This document shows positions 1 through 64,000 of a stretch of DNA of 64,000 bases, piece by piece (within the stretch, counting starts at the first letter, position 1; every line of letters begins with the position of its first letter). The translations under genes were made by a program, and so were the position numbers. The stretch is from Candidatus Aminicenantales bacterium (lineage in GTDB: Bacteria > Acidobacteriota > Aminicenantia > Aminicenantales > Saccharicenantaceae), in assembly GCA_049512315.1 (NCBI GenBank), contig JBEKXF010000005.1:1-64000 (forward strand), in the 5' to 3' direction. A model generated the notes under the pieces. That model ran no database searches. It was not told the origin of the DNA and was given only the letters and a program-made list of their open reading frames with translations.

Positions 1-114
1 ACCGAGGAAGAGATCATGGCGGTCGAATCCCGGATCAACAACCGACCGAGGAAGTGCTTGAAGTATAAAACACCCCTCGAAGTCTTCACCCGAGTCGTTG
101 CACTTCGAAGTTGA
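1..114 (+). mobile_element. IS30-family transposase, C-terminal fragment (runs off window start)
   Basis: Frame +1 reads TEEEIMAVESRINNRPRKCLKYKTPLEVFTRVVALRS*, matching the IS30 C-terminal motif (L/I)NxRPRKxLxYxTPxE. The stop overlaps GTTGCACTTCGAAGTTGAAT, a likely right inverted repeat (~97-120). Not in the ORF track. Confidence 0.88.
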
Positions 115-170
115 ATGTGCAGGGGGAAAAGCGAGGACTTAAGGATTTCGCATTATAATCGCAGGGCGAT

Positions 171-218
171 CTTAAAGCGCTCTTTTCGAGGCCAAAAAGA
201 CGGAGTTAGGTCCCAAAA
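171..218. repeat. Degenerate palindromic repeat, homologous to 16060-16107
   Basis: Ungapped manual alignment of CTTAAAGCGCTCTTTTCGAGGCCAAAAAGACGGAGTTAGGTCCCAAAA to 16060-16107 gives 33/48 identities; a further GGACTTAAGG copy lies at 135-144. Confidence 0.5.
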
Positions 219-240
219 CGACCTATCTTTTAAGTTCATT

Positions 241-1239
241 TCATTCTTTATCAGCATCTTCCTGAGGCCCGACCCCAATAGGTTTCTTCAGGGGGATGCG
301 GGCCGCGTAGCCCCAGCTGTCCGGCTTCCTTTCGGCCACGATCATTTCTTTCGGCCGGATCCGGACGACCAGGAAAGATCCCGGCAGCGGGTCGGCCTGG
401 GAGGAGCCGACGCAGAAGGTCGGGATTCCGTCGACGTCAAGCCGCTGCACGACGTGGGTGTGCCCCCAGAAGAAGGCGATGACGTTATAGCCCTTGATGG
501 CGGCGGAAAGGGCTTGGCGCTCGCGGTCGGACCACCAGCCCAAGCCCCATACGTCCCAGCCGTAGTGCTGCAGAAGGACGACGGGCCGGCCGCTCCGGCC
601 GACATTCCCGGCCAGATCTTCCTCGAGAAACTCCAGGCTGTGCCCGGGCAGCCGCCATGGGCCGTCAAAATGCCGTCCCCACGGGTTGACGACAACGTCC
701 CCGTCTGAGCCGGCGAAAAGCCCGAGGCTCACGAAGTGGACCGCGGCCCAGTCCCACGAATAATTAATCCCGTTGGCTGAAACATTTCTCAGGCCCGGGC
801 GGATCCTGTTGCGTTCCCGGATGCCTTGCCGGACGAACTGGTTCTCGCCGCCGTCGTGATTGCCGGGGAGCTCATAGGCCGGGAACCGGAGCCGGCCCTC
901 GCCGTTGACGCCGAAGTCCGCCGTAAACTGCCGCCAGGAAAATTGCTGTCCGAGCGTCGCCGCGTCATCCGTCAGGTCGCCCAGGACGGCGACGCCGCGG
1001 GGAATCCCGACGACGCCGCCGATCTCCTTCGGATAAGCCGCTCCGGGTAGGGCGTTCATGGCATCAATGGTCTTTTCGTTTACGGCCGCGACCGTCGGGC
1101 TCAACCCGTAGTGCGTGTCCGAGGTGAGGAAAAGCGTGACTTCGTAAGCCGGCCGCTTCGGGAGCAAGAGAAAAGCGACCACCGCGACCGCGAAGAAGAT
1201 CAACGGGAGAAGAATGATGCGCCGGAGCTTCTTATTCAC
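241..1239 (-). CDS. Calcineurin-like metallophosphoesterase, N-terminally anchored or secreted
   Basis: Motifs SDTH, GDLTD, GNHD and GHTH; hydrophobic N-terminal segment. Confidence 0.85.
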   Translation of the reverse strand: MNKKLRRIILLPLIFFAVAVVAFLLLPKRPAYEVTLFLTSDTHYGLSPTVAAVNEKTIDAMNALPGAAYPKEIGGVVGIPRGVAVLGDLTDDAATLGQQFSWRQFTADFGVNGEGRLRFPAYELPGNHDGGENQFVRQGIRERNRIRPGLRNVSANGINYSWDWAAVHFVSLGLFAGSDGDVVVNPWGRHFDGPWRLPGHSLEFLEEDLAGNVGRSGRPVVLLQHYGWDVWGLGWWSDRERQALSAAIKGYNVIAFFWGHTHVVQRLDVDGIPTFCVGSSQADPLPGSFLVVRIRPKEMIVAERKPDSWGYAARIPLKKPIGVGPQEDADKE

Positions 1240-1338
1240 GGGATATCCAGTCCTTATCTTCCCGCCGGCACCCGCGGCCCTGAGTTTTCACACGCTCCGG
1301 ACCCGGGGATTTCCCCGGCATCTCGTTCCATGGTCGCC

Positions 1339-3432
1339 TCAAAGCACGGGGTCCACTTTGCCGCGACCCTCTCGGGGCTTGATGGCTTCCTTGGTCCGTG
1401 GCAGCCAGACGGACATTTCGCCGTCGCCGCGGTTGGCCCAGGCATAATACGGGACGGCCTGGAATTCGAGCCTTTTCATTTCGGTCTTCCCGTCCTTGAC
1501 CTTGACATAGACGGTCGCCGGACCCGTGATGACCTGGACGCCGCCGAGAAGGTCCGGCCGGAAGAGCGTCCGGAGCCTGGCGGAGTCCGGGATGACCATG
1601 TCGAGGGCATCGCCGCCGTTGTCGATCCCTTCCGCGCAAAAGACGATCGGGCCGCGCTCGAGAGCCACCATCCCGGCGTCGGCCGCGACGAGGTCGTTCG
1701 CCACCACCCGCCGGACGGGCATGGGCAGGGAGAGCTCGATGACGTCGCCGACCTTCCAGGTGCGCCGGACCCTGGCGTAACCGGCCGAGGGGTCGATCCC
1801 GACCGATTTTCCATTGACCTTGAGCTCCGGCTTCTCGTCATTCCTGTCCACGAAGCGGAAGGGCCCTCCCGGCACGGCCTCGTTCCGGGCCCAACCGGGG
1901 ATGCGGACCGCGACCTCGAACTCGGCGATCCCGCCCTCCGGGTTGACCGTGATCTTGACCGTGCCATCCCAGGGATAGCGGGTGTCCTGGATCAGCACGA
2001 CTTTTTTCCCGTTGATGTCGATCCGGCTCCCGCTCGCGATATAAAGGTTCACGAAGACCGTAGCCTCTTTCATTGCATAGACATAGCCTGGGATGGACGG
2101 CAGGAACCGGGTGATATTCGGCGGGCAGCAGGCCACCTCGAACCAGGGGCTGCGGGCATAGCCTCCGGCGGATTCGAGCGGGTTCTGGTAGAAGAAGCGG
2201 TCCCCGGAGAGCGACACGCCGGACAACAGGCCGTTGTACATGACCCGTTCCATGACGTCGATATATTTCGGTTCGCCGTGGAGGAGGAAGAGCCTCTCGT
2301 TCCAGAGGGCGTTCCCGATGGCCGCGCAGGTCTCGGCATAGGCGTTGTTCGGCAGCTCGTAGTTTTCACCGAAGCCCTCCACGATTCCGCGCGAGCCCAC
2401 CCCGCCGGTCAGGTACATTTTCTTGCCGACGACGCTCTCCCAGAGCCGGTCGATGGCCGTCGCGTACTCCGGATAGCCGCCGAGGGCGGCCACATCCGCC
2501 ATGCCCGCATACATGTACATGGCCCGGACGGCGTGACCGACCGCCTCGTCCTGCTCGAGGACGGGCTTGTGGTTCTGCATGTACTCGTCCGAGTCGTAGA
2601 CGGCGAACGGGTCGTTCGGGGCGTGCTTCTCACCGCCGAAGTAATGTCCGCGCTCGTCGAGGAAGAACTTGGCCAGGTCGAGATAGGCCCGTCGTCCCGT
2701 GGCCCGGAAGAGCTTGGCCAAGCCGATCTCGACCTCCTGGTGGCCGGGAAAGCCGCGGCGCTGCCCGGGGCCGAAGCCGAAGGTCCGGACAAGGAGGTCG
2801 GCATTCTTCAGGGCAACGTCCAAGAAGGAGCGCTCGCTGGTCGCCAGATAATGGGCGACGGCGGCCTCGTACATGTGGCCCACGTTGTAGAGCTCGTGGC
2901 TGACGCGGAGGTTCGACCAGCGCTCCGGGCCGGCGCCGGGAGCCGGGTTCTTGGGATCGATGGTCCTCGCCGTGTACAGGTAGCCGTCCGGCTCCTGGGC
3001 CTTGCCGATGATCGCGACAAGATCGTTCAGCTGCTTCCGGAGGGCCGGGTCGGGATGGAGAATCAGCGTATAGGCGGCGCCCTCCATGGCCTTGTAGATG
3101 TCGGAATCGTTGAAGCGCTTGCCCCTATAGGAGCCGGTCATCAGGCGGGCGGCCTTGCGGAAGTTGTCGACACGGCCCGTCTCCTCGTTCATCTTCAAGG
3201 CCGAGGGGACCGAAACGGTGCGGTTCGTCTCGAGGCGCGGCGCCCAGAAGGCGTCGGTGATCTTGACGTCCGTGAAGGCTACCGGCCGGACCGGATAGTC
3301 CTTCTGGAGGGTCCTGGATGGAACCCGGAGATCACGGGCGGGGGCGATCGCCGGCGAGAGCGCCGGGAGGACGAAGACAACGATGGCGAGGGCGAGGGGG
3401 GCGAACCCGGTCAGTCTCTTCGAGAGCGGCAT
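1339..3432 (-). CDS. GH127 beta-L-arabinofuranosidase (secreted), paralog 1
   Basis: Motifs FNDSDIYK, HELYN, GHQE, GHAVR, EGFG, YAETCA and ACCPPN (Zn/Cys catalytic set of HypBA1-like GH127); signal peptide. Confidence 0.93.
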   Translation of the reverse strand: MPLSKRLTGFAPLALAIVVFVLPALSPAIAPARDLRVPSRTLQKDYPVRPVAFTDVKITDAFWAPRLETNRTVSVPSALKMNEETGRVDNFRKAARLMTGSYRGKRFNDSDIYKAMEGAAYTLILHPDPALRKQLNDLVAIIGKAQEPDGYLYTARTIDPKNPAPGAGPERWSNLRVSHELYNVGHMYEAAVAHYLATSERSFLDVALKNADLLVRTFGFGPGQRRGFPGHQEVEIGLAKLFRATGRRAYLDLAKFFLDERGHYFGGEKHAPNDPFAVYDSDEYMQNHKPVLEQDEAVGHAVRAMYMYAGMADVAALGGYPEYATAIDRLWESVVGKKMYLTGGVGSRGIVEGFGENYELPNNAYAETCAAIGNALWNERLFLLHGEPKYIDVMERVMYNGLLSGVSLSGDRFFYQNPLESAGGYARSPWFEVACCPPNITRFLPSIPGYVYAMKEATVFVNLYIASGSRIDINGKKVVLIQDTRYPWDGTVKITVNPEGGIAEFEVAVRIPGWARNEAVPGGPFRFVDRNDEKPELKVNGKSVGIDPSAGYARVRRTWKVGDVIELSLPMPVRRVVANDLVAADAGMVALERGPIVFCAEGIDNGGDALDMVIPDSARLRTLFRPDLLGGVQVITGPATVYVKVKDGKTEMKRLEFQAVPYYAWANRGDGEMSVWLPRTKEAIKPREGRGKVDPVL

Positions 3433-3564
3433 GAATTTCCTCCGGTCATAAGGCCAGACAATTTATTATACAATAAATGAACCACCCGGCGGCCCGGCGC
3501 GATTCACCGGCTGTCTCCTCAACTTCCCGTTTTCGGGGGCCAAAAACGACGATGGAACGATGGA

Positions 3565-3593
3565 TTGAGGCCCGGGGTCGATTCCTATATAAT
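3565..3593 (+). promoter_or_regulatory. Sigma70-like promoter for the TauE/SafE gene
   Basis: TTGAGG-N17-TATAAT. Confidence 0.55.
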
Positions 3594-3645
3594 TCAGGGG
3601 CCAAATGAAAGAGATCGTCAGGGCGTCCGCCGGGACTGCGAGGTC

Positions 3646-4425
3646 ATGACAGGACCGTGGCTGATCCTGGTCGGCGCCGCCGCCGGAGTGTTCGCCGGGC
3701 TGTTCGGCATCGGCGGCGGCATCATCATCGTCCCGGCCCTCATCCTCCTCGCCGGGTTTCCCCTCGTCAAGGCGACGGGGACATCGCTGGCCGCGATCCT
3801 TCTCCCCGTCGGCATTCTCGGGGTCATCGCCTATTACCGGGCCAAGATCATCGACCTCCGGGCGTCCCTCTTCATCGCCCTGGGACTCATGACGTCGGTC
3901 GCCGCGGGCGCGTGGCTCGCCAACACCCTGCCCGTCGAGATCATGCGGAAGGTCTTCGCGGTCTTCTGCCTCTATGTCGGCTGGAACTTCATCGACCCGG
4001 TCCGCCGCGTCCGTCGCCTGCGCGGCCGGATCGTCCCGGCCAGGACCGAGCCGGAAACGAACCCGCGGCCGCCCGTTCCCGCGCTCGTCTCGATCGGACT
4101 GCTGGCCGGCCTGATGGCGGGGATGTTCGGGATCGGGGGCGGCAACATCATCGTCCCCCTGCTCATCCTCGCCCTGGGCTACCCTGCCAAGCGGGCCATC
4201 GCCACTTCGCTCGGGGCCATCCTCCTGCCCTTCGGCCTGCCGGGCATCCTCGTTTATTATCACAGCGGGACGCTCGACCTCGGCGCGGCGGCCTGGATCG
4301 CACTCGGACTTTTCGTCGGCACCGTCTTCGGCGCCCTGATCACGATCCGCCTTCGCTCGGCGACGGTCAAACTCCTCTACGGGCTTTTTCTCGTCGTCGT
4401 CGCCTGCCGCTTTCTGTTCTGGTGA
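3646..4425 (+). CDS. Sulfite exporter TauE/SafE family membrane protein
   Basis: Two repeats of GxFGIGGG..VPxL and A.(G/A)TSL; strongly hydrophobic. ATG at 3646 chosen. Confidence 0.88.
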   Translation: MTGPWLILVGAAAGVFAGLFGIGGGIIIVPALILLAGFPLVKATGTSLAAILLPVGILGVIAYYRAKIIDLRASLFIALGLMTSVAAGAWLANTLPVEIMRKVFAVFCLYVGWNFIDPVRRVRRLRGRIVPARTEPETNPRPPVPALVSIGLLAGLMAGMFGIGGGNIIVPLLILALGYPAKRAIATSLGAILLPFGLPGILVYYHSGTLDLGAAAWIALGLFVGTVFGALITIRLRSATVKLLYGLFLVVVACRFLFW

Positions 4426-4486
4426 ACCGTCTTCTTTGAAGGATCGGGCCTTAGACCGCGACCTTGAACAGCTTGCCGGATACTCC

Positions 4487-4515
4487 TTGTCCACGGCCGC
4501 CGATCCAGCTATAAT
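4487..4515 (+). promoter_or_regulatory. Sigma70-like promoter for pyrE
   Basis: TTGTCC-N17-TATAAT, followed by an AGAGGAG Shine-Dalgarno. Confidence 0.6.
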
Positions 4516-4556
4516 CGGCCCTCCCAGATCCGAGATCCGCGCAGAGGAGCGAAACG

Positions 4557-5156
4557 ATGGCCGAAAACCCGCACGATCAACTGGTCCTCAGCCTCTTTAA
4601 GGAATGCGACGCCCTGCTCCAGGGTCATTTCAAACTGACCTCGGGCAAGCACTCCGAGTGGTACTTCGAGAAGATCCGGCTCATCGAAAAGCCGGCGGCG
4701 CTCGAAAAGATCGTCGACCTCCTGGTCGAGAAGATCGAGGCCGAGGTCCCCGATTTCGACTACGTCGTCTCGCCGGCCTACGGAGCGATCGCGATCGGCT
4801 TCCTGGCGGCCCTCAAGCTCGGCAAGAAGTTCGCCTTCACCCAGCGGGCCGACGAGAAAATGACCATCCGCTCGGGCTTCTCCGGGCTCGACGGCTCCCG
4901 GGCCGTCATCGTCGAGGACATCCTGACCACGGGCGGATCGATCCAGGAAGTCGTCACCTGCCTGAAGGAACACCAGGTCTCAATCGGAGGGATCTACGTC
5001 CTCGTCGACCGCAGCGGCGGGGCGATCCCGGTCGAGGGGAAGGCCGTCGGCAGCCTGCTGGCCCTCAAGGTCGAGGCCTTCGAGCCGGATGTCTGCCCCT
5101 TCTGCAAGAAGGGCCTGCCCATCACCAAGCCCGGCGCATCGGACAAGAAAGCCTGA
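4557..5156 (+). CDS. pyrE: Orotate phosphoribosyltransferase
   Basis: GHFKLTSGKHS, PRPP-binding loop VIVEDILTTGGS, VLVDRS, C-terminal CPFC..G.P.KPG. Confidence 0.9.
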   Translation: MAENPHDQLVLSLFKECDALLQGHFKLTSGKHSEWYFEKIRLIEKPAALEKIVDLLVEKIEAEVPDFDYVVSPAYGAIAIGFLAALKLGKKFAFTQRADEKMTIRSGFSGLDGSRAVIVEDILTTGGSIQEVVTCLKEHQVSIGGIYVLVDRSGGAIPVEGKAVGSLLALKVEAFEPDVCPFCKKGLPITKPGASDKKA

Positions 5157-5285
5157 GAACTTAGGAGAAGGGCCTGAGGGCGGCGCTGATGGCCATCTGT
5201 ATTTATTCACTCGCGCTGAAGATAGCGACCTCGAGACGGGAGCCATCCGCTTAAGCCGCGGACACGATCTCGAGCCGGTCTTGGC

Positions 5286-6788
5286 CTATTTTTTTGGCCG
5301 GGGTGGTTTGGCCGGCGTGGGCGCTGCCGACGGCGGCGGCGCGAGCCCCGCGGGGTCCGAACTCCGCCACCCGCCGCCCAGCGCCTTGATGAGGTTGACG
5401 CTGGCCGTTGATTGCCGGGTCAGCAGTTCGACCGCCAGCCGTTCGTTGGCGAGGGCCGTGTTCTGCGCCGACACGACCTCGAGGTATGATGTGACGCCGT
5501 TCATATAGCGGTTCTTGGCCAGGCTGAGCGTCCGCTCGGCTGCCGCGACGGCCACGGCTTGGTACTGCGCTTCCTGCGCGAGCATTCGGAGCGCGGCCAG
5601 GTTGTCCTCTACTTGTTGCAACGCCGTCAGCACCGTCTCTCGATATTCAGCGACGGTGGCGTCGTAGGCCGCCCAGGCCTGACGATATGTCGAGCGGCGT
5701 TTTCCAGCGTCGAATATCGTCTCGGCCAGGGACGCCCCCAACGACCAGATGCGGTTCGGCAGCGAGAACAGGCTGGCGAGCGGCGATCCGTAGTAGCCAG
5801 CCAGACCCGTGAGATTCAACGTCGGGAAGTATCCCGCCACGGCGATGCCGATCTGGGCGTTGGCCGCGGCGACGCGTCTCTCGGCGGCGGCGATGTCGGG
5901 CCGACGTTCGAGAAGTTCGGACGGAAGCCCGACGGGAATCTCCGGCGGCGCCGCCCCGAGCGGCGCGGCAGCGGCGGAGAATTCCTGGGGCGCCTTGCCG
6001 GCGAGCACCGCGAGGGCGTGTTCGAGCTGGGCCCGCGTAATCTCGAGGTCGGTCGCCTGGGCCCGCGTCGACTCGAGCTGCGTCTTCGCCTGGGCGACAT
6101 CGATGCCCGAGGCGACGCCCTGCCGGTAGCGGTTCTCCGTGAGTCCGTACTCGGTCTGGTAGCCGGCGACCGTCTTCTGCAGGAGCTGGATCTCCGCGTC
6201 CACGCCATGGAGGAGGAAGTAGTCCGCCGCCGCCTCCGCCTGCATGGCCAGCCGAACGCTCTCGAGGTCGGCCGCGCTGGCCTGAACGCCGGCGATCGCG
6301 GCTTGGACACTGCGCCGGATCCGGCCGAAAAGGTCCAGCTCCCAACCGAGGTCGACAGGGACCTCGTAGGCCGTGACGGCCGCAGGCGCTTGGCCGGCGC
6401 CGGCCGACGTCGTGGTCAATCCGCTCGACCGCGTGACCGAGGCGCCCACGCCGACTGCGGGAAAGAGCGATGAGCGGACGCCGCCGACAAGGGCCCGGGC
6501 GCCGCGATACTGGGCCTCGGCCAGGGCTATCGTCTGGTTCGAAACGTTCACTTGTTCCTCAAGCTCGTTGAGCGCCTGGTCATGGAAGATCTCCCACCAT
6601 TTGGCGCGCCTGGCCGCGTCGCCCGGCTGCGCGGCCTTCCATGTCACGGCGGCCGTCGTCCCCTCCTTGGGCATTTCCTTATATCCCTGCGGAAGAACGG
6701 GCGCCGAGGGTTTCCGGTACGTGGGGCCGACCAGGCAGGCCTCGACGAATAGGATCGGCATGACCATTAGAGCGTGTCTCAACCTCAT
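5286..6788 (-). CDS. RND efflux outer-membrane lipoprotein (NodT/OprM family)
   Basis: Start [56 protein letters not shown]. Start overlaps the mdtC stop (ATGA). Confidence 0.92.
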   Translation of the reverse strand: MRLRHALMVMPILFVEACLVGPTYRKPSAPVLPQGYKEMPKEGTTAAVTWKAAQPGDAARRAKWWEIFHDQALNELEEQVNVSNQTIALAEAQYRGARALVGGVRSSLFPAVGVGASVTRSSGLTTTSAGAGQAPAAVTAYEVPVDLGWELDLFGRIRRSVQAAIAGVQASAADLESVRLAMQAEAAADYFLLHGVDAEIQLLQKTVAGYQTEYGLTENRYRQGVASGIDVAQAKTQLESTRAQATDLEITRAQLEHALAVLAGKAPQEFSAAAAPLGAAPPEIPVGLPSELLERRPDIAAAERRVAAANAQIGIAVAGYFPTLNLTGLAGYYGSPLASLFSLPNRIWSLGASLAETIFDAGKRRSTYRQAWAAYDATVAEYRETVLTALQQVEDNLAALRMLAQEAQYQAVAVAAAERTLSLAKNRYMNGVTSYLEVVSAQNTALANERLAVELLTRQSTASVNLIKALGGGWRSSDPAGLAPPPSAAPTPAKPPRPKK

Positions 6789-9700
6789 GCTCCCTCCCTG
6801 TGAGAAGCGAAGCGGCGGACAAGCCTCCGCCGGGCCGCCGCCAGCCGGAGCCGGAAGCGGTCGAGATAGAGATAAACGACCGGCGTCGTGAAGAGCGTCA
6901 ACATCTGGCTGAAGATGAGCCCGCCCACGATCGCGATCCCCAGGGGCCGACGCAGCTCCGACCCAGTGCCGCCGCCGATCGCGAGCGGCAACCCGCTCAG
7001 GAGGGCGGCCATCGTCGTCATGGTGATCGGGCGGAACCGCAGCAGGCACGCCTGGAAAATCGCCTCTTCCGGCTTTTTCCCTTCGGTGCGTTCGGCGTCG
7101 ATGGCAAAATCGATCATCAGGATCGCGTTCTTCTTGACGATGCCGATGAGCAGGATGATGCCGATCAGGGCGATGACCGAAAGCTCTGTCCGGAACAGGA
7201 GCAACGCCAGGAGCGCGCCGACCCCGGCCGAGGGCAGCGTCGAGAGGATCGTCACCGGGTGGATGAGGCTTTCGTAGAGGACGCCAAGGACGATGTAGAC
7301 CGCTAGGACCGCCGCCAGGATCAGGATATTCTCGTTGGCCAGGGACGACTGGAACGCCTGGGCCGTCCCCTGGAAACTGCCGCGGATGCCGGCCGGCAGG
7401 CGGATCTCCGCCTCCGTCCGCTTGACGGCGTCCATGGCCGTTCCGAGCGCGACGTCGGCGGCAAGGTTGAAGGAGATCGTGACCGAGGGGAATTGCCCCT
7501 GGTGATTGACCGTCAGGGGAGCCGTCCTCGGTTCGAACTGGGTGAAGGCGGCGAGCGGCACCAGGCCTGATTTGGTAGTCGGGATGTAGACGAGCTTGAG
7601 GCCCTCGGGGTTCTGCCAGTACTTCGGGTCGAGATCCATGATCACGTGGTACTGGTTGAGCGCCGTGTACATGGTCGACACCTGCCGCTGGCCGAAGGCG
7701 TCGTAGAGATAGTCGTCCATTGTCTGCGGCGTGATGCCGAGGCGCGACGCCGTGGTCCGGTCGATGGCCAGGTTGGCTTGGAGCCCGCGGTTCTGCTGGT
7801 CGCTGTTGACGTCCGTGAGCTCCTTCAGGCGGCGTAGCTCGTCGTAAACACGCGGCGCCCACTCGAACAGCACGTTCGGGTCGTCGCCCTGAAGGGTGTA
7901 TTGATACTGGGCCGCGCCGAAGCGGCCGCCGACGCGCAGGTCCTGGTTCGACTGCATATAGAGGGTCGCCCCGGGGACGTGGCCGGACTTGGCCCGTAGG
8001 CGCGCGATGACCTGGTCGGCCGTCACGTCCCGGTCTTCCTTAGGCTTCAGGCTGATGAACAGCCGGCCCGAGTTGAGGGTGCCGCCGCCGATGAACCCGG
8101 CCACGTTATCGACCGCGGGATCATGGCTTACCGTATCGACGAAGTCGGTGATCCGCCGCCTCTGGGCCTGGAACGACGTGTCCTGATCGGCGATGATCGA
8201 CCCGGTCAGGCGGCTCGTGTCCTGCTGGGGGAAGAACCCCTTCGGGATCTTGACGTAGAGGAAGACGGTGGCGGCCATGGTCGCCAGCGTCACGGCGATC
8301 GTCAGGCGCTGATGTCGCAGGACCCAGCCGAGGGCCCGCTCGTAGCCGCGGAGGATCGCTGCGAACCAGCGCTCGCTCGCCCGAAACAGGCGCCCACCGC
8401 CGTCCTTGCGGTACGGCTTGAGGAGTTTGGCGCACATCATCGGGGTCGCCGTGAGCGAGACCACGAGGGAAACGAGGATGGCGACTGACAGGGTGACGGC
8501 GAACTCCCGGAACAGGCGGCCGACGATGCCGCCCATGAGAAGGATGGGGATGAAGACGGCCACGAGGGACAGGCTGATCGAGAGGACCGTAAATCCGATC
8601 TCCTCGGCGCCCTTGAAGGCCGCCTCCAGGGGCGACAGTCCGGCCTCGATGTGCCGGGTGATGTTCTCGATCACGACGATGGCGTCGTCGACGACGAATC
8701 CCGTGGCGATTGTCATGGCCATGAGCGACAGGTTGTCGATACTGAACTTCAGGATATACATCACGCCGAAGGTCCCGATCAGGGAGATGGGCACGGCCAC
8801 GCTCGGGATGAACGTCGAGCGCACGCTCCGGAGGAAAAGGAAGACGACCAGGATGACCAGGCCGAGGGCGATGAGGAGCGTGATCTCGACGTCGCGGACC
8901 GACGCCCGGATCGTCCGCGTGGCGTCGACGAGCACCGACAGGTCGATGGTCGGCGGGATCGCGGCCCGGAGCTGGGGCAGGACGGCCCGGATGCCGTCCA
9001 CGGTCGCGATGATGTTGGCGCCCGGCTGGCGGGAAATGATGACGATGATCGCCGGCTTGCCGTTCGAGAGGCCGGCCGCACGGATGTCCTCGACCGAGTC
9101 CGTGACGTTGGCGATATCGGCCAGACGGACCGCGGCGCCGTTGCGATAGCTGACGACGAGCGGACGGTACTCGGCCGCTTTCATAAGCTGGTCCGTCGCC
9201 GACAGGGACCAAACGCGGGTCATGCCGGCGACCTCGCCCTTGGGCCGGTTGGCGTTCGCGGACTCGAGCGCGGCGCGGATGTCCTCGAGGCCCAGCCCGG
9301 TGCTGTTCAGGGCCACCGGGTTGATGTCGACGCGGACGGCGGGCAACGCGCCGCCGCCGACCGTGACCTGGCCAACGCCGGGGACCTGGGCCAGCTTCTG
9401 CTGGAGGATGGACGAGGCGAGATCATACATGCGCGCCCGCTCAACGACCTCGGAGGAGAGAGCCAGCAGCATGATCGGGGCATCGGACGGATTGACCTTG
9501 CGGTAGCCGGGGTTGCTCGGGAGGTTCTTCGGCAACTGGCCGCGGGCGGCGTTGATGGCAGCCTGCACGTCCCGGGCGGCGGCGTCGATGTTACGGTTGA
9601 GGTCGAACTGGAGCGTGACGTTGGCCGAACCCAGGCCGCACGACGAGGTCATTTCGGTGACCCCGGCGATGCGGCCGAACTGGCGTTCGAGCGGGGTCGC

Positions 9701-9889
9701 GACGGAGGAGGCCATCGTTTCGGGGCTGGCCCCCGGAAGGCCCGCGTAGACGCTGATCGTCGGGAATTCGACCTGGGGCAGCGGCGAAACCGGCAGGAAC
9801 CTGAATCCGACCGCGCCCGCCAGAGCGATCGCGACGACCATCAAGGTCGTCGCCACCGGGCGGCGGATGAACGGCGCGGAGAGGTTCAC
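6785..9889 (-). CDS. mdtC: Multidrug efflux RND permease MdtC
   Basis: [44 protein letters not shown]; second of a tandem RND pair. Confidence 0.9.
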
Positions 9890-12800
9890 TTGCCTTCCTT
9901 CCCCGGGCGGCCCGACTCCGACCCGGCGGGCCGGCGCTTCGCTGCCCGTGTCACATGCTGGGACAGGCGGTCAAAGCCGAGGTAGATCACCGGGGTCGTG
10001 TAAAGGGTCAGCATCTGGCTGAAGATCAGGCCGCCGACGATGGCGATGCCGAGGGGACGGCGAAGCTCCGACCCGATCCCGGAACCCACGGCCAGGGGAA
10101 CCCCGGCGAGGAGTGCCGCCATGGTCGTCATCAGGATCGGCCGGAACCGCAGCAGGGCGGCCTGGTGGATGGCCTCGCCCGCGGGCTTGTGCTCGTTGCG
10201 CTGGGCGTCGAGGGCGAAGTCGATCATCATGATCGCGTTCTTCTCGACGATGCCGATGAGCAGGATGATCCCGATGAGGGCGATGACGGAGAAATCCTTG
10301 CCGAAGATCATCAGGGAGAGCAGCGCTCCGATGCCCGCCGAGGGCAGAGTGGAGAGGATCGTCACCGGATGGATGTAGCTCTCGTAGAGCACGCCGAGGA
10401 GGATATAGACGGTGATGATGGCGGCGAGCAGGAGGAACGGCGTGTTCGCCAGGGAGGCCCGGAAGGCCTGAGCTGTGCCCTGGAAGCTCCTCTGGATGCT
10501 CGCCGGGAGGCCGACCTCCTGGGCGGTCTGGCCGACCGCCCGGACGGCCGCCCCCAGCGAGGCGTTGGGGGCGAGGTTGAAGGAGATGGTGACGGCCGGG
10601 AACTGTCCCTGGTGGTTCACGGCCAGCGGGACGTTGGACACCTCGATGTCGGTGAAGGAGCTCAGCGGCACGGACCCTCCGCCGCCGGACCTCAACCGGA
10701 CGTGCTCGACGTCCTCCGGCTGCGTCTGGAAGTCCGGCTGGGTCTCGAGGACGACGCGGTACTGATTGAGCTCCGTGAACATCGTGGAGACCTGCCGCTG
10801 GCCGAAGGAATCGTAGAGGGCGTCGTCGAGCATCTGGGGGGTGATGCCGAGCCGGGAGGCGGTCGTGCGGTCGAGCGTCAAACGGGCTTCGAGACCTTCG
10901 GTCTGCTGGTCGCTGGCGACGTCTCGGAGTTCCGGGCGCGTCCGCAGCAGGGCCACGAAGCGGGGCGCCCACAAGGCGAGTTCCCGGGGGTCGGGGTCCT
11001 CGAGGCTGTACTGGTACTGCGTCCGGCTGACGCGATCCTCCACGGTCAGTTCCTGGATCGGCTGCATGAAGAGGGTGATGCCCGCGAGCTGGGCCAGGCG
11101 CGGCTGCAGGCGGCGAATGATCTCGCTCGAGCTCGCCTTGCGCTTTTCAAGAGGCACGAGATTGATCTGGATGCGCCCGCTGTTGACCGTCGTATTAATG
11201 CCGTCGATGCCGATGAACGAGGAGAGGCTCTCCACGGCGGGGTCCTTGAGGATCTCCCGAGCCAGCGCCTGCTGCCGCTCGGCCATGGCCACGAAGGAGA
11301 CCGTCTGCGGCGCCTCGGAGATGCCCAGGATGACACCTGTATCCTGCACGGGGAAGAACCCTTTGGGGATCACGAAATAAAGTACGATGGTCAGCACGAG
11401 CGTCCCCACCGCCACGACGAGCGTCTCCCTGCGGTGGCGGAGGACCCACGCCAGCGTCCGGTCGTAGAACCTGATCACGCTGTCAAAGGCCCGCTGCGAC
11501 GTCAGATAGAAGCGGCTCCGCTCCGATTCCGGCTTGAGGCGCAGGAGCTTGCTGCACATCATCGGCGTCAGGGTCAGGGAAACGGCCGCGGAGATGAGGA
11601 TCGTCACCGACAGGGTAACGGCGAATTCTCGGAAGAGCCGGCCGACGACGTCCCCCATGAAGAGGAGGGGGATGAGGACGGCGATCAGCGAGACCGTCAA
11701 GGCCATGATCGTGAAGCCGACCTGCTCGGAGCCCTGGAGGGCGGCCTTGAGGGGCGGGACGCCCTCCTCGATGTAGCGCGAGATGTTCTCGATCATGACA
11801 ATGGCATCGTCGACGACGAACCCGGTGGCGATCGTCAGGGCCATCAGGGTCAGGTTGTTCAGGCTGAAGCCAAAGAGATAGATGACCCCGAACGTGCCGA
11901 CGAGCGAGAGCGGTACGGCGACGCTCGGGATGACCGTGCCGGCGGCCGTGCGTAGGAAAAGGAAGATGACCATGACGACGAGCGCGATCGTCAGCATGAG
12001 CGTGAACTCGACATCCCGAACCGAGGCCCGGATCGTCGTCGTGCGGTCCGTCAGGACCGAGACCTTCACCGACGAGGGCAGCGAGGCCCGGAGCTGCGGC
12101 AGCAACCGTTTGACGCGGTCGGCGACGGAGATGATATTGGCCCCTGGCTGGCGCTGGACGTTGACGATGACCGCAGGCTTCTCGTTCGCCCAGGCGGCCT
12201 GCTTCATGTTCTCGGCGGCGTCGACGACCCTGGCGATGTCCGACAGGCGGACCTGCGCGCCGTTGCGGTAGGCGATGACCAGCGGGCGGTAGTCCGCGCT
12301 CGTGAGGATCTGGTCGTTCGCCCAGATCGAATAGGCCTGCTGGCGGCCGTCGAACGAGCCCTTGGCCTGGTTGACATTGGCCTGGACGATGGCGGTCCGG
12401 ATATCCTCCATGGTGAGCCCGAGCGACGAGAGGGCGATGGGATTGACCTGGACGCGGACGGCCGGCTTCTGGCCGCCGCTGATGCTGACCAGGCCGACGC
12501 CGGGCAGCTGCGAGATCTTCTGGGCGAATCGCGTGTCGGCGTAATCCTCGACCTTGGAGAGTGGGATCGTGTCCGACGTTAGCGCCAAGGTCAGGATCGG
12601 CGCGTCGGCAGGGTTGATCTTGCTGTAGATCGGCGGGTTCGGCAGGTCGCGCGGCAGGTACGTCCCCGCGGCGTTGATCGAGGCCTGAACCTCCTGCTCC
12701 GCGACGTCGATATTCAGTTCGAGGACGAACTGGAGGGTGATGAGAGAGCTGCCGGAGGAGCTCGTCGACATCATCTGGTTCAGGCCCGGCATCTGCCCGA

Positions 12801-13011
12801 ACTGGCGCTCGAGCGGCGCCGTCACGGCCGACGCCATGACGTCGGGGCTCGCGCCCGGGTAGAAGGTCACGACCTGGATCGTGGGATAGTCCACCTGGGG
12901 CAGGGCCGAAACCGGTAGTTGCCGAAACCCGATCGCGCCGGCGATCAGCAGCCCCACCATGAGGAGGGATGTCGCGATCGGCCGCCTGATGAAGGGCCGG
13001 GAAGGGTTCAT
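9886..13011 (-). CDS. mdtB: Multidrug efflux RND permease MdtB
   Basis: [40 protein letters not shown] (MdtB-type), [10 protein letters not shown]. Confidence 0.92.
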
Positions 13012-14261
13012 GAAGAGCGTTTCCTGGGTGCGACGCCGCTATTGGCGCCGGCCATCGCGACCCGGGTCCCCGCCTGGAGCTTGTCGACGCCGTCGATGAC
13101 GACCGTTTCCCCGGCCGAGAGCCCCTGCCGAATCACGGTGTTGTCACCCTGCGTGAGCTGCACGTCGACGTTTCGGATCTCGACGCTTTGGTCCGGTTTG
13201 ACGACAAAGACGTAGGTGGACTGGGGGCTGCGCTGGAGCGCGGCGGTCGGCACGATAACCACGCCGCGCAGAGTGTCGACGAGGAGGTTGGCGTTGATCA
13301 GCTGGTTCGGATAGAGCGCATAATTCTCATTGGGGAAGAGGGCCTTGATCCGGATCGTATTGGTGCTCTGATCGACCTGGTTATCGACCGCCAGCACGGA
13401 GCCGGTGGCCAGTTTGTGGCTGAGGTCCTGGTCCCAGGCCTCGACGGCGAGCTTGTTGCCGGTCCGGAGCTGCTGCAGGATCTGCGGCAGATAGCGGGCG
13501 GCGATGGTGAAGACGGCGGTGATGGGCTGCTGCTGGGTGATCACCACGAGCCCGCCCGTACCGCCAGCGTAGACGATATTCCCGGGATCAACCAGCCTGA
13601 GACCGACATTGCCCGAGATGGGCGCCGTGATGCGGCAATATGTGAGGTTGAGATTGGCACTGTCGACCTGGGCCTGGTCACTCTTCAGGGCCGCCTCGTA
13701 CTGGTTGACCACGGCCGCCTGGGTGTCGAGTTGCTGACGGGGGATGGAGTCGTCCTTGATCAAAGCTTCGTAGCGCTTCAGGTCGACCCTGGCATTGGCC
13801 AGAGCCGCCTGGTCCTTGGCCATCTCTCCCTCTGCCTGATGAAGCTGGACTTCGAAGGGACGCGGGTCGATCATCGCCAACAGGTCTCCCTCCCGGACCA
13901 ATTGCCCCTCACGGTAGGCCACGTTGATGAGCTGGCCGTCCACCCGGGTGCGGACCGTGACCGTCTTGAGGGGCATCACCGTGCCGAGGCCCTCCCGGTA
14001 GACACCGAGGTCCGCGACCTTGGCGACGGCCCCGGTCACCGGGACCGCCCGCGCCGCCGCCTCACGGCCGGCCCCGCGGTTCTGGGAGGACTGGGCAGAC
14101 AGCGATCGCTTCCACAGGAACGATCCCGCGAGAACGACCACGGCCAAACCCAGGACCCACGGCCACCGGGGGCGTCTGACCGCTCGTGGTTCGGCTTCGT
14201 GGACGTCCATCGGACCATCCGACGGACGGCCGCCTGGGGAGTTCTTTATTTGAGGGTTCAT
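13008..14261 (-). CDS. mdtA: RND periplasmic adaptor MdtA
   Basis: [39 protein letters not shown]. Confidence 0.9.
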
Positions 14262-14377
14262 TGATCGTGCCTCCGAGCGATTCTCAGGGATGTCCTGGGG
14301 GGTCTCAGTTACCTGTGCTAATCTTATCGTCCATCCGACTTGTTACGATGCAATTCGACCTTGACAGCAAAGAATTT

Positions 14378-14406
14378 ATGATAATCCTCTGTCCGCGTTC
14401 TGTCAA
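14378..14406 (-). promoter_or_regulatory. Sigma70 promoter for the mdtABC-OMF operon
   Basis: Minus strand TTGACA-N17-TATCAT; an opposing TTGACAG at 14361 forms an inverted pair with the -35. Confidence 0.65.
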
Positions 14407-14449
14407 GAATGCCGATTGACTCACAGAAAATGTCTGGGAATTCTCTCCG

Positions 14450-15292
14450 CTATTTCGCAGGCTTGACGGCTTTAACGCTCAGGCTGAGGACCGACGAGAC
14501 GTGCTCCATCAGTTTTTCCTGAGGGAGGTTCAGTTTCTTGATGATCTCGGGCGCCAGCGAATCTTCGAGCACGAGCTCGGCCGGGAAGGCTTTCTCGCTC
14601 ACGACTTCTATGCTCTTGAACCCGGCTTTTCTGATCGCATCGAGGTAATCCTCCCTGACCAGGGCGCCAGCGATGCAGGCGACATAGACCTCGACGGATT
14701 CGCGGATTGCGCGGGGAAGGGGCTTCTTCAAGGCCAGGTCGGAGACCATCATCCGGCCGCCGGGCCTGAGGACCCGGAAGGCCTCCCGGAAGACGCGCGC
14801 CTTGTCCGTCGACAGGTTGATGACGCAGTTGGAAATAATGACGTCGGCCGAGCCGTCGGCCAGCGGGAGGTTTTCGATCTCGCCCAGGCGGAACTCGACG
14901 TTCCCGTAGCCGTTTTTCCGGGCGTTTTCCCGGGCCCGGTCGATCATCTCCGGCGTCATGTCGACGCCGATGACCCGGCCGGCCTGGCCGACCTTTCCGG
15001 CGGCGAGGAAGCAGTCGAGCCCGGCCCCGGAGCCGAGGTCGAGGACGGTCTCGCCCTTGTTGAGGCCGGCCAGCGCCGCCGGATTCCCGCAGCCCAAGCC
15101 GAGGTTGGCGTCCTCGGGGACGCTCTTCAGCTCCTCGGGAGAGTACCCGACCATCCGGCTTGTTTTCTCTTCGCCCAAGCCCGGTTGCCTGCAGCCGCAC
15201 GGGGACGGAGCGCAGCAGGACGCCTCCGGCTTGGCCGCCCGGGCGTACCGTTCCCGGACCTGCTTCTTGATCTCGTCGTCTTTCCTGGCCAT
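14450..15292 (-). CDS. arsM: Arsenite S-adenosylmethionine methyltransferase
   Basis: N-terminal SCC, LGLGCGNP, VLDLGSGAGLD, GVDMTPEM, SNCVINLS, VACIAGA: all ArsM cysteines present. Confidence 0.93.
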   Translation of the reverse strand: MARKDDEIKKQVRERYARAAKPEASCCAPSPCGCRQPGLGEEKTSRMVGYSPEELKSVPEDANLGLGCGNPAALAGLNKGETVLDLGSGAGLDCFLAAGKVGQAGRVIGVDMTPEMIDRARENARKNGYGNVEFRLGEIENLPLADGSADVIISNCVINLSTDKARVFREAFRVLRPGGRMMVSDLALKKPLPRAIRESVEVYVACIAGALVREDYLDAIRKAGFKSIEVVSEKAFPAELVLEDSLAPEIIKKLNLPQEKLMEHVSSVLSLSVKAVKPAK

Positions 15293-15304
15293 GTCATATC
15301 TCCT

Positions 15305-15559
15305 TCAGGAAATGATGTCCTTCATCAGGGGCCCGAGCCGGCTCTTCACCATCCCCGTAAGCTCTTCGGCCTTGACCAGGGACATGCAGCAGACGCGCCC
15401 GCCCTTCCTCCACAGGATGAGGGCCAGCTTGTCACCGGCCCGGATGCCGGCGGCCTCACGGACCTCCTTGGGGAGGACCATCTGGCCTCTCTCGTCGACG
15501 CTGATGAGGGCTTCCACCCGGCAGCAGCTGTCCGGGTCGTTTTTCGGTTTGTGCATCAT
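15305..15559 (-). CDS. AbrB/MazE/SpoVT-type DNA-binding protein with two Cys-Cys pairs (HgcAB-associated HgcC-like)
   Basis: SCCRVEALISVDERGQMVLPKEVREAAGIRAGDKL..GRVCCMSL; VDERGQ.VLPK..R is the AbrB swapped-hairpin motif. GGAG SD precedes the ATG at 15559. Confidence 0.8.
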   Translation of the reverse strand: MMHKPKNDPDSCCRVEALISVDERGQMVLPKEVREAAGIRAGDKLALILWRKGGRVCCMSLVKAEELTGMVKSRLGPLMKDIIS

Positions 15560-15594
15560 GGACTTTCTCCATTTATTCTTTATAATCTGATTTA

Positions 15595-15628
15595 TCTGAA
15601 TATTACTCTTATTCAGAATCGGTGTCAA
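15595..15628 (-). promoter_or_regulatory. Promoter and palindromic operator of the abrB-like/arsM operon
   Basis: Minus strand TTGACA-N17-TAATAT; a perfect inverted repeat TCTGAATA-N7-TATTCAGA (15595-15617) overlaps the -10. Confidence 0.7.
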
Positions 15629-15771
15629 GCCCTTTTTCCGGGGGCCGCGGCCCGGGCGGCCTCCGGTGCCGGCAGTCCCGGCCCGCCCCTTCCGGTCCCG
15701 TCCCGTGTCCCTTGTCCTCACGGCTCCGGATGTGCTATGATGGCCGCGGAAAAAATCAAGAAGGAGGGCCA

Positions 15772-15975
15772 TTGGTAAAGAGCAACAGAGCCTACAAGAG
15801 TTCAAAGAGGAGCCGGGAGCTGGCGCGCCAGAAGAAGCAAGAGGAAAAAAGATTGAGGCGCCTGGCCAGGCACTTGAATCCGTCGGCCGACGACGCGGTG
15901 CCGGTGGAGGGGCAGGAGCAGGAGCCAGAGGCGGGCGCGGAAACGCCCGAAAAAGAGACTCCGGAGACCGATTAG
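15772..15975 (+). CDS. Small hypothetical protein (basic N-terminal helix, acidic tail)
   Basis: AAGGAGG SD then TTG start; KRSRELARQKKQEEKRLRR followed by a Glu/Pro-rich tail. Confidence 0.6.
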   Translation: MVKSNRAYKSSKRSRELARQKKQEEKRLRRLARHLNPSADDAVPVEGQEQEPEAGAETPEKETPETD

Positions 15976-16059
15976 GCCCTTCATCCGGACCGACGATTCG
16001 CGATATCAGATCATCCCCCATTCCATCCGTCCTTATCCTGATCTTGCCCCTGTCTGGTG

Positions 16060-16107
16060 CTTAAGTCCCCGTTTTGAGGGTCGAAAACGCGGACTTAGGC
16101 CCTAAAA
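16060..16107. repeat. Palindromic intergenic element
   Basis: CTTAAGTCCCCGTTTT-N8-AAAACGCGGACTTAGG (14/16 complementary); similar to 171-218. Confidence 0.6.
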
Positions 16108-16173
16108 ATGCCCTGTATTTTCCCCTATCTTAATTTATTTCAATAGGTTACTGTGGTCCGACCCCAACCGACC

Positions 16174-16237
16174 TTGACAAAATATTCCTATGCGTATATG
16201 CTTAATCAATAATTAATTAATTTGTACGCGTAGGTAT
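16174..16237 (+). promoter_or_regulatory. Promoter and inverted repeat upstream of the MerR gene
   Basis: TTGACA-N17-TATGCT; CCTATGCGTA (16187-16196) and TACGCGTAGG (16225-16234) are 9/10 inverted. Confidence 0.6.
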
Positions 16238-16240
16238 ACA

Positions 16241-16972
16241 ATGAATCAGGATATCTTCACGGCCGAGGACCTGGCCCGGAGGACGGGTGTCGGCGAAGAC
16301 TGCATCGCCGAGTGGGTCAAGGCCAAGCTCCTGCGGCCGGCCGGATATGCCGACGACCGGACGCCCCTCTTCCCGGCCAGCATTCTCGACCGCGTCGCCC
16401 ACGTCCGGAAGCTGGCCGAGCTCGGCTACGGGACCGAAGAAATCCAGAAGATCATCAGGAAGGTCGGCCTCCCCCAGGACGGCGGCGGCCGGAAGACGGT
16501 CCATGAGAAGGACCGCTTCCTCACGGTCGGGAACCTCGCCGAACAATCCGGCGTGAGCCCGCGGACGATCAAGCACTGGGAGGACAAGGGCATCATCGAA
16601 CCCGACATGAGGACCGAGGGCGGGTTCCGCCTCTACTCGGGAGTCTATGTTTTCATCTGCCAGCTCATCCGCGACCTTCAGCTTTTCGGCTATACCCTGG
16701 AAGAGGTCAAGGTCGTCTCGGACGACTTCCGCTCCCTCATGGCCATCCAGGACGACCCCGGTGCATTTCCGCGGGCCGAGGTGGACGCCCGGCTCGAGGT
16801 CCTGCTCAAGGCGATCCGGGCGCTCTTCGACAGGATGGCCCTGCTCGAGGAGGGCATCGAGCGTTGGGAGGACATCCTCAAGAAAAAGAAAAAGGACATT
16901 CGCGCCCTCCAGGAGAAGAACCGGAAGCGGGAGAAAGCGGCCAAGGCCGCCAAGGGGAGCGGCGATGCCTAG
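16241..16972 (+). CDS. MerR-family regulator with two tandem MerR HTH domains
   Basis: HTH1 FTAEDLARRTGV..IAEWVKAKLLRP; HTH2 LTVGNLAEQSGVSPRTIKHWEDKGII.P.RTEGGFRLY; C-terminal coiled coil. Confidence 0.85.
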   Translation: MNQDIFTAEDLARRTGVGEDCIAEWVKAKLLRPAGYADDRTPLFPASILDRVAHVRKLAELGYGTEEIQKIIRKVGLPQDGGGRKTVHEKDRFLTVGNLAEQSGVSPRTIKHWEDKGIIEPDMRTEGGFRLYSGVYVFICQLIRDLQLFGYTLEEVKVVSDDFRSLMAIQDDPGAFPRAEVDARLEVLLKAIRALFDRMALLEEGIERWEDILKKKKKDIRALQEKNRKREKAAKAAKGSGDA

Positions 16973-18401
16973 GATCGTCTTCATCGAGCCCCAGGCGCCG
17001 AACCTTCACATCTTTTCCCAGTTCCCCCTGCCCCGTTTGGGGACCCTCATCCTGGGGACGATGATGAAACAGCGCGGCTGGGAGGTCGAGGTCTTCGTCG
17101 AGGACCTCCGGCGGGTCGATTACGACCTGGTCGCCGCGTCCGACCTCCTCGGGATCTCGACCATCACCTCGACCGCGCCCCGGGCTTACGCCATCGCCGA
17201 CAGGGTCCGGGCCATGGGCGTCCCCGTCCTCATGGGCGGGCCGCACGTCACCTACCTGGCCGAGGAGGCCCTGGAGCACGCCGACTTCGTCATCCGCGGC
17301 GAGGGCGAATCCGCCATGACGGCCTTCATCGACGCCTGGGAGCGCGACAAGGACTTCTCGGCCGTCCCCAACCTCTCCTTGAAGGTGGACGGCCGCGTCG
17401 TTCATCACCCGATGTTGCCGTTGGAGAAAAACCTGGACGCGCTCCCCTTGACGGACTTCTCGCTCCTCAAGGCCGACCCCGGGCGCCATAAATTCACCCC
17501 GCCGATCCCCGTCCAGACGTCGCGCGGCTGCCCCTTCGACTGTTCGTTCTGTTCCGTGACCGGCATGTTCGGGAAAAAGTACAGATTCCGCTCGACCGAG
17601 AACATCATCAAGGAACTCCGCCGCTACGACCGCCGCGGCGGCACCGTATTCTTCTACGACGACAACTTCACGGCCAACCGGGACCGGGCCAAGGAGCTCC
17701 TCCAGGCCATGATCCGCGAGCGTTTCAAGTTCCAATGGACGACCCAGGTCCGAGCCGATGTCGCCCGGGACCTCGAGCTCGTCCGGCTGATGAAGAAGGC
17801 CGGCTGCCACACGCTCTATATCGGCTTCGAATCGGTCAACCCCGAGAGCCTCGACGCCATGAAGAAAAAACAGACCGTGGCCGACCTCGTCCAGGCCGCC
17901 CGGGTCCTGCGCCGCAACCGGATCCACATCCACGGCATGTTCGTCCTGGGCTTCGACCAGGACGACTGGAAGTCCGTCAAGAAGACCGTTCGGTTCGCCA
18001 AGAAGGCCCGGCTGTCCACGAGCCAGTTCCTCATCCTGACCCCCCTGCCCGGCTCGGAGTTCTACAACCGGATGAAGGCCGAGGGCCGGCTCCGCTTCCG
18101 CGACTGGGCCCTCTACGACGCCCACCACGCCGTTTTCCAGCCCGCCCGCTTCACCCTCCCGGACCTCCAGAAGGCCCAGATCTTCTGCCACAGAAAATTC
18201 TATTCCTTGAAGCAGATGGCCCGGAAGCTCCTCGCCGGGGAATGGCTCAGCCTGGGCGTTGCCCACTATGCCCGCCGCCTTAACCGGATGTGGAAGCGGC
18301 GCAACAGGACCTTTCTCCGCGTCGTGGAGCTGCTCAGGCCCCGCCCGGGCGGGGCCAAGATCTCGGTCGACTACCGGGAGAATATCCGCCTCGAAAAGTG
18401 A
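16965..18401 (+). CDS. B12-binding-domain radical SAM protein
   Basis: PRLG, MGGPHVT, VIRGEGE, TSRGCPFDCSFC (CxxxCxxC), FFYDDNF, IGFES, TPLPGS. ATG overlaps the MerR stop. Confidence 0.9.
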   Translation: MPRIVFIEPQAPNLHIFSQFPLPRLGTLILGTMMKQRGWEVEVFVEDLRRVDYDLVAASDLLGISTITSTAPRAYAIADRVRAMGVPVLMGGPHVTYLAEEALEHADFVIRGEGESAMTAFIDAWERDKDFSAVPNLSLKVDGRVVHHPMLPLEKNLDALPLTDFSLLKADPGRHKFTPPIPVQTSRGCPFDCSFCSVTGMFGKKYRFRSTENIIKELRRYDRRGGTVFFYDDNFTANRDRAKELLQAMIRERFKFQWTTQVRADVARDLELVRLMKKAGCHTLYIGFESVNPESLDAMKKKQTVADLVQAARVLRRNRIHIHGMFVLGFDQDDWKSVKKTVRFAKKARLSTSQFLILTPLPGSEFYNRMKAEGRLRFRDWALYDAHHAVFQPARFTLPDLQKAQIFCHRKFYSLKQMARKLLAGEWLSLGVAHYARRLNRMWKRRNRTFLRVVELLRPRPGGAKISVDYRENIRLEK

Positions 18402-18488
18402 GAGGCGGGGCGGGACCCGGAAAATACCCTTTGAATTTCAGCCCTGGATGTAGTTAAGTAGTGCTCTTTCGTTCCTAAGGAGACAGAC

Positions 18489-19511
18489 ATGAAGAAAGCC
18501 CTCGTTCTCTTGATCGCCGCGGCGCTCACGGCCGCCGGCTGCTCGACCAGGAAGGAGGCCCCGATGAAATTGGCCGCTGGAACGCCCGCCTACCAGCTGG
18601 CCAAGGACCTCACGGCGATCCTGCCGGCCCTCGACCCCGAGAAAAACCTGGTCGTGGTCACGTCCAGGAAGTTCGATGTCACGGCCGGGGAGGCCCTCCA
18701 GATGTTCCTCGAGTCCATGGGCAGCCAGGCCCAGGGGCTCAAGAGCCTCGACGCCCAGCGGATGAAGGCCGTCATCGAGCGGGCCGCGGTTCAGATCGGG
18801 GAGCGCAAGCTCCTGCTCGAAGCGGCGACCGAGGCCAAGAAGTCCGTGACCCCCGCGGAGATCAAAAAAGCTCTCGAAGCCCAGTACGCCCGGGCCGGCA
18901 GCGAAGCCCAGTTCACGGAGATGCTCAAGACGAACGGCGTCAGCCTCGACTACGTCAAGAAAAGCATCACGGACGACCTGACGATCGGGAAGTACCTGGA
19001 TGCTGCCATGGCGGACAGCGTCAAGGTGCCCGAGGCCGAGATCCAGAAGGCCTACGCCGAGGACAAGACCGCTACCGTCCGCCACATCCTCCTCCTGACC
19101 CAGGGAAAGAGCGCCGCCGAGAAGGCGGAGATCCGGAAGAAGATGGAGGACATTCTGGCCCGGGCGAAAAAGGGCGAGGACTTCGCCGCCCTGGCCAAGC
19201 AGTACTCGGAGGACCCCGGGTCCAAGGACAACGGGGGGCTGTACGAGGACTTCGGCCGCGGCAAGATGGTCAAGCCGTTCGAGGACGCCGCTTTCTCGGT
19301 CGCAGTCGGCCAGGTCAGCGGCATCGTCGAGACGACCTACGGCTACCACATTCTCAAGATCGAGAACCGGAAGAAAGAGACCCAGCCGCTTGACCAGGTC
19401 AAGGCCCAGATCGAGGCCCAGCTCAAGCAGCAGAAGCAGAACACGGCTTTCGACGGCCTCCTGACCAAGCTCAAGGCCAAAGCCGGCTTCCAGGTCGTCG
19501 GCATCAAATAG
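18489..19511 (+). CDS. PrsA/SurA-like parvulin peptidyl-prolyl isomerase lipoprotein
   Basis: Lipobox TAAGC; VRHIL, FAALAKQYSEDPGS..GG, MVKPFEDAAF, VETTYGYHI. Confidence 0.9.
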   Translation: MKKALVLLIAAALTAAGCSTRKEAPMKLAAGTPAYQLAKDLTAILPALDPEKNLVVVTSRKFDVTAGEALQMFLESMGSQAQGLKSLDAQRMKAVIERAAVQIGERKLLLEAATEAKKSVTPAEIKKALEAQYARAGSEAQFTEMLKTNGVSLDYVKKSITDDLTIGKYLDAAMADSVKVPEAEIQKAYAEDKTATVRHILLLTQGKSAAEKAEIRKKMEDILARAKKGEDFAALAKQYSEDPGSKDNGGLYEDFGRGKMVKPFEDAAFSVAVGQVSGIVETTYGYHILKIENRKKETQPLDQVKAQIEAQLKQQKQNTAFDGLLTKLKAKAGFQVVGIK

Positions 19512-20352
19512 AATAGATCCGGCGGGCGTTCCCGCCCAGGATCAGGGCCTTTTCCTCGTCCGAAATGTCCAACCGGTGAACCCGGGTGATGGCCGCCGCC
19601 AAGTTGTTTTTGCCGTAGGGTGTATCCGACCCCAAAAGAAGCCGCCCCGCGCCGAAGATCCCGAGGGCTCTCTCGACCAGGCCCAGAGGCAACAGGTTGG
19701 GGGGAGACGTATCGAAGTAAACATTCCGGAGAACGTCCCCGCCGTCCGCCGGAGCGAAAGCCCCGAGCCCCATCACGTGGGCGATGACGAAGATCGTCCC
19801 CGGATGAGCGACGATGAGCTTCAGGAGGTCGATGGCGTCCCGCCTCGAAAAAAGGTGGACGAAGACCGGGATCTTCGTCGCCGCGGCGAACCGGGCCAGA
19901 TCGTGCATGCCCTTGGAATCGGCCTTGGACCGCTGGAAACACTGGTGGACCTTGAGGGCCTTGAACTTCCATTCGGCGCGGTGCGCTTCGAGCCAGCCCG
20001 TCAGTCCCGGGTTCGCCGGGTCCACCCAGCAGGCCTGGACGATCCGTCCGGGATGCCGACGGGCGAGCGCGGCCACGTAGGCGTTGTTGACCTCGAAGTC
20101 GAATCGCCGCCTGACGTAGCCGGACGTCAGACGGAGAAGCCTGTTTCCAACCATCCCCAGGCCTCGCTTCCTGATGATCCTGGCCAGGTCGGGCACCGGC
20201 CATTTTTTCGGCTCGTTGAGGGGCCCGGGACACAGGACGACCTGGTCCACCCCGAGCCCGTCCATGATCCGGACGATGTCCTCCCCCCTATAGAACTCGC
20301 CTGCGGAATGGGCGTGCCCATCGACGATGAGAGGATGTTCGTGTGCCGGCAT
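19504..20352 (-). CDS. Amidohydrolase_2 family protein
   Basis: DGHAH, LKVH, VFVH, IAH, YFDTS, GSDTPY, ILGGNA. Confidence 0.85.
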   Translation of the reverse strand: MPAHEHPLIVDGHAHSAGEFYRGEDIVRIMDGLGVDQVVLCPGPLNEPKKWPVPDLARIIRKRGLGMVGNRLLRLTSGYVRRRFDFEVNNAYVAALARRHPGRIVQACWVDPANPGLTGWLEAHRAEWKFKALKVHQCFQRSKADSKGMHDLARFAAATKIPVFVHLFSRRDAIDLLKLIVAHPGTIFVIAHVMGLGAFAPADGGDVLRNVYFDTSPPNLLPLGLVERALGIFGAGRLLLGSDTPYGKNNLAAAITRVHRLDISDEEKALILGGNARRIYSI

Positions 20353-20375
20353 CTCGCTCGCGGAGCCCGATTCTC

Positions 20376-21206
20376 CTAGCCCGGACCGAACATTTTTTTC
20401 CTGGTGTGGTGGACGATGTCGCCGAAGCGCCTCATGAATTCCATCTCGTCGGGGCTGAGTGGCCCTTTTTCGCGGATCTCCTTCATGTTTTCTTCGAGCT
20501 GGCGGATGTTCGTCGGTGACATCAGGCACACGTGCACTGCCGGGTTGGAGAGGACAAAACGGTAGCACTGGCCGGCGGTCGGGACCGGCTTCTCCTCGGG
20601 CCATTTCGTCTTCGGCGGCCGCCGGATGAGCTCGCGCCACCGTGTCGCCGTGAAGCTCGTGACGCCGGGATTGTGCGCGGAAAGGTACGGAAAGATGTCC
20701 TGTTCCGCGCCCCGGTGGGCGGCGTTGTAGCGGATCATCAGGACGTCGACCAGGCCTTCGGCCGCCAGGCGGCCAGCGAATTTCCGGGCATGGGCCGAAA
20801 GGCCGATGAAACGGACCTTGCCGCCGTCCTTGAGGCGTTGAAACCTGTCGATCAATTCCGGCGGAAAATGTTTCTCCTTCGTGACCCCCTGGAACATGAA
20901 GACATCGATGTAATCGGTGCCCAGCTGCTTGAGCCGCTTTTCGAGGCTTCGTTCGATGTTGGGGTGGCCGAAAAGCAGGTTATAGGCGCCGGTCGCGATG
21001 ACAAACTTCTCCCGCCGGTTCTTCATCTCCTCCTTCAGGACCTTGGTCATCTGGGTGTCGATGCCGAAGCAGAAGAAATAATTGAGACCCTCGTCGATGG
21101 CGCGGCGGACCGTATCTTTCCCCGGCCGGTAGGTGGCGGACAGGCCGACACGATGGACCGGGAGGCCTATTTGGCCCAGCGTCGTGTGCAGGAAATCGTC
21201 CCCCAT
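20376..21206 (-). CDS. Aldo/keto reductase-fold protein (divergent active site)
   Basis: LEKRLKQLGTDYID, GKVRFIGLS.H, RYN..HR, FVLSNPAV..L..P....QLEEN. Confidence 0.8.
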   Translation of the reverse strand: MGDDFLHTTLGQIGLPVHRVGLSATYRPGKDTVRRAIDEGLNYFFCFGIDTQMTKVLKEEMKNRREKFVIATGAYNLLFGHPNIERSLEKRLKQLGTDYIDVFMFQGVTKEKHFPPELIDRFQRLKDGGKVRFIGLSAHARKFAGRLAAEGLVDVLMIRYNAAHRGAEQDIFPYLSAHNPGVTSFTATRWRELIRRPPKTKWPEEKPVPTAGQCYRFVLSNPAVHVCLMSPTNIRQLEENMKEIREKGPLSPDEMEFMRRFGDIVHHTRKKMFGPG

Positions 21207-21218
21207 GGCCGTTTTCCT

Positions 21219-23624
21219 CTACTTGACCGCAACCTCGTAGAGCGAGATGCTGACGGGGGGCACGGTCACCTTCTTCCCGAACGGCGCGCCGTCCTTCTCC
21301 TCGATGACGACGGCCGGGGGCTTCCCGGGTTCGTTGTAGAGCTGCGGGTCGCCGCCCGCGATCAGGTAAAGGTTCGCCGTGCTCGCCAGCCGGAGTGTCC
21401 CGAAGTCGAGCTTGACCGTTTGTCCCGTCCTCGTCGGGTTGATGATCGAGACCGTCATGACCTTTTTCGCGTCGTCCTTCCAGCAAGCCATGACGTCGAG
21501 CGGCTCGGCCGCGCCCTCGACCTCGACCGGGACCGTCCCGAAATGGCTCCGGTAGAGCTTGAGGACCAGTCCGGTCGTGTCGAACGCGGCGGCGGTCCTC
21601 GTCGTCTTGATGGCCCCGATAACGTTCACGGTCTGGGCGTAGTTGGCCATGACGTAGATATCGCTCTGGCGGGCGTACTCGTTAAACCCCTCCGCGATCC
21701 CCAGGGCGTCCTTCAGGAAGTAGCGGACCCCGATCTCGCCGTAGAGGTCGGGCCCGTACCAGTAGTTCCACTCGTCGAGGGCGACGGGGACCTCCTTCAG
21801 CTTGAGCGTCGGGATGGCCTGCCGGTATTTCCGGTGGGCCTCGGCGATCCTCCGGACCTCGCGCGGAACCTGGTCGACGTGGCTCAGCAGCCCCGGCTTC
21901 TCGCCGACATAGAAATGCTCGCTCAGATAATCCATGTGGTTCGAGGCCTCGGCGAGCATGGTCTCATCCCACCTTCCCACCGCGCCCACGGCCACGATCT
22001 TGATCGACGGGTCCACGGCCTTCATGGCCACCTCGAACTGGATGTGCTTCCGGACGTAGTCGTAGAGAGTAATGTGGCCGAGCTGCCAGCTTCCGTACAT
22101 TTCGTTCCCGACCGACCAGAGCTTGACGCCCCAGGGCTCGGGATGGCCGTTCGCGGCCCGGAGCTTGCCCATCGGGGAATCGGCCGGGCCGTTGTTCGCG
22201 TACTGGAGCTCCTCGACGGCCATCTTCACGTCGCCCAGGCCGCTGTTGACCGTGATGTAGGGGTCGGCGCCCAGGATGCGCATAAGGTCCATGTACTCGT
22301 GGATACCCACGTCGTTGTGCTCGACGCCCTGCCAGGCCGGGTTCTTGCGCGGCGGCCGCTTGTCGCGCTCGCCAATCCCGTCCCGCCAGTTGTAGCCGCT
22401 GGCGAAATTTCCGCCGGGCCAGCGGTAGACGGGGGAATCCAGCTCCTTGAGCAGGCCCAGGACCTCGGGGCGGAAGCCGTCGACGTTCAACGCCGGCATG
22501 ACCGAGACCGCGCCGACCTTGAATGAGCCGCGGCCCGCGGACACGATCTCGAGCCGGGCGTTTTCCGTCGAGGCGCCGGCCGTGAAGACGAAGGGGAAGG
22601 TCTTGTATTCGGGGCCGAGGTCCTTGATCTCGATAACCTGCCTATTCCCGGGCTCCGGGCCCCAGGCGAGGCTGACCTTGACGGGCGCCGCGGCCCGCTC
22701 GCCGGCCAGGACCACGCGGCCGACGTATTCCCGCCCCTCGACGAGGGCCAGCGCTTCCTGGAAAAGTCCGCCGGCTGTTTTTCCGGTGAGGGCGATCCGT
22801 GGCGTGTGCCCGCCCGTGAACGGCTTGGCTTTATCCATCGTGACCAGGGCCGCGTCGCCGACCGGTTTCCAGGGCGACTCGCCCTGGCCCACGGGCCAGA
22901 AGAATTTGCGGTCCTCGAGCATCTCCGCCCAGATGCCCTGATAGATACAGCGGCCGAGGTGCTCGATGAACTGGCCGTAGATGTATTTGGAAACGGGAGC
23001 GCCCGTTTTTTCGGCGTTGATCCTGACGGCCGGCGGGGCCAGCTCGCCCCCCGAGAGCCAGGTCAGCTCGACGTCGTCGAACCAGGCCTTGCCCGTCGCT
23101 TTGCCCCAGCCGCCGAAGAGGCAGGTCACCTCGAGGGCGTCGTTGGCGCCGGCGTCGAGCTCGACCTCGACCCGGGTCCAGTCTTTCGTGCCGCTGACGG
23201 CGGGCGTCTGCCATTGCCGGACGCCGTTAATGTTGATGACGGCGCCCTTGGACGTGCCCGGGACGAGGTTTTCCGTCCGGATCCAGCCGCTGAGCCTGTA
23301 GCGGGCGTAAGGCCTGATGGGGACGACCGCGACCCAAGACGCGTCGGCGCCCTTTTCGGAGCCGATCATGACCGAGCGGTTCCCCGTGCGGCCGGCCGGC
23401 TCGACCTTGAAGACCGCTTCCGCTTCCCAAATGCGAGGCTCCCAGCCCTTCGGATGATCCCCGGCCATCTCTTCGAAGGACGGGTTGGCGACGAACTGGG
23501 TTTTGCCGGCAAATTCGTCCGCCATACTGGAAGGGCCGGACTTGCAGGCCGCGAAAATAAGAACAAGTCCGGGAACGACAAAAAACATCGTTGCCAACCG
23601 ATGGGACGTGCGGGGCATGCTCAT
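21219..23624 (-). CDS. GH51 alpha-L-arabinofuranosidase with N-terminal CBM4/9-like domain, lipoprotein
   Basis: YGQFIEHLGRCIY, RWPGGNF, WSVGNE (acid/base), ALDEWN (nucleophile), ANYAQTVN; NPSFE CBM start; lipobox FAAC. Confidence 0.92.
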   Translation of the reverse strand: MSMPRTSHRLATMFFVVPGLVLIFAACKSGPSSMADEFAGKTQFVANPSFEEMAGDHPKGWEPRIWEAEAVFKVEPAGRTGNRSVMIGSEKGADASWVAVVPIRPYARYRLSGWIRTENLVPGTSKGAVININGVRQWQTPAVSGTKDWTRVEVELDAGANDALEVTCLFGGWGKATGKAWFDDVELTWLSGGELAPPAVRINAEKTGAPVSKYIYGQFIEHLGRCIYQGIWAEMLEDRKFFWPVGQGESPWKPVGDAALVTMDKAKPFTGGHTPRIALTGKTAGGLFQEALALVEGREYVGRVVLAGERAAAPVKVSLAWGPEPGNRQVIEIKDLGPEYKTFPFVFTAGASTENARLEIVSAGRGSFKVGAVSVMPALNVDGFRPEVLGLLKELDSPVYRWPGGNFASGYNWRDGIGERDKRPPRKNPAWQGVEHNDVGIHEYMDLMRILGADPYITVNSGLGDVKMAVEELQYANNGPADSPMGKLRAANGHPEPWGVKLWSVGNEMYGSWQLGHITLYDYVRKHIQFEVAMKAVDPSIKIVAVGAVGRWDETMLAEASNHMDYLSEHFYVGEKPGLLSHVDQVPREVRRIAEAHRKYRQAIPTLKLKEVPVALDEWNYWYGPDLYGEIGVRYFLKDALGIAEGFNEYARQSDIYVMANYAQTVNVIGAIKTTRTAAAFDTTGLVLKLYRSHFGTVPVEVEGAAEPLDVMACWKDDAKKVMTVSIINPTRTGQTVKLDFGTLRLASTANLYLIAGGDPQLYNEPGKPPAVVIEEKDGAPFGKKVTVPPVSISLYEVAVK

Positions 23625-23823
23625 CACTCCTCCTTTGCTGTTCGGCCGAATCGGCCGCCGGCGAGGCGGTTCGCGGTCGGGGACGGGACGGGCGGGGCCG
23701 ATGGGAGGGACTTTACACCGGCCTCCTGATGTCTGTCAACGCTCCTCGGGGCGGCGCTTTTTCCTACGAATCGCCTGGCCGCCGCCAGGAGCGACCCCCA
23801 TTCGACCCGCTAAGATCGGAGGG

Positions 23824-24117
23824 CTAGAGGCGGCCCCGCGGTATGGGCGGGGCCTCGCTTTCCGAGCCGACATTCCTCAGCTCTTCCCGGATGACCCTAC
23901 GCAGCACCGACTCGAGGGGTTCCCCGCCCTGGTTCAGGTAATCCCTGAGGGCGTTATTGATCATGGTCTGGTAATTGCCGCCACCCTTCGCTTCGACCTG
24001 GGAGCGGAACCAGTCGATGATCTCGCTATCCAGCCGGATGGTGATCCTGGTTTTGCCGGCTGACGAGGCGTCATTTGCCCCCTCCAGTCCAAGCTCCTTT
24101 TTTTTGTTACTCTTCAT
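23824..24117 (-). CDS. BrnA-family antitoxin (RHH)
   Basis: KTRITIRLDSEIIDWFR..GGNYQTMINNALRDY; AAGGAGGT SD upstream of the ATG at 24117. Confidence 0.85.
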   Translation of the reverse strand: MKSNKKKELGLEGANDASSAGKTRITIRLDSEIIDWFRSQVEAKGGGNYQTMINNALRDYLNQGGEPLESVLRRVIREELRNVGSESEAPPIPRGRL

Positions 24118-24192
24118 CGGAAAAACGACCTCCTTCCGGCCATTTTCTTTCTCCGCACTGTACGACCATCCCTCGTAGATATTCCGACTAGT

Positions 24193-24221
24193 AATGTATG
24201 TATATATGTACATACTGTCAA
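24193..24221 (-). promoter_or_regulatory. Promoter with palindromic operator for the brnA-like gene
   Basis: Minus strand TTGACA-N17-TACATT; palindrome GTATGTA-N6-TACATAC (24196-24215) fills the spacer. Confidence 0.75.
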
Positions 24222-24242
24222 CCTGTTTTTTACTGGTAATTA

Positions 24243-24313
24243 CGGTGACGCACAACTAAATACACTAAATAGGGATTTGCACTTATTTCGGTAATGAGTT
24301 GTGTGTCACCGAA
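24243..24313. repeat. REP/MITE-like inverted-repeat element, family 1 copy A
   Basis: Arms CGGTGACGCACAACT and AGTTGTGTGTCACCG (14/15); right half is 27/29 identical to 36005-36033. Confidence 0.8.
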
Positions 24314-24317
24314 ATAG

Positions 24318-26831
24318 CTATTTGATTTTCCACTCGTGGACGCCGGCGGACCATTTTTCCTGCATCCGGACTTCGAGCCGCAGGGCCGTTGTCCGGACCA
24401 GCGCGAACCTCACCGTGTTCCAGGCGTCTTTCGCCACGCCATAGCTTCCTGCGCCGGCCACCGGCAGCCACTTGTCCCCCGCCTTGTAGACGATCCGCCA
24501 TGACGCCGGGACGCGGCACTCGCCACCGCCCGTATCGTCGAACCAGTACACGGACGCTTCAGAAACCCGGACCGGTTCCTTGAACGCGTACTCGACCCAC
24601 TCGGCCGTTCCCTTCTTCGGCCACCAGTGCATGTATCCCGCGGCATCGTCGGACCCTTCGGGGACGTATTCGTCATTGATGCCCTTCAGGCCTTTCGCCC
24701 CTTCAGAGGCCGTGACGGTCGCCTTGGCCGAGAGCCCGGGTTCAGCCGCGACCCTGGCCTTCGCCGGTTCGCGGGCAATCCAGACTTCCATCTCGCCCCG
24801 GCCCCGGTTGGCCCACGCGAAGTACGGGATCAGCGTGATTGCCTTCTTCTCGATGACGGCCTGTCCGCCCTTCTCGCTCACGGCTTCCGCCTCGCCCTTG
24901 ACGACCACGACCCCGTCGAGGAGGTCCGGCCGCGTCTCGGCGGCCAGGGCCGCGCCGTCCGGAAGGACGAAGTTCGACACCCGGCCGCCGTTGTCCGCCC
25001 CTTCGGCGCAATAAACGAACGGCCCGCGCTCGACCGCGATCCGGCCGAGGTCGGCTTCGACCTTGTCGTTGGCGACGACCCGCCGGACGGGCATGGGGAG
25101 CTTGACCTCGACGACATCTCCCGCCTGCCAGGTCCTGTTGATCAGGACATAGCCCTTTTGGAGGACGAGGTCGACGGGCTCGCCGTTGAGCTTGACCTCG
25201 GGGAGCTCGACGTCCTTCACGAGGGGCAAGGGCATGACCTCGGCCTCCGCGCCTTTCGCCTCGGCCGCGGGCGTTCCTGCCGGGTTGTCCGCATACCTGT
25301 AAAGGTCGGAGGGGATGGGCCTGCCGAGCGCCCAGCCGGGGATCCGGATGTACAGGGTAAGCGCCGCCGGCTTGGCCGGTTTGACCTCGATCCTGACGTC
25401 CCCCTTCCAGGGGTATTCCGTCGTCTGAACGATATCGAGCTTCGCCTTTCCGGCCGTGATCGTTCCGGTCCCCTGGGCGTAAAGATTCACATAGACCTTG
25501 TCGCCGTCGGCCGCGTACACGTACCCGGGGACGGAGGCCAGGACCCGGGCCACATTCGGGGGGCAGCAGGCGCAGCTGAACCAGGCCACGCGCGCGTGCT
25601 GGCCGAAGGACGCCAGCGGGTTGGGATAGAAGAAGCGGTCCCCGGAGAGCGAGATCCCGGAGAGGACGCCGTTATAGAGGATGCGCTCCATGACGTCAAC
25701 GTACTTGGCGTCCTCCTCGAGGCGAAACATCCGTGAGTTCCAGAGGAAGGTGGCGATGTTGGCGCAGGTCTCGGCGTAGGCGCTGGCGTTCGGCAGCCGG
25801 TAGGCCGGGCCGTAGCCCTCCCAGCCGCCGGCCGCGCCGATGCCGCCCGTGAGATAGATCTTCGTCCCGGCGACGTCGGCCCAGATCTTGTCGAGGGCCG
25901 CGAGGTAGGCCTTGTCCCCTGTGAGGGCGGCGACATCGGCCGCGCCCGCGTAGAGATACCCGGCCCGGACGGCGTGCCCCACGGCCTGCGTTTGCTCGAC
26001 GAAGGGCTTGTGGTCCTGGGAATATTCGCCGTAGAGGAGGCTTTTCCCGGACTCCCCCTGATCAGGGAGGCGCCCCTCGGTCCTGCCGCGGGCGTCGATG
26101 AAGAACTTGGCCAGGTCGAGGTATTTCATCTTGCCCGTGGCCCGGTAGAGCTTGACCAGACCGATCTCGATCTCCTCGTGGCCCGGCGGGTTCCTCCGCT
26201 TGCCGGGGCCGAACTCCCGGGCGACGAGATCGGCACTTTTCATGGCGATGTTCAGGAGGCTCGTCTTCCCGGTGGCCTGGTGGTGGGCGACCGCGGCCTC
26301 GTAGAGATGGCCGAGGTTGTAGAGCTCGTGGCTCATGGCGAGGTGCGACCAGCGTTCCTTCCCCAGCCAATCGACGGGAGGCGGGCCGCCGATCGTCCGG
26401 ACCGTGTAGAGGTAGCCGTCCGGCTCCTGGGCCGCGGCGATCCTGTCGATGATTCCGTCGACACGCTTGTCGAGCTCGGGGTCGGAGCGAGTGGCCATCG
26501 CGTAGGAGGCCGCCTCGATAGTTTTATAGACATCGGAGTCGTCGAACGGGTAGCGGGTGCAGAACTTGAGGTCCGCGGCGCCGGCGAGGGCGTCCTTGGC
26601 CAGGTCGAAGTTCTTGAGGCGGCCCGTCTCCTCGTTCTCCTTGAGGATGTGCGGGATCGTCACGGCCCGGTTGGTCTCGAGACGCGGCGCCCAGAAAACG
26701 TCCGTGAGATGGACGTCCGCGAAGGGCACCGGTTTCACGGGATAATCGGCCTTCGGGGCCTGGGCACACGTCAGCGAAAAGGCGAGGGCCAGGGTTAGGA
26801 GCAGGACCCTGGCCGGGATTCCGTTTCTCAT
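24318..26831 (-). CDS. GH127 beta-L-arabinofuranosidase with C-terminal F5/8 (discoidin/CBM32-like) domain, paralog 2
   Basis: FDDSDVYK, HELYN, GHEE, GHAVR, EGYG, YAETCA, ACCPPN; tail WVEYAF..VYWFDD..CRVPASW..EWKI. Confidence 0.92.
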   Translation of the reverse strand: MRNGIPARVLLLTLALAFSLTCAQAPKADYPVKPVPFADVHLTDVFWAPRLETNRAVTIPHILKENEETGRLKNFDLAKDALAGAADLKFCTRYPFDDSDVYKTIEAASYAMATRSDPELDKRVDGIIDRIAAAQEPDGYLYTVRTIGGPPPVDWLGKERWSHLAMSHELYNLGHLYEAAVAHHQATGKTSLLNIAMKSADLVAREFGPGKRRNPPGHEEIEIGLVKLYRATGKMKYLDLAKFFIDARGRTEGRLPDQGESGKSLLYGEYSQDHKPFVEQTQAVGHAVRAGYLYAGAADVAALTGDKAYLAALDKIWADVAGTKIYLTGGIGAAGGWEGYGPAYRLPNASAYAETCANIATFLWNSRMFRLEEDAKYVDVMERILYNGVLSGISLSGDRFFYPNPLASFGQHARVAWFSCACCPPNVARVLASVPGYVYAADGDKVYVNLYAQGTGTITAGKAKLDIVQTTEYPWKGDVRIEVKPAKPAALTLYIRIPGWALGRPIPSDLYRYADNPAGTPAAEAKGAEAEVMPLPLVKDVELPEVKLNGEPVDLVLQKGYVLINRTWQAGDVVEVKLPMPVRRVVANDKVEADLGRIAVERGPFVYCAEGADNGGRVSNFVLPDGAALAAETRPDLLDGVVVVKGEAEAVSEKGGQAVIEKKAITLIPYFAWANRGRGEMEVWIAREPAKARVAAEPGLSAKATVTASEGAKGLKGINDEYVPEGSDDAAGYMHWWPKKGTAEWVEYAFKEPVRVSEASVYWFDDTGGGECRVPASWRIVYKAGDKWLPVAGAGSYGVAKDAWNTVRFALVRTTALRLEVRMQEKWSAGVHEWKIK

Positions 26832-26850
26832 CGCCAGCCTCCTTTAATTC

Positions 26851-26988
26851 GGGGACACAATACTCAATTCCGAAATTCTCTTCACTCCGGCAAGACGTCT
26901 CTACGGGGATACTATACCGAATTCCCCCGGACTGCGGCAATCTCCGGCGCGGCCGACTAAGAAATTCGGAAATGAGTATTGTGTCCCC
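26851..26988. repeat. REP/MITE-like inverted-repeat element, family 1 copy C
   Basis: Perfect 16-bp arms GGGGACACAATACTCA / TGAGTATTGTGTCCCC (26/28 extended); degenerate internal copy GGGGATACTATACCGAATTCC at ~26905. Confidence 0.85.
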
Positions 26989-26991
26989 AAT

Positions 26992-29007
26992 TTATTTGCG
27001 GGGCAGCCAGACGGCCATTTCGCCGTGCCCGCGGTGGGCCCAGGCGTAATACGGGATGGCCAGGAAAGGCCGGCTCCGGGGGGAAGCGCGGCCGCCCGGA
27101 TCGCCGGGGACGTCCGCCGCCTCCCCTTTGACAACGACAATACCGTTGAGGAGGTCCGGCTGGAACTCCGCCCGGAGCGGCCGGTCGTCCGGCAGGACCA
27201 GGTTGAGGGCGTGTCCGCCGTTGTCGGGCCACTCGGCACAGTAGACGATCGGGCCCCTGACGAGGGCGACCCTGCCGGCGTCGTCCTTGACGGCCTCGTT
27301 CGCGACCACGCGCCGGACCGGCATAGCTAGGGCGAGCTCGATGACGTCGCCCTTCTTCCACTCCCGGCGGATCCTGGCGTAGCCCTTGTCCAGGGTGATC
27401 ACGACGGCCTCCCCGTTGACCTTGAGCGACAACTTCCCCTTCGGGTCGTCGATGAAGCGATAGAGATCGCCCGGCACCGCCTCGCCCCGGGCCCAGCCCG
27501 GGATGCGGACGAGGAGCGTCCAGACCGCCTTCCCTTCGGGCTCGACCGTGATCCTGATGGCACCATCCCAGGGATAGCGAGTCTCCTGTCTGAGCCTGAC
27601 CTTCCGGCCCCCGACATCGGCCGTGCCCTCGCCCTGGACGAAGAGGTTGACATAGAACGAGTCGTTCTTCACGGCGTACACATATCCGGGGAACGAAGGG
27701 ATGAGCCGGCTGATGTTGCCCGGGCAGCAGGCCGTCTCGAAGAACGGCGCCCGGCCGAGCAGGCCCTGGTTGAACCGGAACTTTCCGTCGGACTCGAGCG
27801 GGTTGGCGTAAAAAAACTCCCGGCCGTCGAGCGAAACGCCCGAAAGGACCCCGTTGTAAACGACCTTCTCCATGACGTCGACATAACGGGCGTCGCCCGT
27901 GAGGAGGAACATCCGCTGGTTCCACAAGGCCATCCCGATCGAGGCGCAGGTCTCGAGATACCCCGTCAGGTTGGGAAGCTCGTAGTTTTCGCCGAAACGC
28001 TCGCGGTCGTGGCGGGAACCGACCCCGCCGGTGAGATACATCTTTTTTTCGACCACGTTTCTCCAGAGCCGGCCGACGGCCCCGAGATAGGCCGCGTCGC
28101 CGGAGATCGCGGCGATGTCGGCCATGCCCGCGGCCATGTACGTGAGGCGCACGGCGTGGCCGGCGGCCTCGTCCTGCTCGAGGACGGGCTTATGGGCCTG
28201 GATCTGCTCCGGCTGGTTATAGATGGAGAAGCGGCTGCCCGGAGGATACTGGGTCAGCTTGACCTCCCGGCCGCGCTGGTCCAGAAAATATTTAGCCAGG
28301 GCGAGGTACTTTTCGTCGCCCGTCACGCGGAAGAGCTTGACGAGGGCCAGCTCGATCTCCTGGTGGCCGGGGAAGCCGTGCCTTTTCCCGGGGCCGAAGG
28401 TCGCCGCGACGAGGTCGGCGTTCCTGATCGCCACGTCGAGGAGCGAGCGCTTCCCCGTCGCGAGGTAATGGGCGACGGCCGCTTCATAGAGGTGGCCGGC
28501 GTTGTAGAGCTCGTGGCTTATGGCCTCCTCCACCCAGCGCTCGGGGCCGATCCCGGGCTGCGGATGGGACGGGTCGCACGTCCGGGCCGTGAAAAGGTAT
28601 CCGTCCGGCTCCTGGGCGGCGGCGATCTTGACGATCATGGCGTCCAAGGCCCGGTCGAGCTCCGGGTCGGGATGGACCATAAGCGAATACGACGCGCCCT
28701 CGATCGGCTTGTAGACGTCCGTGTCGTTGTAGCGCTCGCCCCTGTACTTTCCTTTTATCAGCCCGCCGGCGATGGCGAAATTGTCCAGACGGCCCGTCTC
28801 CTCGTTTTTCTTTAACAGGAAGGGAAGGGTCACGACCCGGTTCGTCTCGATCCGGGGAAGCCAGAAGGCGTCGGCCACCTGGACTTGCGTGAACGGCACC
28901 GGCGTGATGGGATAGTCCTTTTTTTCGCTCGAGATGCTCAGGGCTGGGGTGACGAAGAAGAACAGAGAGGCTAGGAATACGCCAGATAGCGAGTTACCCA
29001 TGCTCAT
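26992..29007 (-). CDS. GH127 beta-L-arabinofuranosidase (secreted), paralog 3
   Basis: YNDTDVYK, HELYN, GHQE, GHAVR, ERFG, YLETCA, ACCPGN. Confidence 0.92.
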   Translation of the reverse strand: MSMGNSLSGVFLASLFFFVTPALSISSEKKDYPITPVPFTQVQVADAFWLPRIETNRVVTLPFLLKKNEETGRLDNFAIAGGLIKGKYRGERYNDTDVYKPIEGASYSLMVHPDPELDRALDAMIVKIAAAQEPDGYLFTARTCDPSHPQPGIGPERWVEEAISHELYNAGHLYEAAVAHYLATGKRSLLDVAIRNADLVAATFGPGKRHGFPGHQEIELALVKLFRVTGDEKYLALAKYFLDQRGREVKLTQYPPGSRFSIYNQPEQIQAHKPVLEQDEAAGHAVRLTYMAAGMADIAAISGDAAYLGAVGRLWRNVVEKKMYLTGGVGSRHDRERFGENYELPNLTGYLETCASIGMALWNQRMFLLTGDARYVDVMEKVVYNGVLSGVSLDGREFFYANPLESDGKFRFNQGLLGRAPFFETACCPGNISRLIPSFPGYVYAVKNDSFYVNLFVQGEGTADVGGRKVRLRQETRYPWDGAIRITVEPEGKAVWTLLVRIPGWARGEAVPGDLYRFIDDPKGKLSLKVNGEAVVITLDKGYARIRREWKKGDVIELALAMPVRRVVANEAVKDDAGRVALVRGPIVYCAEWPDNGGHALNLVLPDDRPLRAEFQPDLLNGIVVVKGEAADVPGDPGGRASPRSRPFLAIPYYAWAHRGHGEMAVWLPRK

Positions 29008-29075
29008 CGTCCGCCGGTCATCTCACGGAGTGCGTGCCGGATCCATGAGGACTCCGAACATCTCCTCCGCCCCTT

Positions 29076-31811
29076 TTACTTGATCTCGACCGGCACGGGG
29101 CCGACGGTCCAGCCCTGACGTCCCCGAATGACAGCCTTTTTCGCGAGCTTCCGGCCCCCGACCTCGAGGGTCACCATGTACTCACCCGGGTCCACGAGCT
29201 GCCCCCCGGAATACCCCTCATAGCCCTCCTGCCGCTGGCCGGGCCGCTCCACCCGCATGGACCAGGCGACGCTATTGAGCCCGGCCTCGCCCTTGCCCGT
29301 GAGCTCGGCCAGGAGCTTGCCATAGGGGTCGGCGACCGTGATCTTAACCGGCCCGGCCGCCTTCGCCTTCAGATAATAGCTGATCCTGACCTCGTTGGGC
29401 TCGTTCGGCGTCGAGAGGTGGCTGTCGCCGAGGAGCTGGTAGTTGCCGATTCCGCCGTAGACCCGCTCCGTCCGGGGCTTGATGTCGAAGAGATGGACGT
29501 CCTCTGTGAGCGTCGCCTCGCCCAGCTCCTGGAGCGGCGAGATGTCCGTGACCCACAGGCTGCGGCCGAAGGTCGCCACAACGAGGTCGTTCTCGCGGGG
29601 GTGGATGAGGAGGTCCGTGACCTTGAGCCAGGGCATATTGGCCTTAAACGGGGCCCAGGTCCTGCCGCCGTCGAGCGTCGCGTACACGCCCTGCTCGGTC
29701 CCGACGAAGAGAAGCCCGGCGTTTTTCCGGTCCTGGATGACGACGTTGATCGGCTTCCCGGCCGGGAGGTCGCCCGCGATGGACGTCCAGGTCTCGCCGT
29801 AATCCGTGGTCTTGCAGAGGACAGGTTCGAACTTGTCGAACCGCAGTCCCGTCTTGGCGACGAAACACGTCCCGGCGTCGTGCGGCGAGGGGAAGACACG
29901 GCTGACCCAGAAGTTCTCGGGCGCGCCGGCCGCCGCGAGCTTCGCCGTCCGGTCGAGCCAGGTCGCGCCGCCGTCTTTCGTCATCTGGACCTTGCCGTCG
30001 TCGGCCCCGGTCCAAATGACGCCCGGCTTGACCGGCGACTCGCCGATCGTCGTGAGCGTGCAGTAGGAGATATTGCCCTCGCCGTGCTCCTTGGAGTCGT
30101 CGTTCGTCGTCAGGTCGGGGCTGATCTCCTCCCAATGGTCGCCCCGGTCGAGGGAGCGGAAGAGGACCTGAGCCCCGGCGTAGAGGATGGCCGGATTATG
30201 CGGCGAGAGATGGAGGGGCGGTGTCCAGTTGAAGCGGAGCGGCCTGTCCCCCGCGGCCCGCCTCGGCCGGATGTCGGTCTGGAAGCCGCTCTTCTGGTCC
30301 AGGCGCCACATGTCCCCGAACTCGCGGTTGTTGTAGACCCAGCGGCTGTCCGCCGGGTCGATCTGGTTGTACATGCCGTCGCCGACGCCGACCGTCACCC
30401 AGTCGGAGAGGCTGACCTCGCCGGCCCAGCCGTTCGACGGGCCCTTCCAGGAGTCGTGATCCTGCAGCCCGCCGTAAATGTTGTACGGGTCTTCCATGTC
30501 CACGCCGACGGCATAGAACTCGCCGCCGGGAATGTTGGCGAAATGGTGGCAGGTCCGGCCACGGTCATAGGAGATGTAGGTGCCGCCATCGCTGCCGAAG
30601 ATCAGCCGGCCCGAGTCGGCCGGGTCAACCCAGAGCGTCCGCCAGTCGCCGAAACCCCGGTCGAAAACGCCGTTCGACGGCCAGCTCAGCCCCTTCCACG
30701 TCTTGCCGCCGTCATTCGTGCTGGCCAGCGACTGGGCCGTGATGTAGACCGTATCGGGGTCCTGCTGGTCCAGGCGGAGCATGTTGAACGAGTAGGGGGC
30801 CTTGTCGAGCGCGGCTTCATAGCCCTTGTTGGCTTTCCGCCAGGACCGGCCGCCGTCGTCCGTGCGGAAGACCTCGTTCCCAAACGTTCGAAGGCGCGGC
30901 GCGACGTCGCGTCGCTTGTCCTGCTCGAGCTCCTGGGGATTCGCCGGCCGCGGGTTGCCGTTCTCGACGATGGCGTAGAGGATGTCGGGGTTTTTCTGGA
31001 AGACATCGAGCCCGATCCGGCCGACGCGCCCCGAAGGCAGGCCGCCGCTGAGGCGAGACCAAGTCCTGCCACCGTCGGTCGTCTTGTAGATCCCGCTCTC
31101 GGGCCCACCCATCTCGTAATTCCAGGGCAGGCGGACCTGGTCGTACATCGCGGCGTAGAGGGTGTCGGGGGCCGACTGGACGAGCATCAGGTCCACGGCG
31201 CCGATCTTATCATTGACGTACAGGATTTTTTGCCAGGTCCGGCCGCCGTCGGTCGTCTTGAAGACGCCCCGCTCGACGTTGGTCGAGAAGAGGTGGCCCA
31301 TCGCGGCGACATAGACAATATCGGGGTTCCCCGGATGGATCATGATCCGGGCGATGTGGTGCGAATCGCGGAGGCCCATGTTCGTCCAGGTCTTGCCGGC
31401 GTCGACGGACTTGTAGATCCCGTCGCCGGACGTCGACATCCGGGTGCAAAAGGCGTCCCCGGTCCCGACCCAGACGATGTTCGCGTCCGAGGGAGCGACG
31501 GCGATGTCGCCCATGGAGAGCTTCTCCTGGGCGTCGAAGACGGGCTCGAAGGTGACGCCGTTGTTCGTCGTCTTCCAGACGCCGCCGTTCCGCATCCCGA
31601 CGTAGATGGTGTAAAGGTGCTCCCGCGCCGGAGCCGCCGGGACGGCGATCGCCGACACCCACGAGCCCGCCCGGAAGGGGCCGAGGTTGCGATAGGGGAA
31701 GCTCTTGAGAAGGTCCCCGGCGGACCGCTCCTCCGCGACGGCCGCGGAGCCGACCGCCAGGAGAGCGATCAAGGTCCATGAAAAAAGTCTTTCGGGCGGA
31801 CGGGTCTTCAT
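29076..31811 (-). CDS. Secreted BNR/Asp-box beta-propeller (VPS10/sortilin-like) putative hydrolase
   Basis: Many (K/R)(T/S)xDGG.TW Asp-boxes; GGVWKTTN, IYGGLQDH, RFNWTPP, VVATFGRSLW. Confidence 0.85.
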   Translation of the reverse strand: MKTRPPERLFSWTLIALLAVGSAAVAEERSAGDLLKSFPYRNLGPFRAGSWVSAIAVPAAPAREHLYTIYVGMRNGGVWKTTNNGVTFEPVFDAQEKLSMGDIAVAPSDANIVWVGTGDAFCTRMSTSGDGIYKSVDAGKTWTNMGLRDSHHIARIMIHPGNPDIVYVAAMGHLFSTNVERGVFKTTDGGRTWQKILYVNDKIGAVDLMLVQSAPDTLYAAMYDQVRLPWNYEMGGPESGIYKTTDGGRTWSRLSGGLPSGRVGRIGLDVFQKNPDILYAIVENGNPRPANPQELEQDKRRDVAPRLRTFGNEVFRTDDGGRSWRKANKGYEAALDKAPYSFNMLRLDQQDPDTVYITAQSLASTNDGGKTWKGLSWPSNGVFDRGFGDWRTLWVDPADSGRLIFGSDGGTYISYDRGRTCHHFANIPGGEFYAVGVDMEDPYNIYGGLQDHDSWKGPSNGWAGEVSLSDWVTVGVGDGMYNQIDPADSRWVYNNREFGDMWRLDQKSGFQTDIRPRRAAGDRPLRFNWTPPLHLSPHNPAILYAGAQVLFRSLDRGDHWEEISPDLTTNDDSKEHGEGNISYCTLTTIGESPVKPGVIWTGADDGKVQMTKDGGATWLDRTAKLAAAGAPENFWVSRVFPSPHDAGTCFVAKTGLRFDKFEPVLCKTTDYGETWTSIAGDLPAGKPINVVIQDRKNAGLLFVGTEQGVYATLDGGRTWAPFKANMPWLKVTDLLIHPRENDLVVATFGRSLWVTDISPLQELGEATLTEDVHLFDIKPRTERVYGGIGNYQLLGDSHLSTPNEPNEVRISYYLKAKAAGPVKITVADPYGKLLAELTGKGEAGLNSVAWSMRVERPGQRQEGYEGYSGGQLVDPGEYMVTLEVGGRKLAKKAVIRGRQGWTVGPVPVEIK

Positions 31812-31894
31812 GAGTCCTCCCGTGGTTTCCGAAATTTCCCGGCGATAATCATCGCATTTATTGGCCCCGGGCCTGAAATATTATATATCAAAAA

Positions 31895-31992
31895 TGGGGA
31901 CGGTCCTGTTTTTCGTCCGCGTTAAGCTCGGCCTGCCTTTCCCCGATCGTGTGAAAAAACAGGACCGTCCCCACTTCTTGTCCCCACTTCTT
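31895..31992. repeat. GGGGAC-type inverted-repeat element with terminal tandem duplication
   Basis: Perfect 19-bp arms TGGGGACGGTCCTGTTTTT (31895-31913) / AAAAACAGGACCGTCCCCA (31955-31973); GTCCCCACTTCTT x2 at 31967-31992. Confidence 0.85.
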
Positions 31993-31999
31993 TTTGAGG

Positions 32000-32027
32000 T
32001 TGCCCCGTCCGCCGGGGTGGATATAAT
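32000..32027 (+). promoter_or_regulatory. Sigma70-like promoter for the ara operon
   Basis: TTGCCC-N16-TATAAT. Confidence 0.5.
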
Positions 32028-32071
32028 AAGAAGGCGACGGGAAAGGCGGCGGAGACGGAAAGGAGCGGAAG

Positions 32072-33778
32072 TTGGCTGACAAAGAAAAGCCCAGGTATGC
32101 CATAGGCCTCGACTTCGGGACCAACTCCGTCCGGACCCTCATCGTCGACGCCCGGAACGGGAACGAGGTCGGGACCGCGATCTTCAGCTACCCGACCGGC
32201 GGCGCCGGCATCATCCTCGACCGCAAGGACCCCAACCTGGCCCGGCAGAACCCGGCCGACTGGATCGAGGGGATCGAGGTGACGGTCAGGGAGGCGGTCG
32301 CCGCGGCCGGAAAGAAGGACAGGGAATTCGCTCCGCAATGCGTCATCGGGATCGGCGTCGACACGACGGGCTCGACTCCGCTTCCCGTGGACCGGGCCGG
32401 CAAGCCCCTGGCCCTCTACAAGGAATTCCGGAAGAACCCGAACGCCCAGGCCTGGCTTTGGAAGGACCACGCCGGCCACCGCGAGGCCGCCGAGATCACG
32501 ACCCTGGCCGCAAGCGAGCACCCGGAATACCTGGCCAAGTGCGGCGGGACCTATTCCTCCGAATGGTTCTGGAGCAAGATCCTCCACTGCCTGAGGGTCG
32601 ACCCGAAAGTCTCGACTGCCGCTTTCTCCTGGGTCGAGTGCGCCGACTACATCCCGGCCGTGCTCACGGGCACGACGGACCCGTTGACGATGAAACGGAG
32701 CCGTTGCGCGGCCGGCCACAAGGCGATGTTCAACGACGCCTGGGGGGGCCTGCCGGCCAGGGATTTCCTGGCCAAACTCGACCCCCGGCTCGGCGAGCTC
32801 CGCGACCGCCTCTATAAAAAAACATACACCACGGACGTCGCCGCGGGGACGCTCACGAAGGATTGGGCCAAGAAGCTCGGGCTGAGGCCGGCCATCCCGG
32901 TCGCGGTCGGGGCCTTCGACGCTCACCTCGGCGCCGTCGGCTCCGGCGTGGACACGGGGCGCTTCGTCAAGATCATCGGCACGAGCACCTGCGACATCTG
33001 CGTCTGGCCGGCCGGGAGAAAGCTCCCGGACATCCCCGGCCTCTGCGGCATCGTCGACGGCTCGGTCCTCCCGGGCTACCTGGGGCTCGAGGCCGGCCAG
33101 TCGGCGGTCGGCGATATCTTCAACTGGCTCGTGAACGAGATGGAGCCGGGCGGGCCGAAGAAGGGTTCCCACGAGGCTCTGACCCGGAAGGCCGCGACCC
33201 TCAAGCCCGGGGAGTCGGGCCTCCTCGCCCTCGACTGGCACAACGGCAACCGGACCATCCTCGTCGACCAGCGGCTGACCGGCCTCATCGTCGGGCTGAC
33301 CCTCCACACGACGCCCGGGGAGATCTACCGGGCCCTCATCGAGGCCACGGCCTTCGGGGCCCTGACCATCATCAAGCGCTTCCGGGAATACGGCGTCAAC
33401 ATCGAGGAGGTCGTCAACTGCGGGGGGATCGCCGAGAAGAACCCGCTGGTCATGCAGATCTACGCCGACGTCACCGGCCTCGAGATGAAGGTCGCCCGCT
33501 CTGCCCAGACCTGCGCCCTCGGCTCGGCCATGGCCGGGGCCGTGGTCGCCGGGAAGAAGGCCGGCGGCCACGCGACTTTCGCCGCGGCCCAGGCCGCGAT
33601 GTCGGAGGTCAAGAAAAAAACCTTCAAACCGGACCCGGAAAATCATAGAATCTACGTGGAGCTATACCGCCTTTACCGGGAGCTCCACGACGCCTTCGGC
33701 ACCAAGGAGTGGAGGGGGAACTTGTCCCCCGTCATGAAGGAGCTTCTGGCGATCAGGGACCGCCAGCTGAGGCCGTAG
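32072..33778 (+). CDS. araB: L-ribulokinase
   Basis: IGLDFGTNSVR, GVDTTGSTP, LWKDH, GGTYSSEWFWSK, CAAGHKA, GAFDAH, EAGQSAVGD, LDWHNGNR. TTG start with AAGGAG SD. Confidence 0.93.
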   Translation: MADKEKPRYAIGLDFGTNSVRTLIVDARNGNEVGTAIFSYPTGGAGIILDRKDPNLARQNPADWIEGIEVTVREAVAAAGKKDREFAPQCVIGIGVDTTGSTPLPVDRAGKPLALYKEFRKNPNAQAWLWKDHAGHREAAEITTLAASEHPEYLAKCGGTYSSEWFWSKILHCLRVDPKVSTAAFSWVECADYIPAVLTGTTDPLTMKRSRCAAGHKAMFNDAWGGLPARDFLAKLDPRLGELRDRLYKKTYTTDVAAGTLTKDWAKKLGLRPAIPVAVGAFDAHLGAVGSGVDTGRFVKIIGTSTCDICVWPAGRKLPDIPGLCGIVDGSVLPGYLGLEAGQSAVGDIFNWLVNEMEPGGPKKGSHEALTRKAATLKPGESGLLALDWHNGNRTILVDQRLTGLIVGLTLHTTPGEIYRALIEATAFGALTIIKRFREYGVNIEEVVNCGGIAEKNPLVMQIYADVTGLEMKVARSAQTCALGSAMAGAVVAGKKAGGHATFAAAQAAMSEVKKKTFKPDPENHRIYVELYRLYRELHDAFGTKEWRGNLSPVMKELLAIRDRQLRP

Positions 33779-33780
33779 CC

Positions 33781-34485
33781 ATGATGACCGAGCTCAAGGA
33801 ACTCGTTTGGAAGGCCAACCTGGACCTCTCGAAGTCCGGACTCGTCCTCCTGACCTTCGGCAACGTCAGCGGCATCGACCGCCGGCGCGGAATCCTGGCC
33901 ATCAAGCCGAGCGGCGTGCCCTACGAAGAACTCAAAGCCGAGGACATCGTCCTCGTTGACCTCGAGGGAAGGGTCATCGAGGGCGGCCTCAACCCGTCCT
34001 CCGACACGCCCACCCATGTCGAGCTCTACAAGGCCTTTCCCGACATCGGGGGCATCGCCCATGCCCACAGCGAGTACGCGACGGCGTTCGCCCAGGCCCG
34101 GCGGGAGATCCCTTGCCTCGGGACGACCCACGCCGATCTCGTCCACGGCCCGGTCCCTGTGACGCGGCCGCTCGCCGAGGCCGAGGTCGTCCGCAACTAC
34201 GAGGTCAACACGGGCAAGGTCATCGTCGAACGTTTCGCCGTCCTCAGCCCTCTCGTGATCCCGGCCGTACTCGTCGCCGGCCACGGGCCTTTCACCTGGG
34301 GCCGGTCCCCGGGGGAGGCAGTCCGCGCCAGCATGATCCTCGAGCAGGTGGCCAAGACCGCCTTCGTCACGATGACCCTCAACCCCGGACAGGCGCCCCT
34401 GGAGGATTTCCTTCTGGAAAAGCATTTCCAGAGAAAGCACGGGCCCCACGCAACGTACGGCCAGAAAAAAGGAGAACCCCGATGA
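33781..34485 (+). CDS. araD: L-ribulose-5-phosphate 4-epimerase
   Basis: TFGNVSG, IKPSGV, PSSDTPTH, HAHS, GTTHAD, HGPFTWG, HFQRKHG..A.YGQ. Confidence 0.95.
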   Translation: MMTELKELVWKANLDLSKSGLVLLTFGNVSGIDRRRGILAIKPSGVPYEELKAEDIVLVDLEGRVIEGGLNPSSDTPTHVELYKAFPDIGGIAHAHSEYATAFAQARREIPCLGTTHADLVHGPVPVTRPLAEAEVVRNYEVNTGKVIVERFAVLSPLVIPAVLVAGHGPFTWGRSPGEAVRASMILEQVAKTAFVTMTLNPGQAPLEDFLLEKHFQRKHGPHATYGQKKGEPR

Positions 34486-35960
34486 AGAACATCCCGAAGG
34501 TCAATCTGGGGATCGTCGCCGTCAGCCGCGACTGCTTCCCGATCGAGCTGTCACGGAGGCGACGCGTCCAGGTCGTCGCCGAATGCCGCAAGGCCGGGCT
34601 CCCGGTCGCGGAGATCAAGACGACGATCGAGAACGAGAAGGACGCTCTGGCGGCCCTCGAGGAGGTCCGGTCGAAGCGCGTCAACGCCCTCGTCATCTAC
34701 CTCGGCAACTTCGGCCCCGAGGGACCGACGACGATCCTGGCCCAGAAGTTCGGCGGGCCGGTGATGTTCGCTGCGGCGGCCGAAGAGACGGGCAAGGACC
34801 TGGTCAACGGCCGGGGGGACGCCTATTGCGGGATGCTCAACTCGTCCTATAACCTGGGGCTGCGGAAGCTCCGGCCTTATATCCCTGAATATCCGGTGGG
34901 AACGCCGGCAGAGGTCGCGAAAATGATGAAGGGGTTCGTCCCCGTGGCCCGGATCATCCTGGGCCTCAAGAAGCTCAAGATCTTCGCCTTCGGGCCGAGG
35001 CCCCAGGATTTTCTGGCCTGCAACGCGCCCATCAAGCCGCTCTACGACCTCGGCGTCGAGATCATGGAGAACAGCGAGCTCGACCTTTACGACATCTTCC
35101 TCAAGGCTAAGGACGAGCGACGCATCAAGGCCGTGGCCAGGGACATGGCCGGGGAGCTCGGTGCCGGCAACAAGTTCCCCGACGCCCTGGCCAAACTGGC
35201 CCAGTTCGAGGTGGCCCTCCTCAAGTTCATGGAGACGAACCTCGGCGCGTCCGAGTACGGGGTCTTCGCCGACAAGTGCTGGCCGGCTTTCGAATCGTAT
35301 TTCGGGTTCGTCCCGTGCTACGTGAACTCGCGGCTGGCCGCGCGCGGCATCCCGGTTTCATGCGAGGTCGATATCTACGGGGCGCTGAGCGAGTATATTT
35401 GCGCCGCGGCGACCGAACTTCCGGCAACCCTGCTCGATATCAACAACACCGTACCCTACGACATGATCAAGGCCGCGAAGAAGGCCGTCGGCGACTACAA
35501 GGCGACGGACCTGTTCATGGGTTTCCACTGCGGCAATACGCCGGCGCCGTGCATGATGATGCCCGAGATGCGCTACCAGCTCATCATGCACCGGCTCCTG
35601 GAGCCCGGAAAAGATCCGGACATCACCCGCGGCACTCTCGAGGGCCGGATCCGGGCAGGCGAGGTGACGATCTTCCGGCTCCAGTCCACGGCCGACGCGG
35701 TCCTGCGGTCCTATGTGGCCGAGGGCGAGGTCCTCGACGTCGACCCGAAGTCGTTCGGCGGGATCGGGATCATCGGCGTCAAGGAGATGGGACGGTTCTA
35801 CCGGCACATCCTGATCGAGAAGCGCTTCCCCCACCACACGGCCGTGGCCTTCCGGCACGCCGGAAAGACGTTCTGGGCGGCGATGCGGATGCTCGGGATC
35901 GAGGACATCTCGTTCAACCGGCCGACGGGCATGCTGTATTCGACCGAAAACCCCTTCTAA
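34482..35960 (+). CDS. L-fucose/L-arabinose isomerase family protein (FucI-like; probable alternative L-arabinose isomerase)
   Basis: GIVAVSRDCFP, YLGNFGPE, RGDAYCG, CWPAFE, SCEVD, FHCGN, FPHH; translationally coupled to araD (ATGA). Confidence 0.85.
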   Translation: MKNIPKVNLGIVAVSRDCFPIELSRRRRVQVVAECRKAGLPVAEIKTTIENEKDALAALEEVRSKRVNALVIYLGNFGPEGPTTILAQKFGGPVMFAAAAEETGKDLVNGRGDAYCGMLNSSYNLGLRKLRPYIPEYPVGTPAEVAKMMKGFVPVARIILGLKKLKIFAFGPRPQDFLACNAPIKPLYDLGVEIMENSELDLYDIFLKAKDERRIKAVARDMAGELGAGNKFPDALAKLAQFEVALLKFMETNLGASEYGVFADKCWPAFESYFGFVPCYVNSRLAARGIPVSCEVDIYGALSEYICAAATELPATLLDINNTVPYDMIKAAKKAVGDYKATDLFMGFHCGNTPAPCMMMPEMRYQLIMHRLLEPGKDPDITRGTLEGRIRAGEVTIFRLQSTADAVLRSYVAEGEVLDVDPKSFGGIGIIGVKEMGRFYRHILIEKRFPHHTAVAFRHAGKTFWAAMRMLGIEDISFNRPTGMLYSTENPF

Positions 35961-36035
35961 TTTAGTGACGTACAACTCAATCACTTAATTCCATAGAGGC
36001 TAGAATTTCGGTAATTAGTTGTATGTCACCGAATT
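35961..36035. repeat. REP/MITE-like inverted-repeat element, family 1 copy B
   Basis: Arms GTGACGTACAACT / AGTTGTATGTCAC (12/13); begins right at the isomerase stop codon. Confidence 0.8.
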
Positions 36036-36118
36036 AACGGGGTCTTTCGGGCGGCTTCCATCCACGCACAACTATCGCCGCTCGATTTTCTGGGATGGTC
36101 ATTCACTTCCCTTACGAA

Positions 36119-37396
36119 TCAGGATTGGGCGAAGGACTCGAAGAGGCGGGCGAAGGCGGCCCGTCGCCGGAGGAGCTTGCGCCGCTGCCTGTTGTTGAAG
36201 GAAAAGCGGAAAGGCGAATGGGCCTCGAGCGCCTTCAGGTAAGAGCGGGTGTAAAGCTGCTTGAACCTGCCGGCGGTCGAAACGACGCCCTGGCTGAGGC
36301 TCGACCTGACGAGCTCCCGGAGCGGCTCGGCATCGGGCCCGCCGAAGCCGTCCAGGCCCTCGAGGACCCTGGCGCCGAAGCGGAACAGGCGATCGGTGAC
36401 CGCGTCCAAGGGCTCCCGGCCGGCCGACCGGGAAAAAACCGTCCTCAAGCCCGCTTCTCCATCCTCGATGACGTCCTCCAGGTCGTCCATGAGCTGGAGG
36501 TGGGCCCCGAAGCCGAACAGGAATTCCACCTGGCCGGCAGCGAGCGAGCCGGAGACAAGGCAGCCGTCGGCCAGGACAGAAGCGCCCCCCTTCTCCAGGC
36601 TGATGGCCACGATCTCCTCTTCGGTCCGCAGCCCCTCCGAACGGAGCAGGCGCAGGCTTTTCACCTGAGCCTCGTGGATCGCGATCAGGCTCTCGAACAC
36701 CTGGGGATTCCCTATACGGGTGAAGTCCCCTTCGATCATGGAGACGAGATCGAAGATCGTTCTTTCCCGGGGGTTCGCGGGCGCGACGTCTCGGCCCTCA
36801 AGGCGCGAGCGGAGCCGGCTGCTGAAGGCTTGTTTGGTCTCATCGGTTGCCGCCGGGTCGTCGAGATAATTGTCGGTCACGGGATAGAGCAGGCTGTAGG
36901 CGAAGATCGCCGGCGTCAGCCGGACGGGCAGGCCGAGGAGCCGCTGGAGCCCGTTCGCCACCCAGACGTTGCGGCAGGCCTGGAAGACGTCACCCGAGCT
37001 CGTGCCGGGGGCGAATTCCCGCGCCATCCGCACGAATTCCGTCGCCCCGCGATCGAATCCCCCGCCCATCAGGATATCGATGTGCCGGTCTTGCCAGTCC
37101 AGGGCCTCCCGGGCGAACCGGCCAAATGCGCCGAAAATGCGCTTCTCCGAGGCCTCGCGCCCGGACGGCGTGAGCGGAGAGCGCTTCGTCTCGGCCCGAA
37201 GGGCTTCGACGAACCGGGCGAGCACCTTCTCTTTGCCGGACCTCTCCCGTCGAGTGAACGTCCGCCCCAGGTCCGGGTGGCCGTCCCCACCTTCGCTCCA
37301 GAGAGCTGCAAATCGCGTGACCAGTTCCGGGACCGGGGGGACAAGGCTTGACGGATGGACGTCAGCCGGACGAAGGCGGGCGGAATCTTCACCCAT
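36119..37396 (-). CDS. Class I isoprenoid-synthase-fold protein of unknown function
   Basis: Asp-rich motifs TDNYLDD and QLMDDLEDV; Q..S, EKGG.S segments typical of the prenyltransferase fold. Confidence 0.65.
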   Translation of the reverse strand: MGEDSARLRPADVHPSSLVPPVPELVTRFAALWSEGGDGHPDLGRTFTRRERSGKEKVLARFVEALRAETKRSPLTPSGREASEKRIFGAFGRFAREALDWQDRHIDILMGGGFDRGATEFVRMAREFAPGTSSGDVFQACRNVWVANGLQRLLGLPVRLTPAIFAYSLLYPVTDNYLDDPAATDETKQAFSSRLRSRLEGRDVAPANPRERTIFDLVSMIEGDFTRIGNPQVFESLIAIHEAQVKSLRLLRSEGLRTEEEIVAISLEKGGASVLADGCLVSGSLAAGQVEFLFGFGAHLQLMDDLEDVIEDGEAGLRTVFSRSAGREPLDAVTDRLFRFGARVLEGLDGFGGPDAEPLRELVRSSLSQGVVSTAGRFKQLYTRSYLKALEAHSPFRFSFNNRQRRKLLRRRAAFARLFESFAQS

Positions 37397-37546
37397 GGAC
37401 TCTATTGACTATCATACTCAGCAGGAAAGTCAACATCGCCATCAAGGCGGCCTGAGGCGGGGTTGCCAATGAAGCGGCAGGAGGCGTTCGCGACGAGCCG
37501 ACGCGTTCTTCGAAATCGGCGCCGGATGATCTATAATAGGGAAGCC

Positions 37547-38584
37547 ATGAGAGCCGCCGTCTTGACCGGGCCCGGAAAGATCGCCGTCGGCGACTGGCCG
37601 AGGCCGGAGATCAAGGACAGGACCGACGTCCTCCTCCGGGTCAAGACCGTCGGCATCTGCGGCAGCGACCTCCATTACTACAGCGAGGAACGGGTCGGCG
37701 ATACCGTTATGCGCTACCCGGTCGTCCTCGGTCACGAGTGCGCCGCCGTCGTCGAGGAGACGGCGCCCGGCGTCAAAAAGGTCAAGCCGGGAGATCGGGT
37801 CGCGGTCGAGCCAGCCATCTCCTGCGGCGTCTGCGATCAATGCCGGGGCGGGCGGCCCAACACCTGCCGGACGCTCTCCTTCCTCGGCCACCCGAAAGAG
37901 CGGACCGGGGCGCTGACCGAGCTCATCGTCATGCCCGAAGAGAATTGCTATCCGCTGTCCGATCGCATGACCTTCGCCCAGGCGACCCTGGCCGAACCCC
38001 TGTCGATCGGCCTCCATGCCGTAAACCTGGCCGGGAACCTGAAGGGCAAAACAGCTGCGATCCTCGGGTCCGGGCCGATCGGCCTGAGCGTAGGGCTGGT
38101 CGCGCTCCACGCGGGCGCGGCCGCGACCTTCATGACGGACAAGGTCGAGGCGAGGGCCCGGGTCGCGGCCCGGGAGGCCGGCGCCCAGTGGACGGGGAAC
38201 CCGCTCGAGGCGGACATCGTCGCGGAGATCCTGGGGCTCGCGCCCGGCGGCCTCGACGTCGTTTTCGAATGCTGCGGCCAACAGGAGGCGCTCGACCAGG
38301 CCGTCGAGCTCCTGAAGCCCGGCGGAACGCTCCTTCTCGTCGGCATCCCCCTCGAGGGGCGCGTCTCGTTCGATATCAACCGGCTGAGGCGCCGCGAGCT
38401 CCGGCTCCAAAACGTCCGCCGGCAGAACCGGTGCATCGGCCCGGCCCTCCGGATGATCGGGGACGGCCGGATCAACGTCGACTTCATGGCCACCCACACG
38501 TTCCGGCTCGAGGACGCGCAGAAGGCCTTCGACACCGTCCTCCACTACCGCGACGGGGTCATCAAGGCCCTGGTCACGCCATGA
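37547..38584 (+). CDS. Zn-dependent medium-chain (polyol/sorbitol-type) dehydrogenase
   Basis: GICGSD.H, GHE, CGVCDQC..GRPNTC, EPLS, GSGPIG. Confidence 0.88.
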   Translation: MRAAVLTGPGKIAVGDWPRPEIKDRTDVLLRVKTVGICGSDLHYYSEERVGDTVMRYPVVLGHECAAVVEETAPGVKKVKPGDRVAVEPAISCGVCDQCRGGRPNTCRTLSFLGHPKERTGALTELIVMPEENCYPLSDRMTFAQATLAEPLSIGLHAVNLAGNLKGKTAAILGSGPIGLSVGLVALHAGAAATFMTDKVEARARVAAREAGAQWTGNPLEADIVAEILGLAPGGLDVVFECCGQQEALDQAVELLKPGGTLLLVGIPLEGRVSFDINRLRRRELRLQNVRRQNRCIGPALRMIGDGRINVDFMATHTFRLEDAQKAFDTVLHYRDGVIKALVTP

Positions 38585-38599
38585 CCTGGAGGGGCTTGC

Positions 38600-39082
38600 C
38601 TACCCGGCTTTCCTATCGGCCACCCAGAGATTGTCGTACTTGACAACCGGTCCGCGGAATTTTTCCTCGGCCACGAAGGTCTTCCCTCCGGGCATGAGGG
38701 TGTAGCGCACGGTATCGGTCGCCTCCCGTCCGTCGGGGAGGACCATTCGGGAGGAATAAACCAGTGAGTCGCCCTCCCAATAAAGACGGTTGTACTCTGT
38801 CATGCGCCCTTCTTTATTCACCTTCTCGACGCCATCCGTTGTGAGCTCGTAGTCGGATTCGTCGGTTTTTCCAGCTTTAACGGAGGCGCGGTGAAAGCGG
38901 AATATCGGCTCCTTGTGCTCAATGGTGATGGTCGTCTGGTCGTACTTCGCCCAATTCGCCAGCTGGCTTTTCTGGGGGTTGATCATCCACACTCCGGAAT
39001 AATTGGGCTTTTCCGGGACGGATGCGGCCAGGACCGCGGACGCCAGCAAGACGGCCGGGCCGATCGTCTTACGTTTTATCAT
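38600..39082 (-). CDS. Secreted hypothetical protein (lipocalin-like beta barrel)
   Basis: Signal peptide; PNYSGVW.IN..KS N-terminal GxW motif; beta-rich. Confidence 0.6.
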   Translation of the reverse strand: MIKRKTIGPAVLLASAVLAASVPEKPNYSGVWMINPQKSQLANWAKYDQTTITIEHKEPIFRFHRASVKAGKTDESDYELTTDGVEKVNKEGRMTEYNRLYWEGDSLVYSSRMVLPDGREATDTVRYTLMPGGKTFVAEEKFRGPVVKYDNLWVADRKAG

Positions 39083-39103
39083 GTCTGAATCTCCTGTGGA
39101 GGG

Positions 39104-39535
39104 TCAATCCGGGGGGACGAGGCGATATTTCGCCACGATGGGGACGCTCGCTTTGAGCATGACCCAGACGGGGCAAAAGCGGTCTTCCGACAGGGCGAAG
39201 GCCTTCTCGACCGCGGCGCCGTCGACCCGGCCGCCTCGGAACTCGAAGTCGAGCTCGACGGAGATCAGGACCATCGGGTGGACCTCGCGCTTGTCCCCGC
39301 GGGCCCGCACGGTGAGCCCCTGGACCTCCTGGCCCATCCTTTTCAAGAGCCCGACGACGACCTGGCCGCTGCAGCCGACGAGGCTCGTCAGGAGAAGCTC
39401 GAGGGGGGTAAAGCCGGCCACCGTTTCGCCCTCGTGGGCAAAATCGATATCCACCGTCTTCCCGGACCGGGACGACCTCCCTTCAAGCCGCATCCCGCCC
39501 CGGAAGACGGCTTCTGCCTGGACCTCTAAAGACAT
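39104..39535 (-). CDS. OsmC family protein
   Basis: PLELLLTSLVGCSG and RFCPV, two-Cys OsmC/YhfA pattern. Confidence 0.85.
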   Translation of the reverse strand: MSLEVQAEAVFRGGMRLEGRSSRSGKTVDIDFAHEGETVAGFTPLELLLTSLVGCSGQVVVGLLKRMGQEVQGLTVRARGDKREVHPMVLISVELDFEFRGGRVDGAAVEKAFALSEDRFCPVWVMLKASVPIVAKYRLVPPD

Positions 39536-39705
39536 CTCCGCTCTCCTTTCGGCCCGCGGCTGCCGGGCTTCCACAGGTAGTATCCAACATGGAGACGGGC
39601 GCGTCAATGAGCGGCCGGGCACGGGCGGGAGCCGGCGGAAGATGCGTTGACTGCGAAGGACCGGCCGGGATATCATTCCCTCACATCGAACGAACGGGAG
39701 TCCCC

Positions 39706-41583
39706 ATGAGATGTCCTTTTCCAAAAACGCGAACGGTCCTTATCGGCCTGGCCCTCGTTGCCGCTCTTGCGGCTTTCGCCCGGATGGGGCCGCCCGGCCA
39801 AACCCCCTCAGTCGTCAGCCCCGAGTTCACGGAAACGCGGGCGATGATCCCGATGCGGGACGGGGTGAAGCTGCACACAGTCATCTTCAGGCCGAAGAAG
39901 GCCCTTCCGCCCCTTCCCTTTCTGCTCATGCGGACGCCTTACGGGGCGCCGTCATCCCCCCGCCCCCTGACGTCCGAGCCCTACAAGGAGCTCGTCGAGG
40001 AGGGCTACATCTTCGTCTTCCAGGACATCCGCGGGCGCTACCGGTCCGAAGGCCGCTTCTTGATGCAAAGGCCGCCCCGAGACAGGCGTGACCCCCGGGC
40101 GATCGACGAGAGCACGGACGCCTACGACACCGTCGAATGGCTGCTCAAGAACGTCCCCGGGCACAACGGCCGCGTTGGCCTGATGGGGATTTCCTACGGC
40201 GGCTGGCTGACGGCGATGGCCATGCTCGATCCCCATCCGGCCGTCAAGGCGGTGTCGCCGCAGGCCTCTCCGGCGGACATGTACCTCGGGGACGACTTCC
40301 ATCACAACGGCGCTTTCCGGTTGAGCTACGGCTTCGAGTATGCCGCGATGATGGAGACGTCCAAGGAGAATGCGTCCTTCCGCTTCGATAATTTTGACAC
40401 GTACGAGTGGTACCTCCGCCTCGGCCCCCTGGCCACGGTGAACGAAAAATACCTTCTCGGCAAGATCCCGAGCTGGAACGATTTCGTCGCCCACCCGAAC
40501 TACGACGCCTTCTGGCAGAAACAGGCGATGGCCTCATATCTGACGCGGGTGACGGTCCCGACGCTGGATGTCGCCGGCTGGTGGGACCAGGAGGATTTCT
40601 ACGGGCCGCAGAAGATCTACGAGACGCTCGAGCCGCTCGACCGCGGGAAGATGAACTTTTTCGTCGCGGGCCCGTGGAACCACGGCGGCTGGATGAAGGA
40701 CGACGGAAGCATCCTGGGAAGGATCAAGTTCGGCGGCAATACCTCGAAATACTTCCGGGAGAAGATCCAGGCTCCCTTTTTCGCCTATTACCTCAAGGGC
40801 AAGGGCCGCTGGGAGGTCCCGGAGGCGATCACGTTCGAAACGGGGACTAACTCCTGGGAGGTCTACGACGAATGGCCGCCCCGCAAGCTGACCGAGGACC
40901 GCGGCCTTTATTTCCGGGAGGACGGTGGGTTGTCATTCGAAGCCCCCACCCTGGAAGACGGCGAGGCGTTCGACAGCTACGTCTCCGACCCGGCCCACCC
41001 GATGCCTTACCGCCCGCGGCCGGTCGAAGCGACCTACGATCCGCGCGGCTCCGGCTGGGGGACCTGGCTCGTCGGCGACCAGCGGTTCGCCCACCTGCGG
41101 CCGGACGTCCTGAGCTGGGAGACGGCGCCCCTCCTCGAAGACATCACCGTGACCGGCCGCATCCTGGCCCGCCTGTTCGCGTCGACGACGGGGACGGACA
41201 GTGACTGGATCGTCAAGCTGATCGATGTCTATCCCGAAAATTACACGGCCGAGCCCGCCATGGGGGGCTACCAGCTGATGATCGCCGACGAGGTTTTCCG
41301 CGGCAGGTTCCGGGCGAGCTTCGAGAAGCCCGAGCCGCTCGTCCCCGACCGCGTCACGGACTTCACGATCGACCTCCACGCGGCGGACCACTGTTTTCTC
41401 AAGGGCCACCGGATCATGGTCCAGGTCCAGAGCACCTGGTTCCCCCTGATCGACCGCAATCCGCAGACCTACGTCGAGAACATTTTCCTGGCCAAAGCCT
41501 CGGATTACCGGCCGGCCACCCAGCGCGTCTTTCGCTCCCGGGCGCATCCGTCGCAGATCGTGCTGCCGGTCCGGGTGCGCTGA
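39706..41583 (+). CDS. CocE/NonD family serine hydrolase (alpha-amino acid ester hydrolase-like, S15)
   Basis: IPMRDGVKL, RTPY, QDIRGRY.SEG, GISYGG, DDFHHNGAF, WDQED, GPWNHG, HCFLKGHRI. Confidence 0.9.
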   Translation: MRCPFPKTRTVLIGLALVAALAAFARMGPPGQTPSVVSPEFTETRAMIPMRDGVKLHTVIFRPKKALPPLPFLLMRTPYGAPSSPRPLTSEPYKELVEEGYIFVFQDIRGRYRSEGRFLMQRPPRDRRDPRAIDESTDAYDTVEWLLKNVPGHNGRVGLMGISYGGWLTAMAMLDPHPAVKAVSPQASPADMYLGDDFHHNGAFRLSYGFEYAAMMETSKENASFRFDNFDTYEWYLRLGPLATVNEKYLLGKIPSWNDFVAHPNYDAFWQKQAMASYLTRVTVPTLDVAGWWDQEDFYGPQKIYETLEPLDRGKMNFFVAGPWNHGGWMKDDGSILGRIKFGGNTSKYFREKIQAPFFAYYLKGKGRWEVPEAITFETGTNSWEVYDEWPPRKLTEDRGLYFREDGGLSFEAPTLEDGEAFDSYVSDPAHPMPYRPRPVEATYDPRGSGWGTWLVGDQRFAHLRPDVLSWETAPLLEDITVTGRILARLFASTTGTDSDWIVKLIDVYPENYTAEPAMGGYQLMIADEVFRGRFRASFEKPEPLVPDRVTDFTIDLHAADHCFLKGHRIMVQVQSTWFPLIDRNPQTYVENIFLAKASDYRPATQRVFRSRAHPSQIVLPVRVR

Positions 41584-41600
41584 GGGGCGGCGGCCCTCTC

Positions 41601-41855
41601 TCAGCGGACGAAGCGCTGCCAGAGGAACAGGACGATGATGGCCCCGATAATGGACAGGATGAACCCCGCCCGATGGAACATCGCGCCTTCCCTAGGCTTC
41701 CAGATCAGGCCGCCGATGACACCGCCGAGCAACGATCCGACAATCCCCAGCAGCGTCGTCAGGATGAATCCCATGTGTTGGACACCGGGCAGGATCGCGC
41801 GGGCGATCAGCCCGACAACGAAGCCTACGATGACCGACCAGATGAGATGGAACAT
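41601..41855 (-). CDS. GlsB/YeaQ/YmgE family stress-response membrane protein
   Basis: IVGFVVGLIARAILPG..GFILTTLLGIVGSLLGG..SIIGAIIVL; GAGGAGGGG SD. Confidence 0.88.
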   Translation of the reverse strand: MFHLIWSVIVGFVVGLIARAILPGVQHMGFILTTLLGIVGSLLGGVIGGLIWKPREGAMFHRAGFILSIIGAIIVLFLWQRFVR

Positions 41856-41980
41856 AATCCCCTCCTCTTCACTCCAGGCAACCGATTCGGCTGCCGGCTT
41901 ATAAAAGCAAAATGAACTTGAGTGCCCTGAGCGATTCCCTCCAGCCGCAGAGCTCAGGGTCAACCTCCAGAGACAGGAGG

Positions 41981-42010
41981 ATGATATGGCCGGTGGAGGG
42001 CAGATGTCAA
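41981..42010 (-). promoter_or_regulatory. Sigma70 promoter for the glsB-like gene
   Basis: Minus strand TTGACA-N18-TATCAT. Confidence 0.55.
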
Positions 42011-42059
42011 GAATGTGCAGGATCAGATACATAAGTGACACAGGAGACGCCGTTTTCTA

Positions 42060-44423
42060 TCAGATCTCCTGGTGCTCGGTGCGGCGGATGATCTCGTCCT
42101 GGAGCTCGGTGCTGCAGTCGACGAAGTAATCGCTGAAACCGGCCACGCGGACGATGAGATCCCGGTGCTTTTCGGGGAATTTTTGCGCTTCCCTCAGCGT
42201 GTCGGCCGTGACGACGTTGAACTGGATGTGGTGGCCCATCAGCCGGAAATACGATCGGACCAGGTCCTTGACCCCGGCCAGTCCGGTGTCGCCGGCGAGG
42301 AGCTGAGGCGTGAATTTCTGGTTAAGGAGCGTCCCGCCCGTCCTCACGTGGTCCATCTTGCCGAGCGACTTGATGACCGCCGTCGGCCCCTTCCGGTCGG
42401 CCCCCTGAACGGGCGACACGCCTTCGGAAACCGCGTCCCCGGCCAGCCGCCCGTCCGCCGTCGCGCCCGTGACCTTGCCGAAATAGACGTGGACCGTGGT
42501 CGGCAGGAGGTTGATCCTGTACTTGCCTCCCCTCGGCGTGGGCCGGCCGTCGACGGCCTCGAAATAGGCCTCGAAGACCTGCCTCATGAGATTGTCGGCA
42601 TAGTCGTCGTCGTTCCCGAACTTCGGCGTCCGGTTGAGGACGCGCTGGCGCAGGCTTTCGGACCCTTCAAAGTTCTTGGCCAAGGCCGTCAGCAATTCCT
42701 TCATCGTGAAGTGCCCGTGGTCATAGACGTTGAACCTGATGGCGCTCAGGACGTCGGTGATCGTCCCCATGCCGACGCCCTGGATATAGTTCGTGTTGTA
42801 GCGGGCGCCACCGGCGTGGTAGTCTTTTCCGTTCTTGATGCAGTCGTCGACGAGAATGGACAGGAAAGGCGCGGGCAGATAGGTCGCATAGAGCCTCTCG
42901 ATGACGTTGCTCCCCCGCACTTTGATGTCCGCGAAGTGCCGAATCTGCTTCCGGAAGGCCTCGAAGAGCTCATCGAAGGTCTTGAACGCCAGCGGGTCGC
43001 CGGTTTCGAGGCCGATCCTCTTCCCCGTCCTGGGGTCGAGGCCGTTGTTGAGGGAGATCTCGAAGACCTTGGGCAGGTTGAAATACCCCGTCAGAATATA
43101 GGCCTCCTTGCCGAAGGCCCCGGACTCGACGCAGCCGCTGGCCCCACCGTTCCGGGCGTCCTGGACGCTTTTTCCCTGGCGGACGAGCTCCTGGACGATG
43201 GCATCCGTGTTGAAGATCGAGGGCTGGCCGAACCCGGTCTTGACGATCCGCAGGGCCCGGAGAAGGAACGCATCCGGCCCCTTGGCGCTGATCTGGACCA
43301 TGGAGCTCGGCTGGAGGATGCGCATCTCCTCGATGACGTCGAGGATGAGGTAGGACAGATCGTTGACGCCGTCCGTTCCGTCTTCCTTCAGCCCGCCGAG
43401 GTTGATCAGGGCAAAATCAGTGTAAGTCCCGCTCTCCTCCGCCGTGACGCCGACCTTGGGGGGCGAGGGCTGGTTATTGAACTTGACCCAGAAGGCCTGG
43501 AGGAGCTCCCGGGCGCTTTCTTTCGTCAGCGTTCCGTCGGCGAGCCCCTTCTGGTAGAACGGCCAGAGGTGCTGGTCGAGCCGCCCCGGGTTGAAGGAGT
43601 CCCAGGTGTTGTATTCGGTGATGACGCCCAGGTGGACGAACCAGTAATACTGGAGGGCCTCCCAGAAGTCGCGCGGCGCGTGGGCCGGCACCCATTCGCA
43701 GACCTCGGCGATCCTCTCGAGCTCTTTCCTGCGGGCCGGGTCCTTCTCCGCGGCCGCGAGAGCCCTCGCCTTTTCGGCGTGCCGCCTGGCGAAAGCGATG
43801 ATCGCGTCCGCGCCGACGAGCATGGCTCTGAGCTCCTCCTGCTTGTCATAGGCCTCGGGGTCGTTCATGAAATCGAGGCCGCTCAGGGCGGTTTCGATAT
43901 CCTTCTTGAAGTCGAGCATGCCTTTCCGGTAGATCTTGCCGTCGAGGACGGTGTGGCCCGGTGCCCGCTGTTCCATGAACTCGGTAAAGACGCCGGCCTC
44001 GTAGGCGTCGATCCATTCCGGCGTCATCGCGGCGAAGATCCGCTCGCGCTGGGACCGGCCCTGCCAGGACGGGATGATCTCCTCCGCGTACAGCCGTCTC
44101 GTCTCATCATCCGAGGCGAAAGCCGTCTTTTTCCTGTCGTTGAGGTAGCGGAGGTCCTGGAGGGAATGGATGCAGACCTCGGGGTAGGTCGGCGTCGCCT
44201 TGGGGGCCGGGCCGCGCTCGCCGACGATGAGCTCGCTCTCGTTGAAGACGACGGCCTTGTGCTCCATGATGTGCTTGAAGGCCAGGGCGTGCCGCATGGC
44301 ATATGAGGCGTTCCTGGCCTCGGGCGTCTTGTAGAACTCCGTGAGAAGCTTGGCCCTTTCGACGCTGATCGTGGGCCGGGCGTCGAGCGTCTGCTGTCTC
44401 AGCTTCTTGATCCGTTCGTTCAT
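42060..44423 (-). CDS. hypD: Glycyl radical enzyme trans-4-hydroxy-L-proline dehydratase
   Basis: FTEFMEQRAPGHTV, WDSFNPGRLDQHL, ESGTYTDF, GGASGCVE, AYILTGY, LPTT, RVAGFS. These match the C. difficile HypD active-site set as recalled (H160, D278, S334, D339, F340, C434, E436, Y450, T645); ~787 aa. Confidence 0.9.
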   Translation of the reverse strand: MNERIKKLRQQTLDARPTISVERAKLLTEFYKTPEARNASYAMRHALAFKHIMEHKAVVFNESELIVGERGPAPKATPTYPEVCIHSLQDLRYLNDRKKTAFASDDETRRLYAEEIIPSWQGRSQRERIFAAMTPEWIDAYEAGVFTEFMEQRAPGHTVLDGKIYRKGMLDFKKDIETALSGLDFMNDPEAYDKQEELRAMLVGADAIIAFARRHAEKARALAAAEKDPARRKELERIAEVCEWVPAHAPRDFWEALQYYWFVHLGVITEYNTWDSFNPGRLDQHLWPFYQKGLADGTLTKESARELLQAFWVKFNNQPSPPKVGVTAEESGTYTDFALINLGGLKEDGTDGVNDLSYLILDVIEEMRILQPSSMVQISAKGPDAFLLRALRIVKTGFGQPSIFNTDAIVQELVRQGKSVQDARNGGASGCVESGAFGKEAYILTGYFNLPKVFEISLNNGLDPRTGKRIGLETGDPLAFKTFDELFEAFRKQIRHFADIKVRGSNVIERLYATYLPAPFLSILVDDCIKNGKDYHAGGARYNTNYIQGVGMGTITDVLSAIRFNVYDHGHFTMKELLTALAKNFEGSESLRQRVLNRTPKFGNDDDYADNLMRQVFEAYFEAVDGRPTPRGGKYRINLLPTTVHVYFGKVTGATADGRLAGDAVSEGVSPVQGADRKGPTAVIKSLGKMDHVRTGGTLLNQKFTPQLLAGDTGLAGVKDLVRSYFRLMGHHIQFNVVTADTLREAQKFPEKHRDLIVRVAGFSDYFVDCSTELQDEIIRRTEHQEI

Positions 44424-44425
44424 GG

Positions 44426-45331
44426 TCATCCTCCCCTTTGGACGTCGAAGCCCGCGCCGCGGAAGGCCGCTTCGATCGCGGCCAACCTCTCCTCGGAGGG
44501 GGCTTCAAAGGTCTTGAGACAGGACTCCTTGCCGAGCCGCCGGGCTTTCTCGTTCCCGCCGGAATGGTAAGGCAGGAGTCCGATATTCTTGATCTTCTTG
44601 AGGGACTTGAGAAAAGAGATGGTCCCGTCGATGTTCTTGTCGTCATCATTGACGCCGGCCATGAGCGGGATCCGGACCCAGACCTCGGTCCCGTTCGCGG
44701 CCAGGCGTTTGAGGTTCTCCAGGATGGGCCCGTTCGAGCTCCCGGTCAGCTCACGATGTTTCGCCTCGTCCATGACCTTGAGGTCGTAGAGGACGAGATC
44801 GGCCTTGGCCGCGATCTTCTCCAGGAGCGGGGCCGGCGTGAACCCGCAGATGTCGACGGCCGTGCGGATGCCCCGGCTCCGGAGCGCGCCGAGGAGCTCT
44901 TCAAGGAAGGCCGGCTGGGCCAGCGGGTCGCCGCCGGAGAACGTCGCCCCGCCGCCGGACTGTTCGTAAAAGATCCGGTCCCTCTCGATCTCCGCGACGA
45001 GGCCCTCAACCGCCATCTCGCGGCCGACGACCTGCATGGCGTCGTAAAGGCAGGCCTCGGCGCACTTGCCGCAAAGGTCGCACTTTTTCTTGTCGACGGC
45101 GACGGCCCCGTCCGCTGCCTTGGAAATGGCCCCGGGCGGGCAGGCGGCGAGGCAGGCATAGCAGCGGGAGCAGCGCGACGGCCAATGCATGAGCTCGGGG
45201 GCCTGGTCGATCCCCTCCGGGTTGTGGCACCAGAGGCAGCGCAGAGGACAGCCTTTGAGAAAAACGGTCGTCCGGATGCCCGGCCCGTCGTGGATCGAGT
45301 ATCGTTTGATGTCGAAAATTCGTCCGGTCAT
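44426..45331 (-). CDS. Glycyl-radical enzyme activating radical SAM protein (HypD activase)
   Basis: HDGPGIRTTVFLKGCPLRCLWCHNPE, ferredoxin insert CSRCYAC..C / CDLCGKC..C, SGGDP, LLPYH. Confidence 0.93.
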   Translation of the reverse strand: MTGRIFDIKRYSIHDGPGIRTTVFLKGCPLRCLWCHNPEGIDQAPELMHWPSRCSRCYACLAACPPGAISKAADGAVAVDKKKCDLCGKCAEACLYDAMQVVGREMAVEGLVAEIERDRIFYEQSGGGATFSGGDPLAQPAFLEELLGALRSRGIRTAVDICGFTPAPLLEKIAAKADLVLYDLKVMDEAKHRELTGSSNGPILENLKRLAANGTEVWVRIPLMAGVNDDDKNIDGTISFLKSLKKIKNIGLLPYHSGGNEKARRLGKESCLKTFEAPSEERLAAIEAAFRGAGFDVQRGG

Positions 45332-45408
45332 CTTTCGTCAGCTCCGGAAAATCCTTCCCGCTTTATCGCCCTGTAACTAATTATAGAATAATGCCTTTTG
45401 ATGGATAC

Positions 45409-45444
45409 CTGATTGTAATATATCAGATATCAGACGAAAATCAA
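45409..45444 (-). promoter_or_regulatory. Promoter with repeated TATCAGA boxes upstream of the activase-hypD operon
   Basis: Minus strand TTGATT-N16-TATATT with extended TGn; tandem TATCAGA x2 (45421-45434) and inverted CTGAT (45409-45413). Confidence 0.55.
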
Positions 45445-45663
45445 GCTCTTTTTAAATTTATTTTCTCCCTGCGGTGCCGGCAATTCCCCCTCGTGACATC
45501 AAGTCAGGACATTGGGTAATTCATTACTCATCATCGATCGGCCATAATTGGAAAAAACCTATACACTTTTGCCCTGATTTGGTGTAAAAAGCGCTTTTCA
45601 GGGCCGACGGCGAGCCGTAGAATTTGGGCGGAATTCCTGGCGCCGGAGACGCAAGGAGGCAAG

Positions 45664-47070
45664 ATGGACGATCGTCCGGCCTACAACATGCGCTACATCT
45701 GGCTGACGACTCTGGTCTCGGCCATGGGAGGCCTGCTCTTCGGCTACGATTGGGTGGTCATCGGCGGCGCCAAGCCCTTCTACGAAAAATTCTTCAACCT
45801 GACGACCCCGTCGGAGATCGGCTGGGCCATGAGCAGCGCCCTTGTCGGCTGCCTCCTCGGGTCCCTCGTTTCCGGGGCGCTCAGCGACCGGTTCGGCCGG
45901 AAGAAGCTCCTGATCCTTTCCGGCCTCCTGTTCACGGCGACCGGCATCCTGACCGCCCTGGCCCCGGATTTCACGTTCTTCGTCGTGAACCGGATCCTCG
46001 GCGGCATCGCCATCGGCCTGGCCTCGAACCTCTCCCCCATGTACATCGCCGAGATCTCGCCGGCCGAGGTCCGGGGGAAGTTCGTTTCGGTCAACCAGCT
46101 GACGATCGTCATCGGCATTCTCGCCGCCCAGCTGGTGAATTGGCTCATCGCCAGGCCGGTCACGGCCGGGGCCACCGCGGCCGAGATCCTTGGCTCCTGG
46201 AACGGTCAGGTCGGCTGGCGCTGGATGTTCGGGGCCGAGGCCGTGCCCGCCTTCTTCTTCTTTCTCCTGATGTTCACGGTCCCGGAGAGTCCGCGCTGGT
46301 TGGCCAAGAACGGCCGCGGCGGCGAGGCCGAAAAAGTCCTGGCCAAGGTCGGCGGCGCCGGTTTCGCAGGGAAGGCCATGGCCGAGATCCGCGGGACCCT
46401 CGCCGAGGCCGACGTCCAGAAGGTCCGCTTCCGCGCCCTCCTCGAGCCGGGCATGTCCAAGGTCCTTCTCATCGGGATCGTCCTGGCCGTCTACCAGCAG
46501 TGGTGCGGCATCAACGTCATTTTCTACTACGCCGAGGAGATCTTCTCGGCCGCCGGCTACGGCGTGAGCGACATCCTCTTCAACATCGTCATCACCGGCA
46601 CGGTCAACCTGATCTTCACCCTGGTCGCCATCCGGCTCGTGGACAGGCTCGGAAGGAAACCGCTGATGACGGCCGGGTCGGCGGGCCTGGCCGTGACCTT
46701 CGGGCTCATCGGCGCGAGCTACGCCGTCCACAGCCGGGGCCTTCATCTTCTCATCCTGGTCGTCCTCTCCATGGCGCTCTACGCGCTATCCCTGGCGCCC
46801 GTCACCTGGGTCCTTCTCTCGGAGATCTTCCCGAACCGGATCCGTGGCGCGGCCATGTCGGTCTCGACCTTCTCGCTCTGGTCGGCCTGCTTCGTCCTGA
46901 CCTACACGTTCCCCCATCTCAACAAGGGGCTCGGACCGGCCGGGACTTTCTGGATCTATGCCGGGATCAGCGTCTTCGGGTTCGTCTTCATCCGGAAGCG
47001 CCTCACGGAAACCAAGGGGAAGACCCTCGAGCGGATCGAGCACGAGCTCGTCGAAAAACGGCCGGCGTAG
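45664..47070 (+). CDS. Sugar porter family MFS transporter (XylE/AraE-like)
   Basis: GGLLFGYD, DRFGRKK, YIAEISP..RG, PESPRWL, QQWCGINVIFYYA, DRLGRK, SEIFP..RG, ETKGKTLE. Confidence 0.93.
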   Translation: MDDRPAYNMRYIWLTTLVSAMGGLLFGYDWVVIGGAKPFYEKFFNLTTPSEIGWAMSSALVGCLLGSLVSGALSDRFGRKKLLILSGLLFTATGILTALAPDFTFFVVNRILGGIAIGLASNLSPMYIAEISPAEVRGKFVSVNQLTIVIGILAAQLVNWLIARPVTAGATAAEILGSWNGQVGWRWMFGAEAVPAFFFFLLMFTVPESPRWLAKNGRGGEAEKVLAKVGGAGFAGKAMAEIRGTLAEADVQKVRFRALLEPGMSKVLLIGIVLAVYQQWCGINVIFYYAEEIFSAAGYGVSDILFNIVITGTVNLIFTLVAIRLVDRLGRKPLMTAGSAGLAVTFGLIGASYAVHSRGLHLLILVVLSMALYALSLAPVTWVLLSEIFPNRIRGAAMSVSTFSLWSACFVLTYTFPHLNKGLGPAGTFWIYAGISVFGFVFIRKRLTETKGKTLERIEHELVEKRPA

Positions 47071-47138
47071 GCGCCCGCGAGTGTTTTGACACCCGGAGCC
47101 GGCCATGGAATAATGCCCCCGGACGATAAGGAAAAGCG

Positions 47139-47891
47139 ATGCCAGGACCGGAGCCCTTGGAGATTCCGAAAGAAACGCCTCCGGTCGTCCCTCGGCCGCA
47201 GGGCCTTCTTCAGCGGCTCTATCGGGAAGAATGGGACGCGTGGCGCGCGCATTACCGGAGGTACTTCAAGCTCGCGGCCCGGGCCCTGGCGCTGGGATTC
47301 ATTCTCGGCTTCGTTTATTTCATGACCCGGCCGGCGCAGGAGAAGAAGGCCCTGGCCTTCGTCATGAAGTCCCTGAAAGACATCCCGCTCGGCGCCTCGC
47401 CCCTGGTCCTGGCCCTGACCCTCTTCTACCACAATGCGCGCGCCTCGGTCATCGCGGTGGCGGCCGGAGTGGTCCCTCTCGCCTGCCTTCCCGTCCTGGA
47501 CCCCCTCGCCAACGGGGCGACGCTGGGACTCCTCGCGTCCATATCGAAACACCAGGGCCTGAACGTTCCGCTGCTCTTTCTCAAGAGCGTCGCGCCCCAC
47601 GGGATCTTCGAGCTTCCGGCCGTCCTTTATGCGACGAGCGTCGGGATCTATCTTTCCCTGACCCTTGGGAAATTGGCCAAGGAGGCCTGGCGGAAAGGGG
47701 GGGGCCGGGAGCCGCAGGGATCGGAGGCGCCTCCTTCGGCGGAGGGTTTCTTGGAATCTCAGGCCGCCCGCGCGGACGACGATGCCGGAGACCTCGCGGG
47801 GAAGGTCGTCCGCTCGTTTGTGCTCGTCGTCCTGCCGCTCCTCCTCATCGCGGCCATCATCGAGGCCTGCATCACGCCGTTGCTGCGCTGA
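47139..47891 (+). CDS. SpoIIM-family membrane protein
   Basis: F.HN, NG..LG, PHGIFELPA, LL.IAA.IE..ITP. Confidence 0.85.
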   Translation: MPGPEPLEIPKETPPVVPRPQGLLQRLYREEWDAWRAHYRRYFKLAARALALGFILGFVYFMTRPAQEKKALAFVMKSLKDIPLGASPLVLALTLFYHNARASVIAVAAGVVPLACLPVLDPLANGATLGLLASISKHQGLNVPLLFLKSVAPHGIFELPAVLYATSVGIYLSLTLGKLAKEAWRKGGGREPQGSEAPPSAEGFLESQAARADDDAGDLAGKVVRSFVLVVLPLLLIAAIIEACITPLLR

Positions 47892-47938
47892 GCCCATCCT
47901 GGATCGGGCCTTGGAATATTCTCTCGACTGGAGGTCGC

Positions 47939-48310
47939 ATGAAATTCACGTTCGCCCACAATAACATCAACGTCCTGAACCTGGAGAGGAGCGTGGCCTT
48001 CTATAAATCCGCGCTCGGCCTCCAGGAGGTCCGCCGGCACCGGGCCGCCGACGGGAGCTTTGTCCTGGCCTTCCTCACGGACGGGACGACCGCCCATCGC
48101 CTCGAGCTGACCTGGCTCTCCGACCGCAAGGAGCCCTACGACCTCGGCGACAATGAGATCCACCTGGCTTTCACGGTCGACGACTTCGACGCGGCCCTCC
48201 GGAAGCACAAGGAGATGGGCGTCGTCTGCTACGAGAATCCCGGGATGGGGATCTACTTCATCGAAGATCCCGACGGCTACTGGGTCGAGATCCTGCCCGA
48301 AAAGCGTTGA
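47939..48310 (+). CDS. VOC family protein (lactoylglutathione lyase-like)
   Basis: HNNINV.NLERS..FY, LELTW, HLAF, FIEDPDGYWVEI. Confidence 0.88.
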   Translation: MKFTFAHNNINVLNLERSVAFYKSALGLQEVRRHRAADGSFVLAFLTDGTTAHRLELTWLSDRKEPYDLGDNEIHLAFTVDDFDAALRKHKEMGVVCYENPGMGIYFIEDPDGYWVEILPEKR

Positions 48311-48320
48311 CCGACCCTGC

Positions 48321-49484
48321 CTATTTCACGGAAAATTTGTGCACTGTGAGGGTTGTGTACTTTTCCCCGGGTTTAAGGATCGTCGAAGGGAAGTTCGGGT
48401 GGTTCGGCGAATCGGGGAAGTGCTGCGTCTCGAGGCAGAAGCCGAAGTGCTTTTGGTAGGCAACGCCGCCCTTGCCCTTGACCGTCCCGTCGAGGAAATT
48501 TCCGGAGTAGAGCTGGATGCCCGGCTGGTCCGTGGAGATCTCGAGGACCCTGCCGCTCGCGGGCTCGTAGACCCTGGCCGCGAGAGCCATCTTCCCACCG
48601 CCGCTCCTGAGGACGAAGTTGTGGTCGTAGCCGCCCTCGACCTGGGCGATCCGCTCGCCGATCGCGTGCGGCGATGTGAAATCGAAGGGCGTCCCTTTCA
48701 CCCCCAGGATCCGTCCCGTCGGGATGAGGTTGGCCGCGGAATCGACCGCCGTGAGGGCGTCGGTTTCGAGCTCGAGTTCGTGACCAAGAATGTCGCCCTG
48801 GCCCTGGCCGGCCAGGTTCCAGTAGGCGTGGTTCGTCAGGTTGACGGGCGTCGCCTTGTCCGTCGTCGCCTCATAGCTGATCCTGAGTTCGTCGGTGTCG
48901 GTCAGCGTGTAGACGACCGTGACGGCCAGGTTCCCGGGATAACCCTCCTCCATGTCCTTGCTGACGTAAGTAAGCTTGACGCCGACGGCGCCCGCGTCCC
49001 GGACGGGCTCGCCCTTCCAGACGACCTTGTCGAATCCCTTGAGGCCGCCGTGAAGGCTGTTGCCGTTGTTGTTCTGGGCCAGGGCGTAGGTCACGCCGTT
49101 GAGGGTGAACCGGCCCTTGGCAACGCGATTTGCGTATCGCCCGACAATGGCCCCGAAGTAGGGATGCGCGCCGAGATAACCGGCGAGATCATCGAAGCCG
49201 AGGACCACGTCCTCCAACTTCCCCTTCCGGTCGGGAAGCCGGAGCGAGACGAGGATCGCGCCGTAGGTCATGATCCGGGCCTCGATGCCGTGTGCATTCG
49301 TCAGGGTGTAGATGTCGACCGCGGTGCCGTCGGGAAGCCGTCCGAACGGTTCGTGTTTCACGGGCATGCTGGTTTCTCCTTTCGTCGGGGCGGCCGCCGC
49401 CCGGGTTTTGTCTCCGTTCTGGCACGCGGACGCCGCCATGCCGACGGCAACGCAGAGGATGACGGCCAGAAATTTCTTGTCCAT
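48321..49484 (-). CDS. galM: Aldose 1-epimerase (mutarotase) with lipoprotein signal
   Basis: GRYANR, LHGG, NLTNHAYWNL, YDHN, QLYSGN, CLETQ; N-terminal lipobox AASAC. Confidence 0.9.
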   Translation of the reverse strand: MDKKFLAVILCVAVGMAASACQNGDKTRAAAAPTKGETSMPVKHEPFGRLPDGTAVDIYTLTNAHGIEARIMTYGAILVSLRLPDRKGKLEDVVLGFDDLAGYLGAHPYFGAIVGRYANRVAKGRFTLNGVTYALAQNNNGNSLHGGLKGFDKVVWKGEPVRDAGAVGVKLTYVSKDMEEGYPGNLAVTVVYTLTDTDELRISYEATTDKATPVNLTNHAYWNLAGQGQGDILGHELELETDALTAVDSAANLIPTGRILGVKGTPFDFTSPHAIGERIAQVEGGYDHNFVLRSGGGKMALAARVYEPASGRVLEISTDQPGIQLYSGNFLDGTVKGKGGVAYQKHFGFCLETQHFPDSPNHPNFPSTILKPGEKYTTLTVHKFSVK

Positions 49485-49498
49485 TCGCCCTCCTTCGC

Positions 49499-51553
49499 TC
49501 ATTTTTTAATGTTCTCGATCTTCTTCCGGATCTCCGGCTGGTCGGGAAGGAGCTGGAGCGATCTTTCGAACGCGGCCCGGGCCTCCGGGAGCTTCTCCAG
49601 GCCGAGGTAAGATTCGCCGATGGCGTTGAGCAGCGACGCGTTGAGGCCGTAACGGGAAACCGCCTTGTCCAGGACTTCGACGGCCTTGGCAAAAGCCCCC
49701 GATTTCCTGTAAGCCTCTCCCGCCAGGACGAAGATCTCGTACGGGGCGGCCTGGGCCTGGCTGAGAAAGGGTTCCAGGACCCCGATGGCCTTTCGGTCAT
49801 CCCCGAGAGCCACGTAGACCTGGGCCAGGTTCCGGGCGGCCTCCGCGGAGTCCGGCTGGCGCTCGTAGGCGCTTTCGAGATAGCCCCGGGCTTCCGAAGG
49901 CCGACCCAGGTTGAAAAGCTGGGCTCCGATGATCTGGGAATAGACGGGGTCGCCCGGGGCCGGCAGGATCCGCGACGAGAACCAGGGCCGGGCCAGGGCC
50001 TCGGCGAATGTCACGTCGAACTCCTCCCGCGCCCTGACGACCTCGACTCCTTCGTTGAGCAAGGAGATCCGGACCTCATAGTGGGCGGGCGGAAAATCGG
50101 CCAGGGCGATCTCCTCGAGAGCGTTGGGGAGGTCCGGGTATTCCCGGGTCTTCCTCACGATCTCCCGGAAGGGTCGCCCGTCTTTCAGGAAGGTCAGTCT
50201 GATCCGGCCGTTCCGGGCCAGGTCGGCCGGGAGGTCGTTGACCTGGAAGGCGACGGCGAGGGTGTCCTTCTTCGTGAAGACCCGGCCCGGCTGGCAATAG
50301 ACCTGGTAAGGTCCGATCCTGAACGCCTTGACCTTTCTCTCCTCCGGCGCGAGGCGGACAACCTTGTAGCCCAGGACGGGCTGGCTCATCTCGACGGCCG
50401 GCCCCTTTGGGGGGACGCGGACGGCCTGCTCGACGGACATGAATTCCTTGGAGGCCTCGTTCTTGATCAGGATGGACACCTTGTAGTCCCCGGGGATGAG
50501 GGGGAAGATGTCGTGGTAATCGAAGGGCCCGCGGGAAAGCTCGTTCATCTGCGCTTCGGGGATGTCGAGGGAGACGGTCTTGTCGTATTGGTACACGAGG
50601 CGGCCGTCGAGGGTCGTGACCCGTCCGGCGACCTTTAGGGTGGTATAAAACTTGTGTTCATACTGGTCGACCGACAGCCGCTGGGGCTCGACCGCGCAAT
50701 GCACGAAATAGGGCCCCGCCGGCTCCTTGAACACCTTGAACAGGCTGTCGCTTTCGAGGTAGTTGGCCGAGTACTCGACCTCGACGAGGTCCTTGTATTC
50801 GAGGAACTTGCGGGCGTATTTCTCCTGGACGGTCCGCGACGGCAGCGTTTCGATCCGCTGGATCAGGATGTCCGAAGATATGGATGGCCGTCCGACGGTC
50901 CCGGTGTCTTCGCCGGGGATGAGCGCCAGGGAGATGGGAGCCAAGGTCGGCTCGATGTCCTCGAGGGCCTGGGCGGCCTTGAGGTAGTCCCTCGGGTCAT
51001 CGTGATAGCTGGACAGGAGGGCCTGCGGACCGTCATGGAGCGGGCTGTAGAGCTTATAGGCGCCCAGTCCGTGGTCCTTGAAGAACAGCAGGTAGAAACC
51101 GGGCGGGAGCCCCCCTTCGGTTTTCCCTTGATAAAACCATGTCTCGCAGTCATAGAGTCCGGATTTCCCGGTGAACTTTTGGATATCCTGGGGCTCGCCG
51201 AGAAGGATGTACATGCGGCCCCGGTCGGTCTTCCAGCCCGGGGCCGGCGCCTCCCGGCCCAGGTACTGGTTGGCGTAGCTGATCCGGCGGTAATGTTCCG
51301 TCTTGAATTCATTCTCGGTCGAGTCCGGGGTCGGGTCGCGGTGCTTCCAGAAAGCCTCGAGGAAAAGGTCCCGCTCCCGGTCCGTCCGGAGCTTCAGGAA
51401 GACGTCCCTCTCCGTCGGGGTGACGATATAAACGACCTCCTCGTCGAGCCACTTTTGATAGCGCTCGGGGAGCTTCGGCGTGTCGGCCGGGGCGGCGGAC
51501 AAGGCAACGGCCAGGCTGACAAGGAAGGCCGGGACCCATGCTTTTTTTCTCAA
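49499..51553 (-). CDS. GWxTD-domain protein with C-terminal TPR repeats
   Basis: WLDEEVVYI, FWKHRDPTP..NEFK.EHYRR, PGWKTDRGRMYILLG.P; TPR-like C-terminus. Confidence 0.88.
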   Translation of the reverse strand: MRKKAWVPAFLVSLAVALSAAPADTPKLPERYQKWLDEEVVYIVTPTERDVFLKLRTDRERDLFLEAFWKHRDPTPDSTENEFKTEHYRRISYANQYLGREAPAPGWKTDRGRMYILLGEPQDIQKFTGKSGLYDCETWFYQGKTEGGLPPGFYLLFFKDHGLGAYKLYSPLHDGPQALLSSYHDDPRDYLKAAQALEDIEPTLAPISLALIPGEDTGTVGRPSISSDILIQRIETLPSRTVQEKYARKFLEYKDLVEVEYSANYLESDSLFKVFKEPAGPYFVHCAVEPQRLSVDQYEHKFYTTLKVAGRVTTLDGRLVYQYDKTVSLDIPEAQMNELSRGPFDYHDIFPLIPGDYKVSILIKNEASKEFMSVEQAVRVPPKGPAVEMSQPVLGYKVVRLAPEERKVKAFRIGPYQVYCQPGRVFTKKDTLAVAFQVNDLPADLARNGRIRLTFLKDGRPFREIVRKTREYPDLPNALEEIALADFPPAHYEVRISLLNEGVEVVRAREEFDVTFAEALARPWFSSRILPAPGDPVYSQIIGAQLFNLGRPSEARGYLESAYERQPDSAEAARNLAQVYVALGDDRKAIGVLEPFLSQAQAAPYEIFVLAGEAYRKSGAFAKAVEVLDKAVSRYGLNASLLNAIGESYLGLEKLPEARAAFERSLQLLPDQPEIRKKIENIKK

Positions 51554-51566
51554 GGGAGCCGCCGCC

Positions 51567-52334
51567 CTACCTCCACCCCGTCCTGAGGCGGGTGAGCTCG
51601 GCGCCGGTCCCGGCGTTCACGATCTGGTGGAGGAAAACGGGACCGGGAGAATCGCCGGTCCCGGACGGGGCGGGCGCGGGAGCCGCGGCAACCCGGGACA
51701 GGACCGTGTCTCCGTAGAGGGCCTCGGCCCGGTAGGAGACCTCGAGGTCGACCGGCCGGCGTCGGGTCAGGACGTCTTCGGGGGTGGCCTCGAGCGCCCA
51801 CTGGACGTAAATGGCGTTGTTGACGTGCCTGTTGAGGTCCAGGTGGCCCGTCTCGACGCGGAAGGGGACTTCCCGCTCCGCCCCGGCGAGAACCGGCAGG
51901 GGCGCGAAGTCATCGGGGAGGGAACGCTTCTCGAGGAGAAAGTCCGAGGGCAGGATCTCCTCGATTTTCAGAGGCTGTTTGCGCCCGAGGTCGAGGACCA
52001 TCCAGGACGTCGTCGCCACGAGGACCGTGTCCCCGTTCCCGTCGGAAACCTCGAAATCCCTCAGGGCGAAAAAACCGTGCCGGCCCGACGGCCAGGTCAG
52101 GACCGCGACCCGCTCGCCCCAGGCGGGGTAGCGGCGGACGACGACGTGCGACCGGGACAGGACCCAGGTCATGTTCTTCTGCCAGAGGTCGGTGACCGAC
52201 CAGCCCAGAAGCGCGGCGTGGTCGCCGGCCGCGTCCTGGAGGAAGTTGAGGAGGGAGACGAGGCGGGCCTTCCCCTCGAGATCCGATTCATAGCTATGGA
52301 CCGCGAATTCCTTCCGATAAAGCAGGTCGGCCAT
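51567..52334 (-). CDS. Acyl-ACP thioesterase (FatA/B type)
   Basis: LQDAA..HA, WVLSR, TWP, RDF, LDLNRHVNN..Y..W..E. Confidence 0.88.
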   Translation of the reverse strand: MADLLYRKEFAVHSYESDLEGKARLVSLLNFLQDAAGDHAALLGWSVTDLWQKNMTWVLSRSHVVVRRYPAWGERVAVLTWPSGRHGFFALRDFEVSDGNGDTVLVATTSWMVLDLGRKQPLKIEEILPSDFLLEKRSLPDDFAPLPVLAGAEREVPFRVETGHLDLNRHVNNAIYVQWALEATPEDVLTRRRPVDLEVSYRAEALYGDTVLSRVAAAPAPAPSGTGDSPGPVFLHQIVNAGTGAELTRLRTGWR

Positions 52335-52351
52335 CGGCGGCGATCTTCGGG

Positions 52352-52906
52352 CTATTTTGTGATCGTCCAGGTGTATTGCGTCACGTCCGTGACGTCGATA
52401 GTGATCGTGGCCACGACCGTCGTGCTCGTCTTCGTCTCCGCCGTGAAAACGTGGCTGGCAAAAGTGATATAGGGGATGGTCTGCGTGATCTGGTCCCCGA
52501 TGTCCCCCAGGTAGGAAGCGTCCAAGTAGATGCGCAGAATCTCCCCGTATTGGTTGGTCACCCGCAGGGAGGCCGCTCCCCCGATGGTCACGGAGACGCC
52601 CGAGGTCGTGACGGTGAGCGTCCGGGAGTTGATCAAAACCCCGGTGTCTGATTTCTTGGCTTCGAGCAGGTGTGAGCCGATGGTTACGCTTTCGATGGTG
52701 TCACTCGACCCGGTCTCGATCGTAGCCCTCGACGTTCCGTCCAAGTACACGATGATGGTCGCCCCGCAGGAGTTGGTGACGGTGATCGTGCCCGTCGTGC
52801 TTGACGACGTGCTGCTCTTGCAGCTGACGGAAGACAGCCAGAGCAGCCCCGCCAGCGCGGCCATGAGGGCGGCCCCCGATCTTCCCGGTTTCTTCAGCCT
52901 TGCCAT
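52352..52906 (-). CDS. Thr/Ser-rich lipoprotein with two tandem PEGA-like beta domains
   Basis: Lipobox SVSC; repeats ITVTNSCG..IIVYLDG..GSH and LRVTNQYG..LRIYLD..ASH. Confidence 0.7.
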   Translation of the reverse strand: MARLKKPGRSGAALMAALAGLLWLSSVSCKSSTSSSTTGTITVTNSCGATIIVYLDGTSRATIETGSSDTIESVTIGSHLLEAKKSDTGVLINSRTLTVTTSGVSVTIGGAASLRVTNQYGEILRIYLDASYLGDIGDQITQTIPYITFASHVFTAETKTSTTVVATITIDVTDVTQYTWTITK

Positions 52907-53144
52907 ACGGATCTCACTTCTCCCGGGATCCCCGGCCTCCGACCTATCCGGTCAGGGCCATCGTCCCCGAAGTCCTAAATTAGCACATTCTCCAGAGGAC
53001 TACAACTCGATATTGGGCGGAAGCGTTTCCGCTGCCCCACCCCCCGCCCGCCTTCGGACCGGCAAATAATGCAACGCCGAGGCCGGGGAATATGTTAAAA
53101 TGGGTGGGTGTCGACTGGACCAGAGGCGGAGAGGTGAAACGGAC

Positions 53145-53744
53145 ATGAATCGAGAGAGCAGAGGCAAACGAAGCGGATTCCCCATTGGAGCGGTCGTCCT
53201 CCTGGCCCTTCTGGTTTCCGGGAGCTGCAAGTGGGGAACCCCCGACTATACCCTGAACGTCGTCCTCGAAGCTGGCGTCACGGGGACCCCCGAAGCCGGG
53301 AAGCATGCGTACAAAGAGCTGACGACGGTCACTCTTAACTATACGGCGGTCAACACCCTCGAGACCGTCGAGGTCTTTCTCAACGGTACGATCCGCAATA
53401 CGGGGACCGGCTCCGTCATCATGTACGGGGACGGCTATGAGCTGAAGGCCAACGTGATCGATATCCGCGCCTCCTACAAGATCGCCCTGACCTATACGGA
53501 TACGACCATCACCGCCCCGGACCCGTTCATCATCACGCTCACCGGACCGGACCGGCTGTCGGGCACGTTCACCGACGAGCGGGGATACCACGGGACATGG
53601 ACCGCGAGCTCGAACGCCCTCCTTCTCTCCTATTGGGATTGGAATTTCTACGTTTTGGCCGGGACGGTCTATAACATGGGGTACAGCTCGGGATCCTTCA
53701 CCGGGGGGGGGCAGAGCGGGACCTGGACGGCGGTCAAACAATAG
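53145..53744 (+). CDS. Hypothetical lipoprotein
   Basis: GAGGTG SD; lipobox VSGSC; beta-rich Thr/Gly/Tyr sequence. Confidence 0.7.
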   Translation: MNRESRGKRSGFPIGAVVLLALLVSGSCKWGTPDYTLNVVLEAGVTGTPEAGKHAYKELTTVTLNYTAVNTLETVEVFLNGTIRNTGTGSVIMYGDGYELKANVIDIRASYKIALTYTDTTITAPDPFIITLTGPDRLSGTFTDERGYHGTWTASSNALLLSYWDWNFYVLAGTVYNMGYSSGSFTGGGQSGTWTAVKQ

Positions 53745-53811
53745 CGCGCCCGTCCGCCCGAGCTGATTTTCCGATCCGCCGTCAGCTTCAGAAGAGGGGA
53801 GGATTCTCGTC

Positions 53812-55962
53812 TTAGATCCGGGTCTTGAGCGAGATCCCCGCCGTCCGCCCCGCCGCGGGAAATCCGTATCTCTCCTGGTAATGGGCATTCGTCAGGTTCC
53901 GGCCGAAGACCGAGATCTCCAGCCCGCGCGCGGCCGGCCAGCGGGCCTCGACATCCAGCCGGGCATAGGAGCCCTGGGTCCTCACCCGGAGGGCCGTGTT
54001 GTACAGCAGATTGTCGCTGTAAATGACCTTCTGGCTGGAGACGTACTGGATGAAGGCGGCGATGCTGAGGTTCGATCGCGTCTTGTATTGCAGTCCCACG
54101 TTGACCTTGGAGGCCGGAAGCCCGGGGACCTCGTTGAAGCCCTGGTCGCGGGGATCGATGAAGTTCGCCGTGAACTGGTCGCCTGCGGTCCGGCTCTTCT
54201 GGAAGGTGAAGTTGACGAACGCCGACCAGCCCCGGCCGAGCTGCTGGGCGGCCTCGAGCTCGACCCCGTAGATCGTCCCCCGGTCGATGTTGTAGGCGAT
54301 GAAGTTGATGAGGTCGAACTGGATGTAGTGGAGGATCCGGTAGTAATACGGGGCGATCTCGAAGCGCGTCCGGGACGTCAGGAACGTGCGCCAGCCGGCC
54401 TGGACCATGATCCCGTCCTCCGGGCGGAAGGGGATAGCCCGGGTGTCCACGCCGGCGTCGATGTCGTAATGCCAGAAATACTCGGGGACCGCCGGCATCC
54501 GGACCGCCCGGGCGACGCTCAGATAGGCGAGACTTTCCGGGCTTGGCGTGAAGGTGATCTTGAAGGAGGGTGCCAGGCCGCTCATGCGGACGTCGGGGAT
54601 CCCTTCGGCGATGCCCGAAGGCTCCGCGATCCCCTGCCAGGACATGTAGCGGACGCCCGGGGACAGGACGAAACGCCCCCCGGCGACGGCCAGGTCGGCC
54701 ATGGCGTAGGCTTCGATGTTCTTGACGCCGGTGTAATACCCCTGTGACGAGGCGCCGCGGAAGTCGTCGGACTCGACCCGCTCGCCGGCGTCATGGAGGA
54801 AGCTGTAATCGACGCCGGCCTGGATAAAGCTCTTCCCCAGGGCGTGCCTGTAGCTTCCGCCGTACCCCTGGGACCGGTCCTCATAGAAGAGCTTGTGGAA
54901 GATGCGGTCGAGCGCCGCCCTGGTGTTGTAGGATTCCCGGTCGCCGTGGTTCAGCCAGGCATAAGCGCTGAAGACGCCGGCCTCGCCCACGGCCTGCTCG
55001 TAGCCGGTCTCGAACATTCACTTCCGCTTTTTCCACCAGCTCCCGGGCTCGGGGTAGGCCCCCATCCCCCCGTACATGTACTCGCCGTCCGAGGCAGGAT
55101 AGCCCGTGTCTGAGGGGACCACATAGTCCGGGCTGTCCGGGTCCTGGGAGACGCGGTTCGGGACGACGAAGCCCTTGCGGATCGCGGCATAGCTGATGTC
55201 GGCCGTCAGGCGCCCCTTGAATGAGAAGTCATAGCCGAGGTGGAGGTCCGCGCTGCCGAATTTCATCGCTCCGTTCCTGAGGTAGCCGTTGCTCCGGTTC
55301 CCGCCCAGGGCCACGGAATATTCGAACGCGCCGGGCTTGTAGCCGTGGTAGAGATTGACGCCGGCCGTGGCGTAGCTTCCGCCCGAGACCTGGAGCTCGG
55401 TCAGGGGCCGTTCCGAGGGGAGCCGCCTGGGGACGAGGTTGATGATGCCCCCCAGGGCGTTCCCGTAGCGGACGTCGCCGACGCCTTTGATGACTTCGAC
55501 CCGGTCCACGTTCGTCAGGGGGATCATGGTCCAGTCGATGAAATAGCCGCCGGCCGCCCCGGGGGCATTGAGGGGGCGGCCGTTATCCATGACCTTGATC
55601 CGGCGCGAGCTCATGCCGCGGATCTTGATCGAATCATCGTCGATGGCCGTGCCCACCTCCTGGACCCGCTGGACGTCGATGCCCGGCTGCCGCTCCAGGG
55701 CCGTGTCCAGGGACGTCCCGATGGTCATCGGGAAGAGCTCGGGTTTGACGACGGTCATGTTGGGGACTTCCGCGTCGCGGGCCTTCTCGATGACGTCGAT
55801 GATGATCGCGTCGAGCTGGAAGAACTTCGTCTCTTCTTTGGCCTCGGCCTTCTGCCCTTTTTTCGCTTTCTCCTTGGCCTTTTCCTGCCCGGCCGTCTGG
55901 GCCGTCAACAAGCCGGCTGACAAGATGATCGCCAGAATGACCATGGGGATCCGACAGCGCAT
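53812..55962 (-). pseudogene. TonB-dependent receptor interrupted by an in-frame TGA at 55018-55020
   Basis: 5' part has a signal peptide and plug (IRG, NGRP, VDRVEVIKG..YG.ALGGIINL); 3' part has barrel motifs (GVELE, GRNLTN..Y, GR). Both are in the same frame, separated only by the stop. Confidence 0.75.
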
Positions 55963-55995
55963 CAGATTCTCCTATTGCCGTTCTTCCCTAGGCGC

Positions 55996-57207
55996 CTAGA
56001 TTTTGCGCAGCTTCTTGAGAAAGGCCGGGTCCACGTCACACCCGAGGCCCGGCGTCTCCGGCATGGTGATGGTCCCCGCTTTGACCGTGATCCCGTCCGT
56101 GACCGGGTCCACGGTATGCTCCGAGTTCCCGTCGAGGTCGGCGTAGATGATGTTCGCCTGGGACGCCACGACGTGGGCCGCCGCCGTCAAAGCCAGCTTG
56201 GATTCGACCATGCAGCCGACCATGCACCGGATGTTGGCGGCGTCGGCGATGTGGGCGATCCGGATCGCGTTCAGGATCCCGCCGGCTTTCATGAGCTTGA
56301 TGTTGAAGTAGTCGCAGGCCTCGGCCAGGATGAGCTTGAGGGCGTCGGCCGGGAGGAAGCAGGCTTCGTCGGCCATGACCGGGATCGGGCTCGCGGTCCT
56401 GACGGCTTTGAGGCCCGCGATGTCCGAGGCCGCCACCGGCTGCTCGATGAGCTGGATGCGGAACTTTTCCATTTTCCGGAGCGCGTAGATCGCCTGGGGG
56501 ACCGTCCAGCCCTGGTTGGCGTCGATCCGGAGGTTGATGCCGTAGCCGATGGCGCCGCGGATGGCCTGGATCCGGGCGACGTCCATGTCCGGGTCGAGCC
56601 CGACCTTGGCCTTGAGAGTCCGATATCCCGAGTCGGCGTACCCTTTTGTCTCCGCGGCCATGGCCTCGGGGGTATCGATCCCGGCCGTGACGTCCGTTTC
56701 GAACCGGGTCTTGTCTCCGCCCAGAAGCCTGAAGAGAGGCAGTCCGGCGACTTTGCCGAGGATATCATACAGGGCCATGTCATAGGCCGCCACGGCGCTC
56801 GGATCGGCGTGGACGATGGGGCCGATCTCCCGGACCAGGCCGTCGACAGCCAGCGGGTCCTTGCCGATGAGCATCTCGCGGATCGTCCGGGCGGCGGCGG
56901 CATTGGTCGCCTGGGTCTCCCCCGTGATCGGCGGGAAGGGGCAGGCCTCGCCGAGGCCGACGATGCCCTGGTCCGTGACGACCCGGACGAGGAGGTCGTT
57001 GGCCGCCTTCATCTCGCCGATCGAGATCCTGAACGGCGCGGCGAGGGGGAGGTCGAAGAGATAGATCTCAACGTCTCTGATCTTGAGCTTTTTCGCGGCG
57101 GCCCTGGACTCCTCGAGCTTTTGGGAGGCCGATCCGTAGGCCCCGGTCCCGGCAGCGATGGCACCGAGTCCGAACATCTTCAGGAATTGCTTGCGGGACA
57201 GGTTCAT
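55996..57207 (-). CDS. Enolase-superfamily dipeptide (L-Ala-D/L-Glu type) epimerase with Tat-like signal
   Basis: KAKVG, DANQG, EQP, ADE, NIKLMK, GCMVES, DLDG; N-terminal SRKQFLK. Confidence 0.85.
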   Translation of the reverse strand: MNLSRKQFLKMFGLGAIAAGTGAYGSASQKLEESRAAAKKLKIRDVEIYLFDLPLAAPFRISIGEMKAANDLLVRVVTDQGIVGLGEACPFPPITGETQATNAAAARTIREMLIGKDPLAVDGLVREIGPIVHADPSAVAAYDMALYDILGKVAGLPLFRLLGGDKTRFETDVTAGIDTPEAMAAETKGYADSGYRTLKAKVGLDPDMDVARIQAIRGAIGYGINLRIDANQGWTVPQAIYALRKMEKFRIQLIEQPVAASDIAGLKAVRTASPIPVMADEACFLPADALKLILAEACDYFNIKLMKAGGILNAIRIAHIADAANIRCMVGCMVESKLALTAAAHVVASQANIIYADLDGNSEHTVDPVTDGITVKAGTITMPETPGLGCDVDPAFLKKLRKI

Positions 57208-57291
57208 GGTCCCTCCTTTCTCGATCGCCCGGAAGGTTCCCTCATTCTAGCCGGGCCGTGGCATATTTTCAACCCTCTCGACCGCGCCCTG

Positions 57292-58701
57292 TTACAATGA
57301 GAGGGGACGGCTGCCCCGGGCCAGGGAGGCGAAAACTCCCGCCGTGCAGAGGAGGCTGTAAAATACGACGGCCACCCGGACGCTCGAGAGGAACACGGGG
57401 TAGAGGTCGGGGACGATCGGGCTCCGGCCCAGGAAGACGGAGAAGATCAGCATGGTGATCCCGGCGCTCAGCATCTGGCCGGAAAGGCGCATGGTGCCGA
57501 GCGTCGCCGAGGCTACCCCGTAGAAGCGCCGGTCGACAGAGCCCATGACCGCGTTGGTGTTAGGCGAGGAGAAAAGCCCAAAGCCGAGGCCGAGTACGGC
57601 CAGTCCTGAAACGAGGATGGGGAAAGGTGTCCCGGCGCCGAGGAACCCGAAAAGGAGCAGGGCGGCGGCCGTGAGGGCCATGCCGAGCGAGGCGATCGTC
57701 CGCGGCTCGGAGCGGTCGGAAAGCTTCCCGGCAAAGGGCGACGCCAGGGCCATCACGACGGGCTGGGCGATAAGAACGAGGCCCGCCCGGTGCGGCGGGA
57801 GCCCCTTGATGTACTGGAGGTAGAGGCTCAGCAGGAAGCCGACAGCCCACGTCGAGCTGTAATTGATGAGGGCGGCAAGGTTCGAGAAAAGGAAGATGCG
57901 GTTGGCCCGGAAGAGACGGAGGTCGAGGACGGGGGCCCGGGCCCGGTTCTCGATCGCCATGAAGGCGGCGAGGGCGGCCAGGCCCGCCAGGGTCAGGATG
58001 AGCCCTGGCAAAGACGGCAGGCGCGAGAATCCGTACATCAGGGCGATGAGCCCGAGCCCGAAAGCCGCCGAGCCCTTTCCGTCGAACCCCTCACCGCGGG
58101 CCTCGGCCCATTCCCCGTCGAGCTTCAAGACGACGAGGACGAAGCCGGCCAGGCTGACCGGGACCGTGAACCAGAAGATGCTCCGCCAGCCCCAGGCGTG
58201 GACGAGGAAACCGCCCAGCACGGGGCCGAGCGACAGGCCGAGATACGTGGCCGCCGAATTCAGGCCGAGGACTTTTCCCCGTTCGCCCGGCGGGAAAACC
58301 GAGGTCAGGAGCGCGATGGCCGTGCCGAAGATCATGGCCCCGCCGAGGCCCTGAAGGGCGCGGGCCGCGATGAGGACGGGACCGGAAGGGGCCAGCGCGG
58401 CCAGGATCGTCGCCGCCGTGTGGACCCCGAGCCCGATCGCGAAGATCTTCTTCCGGCCGACGATGTCGGCGAGGCGACCGATGGGGACGAGGCACATGGC
58501 TGCGAGGAGCATGAAGGCCGTGGCCACCCAGCCCAGGGACACGGCGCTCATGGAGAACTCCTGGCCGATCGAGGGCAGGGCGACGTTGATCGCGGAAGAC
58601 ATGAACGGGGTCAGGAAAGCGGCCAGGTTAGCGGAGACGAGGGCCGTCCGCCGGAGCGATGCCTGATGCCGGTCGGGGGAAGGCGCCGCGACGCTCGTCA
58701 T
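57292..58701 (-). CDS. MFS transporter, DHA2 (14-TM) family
   Basis: NVALPSI, GRLADIVGRKK, RALQGLG, GPVLGG, WRSIF, GLFSSPN. Confidence 0.88.
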   Translation of the reverse strand: MTSVAAPSPDRHQASLRRTALVSANLAAFLTPFMSSAINVALPSIGQEFSMSAVSLGWVATAFMLLAAMCLVPIGRLADIVGRKKIFAIGLGVHTAATILAALAPSGPVLIAARALQGLGGAMIFGTAIALLTSVFPPGERGKVLGLNSAATYLGLSLGPVLGGFLVHAWGWRSIFWFTVPVSLAGFVLVVLKLDGEWAEARGEGFDGKGSAAFGLGLIALMYGFSRLPSLPGLILTLAGLAALAAFMAIENRARAPVLDLRLFRANRIFLFSNLAALINYSSTWAVGFLLSLYLQYIKGLPPHRAGLVLIAQPVVMALASPFAGKLSDRSEPRTIASLGMALTAAALLLFGFLGAGTPFPILVSGLAVLGLGFGLFSSPNTNAVMGSVDRRFYGVASATLGTMRLSGQMLSAGITMLIFSVFLGRSPIVPDLYPVFLSSVRVAVVFYSLLCTAGVFASLARGSRPLSL

Positions 58702-58708
58702 CAGAGGA

Positions 58709-59365
58709 TCACAACCATTTGAGGACCGTGCCGAGGTCCAATCGCTTCGCGGCGGGCGGCTCAGCGGCCGGACAGCCGACGGCGCAGCCGTCGAGGACAT
58801 AATCCCCGAAGGGCAGGCCCAGGAGACGGACAAAGGCTTCGTCCTCGGCCATGGATTCCGTGACGCTGATGAGCTGGAACGCCAGGCCCAGCGCCGTGGC
58901 CTTCAGCCACATGTTCTCGAGCGTGTGAGCGAGCGACTGGAGCCCGGCCGGAGGAACCCCTTGATATTCGGCGGCGACGATGAAATAGGGCGCGGTCTTT
59001 AACGAGGGATGGCCGTTTTCGGCCAGGCCTCTGAGCCTGTCCATGTACAGAAAATCCCGTTCTGCCGCGACGGGCGCCCGGCCTCGTGTCCGGAGCGTCT
59101 CCTCGAACCTCCTGCGGGCCGCCTGCTGGATGAGGCGTCCGGCCTCGGCGATGGCCGGCGTCCCCTGCGTGAAAACGAAGAAGCGTCGGAAATCGTCCCG
59201 GCCCGCGACGGCCAGGGCGGCATAGGGGGCCTGGAGGCCGGCCTTGATGAGCTGCTCGATCGTCCCCCGGGACGGCGGCTCTTTGGCGAAGGCCCGGATC
59301 GTGCGGCGGGCGAGGACGATCTCGTCCAGGATCTTATTGGCATTTTCATCGAATCGCCTGTTCAT
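58709..59365 (-). CDS. Nitroreductase family protein
   Basis: RRTIRAF, QAP, ENMWLKATALGL; GGAGG SD before the ATG at 59365. Confidence 0.85.
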   Translation of the reverse strand: MNRRFDENANKILDEIVLARRTIRAFAKEPPSRGTIEQLIKAGLQAPYAALAVAGRDDFRRFFVFTQGTPAIAEAGRLIQQAARRRFEETLRTRGRAPVAAERDFLYMDRLRGLAENGHPSLKTAPYFIVAAEYQGVPPAGLQSLAHTLENMWLKATALGLAFQLISVTESMAEDEAFVRLLGLPFGDYVLDGCAVGCPAAEPPAAKRLDLGTVLKWL

Positions 59366-59439
59366 CAGAAGCCTCCCTCCGGCGGAAATTCCTGCCATGG
59401 TTTATATCCATACCCTTCAGATATTTCCCAGAAGGACGG

Positions 59440-61044
59440 CTACGAGCCGCTCTGCCGCCCTTCTGATGGTCGCTCCTCAGAATCCGCTCCCCGCCGGAGG
59501 AAGCGCTTGACGAAATCGCGCGTTTCCGTGACGCCGAGAAGCCGCGAAGCTCCGTAGAAGACCGCAAGGCCCAGGCTGCCGCAGACGATGACGCTCGCGA
59601 GTGAAACCCAGAAGGACATCCCGAACCGTGCGAGGAGGAGGTTGTTCGCGTACCAGCCGGCCGCACCACCGAGAACCGAGGCGAAGGTCAGCCGCAAGAA
59701 ATAGCCCGCCAGCGGACCGAGCTCGAGCTTCCCGATCTTCCTCGGCAGAAAGGCGAACAGAATCCAGAGGTTGAGGACCGCGGCCAGGCTTGTCGACAGG
59801 GGAAAGATCATAAAACCGAGGACCCACATGAGCGATACGTTGAGGGCAATCGTCAGGGCGACCGAGGCCAGGCTGGCGAACATGGGCGTTTTCGCGTCCT
59901 TGTAGGCGTAGTAGACCGCAGCCACATTCCGGAGGCCGGACATGAAGGGGATCCCCAGGGTATAGAGGACAAGGGCGCCGGCCGTGGCCAGGGTGTCGGC
60001 CGCCGTGAAATGCCCGCGCTGGTAAATGACCCGGGTGATCGGCCGGGAGAGGAAAGCGATGAGGAGGGAGGTCGGGACGGTCAGGAAAAAGACCATTTTC
60101 AGCGAGTCCGTGAGAGTGGATCGGATCGCGGCGACGTCGTTCTCGAGAACGAGCCTGGAGAACGACGGCAAGGCCACGGTCCCGACGGCGATCCCGAAAA
60201 GCCCGAGCGGCAGGTGCATAATTCTGAAGGCGTAAGTCAGCCAGCTCACGCTGCCCTGTTTCAGGGGTGTCACGAGGATCGTGTTGATAAGGACGTTGAT
60301 CCTCGGCCCGGCGAGGCCAATGGCTACCGGGATGAAGAGGGCCATGACCCGGCGGAATTCCGGGTCGCGAAAGCTCAGAAAAAAGCTGTAGCGGAATCCC
60401 TTTTTGTAGACCAGCGGCATCTGGATCAGGAACTGCATCAGGCCGCCGACAAGGACGCCGATGGCCATGCCGAAGATCGGCTCCTTGCCGTGAGCAACGT
60501 ACCAGCCGTAGGTCAGGACCGGGAAAAGGATGGAGAAGAGGTTGAACAGGGCCGGCGCCACCGACGGCACGAAGAAAGACCTCTCCGTATTGAGATAGCT
60601 CATGGCCCAGGCGCCGAGACTGACGAAGAGGAGGAACGGGAAGAGGATAGCTGTCAAGTCGGCGGTCAGGTCGATTTTCCCGGGCACCTTGCCGAAGCCG
60701 AAGGCAATCCACCTCGCGATGTGGGGCGAGAGCAGGAGCCCGGCGAGAGAAACCACGCCTGTCACGACGAAGAGGACGTTAAGAATGTTCGAGGCCAGAC
60801 GGTTTTGAGCTTCCTTGCTCTTGGCTTTTTCGGCGGTCAGGACCGGCACAAAGGCGGCCGAGAGGGCCGTTTCAGCGAAAAGGTCGCGGAGCATGTTCGG
60901 GATACGAAAGGCGACGTTGAAAGCGTCCGTAGCGAGGCCGACGCCGAAGAGATGGGCGAAGACCATTTCCCGCACCAGGCCCATGACGCGGCTGACGGCC
61001 GTGCCGACGGTGAAGGAGCGGACGCCCCGGGCGATATCTTCCAT
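59440..61044 (-). CDS. murJ: Lipid II flippase MurJ (MviN)
   Basis: SRVMGLVRE, DAF..AFRIPN.LR.LFAE.ALS.AFVP, YAFRI..LP.G.FG, YA..D.KTP. Confidence 0.93.
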   Translation of the reverse strand: MEDIARGVRSFTVGTAVSRVMGLVREMVFAHLFGVGLATDAFNVAFRIPNMLRDLFAETALSAAFVPVLTAEKAKSKEAQNRLASNILNVLFVVTGVVSLAGLLLSPHIARWIAFGFGKVPGKIDLTADLTAILFPFLLFVSLGAWAMSYLNTERSFFVPSVAPALFNLFSILFPVLTYGWYVAHGKEPIFGMAIGVLVGGLMQFLIQMPLVYKKGFRYSFFLSFRDPEFRRVMALFIPVAIGLAGPRINVLINTILVTPLKQGSVSWLTYAFRIMHLPLGLFGIAVGTVALPSFSRLVLENDVAAIRSTLTDSLKMVFFLTVPTSLLIAFLSRPITRVIYQRGHFTAADTLATAGALVLYTLGIPFMSGLRNVAAVYYAYKDAKTPMFASLASVALTIALNVSLMWVLGFMIFPLSTSLAAVLNLWILFAFLPRKIGKLELGPLAGYFLRLTFASVLGGAAGWYANNLLLARFGMSFWVSLASVIVCGSLGLAVFYGASRLLGVTETRDFVKRFLRRGADSEERPSEGRQSGS

Positions 61045-61063
61045 GGCCCCCCGATTATATGAA

Positions 61064-61154
61064 AATTGGGGACACAATATCCATTACCGATTTTTCCAGA
61101 CGGGCGTCGCTTCCGTGCCCGGAGTTTTGGAAATTTGTACGATGTCCTCGAATT
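61064..61154. repeat. REP/MITE-like inverted-repeat element, family 1 copy D
   Basis: Left arm AATTGGGGACACAATATCCATTACCGA resembles copy C; degenerate right arm TTGGAAATTTGTACGATGTCCTCGAATT abuts the acr3 stop. Confidence 0.7.
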
Positions 61155-62197
61155 CAGGCGGCGAAATACCTTTTCTTGAAATAGAGGGCCACGTTGACCA
61201 GCCCGATCATGACCGGGACCTCGACGAGCGGCCCGATGACGGCGGCGAACGCCTCGCCCGAGCCGATCCCGAAGACGGCCACGGCCACGGCGATGGCCAG
61301 CTCGAAGTTGTTGCTGGCGGCGGTGAACGACAGCGTCGCCGCCTTGGGATAGTCCGCGCCCGCCTTCCGGCTGAGGAAGAATGAGACAAGGAACATGACC
61401 ACAAAATAGATGAGGAGGGGTACGGCGATCCGTAGGACATCGAGCGGGATCTTGACGATGAATTCGCCCTTGAGCGAGAACATGACGACGATGGTGAAGA
61501 GGAGGGCGATGAGCGTGATCGGGCTGATCCGCGGGATGAATTTCGTTTCGTACCACGTCCGGCCCTTGAGCTTGAGCAGGCTGAAGCGGGTCAAGAGGCC
61601 GGCCAGGAACGGGATGCCCAGGTAGATGAAGACGCTTCTCGCGATCTGCCCGATGGTGACGTTGACGACCGTCCCCTTGAGCCCGAGCCAGGTCGGGAAG
61701 ATGGTGATGAAGACGTAGGCATAGACCGAGAAGAACAGGACCTGGAAGATCGAATTGAAGGCCACGAGGCCGGCGGCGTATTCCGTATCTCCCTTCGCCA
61801 GCGCGTTCCAGACGATGACCATGGCGATGCAGCGGGCCAGGCCGATCATGATCAAGCCGTACATGTATTCGGGTTTGTCGCGGAGGAAGAGGACGGCCAG
61901 GGCGAACATCAGGAGCGGCCCGATGACCCAGTTCTGGACGAGCGACAGGACAAGGACCTTTGTATTCTTGAAAACGTCGCCCAGCTCCTCGTACTTCACT
62001 TTCGCCAGGGGCGGGTACATCATCAGGATGAGGCCGACCGCGATCGGGATGTTCGTCGTCCCCGACTGGAACTTGTTGATGAAGCCGACGACGACCGGCC
62101 AGAAGTAGCCCAGGCCCACGCCGAAGGCCATCGCCAGGAATATCCAGAGCGTCAGGTACCGGTCCAGGAACTTGAGTCTCGCGTTTCCGGGCGTCAT
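61154..62197 (-). CDS. acr3: ACR3-family arsenite efflux transporter
   Basis: [57 protein letters not shown]. Confidence 0.95.
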
Positions 62198-62251
62198 CGG
62201 TCTCTCCTTTTCCTCGTTTTTCTCGGGTGGTAAGTCCGCGCTAAAAAGAGC

Positions 62252-62722
62252 TCATGCCCCGTCACGGCTTTCGGGCCGGACGATGATGTCCGGTTCAATG
62301 ATGACCTCGCTCTTGACGGAATTCGCGACGAGGCTGTATTTCTGGGCCGAGGTCAGGGCCCGGAGGACGCGCTTTTCCACGGCCTCGCGCGCCGCGTTTT
62401 CGGCCCCCACAATGATCCGGGGCTTCAGAACGACACGGGTGAAGATCTCGGTCCTGTCGAGCTCGATAAGCTTGGCCCCCTCGGCCCGGCATTCGTAGGA
62501 CATGAGATCCAGGTGAAAGCGTTCCGCAGCCCAGATGAACATCAGCATGACGCACGTGTTGACGGCGGCGACGAACGCGTCTTCGGGGGTGAGGACTCCC
62601 GCCCGACCCTGGGACTGGGGAGGAGCGGAAAAATCCATCTCGGGCCCGTTCCCCATCCGCACCCGACCATCATGTCCGCCCGTCCAGATCACGGAAGTTT
62701 CATAGCTCTCTGTCCGAGCCAT
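62252..62722 (-). CDS. OsmC/Ohr family protein (second conserved Cys replaced by Ser)
   Basis: W.G..G, FSAPP..G, TPED.F.AA..TC, KYSLVANS. Confidence 0.8.
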   Translation of the reverse strand: MARTESYETSVIWTGGHDGRVRMGNGPEMDFSAPPQSQGRAGVLTPEDAFVAAVNTCVMLMFIWAAERFHLDLMSYECRAEGAKLIELDRTEIFTRVVLKPRIIVGAENAAREAVEKRVLRALTSAQKYSLVANSVKSEVIIEPDIIVRPESRDGA

Positions 62723-62776
62723 CGGCTTGCCTCCTCAAATAGCGGGACCGTCCCGGCGACGCGGCCGGTCGCAGGT

Positions 62777-63202
62777 TCATTCCAGTCCCCGCTTCCTCTT
62801 CAAGAGCCGGTCCGTTTCGACGGCAATCTCCCCGGCAACGGTTTCGGCCAACCGCCTCCCTTCCTCGCTCAGCGTCCGGGCCCTGCCGAGTGTGCTGCAG
62901 CCGGTTTTCTTTGCGATCGCGGTCACGACGATCGACGCGGCCGGCTTGGCGCTGTATTTTTCGGTGGCCACCGCGGCGCACCGTTTATCGCATCCATCGA
63001 CGGCGATGGTCGGATAATAGCGGGCGAACGCCCGTTCGCCCTCGCCACCCGCCAGAAATAGCGGCAGACAGAGGGTGACCGTGTCGTCAGGTCTCAATGT
63101 TTCGAGCACTTTCCGGACGGCCCTGCGCGTCACGGTGCCCTCGGGCAATTCCTCCCCCGAGCAGGAGATCAGTCCCACTTTCTTTCTCGGGAGATCAGGC
63201 AT
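62777..63202 (-). CDS. DGC-domain (putative metal-binding) protein
   Basis: SCSG, TLCL, AVDGCDKRCA. Confidence 0.85.
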   Translation of the reverse strand: MPDLPRKKVGLISCSGEELPEGTVTRRAVRKVLETLRPDDTVTLCLPLFLAGGEGERAFARYYPTIAVDGCDKRCAAVATEKYSAKPAASIVVTAIAKKTGCSTLGRARTLSEEGRRLAETVAGEIAVETDRLLKRKRGLE

Positions 63203-63614
63203 GGCCTTCCTCCCCGCCGACCTTATCAACGATCTTTGCACCTTCATCCGCCGCCGCGCGGGCCAGCTTCAATCCGTCCTCGTTGAGATCGCACACGCCC
63301 TCGGGCTTGAGGCCGCGGTGACGGCGGAGAACGTCGAAGACGGCGACCTTGTGGATCCGGCCCGCGCCGGCGGCCTCGAGCCCCTTCGCGGCGCACTCGA
63401 GCTTACAGCCGTCGATCGCGACGGCCGTGCCGTCGGCGACTTCACGCTTTGCTTCCTTGTCGCCCAGGACAAGGAGGGCAAGGGCGACAATGTTCGTTTT
63501 TTCGGGGCGGAGGTCCTCGGCGAGGATGTAAGCTGCTTCCCGGGCCGCCGCCCCTAGGCTTTTCCCGATCCCGCTGCAAGGGACGACGGAGATCTTGCGC
63601 CGTGTTTTGCTCAT
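63195..63614 (-). CDS. DGC-domain protein (one Cys ligand replaced)
   Basis: PCSG, IVAL where the paralog has TLCL, AIDGCKLECA. Confidence 0.82.
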   Translation of the reverse strand: MSKTRRKISVVPCSGIGKSLGAAAREAAYILAEDLRPEKTNIVALALLVLGDKEAKREVADGTAVAIDGCKLECAAKGLEAAGAGRIHKVAVFDVLRRHRGLKPEGVCDLNEDGLKLARAAADEGAKIVDKVGGEEGHA

Positions 63615-64000
63615 CGCAGGACCTCCGCTTCCGCCTGGACCTTGGCCAAGGCCAGGTAGTCGGCCGCCGTCTTCAAGACTCGGCGAGCCGCTTCGCTATC
63701 CTCGACCTCGAGGACGGCCAGCCAGCCTTTTCCGTAGGGATCCTGGTTGACGAGCTCGGGAGCGGTCAAGAGGTTATTGTTGACTTCGACGACCTTGCCT
63801 CCCACGGGGGACGGGATGCTGAAGTTGACCTTGATCGTCTCGACGACGGCCACCTCGTCGCCCAATCGGACCTGGGTCCCCTCCTCTTTCGGCTCGGCAA
63901 AAGCGACGTCCCCGTTCCTCTGTTGCGTGAAATCGGAAAGGCCGATGCGGGCCCGCCGCTCTTCGAATTTCACCCAGATCCCGGCCTCGCTGTAATAGAG
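63611..64000 (-). CDS. Glycine cleavage H-like lipoyl carrier protein (5' end beyond window)
   Basis: LYYSEAGIWV, RIGLSDF.Q..GDVAF, VETIKV (lipoyl Lys), SPVGG.VVEVN, VNQDPYG.GW; frame open to the window end. Confidence 0.85.
   Translation of the reverse strand, partial: LYYSEAGIWVKFEERRARIGLSDFTQQRNGDVAFAEPKEEGTQVRLGDEVAVVETIKVNFSIPSPVGGKVVEVNNNLLTAPELVNQDPYGKGWLAVLEVEDSEAARRVLKTAADYLALAKVQAEAEVLR

Follow-up and report, generated by a model that had tools for sequence, protein, structure and literature searches.

The window, a stretch of 64,000 nucleotides from the metagenome-assembled genome of an uncultured Candidatus Aminicenantales bacterium, encodes a glycyl radical enzyme that by its sequence is a true HypD, the dehydratase acting on trans-4-hydroxy-L-proline (hereafter Hyp). 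An operon for L-arabinose catabolism is found 8 kb away from it, and arabinofuranosidases of the GH127 and GH51 families, with export signals, at 13-21 kb. The chances are about even that the hypD, ara and GH127/GH51 units are functionally coupled, as one loosely organised programme for hydroxyproline-rich glycoproteins. Since HypD is found near exported arabinose-stripping enzymes and an ara operon, with a regulator that is likely to be shared, the Aminicenantes cell can probably use the sugar as well as the amino-acid part of plant and algal cell-wall glycoproteins as food.

HypD, its activase and the fate of its product

42060..44429, minus strand: HypD, trans-4-hydroxy-L-proline dehydratase, glycyl radical enzyme (NF043068, PDB 6vxc)
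44426..45331, minus strand: HypD activating enzyme, radical SAM (NF043069, TIGR02494)
45664..47070, plus strand: MFS sugar porter, XylE/AraE-like (Sugar_tr, 371 bits; TIGR00879, 352 bits, cut-off 238)
37463..38584, plus strand: Zn-dependent MDR dehydrogenase (Pfam, NCBIfam)

The assignment of HypD, the sole glycyl radical enzyme of its family in the genome, follows from a score above the NCBIfam equivalog cut-off of NF043068 (1290 bits against 1100) and from the retention of all 15 published functional residues of the active site, as read from the alignment with PDB 6vxc (1060 bits) against the available part of PMC7077986. The earlier note had recognised HypD motifs and an adjoining activase, and both identifications stand at this level. 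For the activase, the cut-off of the general activase subfamily is passed (TIGR02494, 351 bits against 174), but the HypD-activase equivalog cut-off is missed (NF043069, 370 against 425). The activase and hypD genes share four overlapping bases and are, as had been noted, divergent from the sugar porter, from which 332 bases separate them; the porter has a unique palindrome of its own at 45562-45586.

What becomes of P5C, the product that HypD would form by dehydrating Hyp? No canonical proC, proA or putA-type gene was found in the window genome (G000), and proC exceeds its cut-off in only one of 101 relatives. No Hyp or peptide importer is present. The word "complete", which the earlier note applied to the use of arabinosyl-hydroxyproline at this candidate locus, was too strong. 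The scarcity of canonical proC favours the idea that pentose fermentation has Hyp as its redox partner, P5C being reduced by, for example, the Zn-dependent dehydrogenase, in which case different polymers could supply the arabinose and the Hyp. In the three families of the order designated f1-f3, the gene for this dehydrogenase is the most persistent neighbour of HypD (within 19 kb in 14 of 17 genomes), and it is directly adjacent in G009, G076, G098 and G011. However, it is absent from the hypD operons of families f4-f9, we know of no MDR-family P5C reductase, and P5C could be processed by the products of two genes elsewhere in the genome, one of the ornithine cyclodeaminase/mu-crystallin family and the other for a generic aldehyde dehydrogenase. 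Such metabolic coupling is improbable.

Arabinoside hydrolases and arabinose catabolism

1339..3432, minus strand: GH127a, exported beta-L-arabinofuranosidase-family enzyme (Pfam GH127 domains)
21219..23627, minus strand: GH51-type alpha-L-arabinofuranosidase with lipoprotein-like signal (Alpha-L-AF_C, PDB GH51 matches)
23824..24255, minus strand: BrnA-like ORF, interspersed, outside any pathway
24318..26831, minus strand: GH127b, with an extra C-terminal domain (Pfam, PDB matches)
26992..29007, minus strand: GH127c (Pfam, PDB matches, HypBA1 alignment)
29076..31811, minus strand: BNR/Sortilin tandem beta-propeller, 911 aa, predicted GH74-like fold (Pfam, model)
32072..33778, plus strand: araB, ribulokinase (NF003154, 675 bits, cut-off 428)
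33709..34485, plus strand: araD, L-ribulose-5-phosphate 4-epimerase (NF006047, 327 bits, cut-off 257)
~34500..35960, plus strand: FucI_C-type isomerase, predicted non-canonical L-arabinose isomerase (Fucose_iso_C)
36119..37396, minus strand: terpene-synthase-like ORF, interspersed, outside any pathway
39589..41583, plus strand: exported S15/CocE-NonD family hydrolase, convergent with hypD (TIGR00976, 266 bits, cut-off 66)
48321..49502, minus strand: GalM, aldose 1-epimerase, with lipoprotein-like signal (Aldose_epim, 342 bits)

The inventory of the earlier note was largely sound. Pfam and NCBIfam place the araB-araD-isomerase genes, the sugar porter, GalM and the S15 hydrolase at or near the positions first given. 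Unrelated genes are interspersed as stated: besides the terpene-synthase-like and BrnA-like ORFs, there are OsmC, SpoIIM and glyoxalase genes that belong to no pathway. The true start of araD is probably near 33781, the NF006047 match beginning at residue 25. A genome-wide look for AraA_N gave no match. The gene order araB-araD-isomerase is kept across relatives, including G079. Divergent from this operon is a BNR-GH127c-GH127b unit with the BNR gene first; this operon head was missing from the earlier gene list.

Two secreted GH127 enzymes and a third at 1339-3432 had been claimed, and each of the three indeed carries the catalytic, middle and C domains of the family together with an N-terminal signal peptide. 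The lipoprotein GH51 was also recovered, with a lipobox-like N-terminus, an N-terminal extension of roughly 370 aa and, at residues 380-703, GH51 arabinofuranosidase structures as the best PDB matches (for example 3s2c, 249 bits). By contrast, the likeness of the GH127 enzymes to HypBA1 holds in part. GH127c aligned to HypBA1 keeps the residues at 322, 338, 340, 417, 418, 142, 145, 194 and 273, so that the catalytic, zinc-binding and -1 subsite residues are retained (subsite list as in the available text of PMC10850190). In PDB sequence matches, however, 6ex6 and 4qjy are closer than HypBA1 to all three: GH127a has 6ex6 as its top match (707 bits, against 336 for HypBA1, 3wkw), and GH127b scores 665 bits against 349. 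The structure 6ex6 is presumably that of BT3674. In the available part of PMC10850190, BT3674 is cited as active on larch arabinogalactan, and the Ara-Hyp bond is cleaved in characterised systems by GH146 enzymes, not GH127.

The greater similarity of the GH127 enzymes to 6ex6 and a Geobacillus enzyme than to HypBA1 favours a different account, in which two independent modules lie side by side because the gene order was inherited. The first would strip the side chains of arabinan, arabinogalactan or arabinoxyloglucan and catabolise the L-arabinose; the other, hypD with its activase, would be a housekeeping Hyp-peptide unit that receives its substrate from Xaa-Pro peptidases, whatever the Hyp-containing peptides they act on. 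The two halves taken jointly are a serious possibility, somewhat short of an even chance. The modelled fold of the BNR protein (pLDDT 76.6) also fits this account, as its closest structures are GH74 xyloglucanases (TM 0.58-0.61 by target, 15-16% identity).

Conservation of the linkage

Is the proximity of hypD to the sugar genes maintained by evolution? Within the order, all 101 genomes have GH127-family genes and 99 have HypD, and HypD lies near ara or GH127 genes in three of the nine families (f1-f3). In 36 f1-f3 genomes HypD is on the same contig as araB, and in 35 of these the coordinates place the two 2.9-40 kb apart. Near HypD in these families are kept the unrelated TPR and acyl-ACP thioesterase genes (12/17 each), araB (10/17), any one GH127 (at most 5/17) and the S15 hydrolase (only 2/17); GalM is found within 19 kb in 13 of the 17 f1-f3 genomes and in one of 13 others. 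In all 13 f4-f9 genomes examined, the 19 kb on either side of HypD are free of the window's ara and GH genes. The distance from HypD to araB reaches 1.6 Mb in G063 and 0.9 Mb in G075.

Among 49 HypD-positive Acidobacteriota outside the order, GH127 is absent from 27 and lies within 10 kb of HypD in none, the nearest being at 27.7 kb (G311). For 80 HypD loci belonging to many phyla, no GH127 was found closer than 10 kb. The co-localisation of hypD, GH127 and araBD that the earlier note proposed as a check is seen in f1-f3, but in the other families of the order HypD is unlinked to ara and GH127. Physical linkage is weak evidence for coupling because it is limited to three of nine families and is no stronger than that of the TPR and thioesterase genes. 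These limits argue for two independent modules, as does the frequent absence of GH127 from HypD-positive genomes outside the order. The same applies to an ancestral-looking operon, GntR-activase-HypD-M24 Xaa-Pro peptidase, found in seven of nine annotated f4-f9 genomes, with S9, S8, M16 or C69 peptidases nearby.

A GntR-type regulator and its predicted operator

45414..45434, minus strand: 21-base conserved element in the activase-hypD promoter, overlapping its -10 region; predicted GntR/FCD operator (genome-wide scan)
31873..31891, no strand assigned: inverted repeat, rich in A+T, within the promoter region between the divergent BNR and araB genes; look-alike of the hypD element (2 mismatches of 14)

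Evidence for coupling comes from regulation: a shared GntR-type regulator is likely to tie hypD to the arabinoside and arabinose genes. A single-copy orthologue is present in 93 of 101 relatives; in 20 f4-f9 genomes it lies next to activase-hypD in the same direction, as the head of the operon. It is the fourth gene of an araB-araD-isomerase-GntR operon in G079 and G092 (family f6, genus g20), where hypD still has its promoter element. In the window genome and its sisters (G000, G001, G002), GntR lies beside a GH146-like arabinofuranosidase gene and a Melibiase-like protein of 1000 aa, and the ara/GH127 cluster is placed between GntR and hypD; in the window genome it is on contig C23, about 48 kb from hypD by synteny with G001 and G002. 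These two relocations of the hypD-operon regulator into arabinose-related neighbourhoods speak against independent modules.

The element at 45414-45434 is the unique top match in the genome (43 bits, the next match 25), and in 28 of 30 relatives it heads activase-hypD or GntR-activase-hypD units. Look-alikes precede BNR genes in three genera, which is also a point against two modules. Both sister genomes have better copies at the BNR/araB position than the window; across the G002 genome the hypD promoter (0 mismatches) and the intergenic region of araB and BNR (1 mismatch) match better than any other site, and six matches occur at up to 3 mismatches against one for the reversed control. In G073 the best match precedes a BNR orthologue of 54% identity whose operon includes an S9 peptidase, and in G079 and G092 2-mismatch sites precede a BNR paralogue. 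Moreover, at locus L052 the gene immediately upstream of GntR-activase-HypD encodes a BNR orthologue of 56% identity, a further point against independence.

On the other side, the window genome has ten sites with 2 mismatches of 14, and the eight others examined adjoin unrelated genes. No look-alike was found by the GntR gene on C23, at L052, or upstream of araB in G079 and G092, and further element-like sites in g20 precede peptidase and symporter genes rather than sugar genes, as expected of two modules. There are about ten BNR paralogues in G000, and therefore some BNR adjacencies may be due to chance.

A proposed glycoprotein programme

If the units are coupled, glycoproteins of the extensin or AGP type would lose their alpha- and beta-L-arabinofuranosides to the exported GH51 and GH127 enzymes and to the GH146-like enzyme nearby, and the BNR propeller may act on or bind the same polymer. 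Arabinose would enter through the MFS porter, undergo anomerisation by GalM and reach the pentose phosphate pathway by way of the isomerase, AraB and AraD. Hyp would be freed by peptidases encoded elsewhere (M24 Xaa-Pro, S9), perhaps also by the S15 hydrolase of the window, and taken up by a carrier for dehydration by HypD. The GntR/FCD protein may bind the hypD promoter element and, more weakly, the BNR-GH127 promoter. For the linked use of sugar and aglycone put forward in the earlier note, the enzymes, the placement of GntR and the look-alikes speak in favour; the restriction of the linkage to three of nine families and the distance of the GH127 enzymes from HypBA1 speak against. The note knew of no description of such a pathway, but the idea had already been raised in the literature, in the part of PMC6219649 available.

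Comparison with known systems

HypD of the window belongs to the same enzyme family as that of Clostridioides difficile, where the activase is also adjacent (PDB 6VXC/6VXE; available parts of PMC7077986 and PMC6219649). Kept between the two are Gly765, Cys434-x-Glu436, His160, Asp278, Asp339, Ser334 and Phe340, and further Tyr450, Thr645, Phe152, Arg156, Trp277 and Lys326. In contrast to C. difficile, the Aminicenantes genome has no proC, beside hypD or anywhere; the neighbours of hypD are sugar genes instead of proC or Stickland genes; and its promoter has a conserved Aminicenantales-wide element associated with a GntR/FCD regulator.

The B. longum extensin system comprises HypBA2 (GH121), HypBA1 (GH127), Bll4HypBA1 (GH146) and HypAA, and Xanthomonas has XeHypBA1 (GH146), according to the available text of PMC10850190. 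Multi-copy exported cysteine glycosidases of the GH127/GH146 type, in which the zinc and nucleophile residues are conserved, are common to these bacteria and the window genome. They differ in that GH127a-c are nearer to 6ex6/4qjy than to B. longum HypBA1, and in that linkage to a Hyp-degrading enzyme does not appear for either system in the text available.

With GH74 xyloglucanases (such as 2cn3 and 6p2n), the modelled BNR protein shares a tandem seven-bladed propeller (Foldseek E 1e-27, TM 0.59 by target), but at the low identity given above and with no sequence-level match to the GH74 sequences of the PDB. Its gene associates with GH127, S9 peptidases and hypD, and not with xyloglucan genes.

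A further parallel is with the GntR-activase-HypD-M24 peptidase operons of f4-f9, whose HypD, activase and regulator have orthologues in the window genome, as has their promoter element. In the family of the window this unit is split, the regulator lying about 30-48 kb away beside a GH146-like gene and the M24 peptidase on another contig (C1), and, unlike in f4-f9, arabinoside and arabinose genes occupy the gap.

Gene organization around hypD

The source genome (G000), whose contig C5 supplies the window (C5:1-64000), is a 3.55-Mb metagenome-assembled genome that is 96.6% complete and has a G+C content of 64%; the titles of the closest public loci place its lineage in Candidatus Aminicenantes. 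Genes were called from Pfam, NCBIfam and the codon-position G+C pattern, and the Pfam and NCBIfam matches confirmed the inventory observed in the earlier note, namely three GH127 genes, a GH51, araB-araD-isomerase, a sugar porter, GalM, an S15 hydrolase, and HypD with its activase.

Genes of the window in and around the arabinose and hypD units
29076-31811, minus strand: BNR/Sortilin protein, first gene of the minus-strand unit
26992-29007, minus strand: GH127c, after the BNR gene
24318-26831, minus strand: GH127b, after GH127c
23824-24255, minus strand: small BrnA-like ORF, between GH127b and GH51
21219-23627, minus strand: GH51-type enzyme, after the BrnA-like ORF
after GH51, minus strand: aldo-keto reductase, then an Amidohydro_2 protein
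1339-3432, minus strand: GH127a, the third GH127
32072-33778, plus strand: araB, divergent from the BNR unit
ending at 34485, plus strand: araD, after araB
34500-35960, plus strand: FucI_C-type isomerase, after araD
36119-37396, minus strand: terpene-synthase-like ORF, between the isomerase and the dehydrogenase
after the terpene-synthase-like ORF: Zn-dependent dehydrogenase (37463-38584), then OsmC
after OsmC, before the activase-hypD operon: exported S15/CocE-NonD hydrolase
45331 down to 42060, minus strand: activase-hypD operon (activase 44426-45331)
after the hypD operon, plus strand: sugar porter, SpoIIM and glyoxalase, divergent from activase-hypD
48321-49502, minus strand: GalM (aldose 1-epimerase)

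The N-termini show export of the hydrolases, of the BNR protein, and of S15 and GalM; HypD and the arabinose enzymes have no such signal. The signal of GalM is of the lipoprotein type, which is unusual for this enzyme, and GalM is therefore probably periplasmic or surface-bound.

Several further features of the window were seen. The BrnA-like ORF, whose C-terminal half resembles a BrnA-type antitoxin, lies in the 690 bases that separate GH127b from GH51 and may cut GH51 off from the operon upstream of it. The product of 36119-37396 (425 aa) is without a family match and has two Asp-rich motifs recalling class I terpenoid synthases; the ORF is present only in the genus of G000, with a distant copy in G009. 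A TonB-dependent receptor is split over adjoining minus-strand ORFs (plug 55018-55962, barrel 53812-55017), which could mean that the gene is split, that it is frameshifted, or that the sequence contains an error here. Against Rfam, the window gave no hit at or above a family's gathering score.

Identity of the glycyl radical enzyme

The glycyl radical enzyme scores 1290.5 bits over the whole protein against the HypD equivalog family NF043068 (cut-off 1100; next family PFL2-3, 673 bits) and 1060 bits against PDB 6vxc. In the alignment to 6vxc, read by column with a chain-numbering offset of 20, the glycyl radical Gly765 (RVxG) and the Cys434-x-Glu436 loop are present, with RVAG and GCVE at the matching columns. 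The HypD-specific substrate and acid-base residues His160, Asp278, Asp339, Ser334, Phe340, Tyr450 and Thr645 are identical to those of 6vxc, as are Phe152, Arg156, Trp277, Lys326 and Val435, so that all 15 of the named functional residues, as listed in an excerpt of PMC7077986, are kept. The protein is the sole match to its family in G000. The activase, whose gene overlaps hypD by four bases, has the T4HPD activase as its top family (370 bits, under the cut-off of 425) and scores 351 bits against 174 for TIGR02494. The suggestion of a HypD-type enzyme with its activase, originally made from motifs, is thus borne out: on sequence grounds the glycyl radical enzyme is HypD, the predicted dehydratase of hydroxyproline (Hyp) to P5C.

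A fucose/1,2-propanediol route, built from a FucI-like isomerase, an FGGY kinase, a class II aldolase, an alcohol dehydrogenase and a glycyl radical diol dehydratase, was also considered. It was dropped on the family scores, by which the kinase is a ribulokinase rather than FucK, the aldolase-fold enzyme is AraD rather than FucA, and the glycyl radical enzyme is HypD and not a diol dehydratase.

Arabinoside hydrolases and arabinose catabolism

What do the GH127 enzymes of the window resemble? All three share the architecture PF07944 + PF20736 + PF20737, and their best PDB match is 6ex6 (665-710 bits), which we take to be BT3674, followed by 4qjy and then by HypBA1 (3wkw; 336-374 bits). Their nearest solved structures are therefore 6ex6 and 4qjy and not HypBA1, a likeness from which substrate specificity is not readable. 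In HypBA1, Glu322 is the acid/base and Cys417 the nucleophile. A residue-level check against 3wkw, covering GH127c, found that Glu322, Glu338, Cys340, Cys417, Cys418, His142, Tyr145, His194 and Arg273 are all kept. In HypBA1, zinc is bound by Glu338, Cys340, Cys417 and Cys418, and the subsite comprises His142, Tyr145, His194 and Arg273 (subsite list from an excerpt of PMC10850190). According to the same excerpt, HypBA1 cuts Araf-beta1,2-Ara, the Araf-beta1-Hyp bond is cut by the GH146 enzymes XeHypBA1 and Bll4HypBA1, and BT3674 (GH127) works with galactanases on larch arabinogalactan (PMC10850190). G000 has a GH146-like gene on another contig (C23:220-2172), with 5opj as its best PDB match.

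The ribulokinase, at 675 bits, exceeds its curated family's cut-off of 428, and AraD, at 327 bits, exceeds its own of 257. No match to AraA_N was found in G000, and by that domain no gene qualifies as a canonical AraA. The FucI_C-type gene of the operon is without a PDB relative and is kept behind araB-araD across the order. Because there is no canonical AraA and its place after araB-araD is constant, it is a predicted isomerase; from position alone, it is predicted to be a non-orthologous L-arabinose isomerase.

Conservation of the HypD neighborhood

HypD is present in 99 of the 101 genomes sampled from the order (83 over the cut-off, the others cut by contig ends) and ribulokinase in 84; GH127-family genes occur in all 101, among the matches listed (150 of 350). 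The earlier note had proposed co-localization across related genomes as a check, and the answer is divided. Within families f1-f3, 36 genomes have HypD and araB on a single contig, 2.9-40 kb apart in 35 of them and 713 kb apart in G053. In families f4-f9, only two genomes have both genes on one contig, 1.6 Mb (G063) and 0.9 Mb (G075) apart.

Which genes stay with HypD? The 19 kb on either side of HypD in 30 relatives (17 from f1-f3, 13 from f4-f9) were compared with all 46 window genes. Among the 17 f1-f3 genomes, the most often kept are the Zn-dependent dehydrogenase (14), GalM (13), a TPR protein and an acyl-ACP thioesterase (12 each), followed by araB (10), araD and the isomerase (8 each) and the sugar porter (7); any single GH127 is kept in at most five and S15 in two. 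Across the 13 f4-f9 genomes, GalM is the sole window gene kept near HypD, in one genome. These counts indicate that proximity alone is ordinary family-level synteny. Seven of the nine annotated f4-f9 genomes show the Pfam order GntR(FCD)-activase-HypD-M24 Xaa-Pro peptidase, with S9, S8, M16 or C69 peptidases nearby. GalM, among the most persistent HypD neighbors, also lies near HypD in G073 and in loci L047 and L048.

Among the best 80 HypD loci, drawn from many phyla, no GH127 was found within 10 kb of HypD, and the loci with arabinose genes are all from Aminicenantes; in L072, a locus from Acidobacteriota, FGGY and FucI-like genes are present at a distance. Within the phylum, 60 of 301 sampled genomes encode HypD. 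Of the HypD-positive genomes outside the order, 22 of 49 have GH127, on the HypD contig in three cases (at 0.99 Mb, 0.78 Mb and 27.7 kb).

The hypD promoter element

A 21-base A+T-rich element upstream of the activase, overlapping the -10 box, is common to 19 of 31 relatives' upstream regions, two of the 31 being cut by contig ends. As a weight matrix, it heads activase-hypD or GntR-activase-hypD in 28 of 30 relatives, and in G000 the copy at 45414-45434 is the unique top match (43 bits; next 25 bits). We infer that the GntR/FCD protein, the predicted cognate regulator, binds this element.

Are other genes preceded by it? The palindromic form has 10 matches in G000 at up to two mismatches of 14. 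One of these look-alikes, at 31873-31891, lies 62-80 bases before the BNR start codon; it has two mismatches of 14 and comes about seventh among the sites of the genome. Eight others, by resolvase, SDR/GH10, YfhO-like, PadR, arginase, OmpA-like and kinase genes or in an ORF-less stretch, were taken as chance. Better copies occupy the same BNR/araB intergenic place in G001 and G002; that of G002 is the second-best in the whole genome (one mismatch of 17), and this genome has six matches at up to three mismatches against one in the reversed control. In G073, the genome-wide best match precedes a BNR orthologue (54% identity) that shares its operon with the next gene, of the S9 prolyl-oligopeptidase family, and in G079 and G092, both of genus g20, two-mismatch sites precede a BNR paralogue.

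The next-best sites of g20 (loci L199, G079:C4; L203, G092:C147; L201, G079:C15) lie before a unit of three genes, the last of them for an SSF (sodium:solute) symporter, by M14 and S9 peptidase genes, and before an M14 carboxypeptidase pair. The symporter unit and the M14 carboxypeptidases are candidate further regulon members, and the symporter is a candidate Hyp or peptide carrier. The element was sought and not found beside GntR on C23, in loci L052, L099, L061 and L072, and upstream of araB in G079 and G092.

Just ahead of the sugar porter is a different palindrome (45562-45586; perfect 5+5 with a 15-base spacer), kept in G001, G002, G012 and G021. Being unique in the window, it gives no link between the porter and the arabinose or glycoside hydrolase promoters, and it is probably an operator of the porter itself.

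The GntR regulator and its gene neighborhoods

The GntR regulator has one orthologue per genome in 93 of 101 genomes and, by coordinates, adjoins activase-hypD in the same direction in 20 f4-f9 genomes. Where is it in G000? The orthologue (55-58% identical) lies at C23:5353-6054, where it follows the gene of an exported protein of 1000 aa and diverges from the GH146-like gene; the orthologue of the M24 peptidase is on contig C1. The 1000-aa protein (C23:2247-5249), kept between the GH146-like gene and GntR in G001 and G002, had no Pfam or PDB match, and an Atlas search gave only a Melibiase/alpha-galactosidase-like lead. G001 and G002 are colinear across the contig gap, in the order hypD, araBDA, BNR-GH127c-GH127b-GH51, GH127a, Metallophos, GH146, 1000-aa protein, GntR; C23 therefore very probably abuts the window start.

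Genus g7 and family f2 keep the order GntR, GH127, araB, hypD over 20-45 kb. In genus g20 (family f6; G079 and G092), this GntR closes an araB-araD-isomerase-GntR operon as its fourth gene, after a 45-base gap, and hypD-activase sits on a different contig. Thus, the hypD regulator came to lie beside arabinose genes at least twice.

The BNR propeller protein

BNR/Sortilin tandem propellers of 800-1100 aa recur by hypD operons or behind element look-alikes (loci L052, L099, L142, L200 and L202). For example, an orthologue with 56% identity is directly upstream of GntR-activase-HypD in L052, and more distant BNR proteins adjoin hypD in G061 and in the Gemmatimonadota locus L099. With about 10 BNR paralogues in G000, some of these associations could be due to chance. 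The predicted model of the BNR protein (pLDDT 76.6) folds like GH74 xyloglucanases at 15-16% identity; phmmer found no GH74 chain, and the resemblance is one of fold and not of sequence-level membership.

The fate of P5C

G000 gave no match for proC or proA, nor for proline dehydrogenase or proline racemase. It does have a gene of the OCD/mu-crystallin family (contig C34) and one for a generic aldehyde dehydrogenase. Across the order, proC is over the cut-off in one of 101 genomes, against HypD in 99. The near absence of proC beside a near-universal HypD raises the question of where P5C goes and where proline comes from.

A hydroxyproline-rich glycoprotein program?

The earlier note read the window as stripping arabinosides from extensin-type glycoproteins and fermenting both L-arabinose and Hyp. 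This interpretation is partly supported: the regulator lies by arabinose genes twice and element look-alikes precede BNR genes, but proximity itself says little. The two regulator-arabinose associations and the BNR look-alikes leave a common hydroxyproline-rich glycoprotein (HRGP) program at about an even chance. Considerably less probable, in our judgment an unlikely outcome, is a single GntR-governed HRGP regulon in Aminicenantales that would join HypD to GH74-like BNR propellers (a new class of enzymes or binding proteins acting on the glycoprotein backbone), to beta-L-arabinofuranosidases and prolyl peptidases, and to a sodium symporter. Lacking ProC, the lineage would in that case remove P5C by an undescribed reductase, possibly the Zn-dependent dehydrogenase by hypD.

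If the lineage-wide link of HypD and its regulator with beta-arabinofuranosidase and arabinose genes is true, the GH127, GH146 and BNR proteins, the S9, M24 and S15 peptidases and the SSF symporter would be candidates for missing steps, and the regulator-operator pair would be testable in vitro. The ubiquitous, uncultured Aminicenantes would then gain a role as degraders of cell-wall glycoproteins in anoxic sediments.

How does this compare with known systems? Hyp is abundant in plant and algal cell walls and is nearly always glycosylated there; the access of anaerobes to it is described as an open question in PMC6219649. In the collection of papers searched, none has both hydroxyproline dehydratase and arabinofuranosidase. 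The idea itself is already suggested in PMC6219649, according to which HRGPs may supply gut microbes with carbohydrates and amino acids, and which regards the Hyp-releasing enzymes as an open challenge. Papers of the same collection that name Aminicenantes with glycyl radical enzymes concern, by their titles, hydrocarbons. GH127-based use of extensin, without HypD, is predicted for Latescibacteria in an excerpt of PMC4454575.
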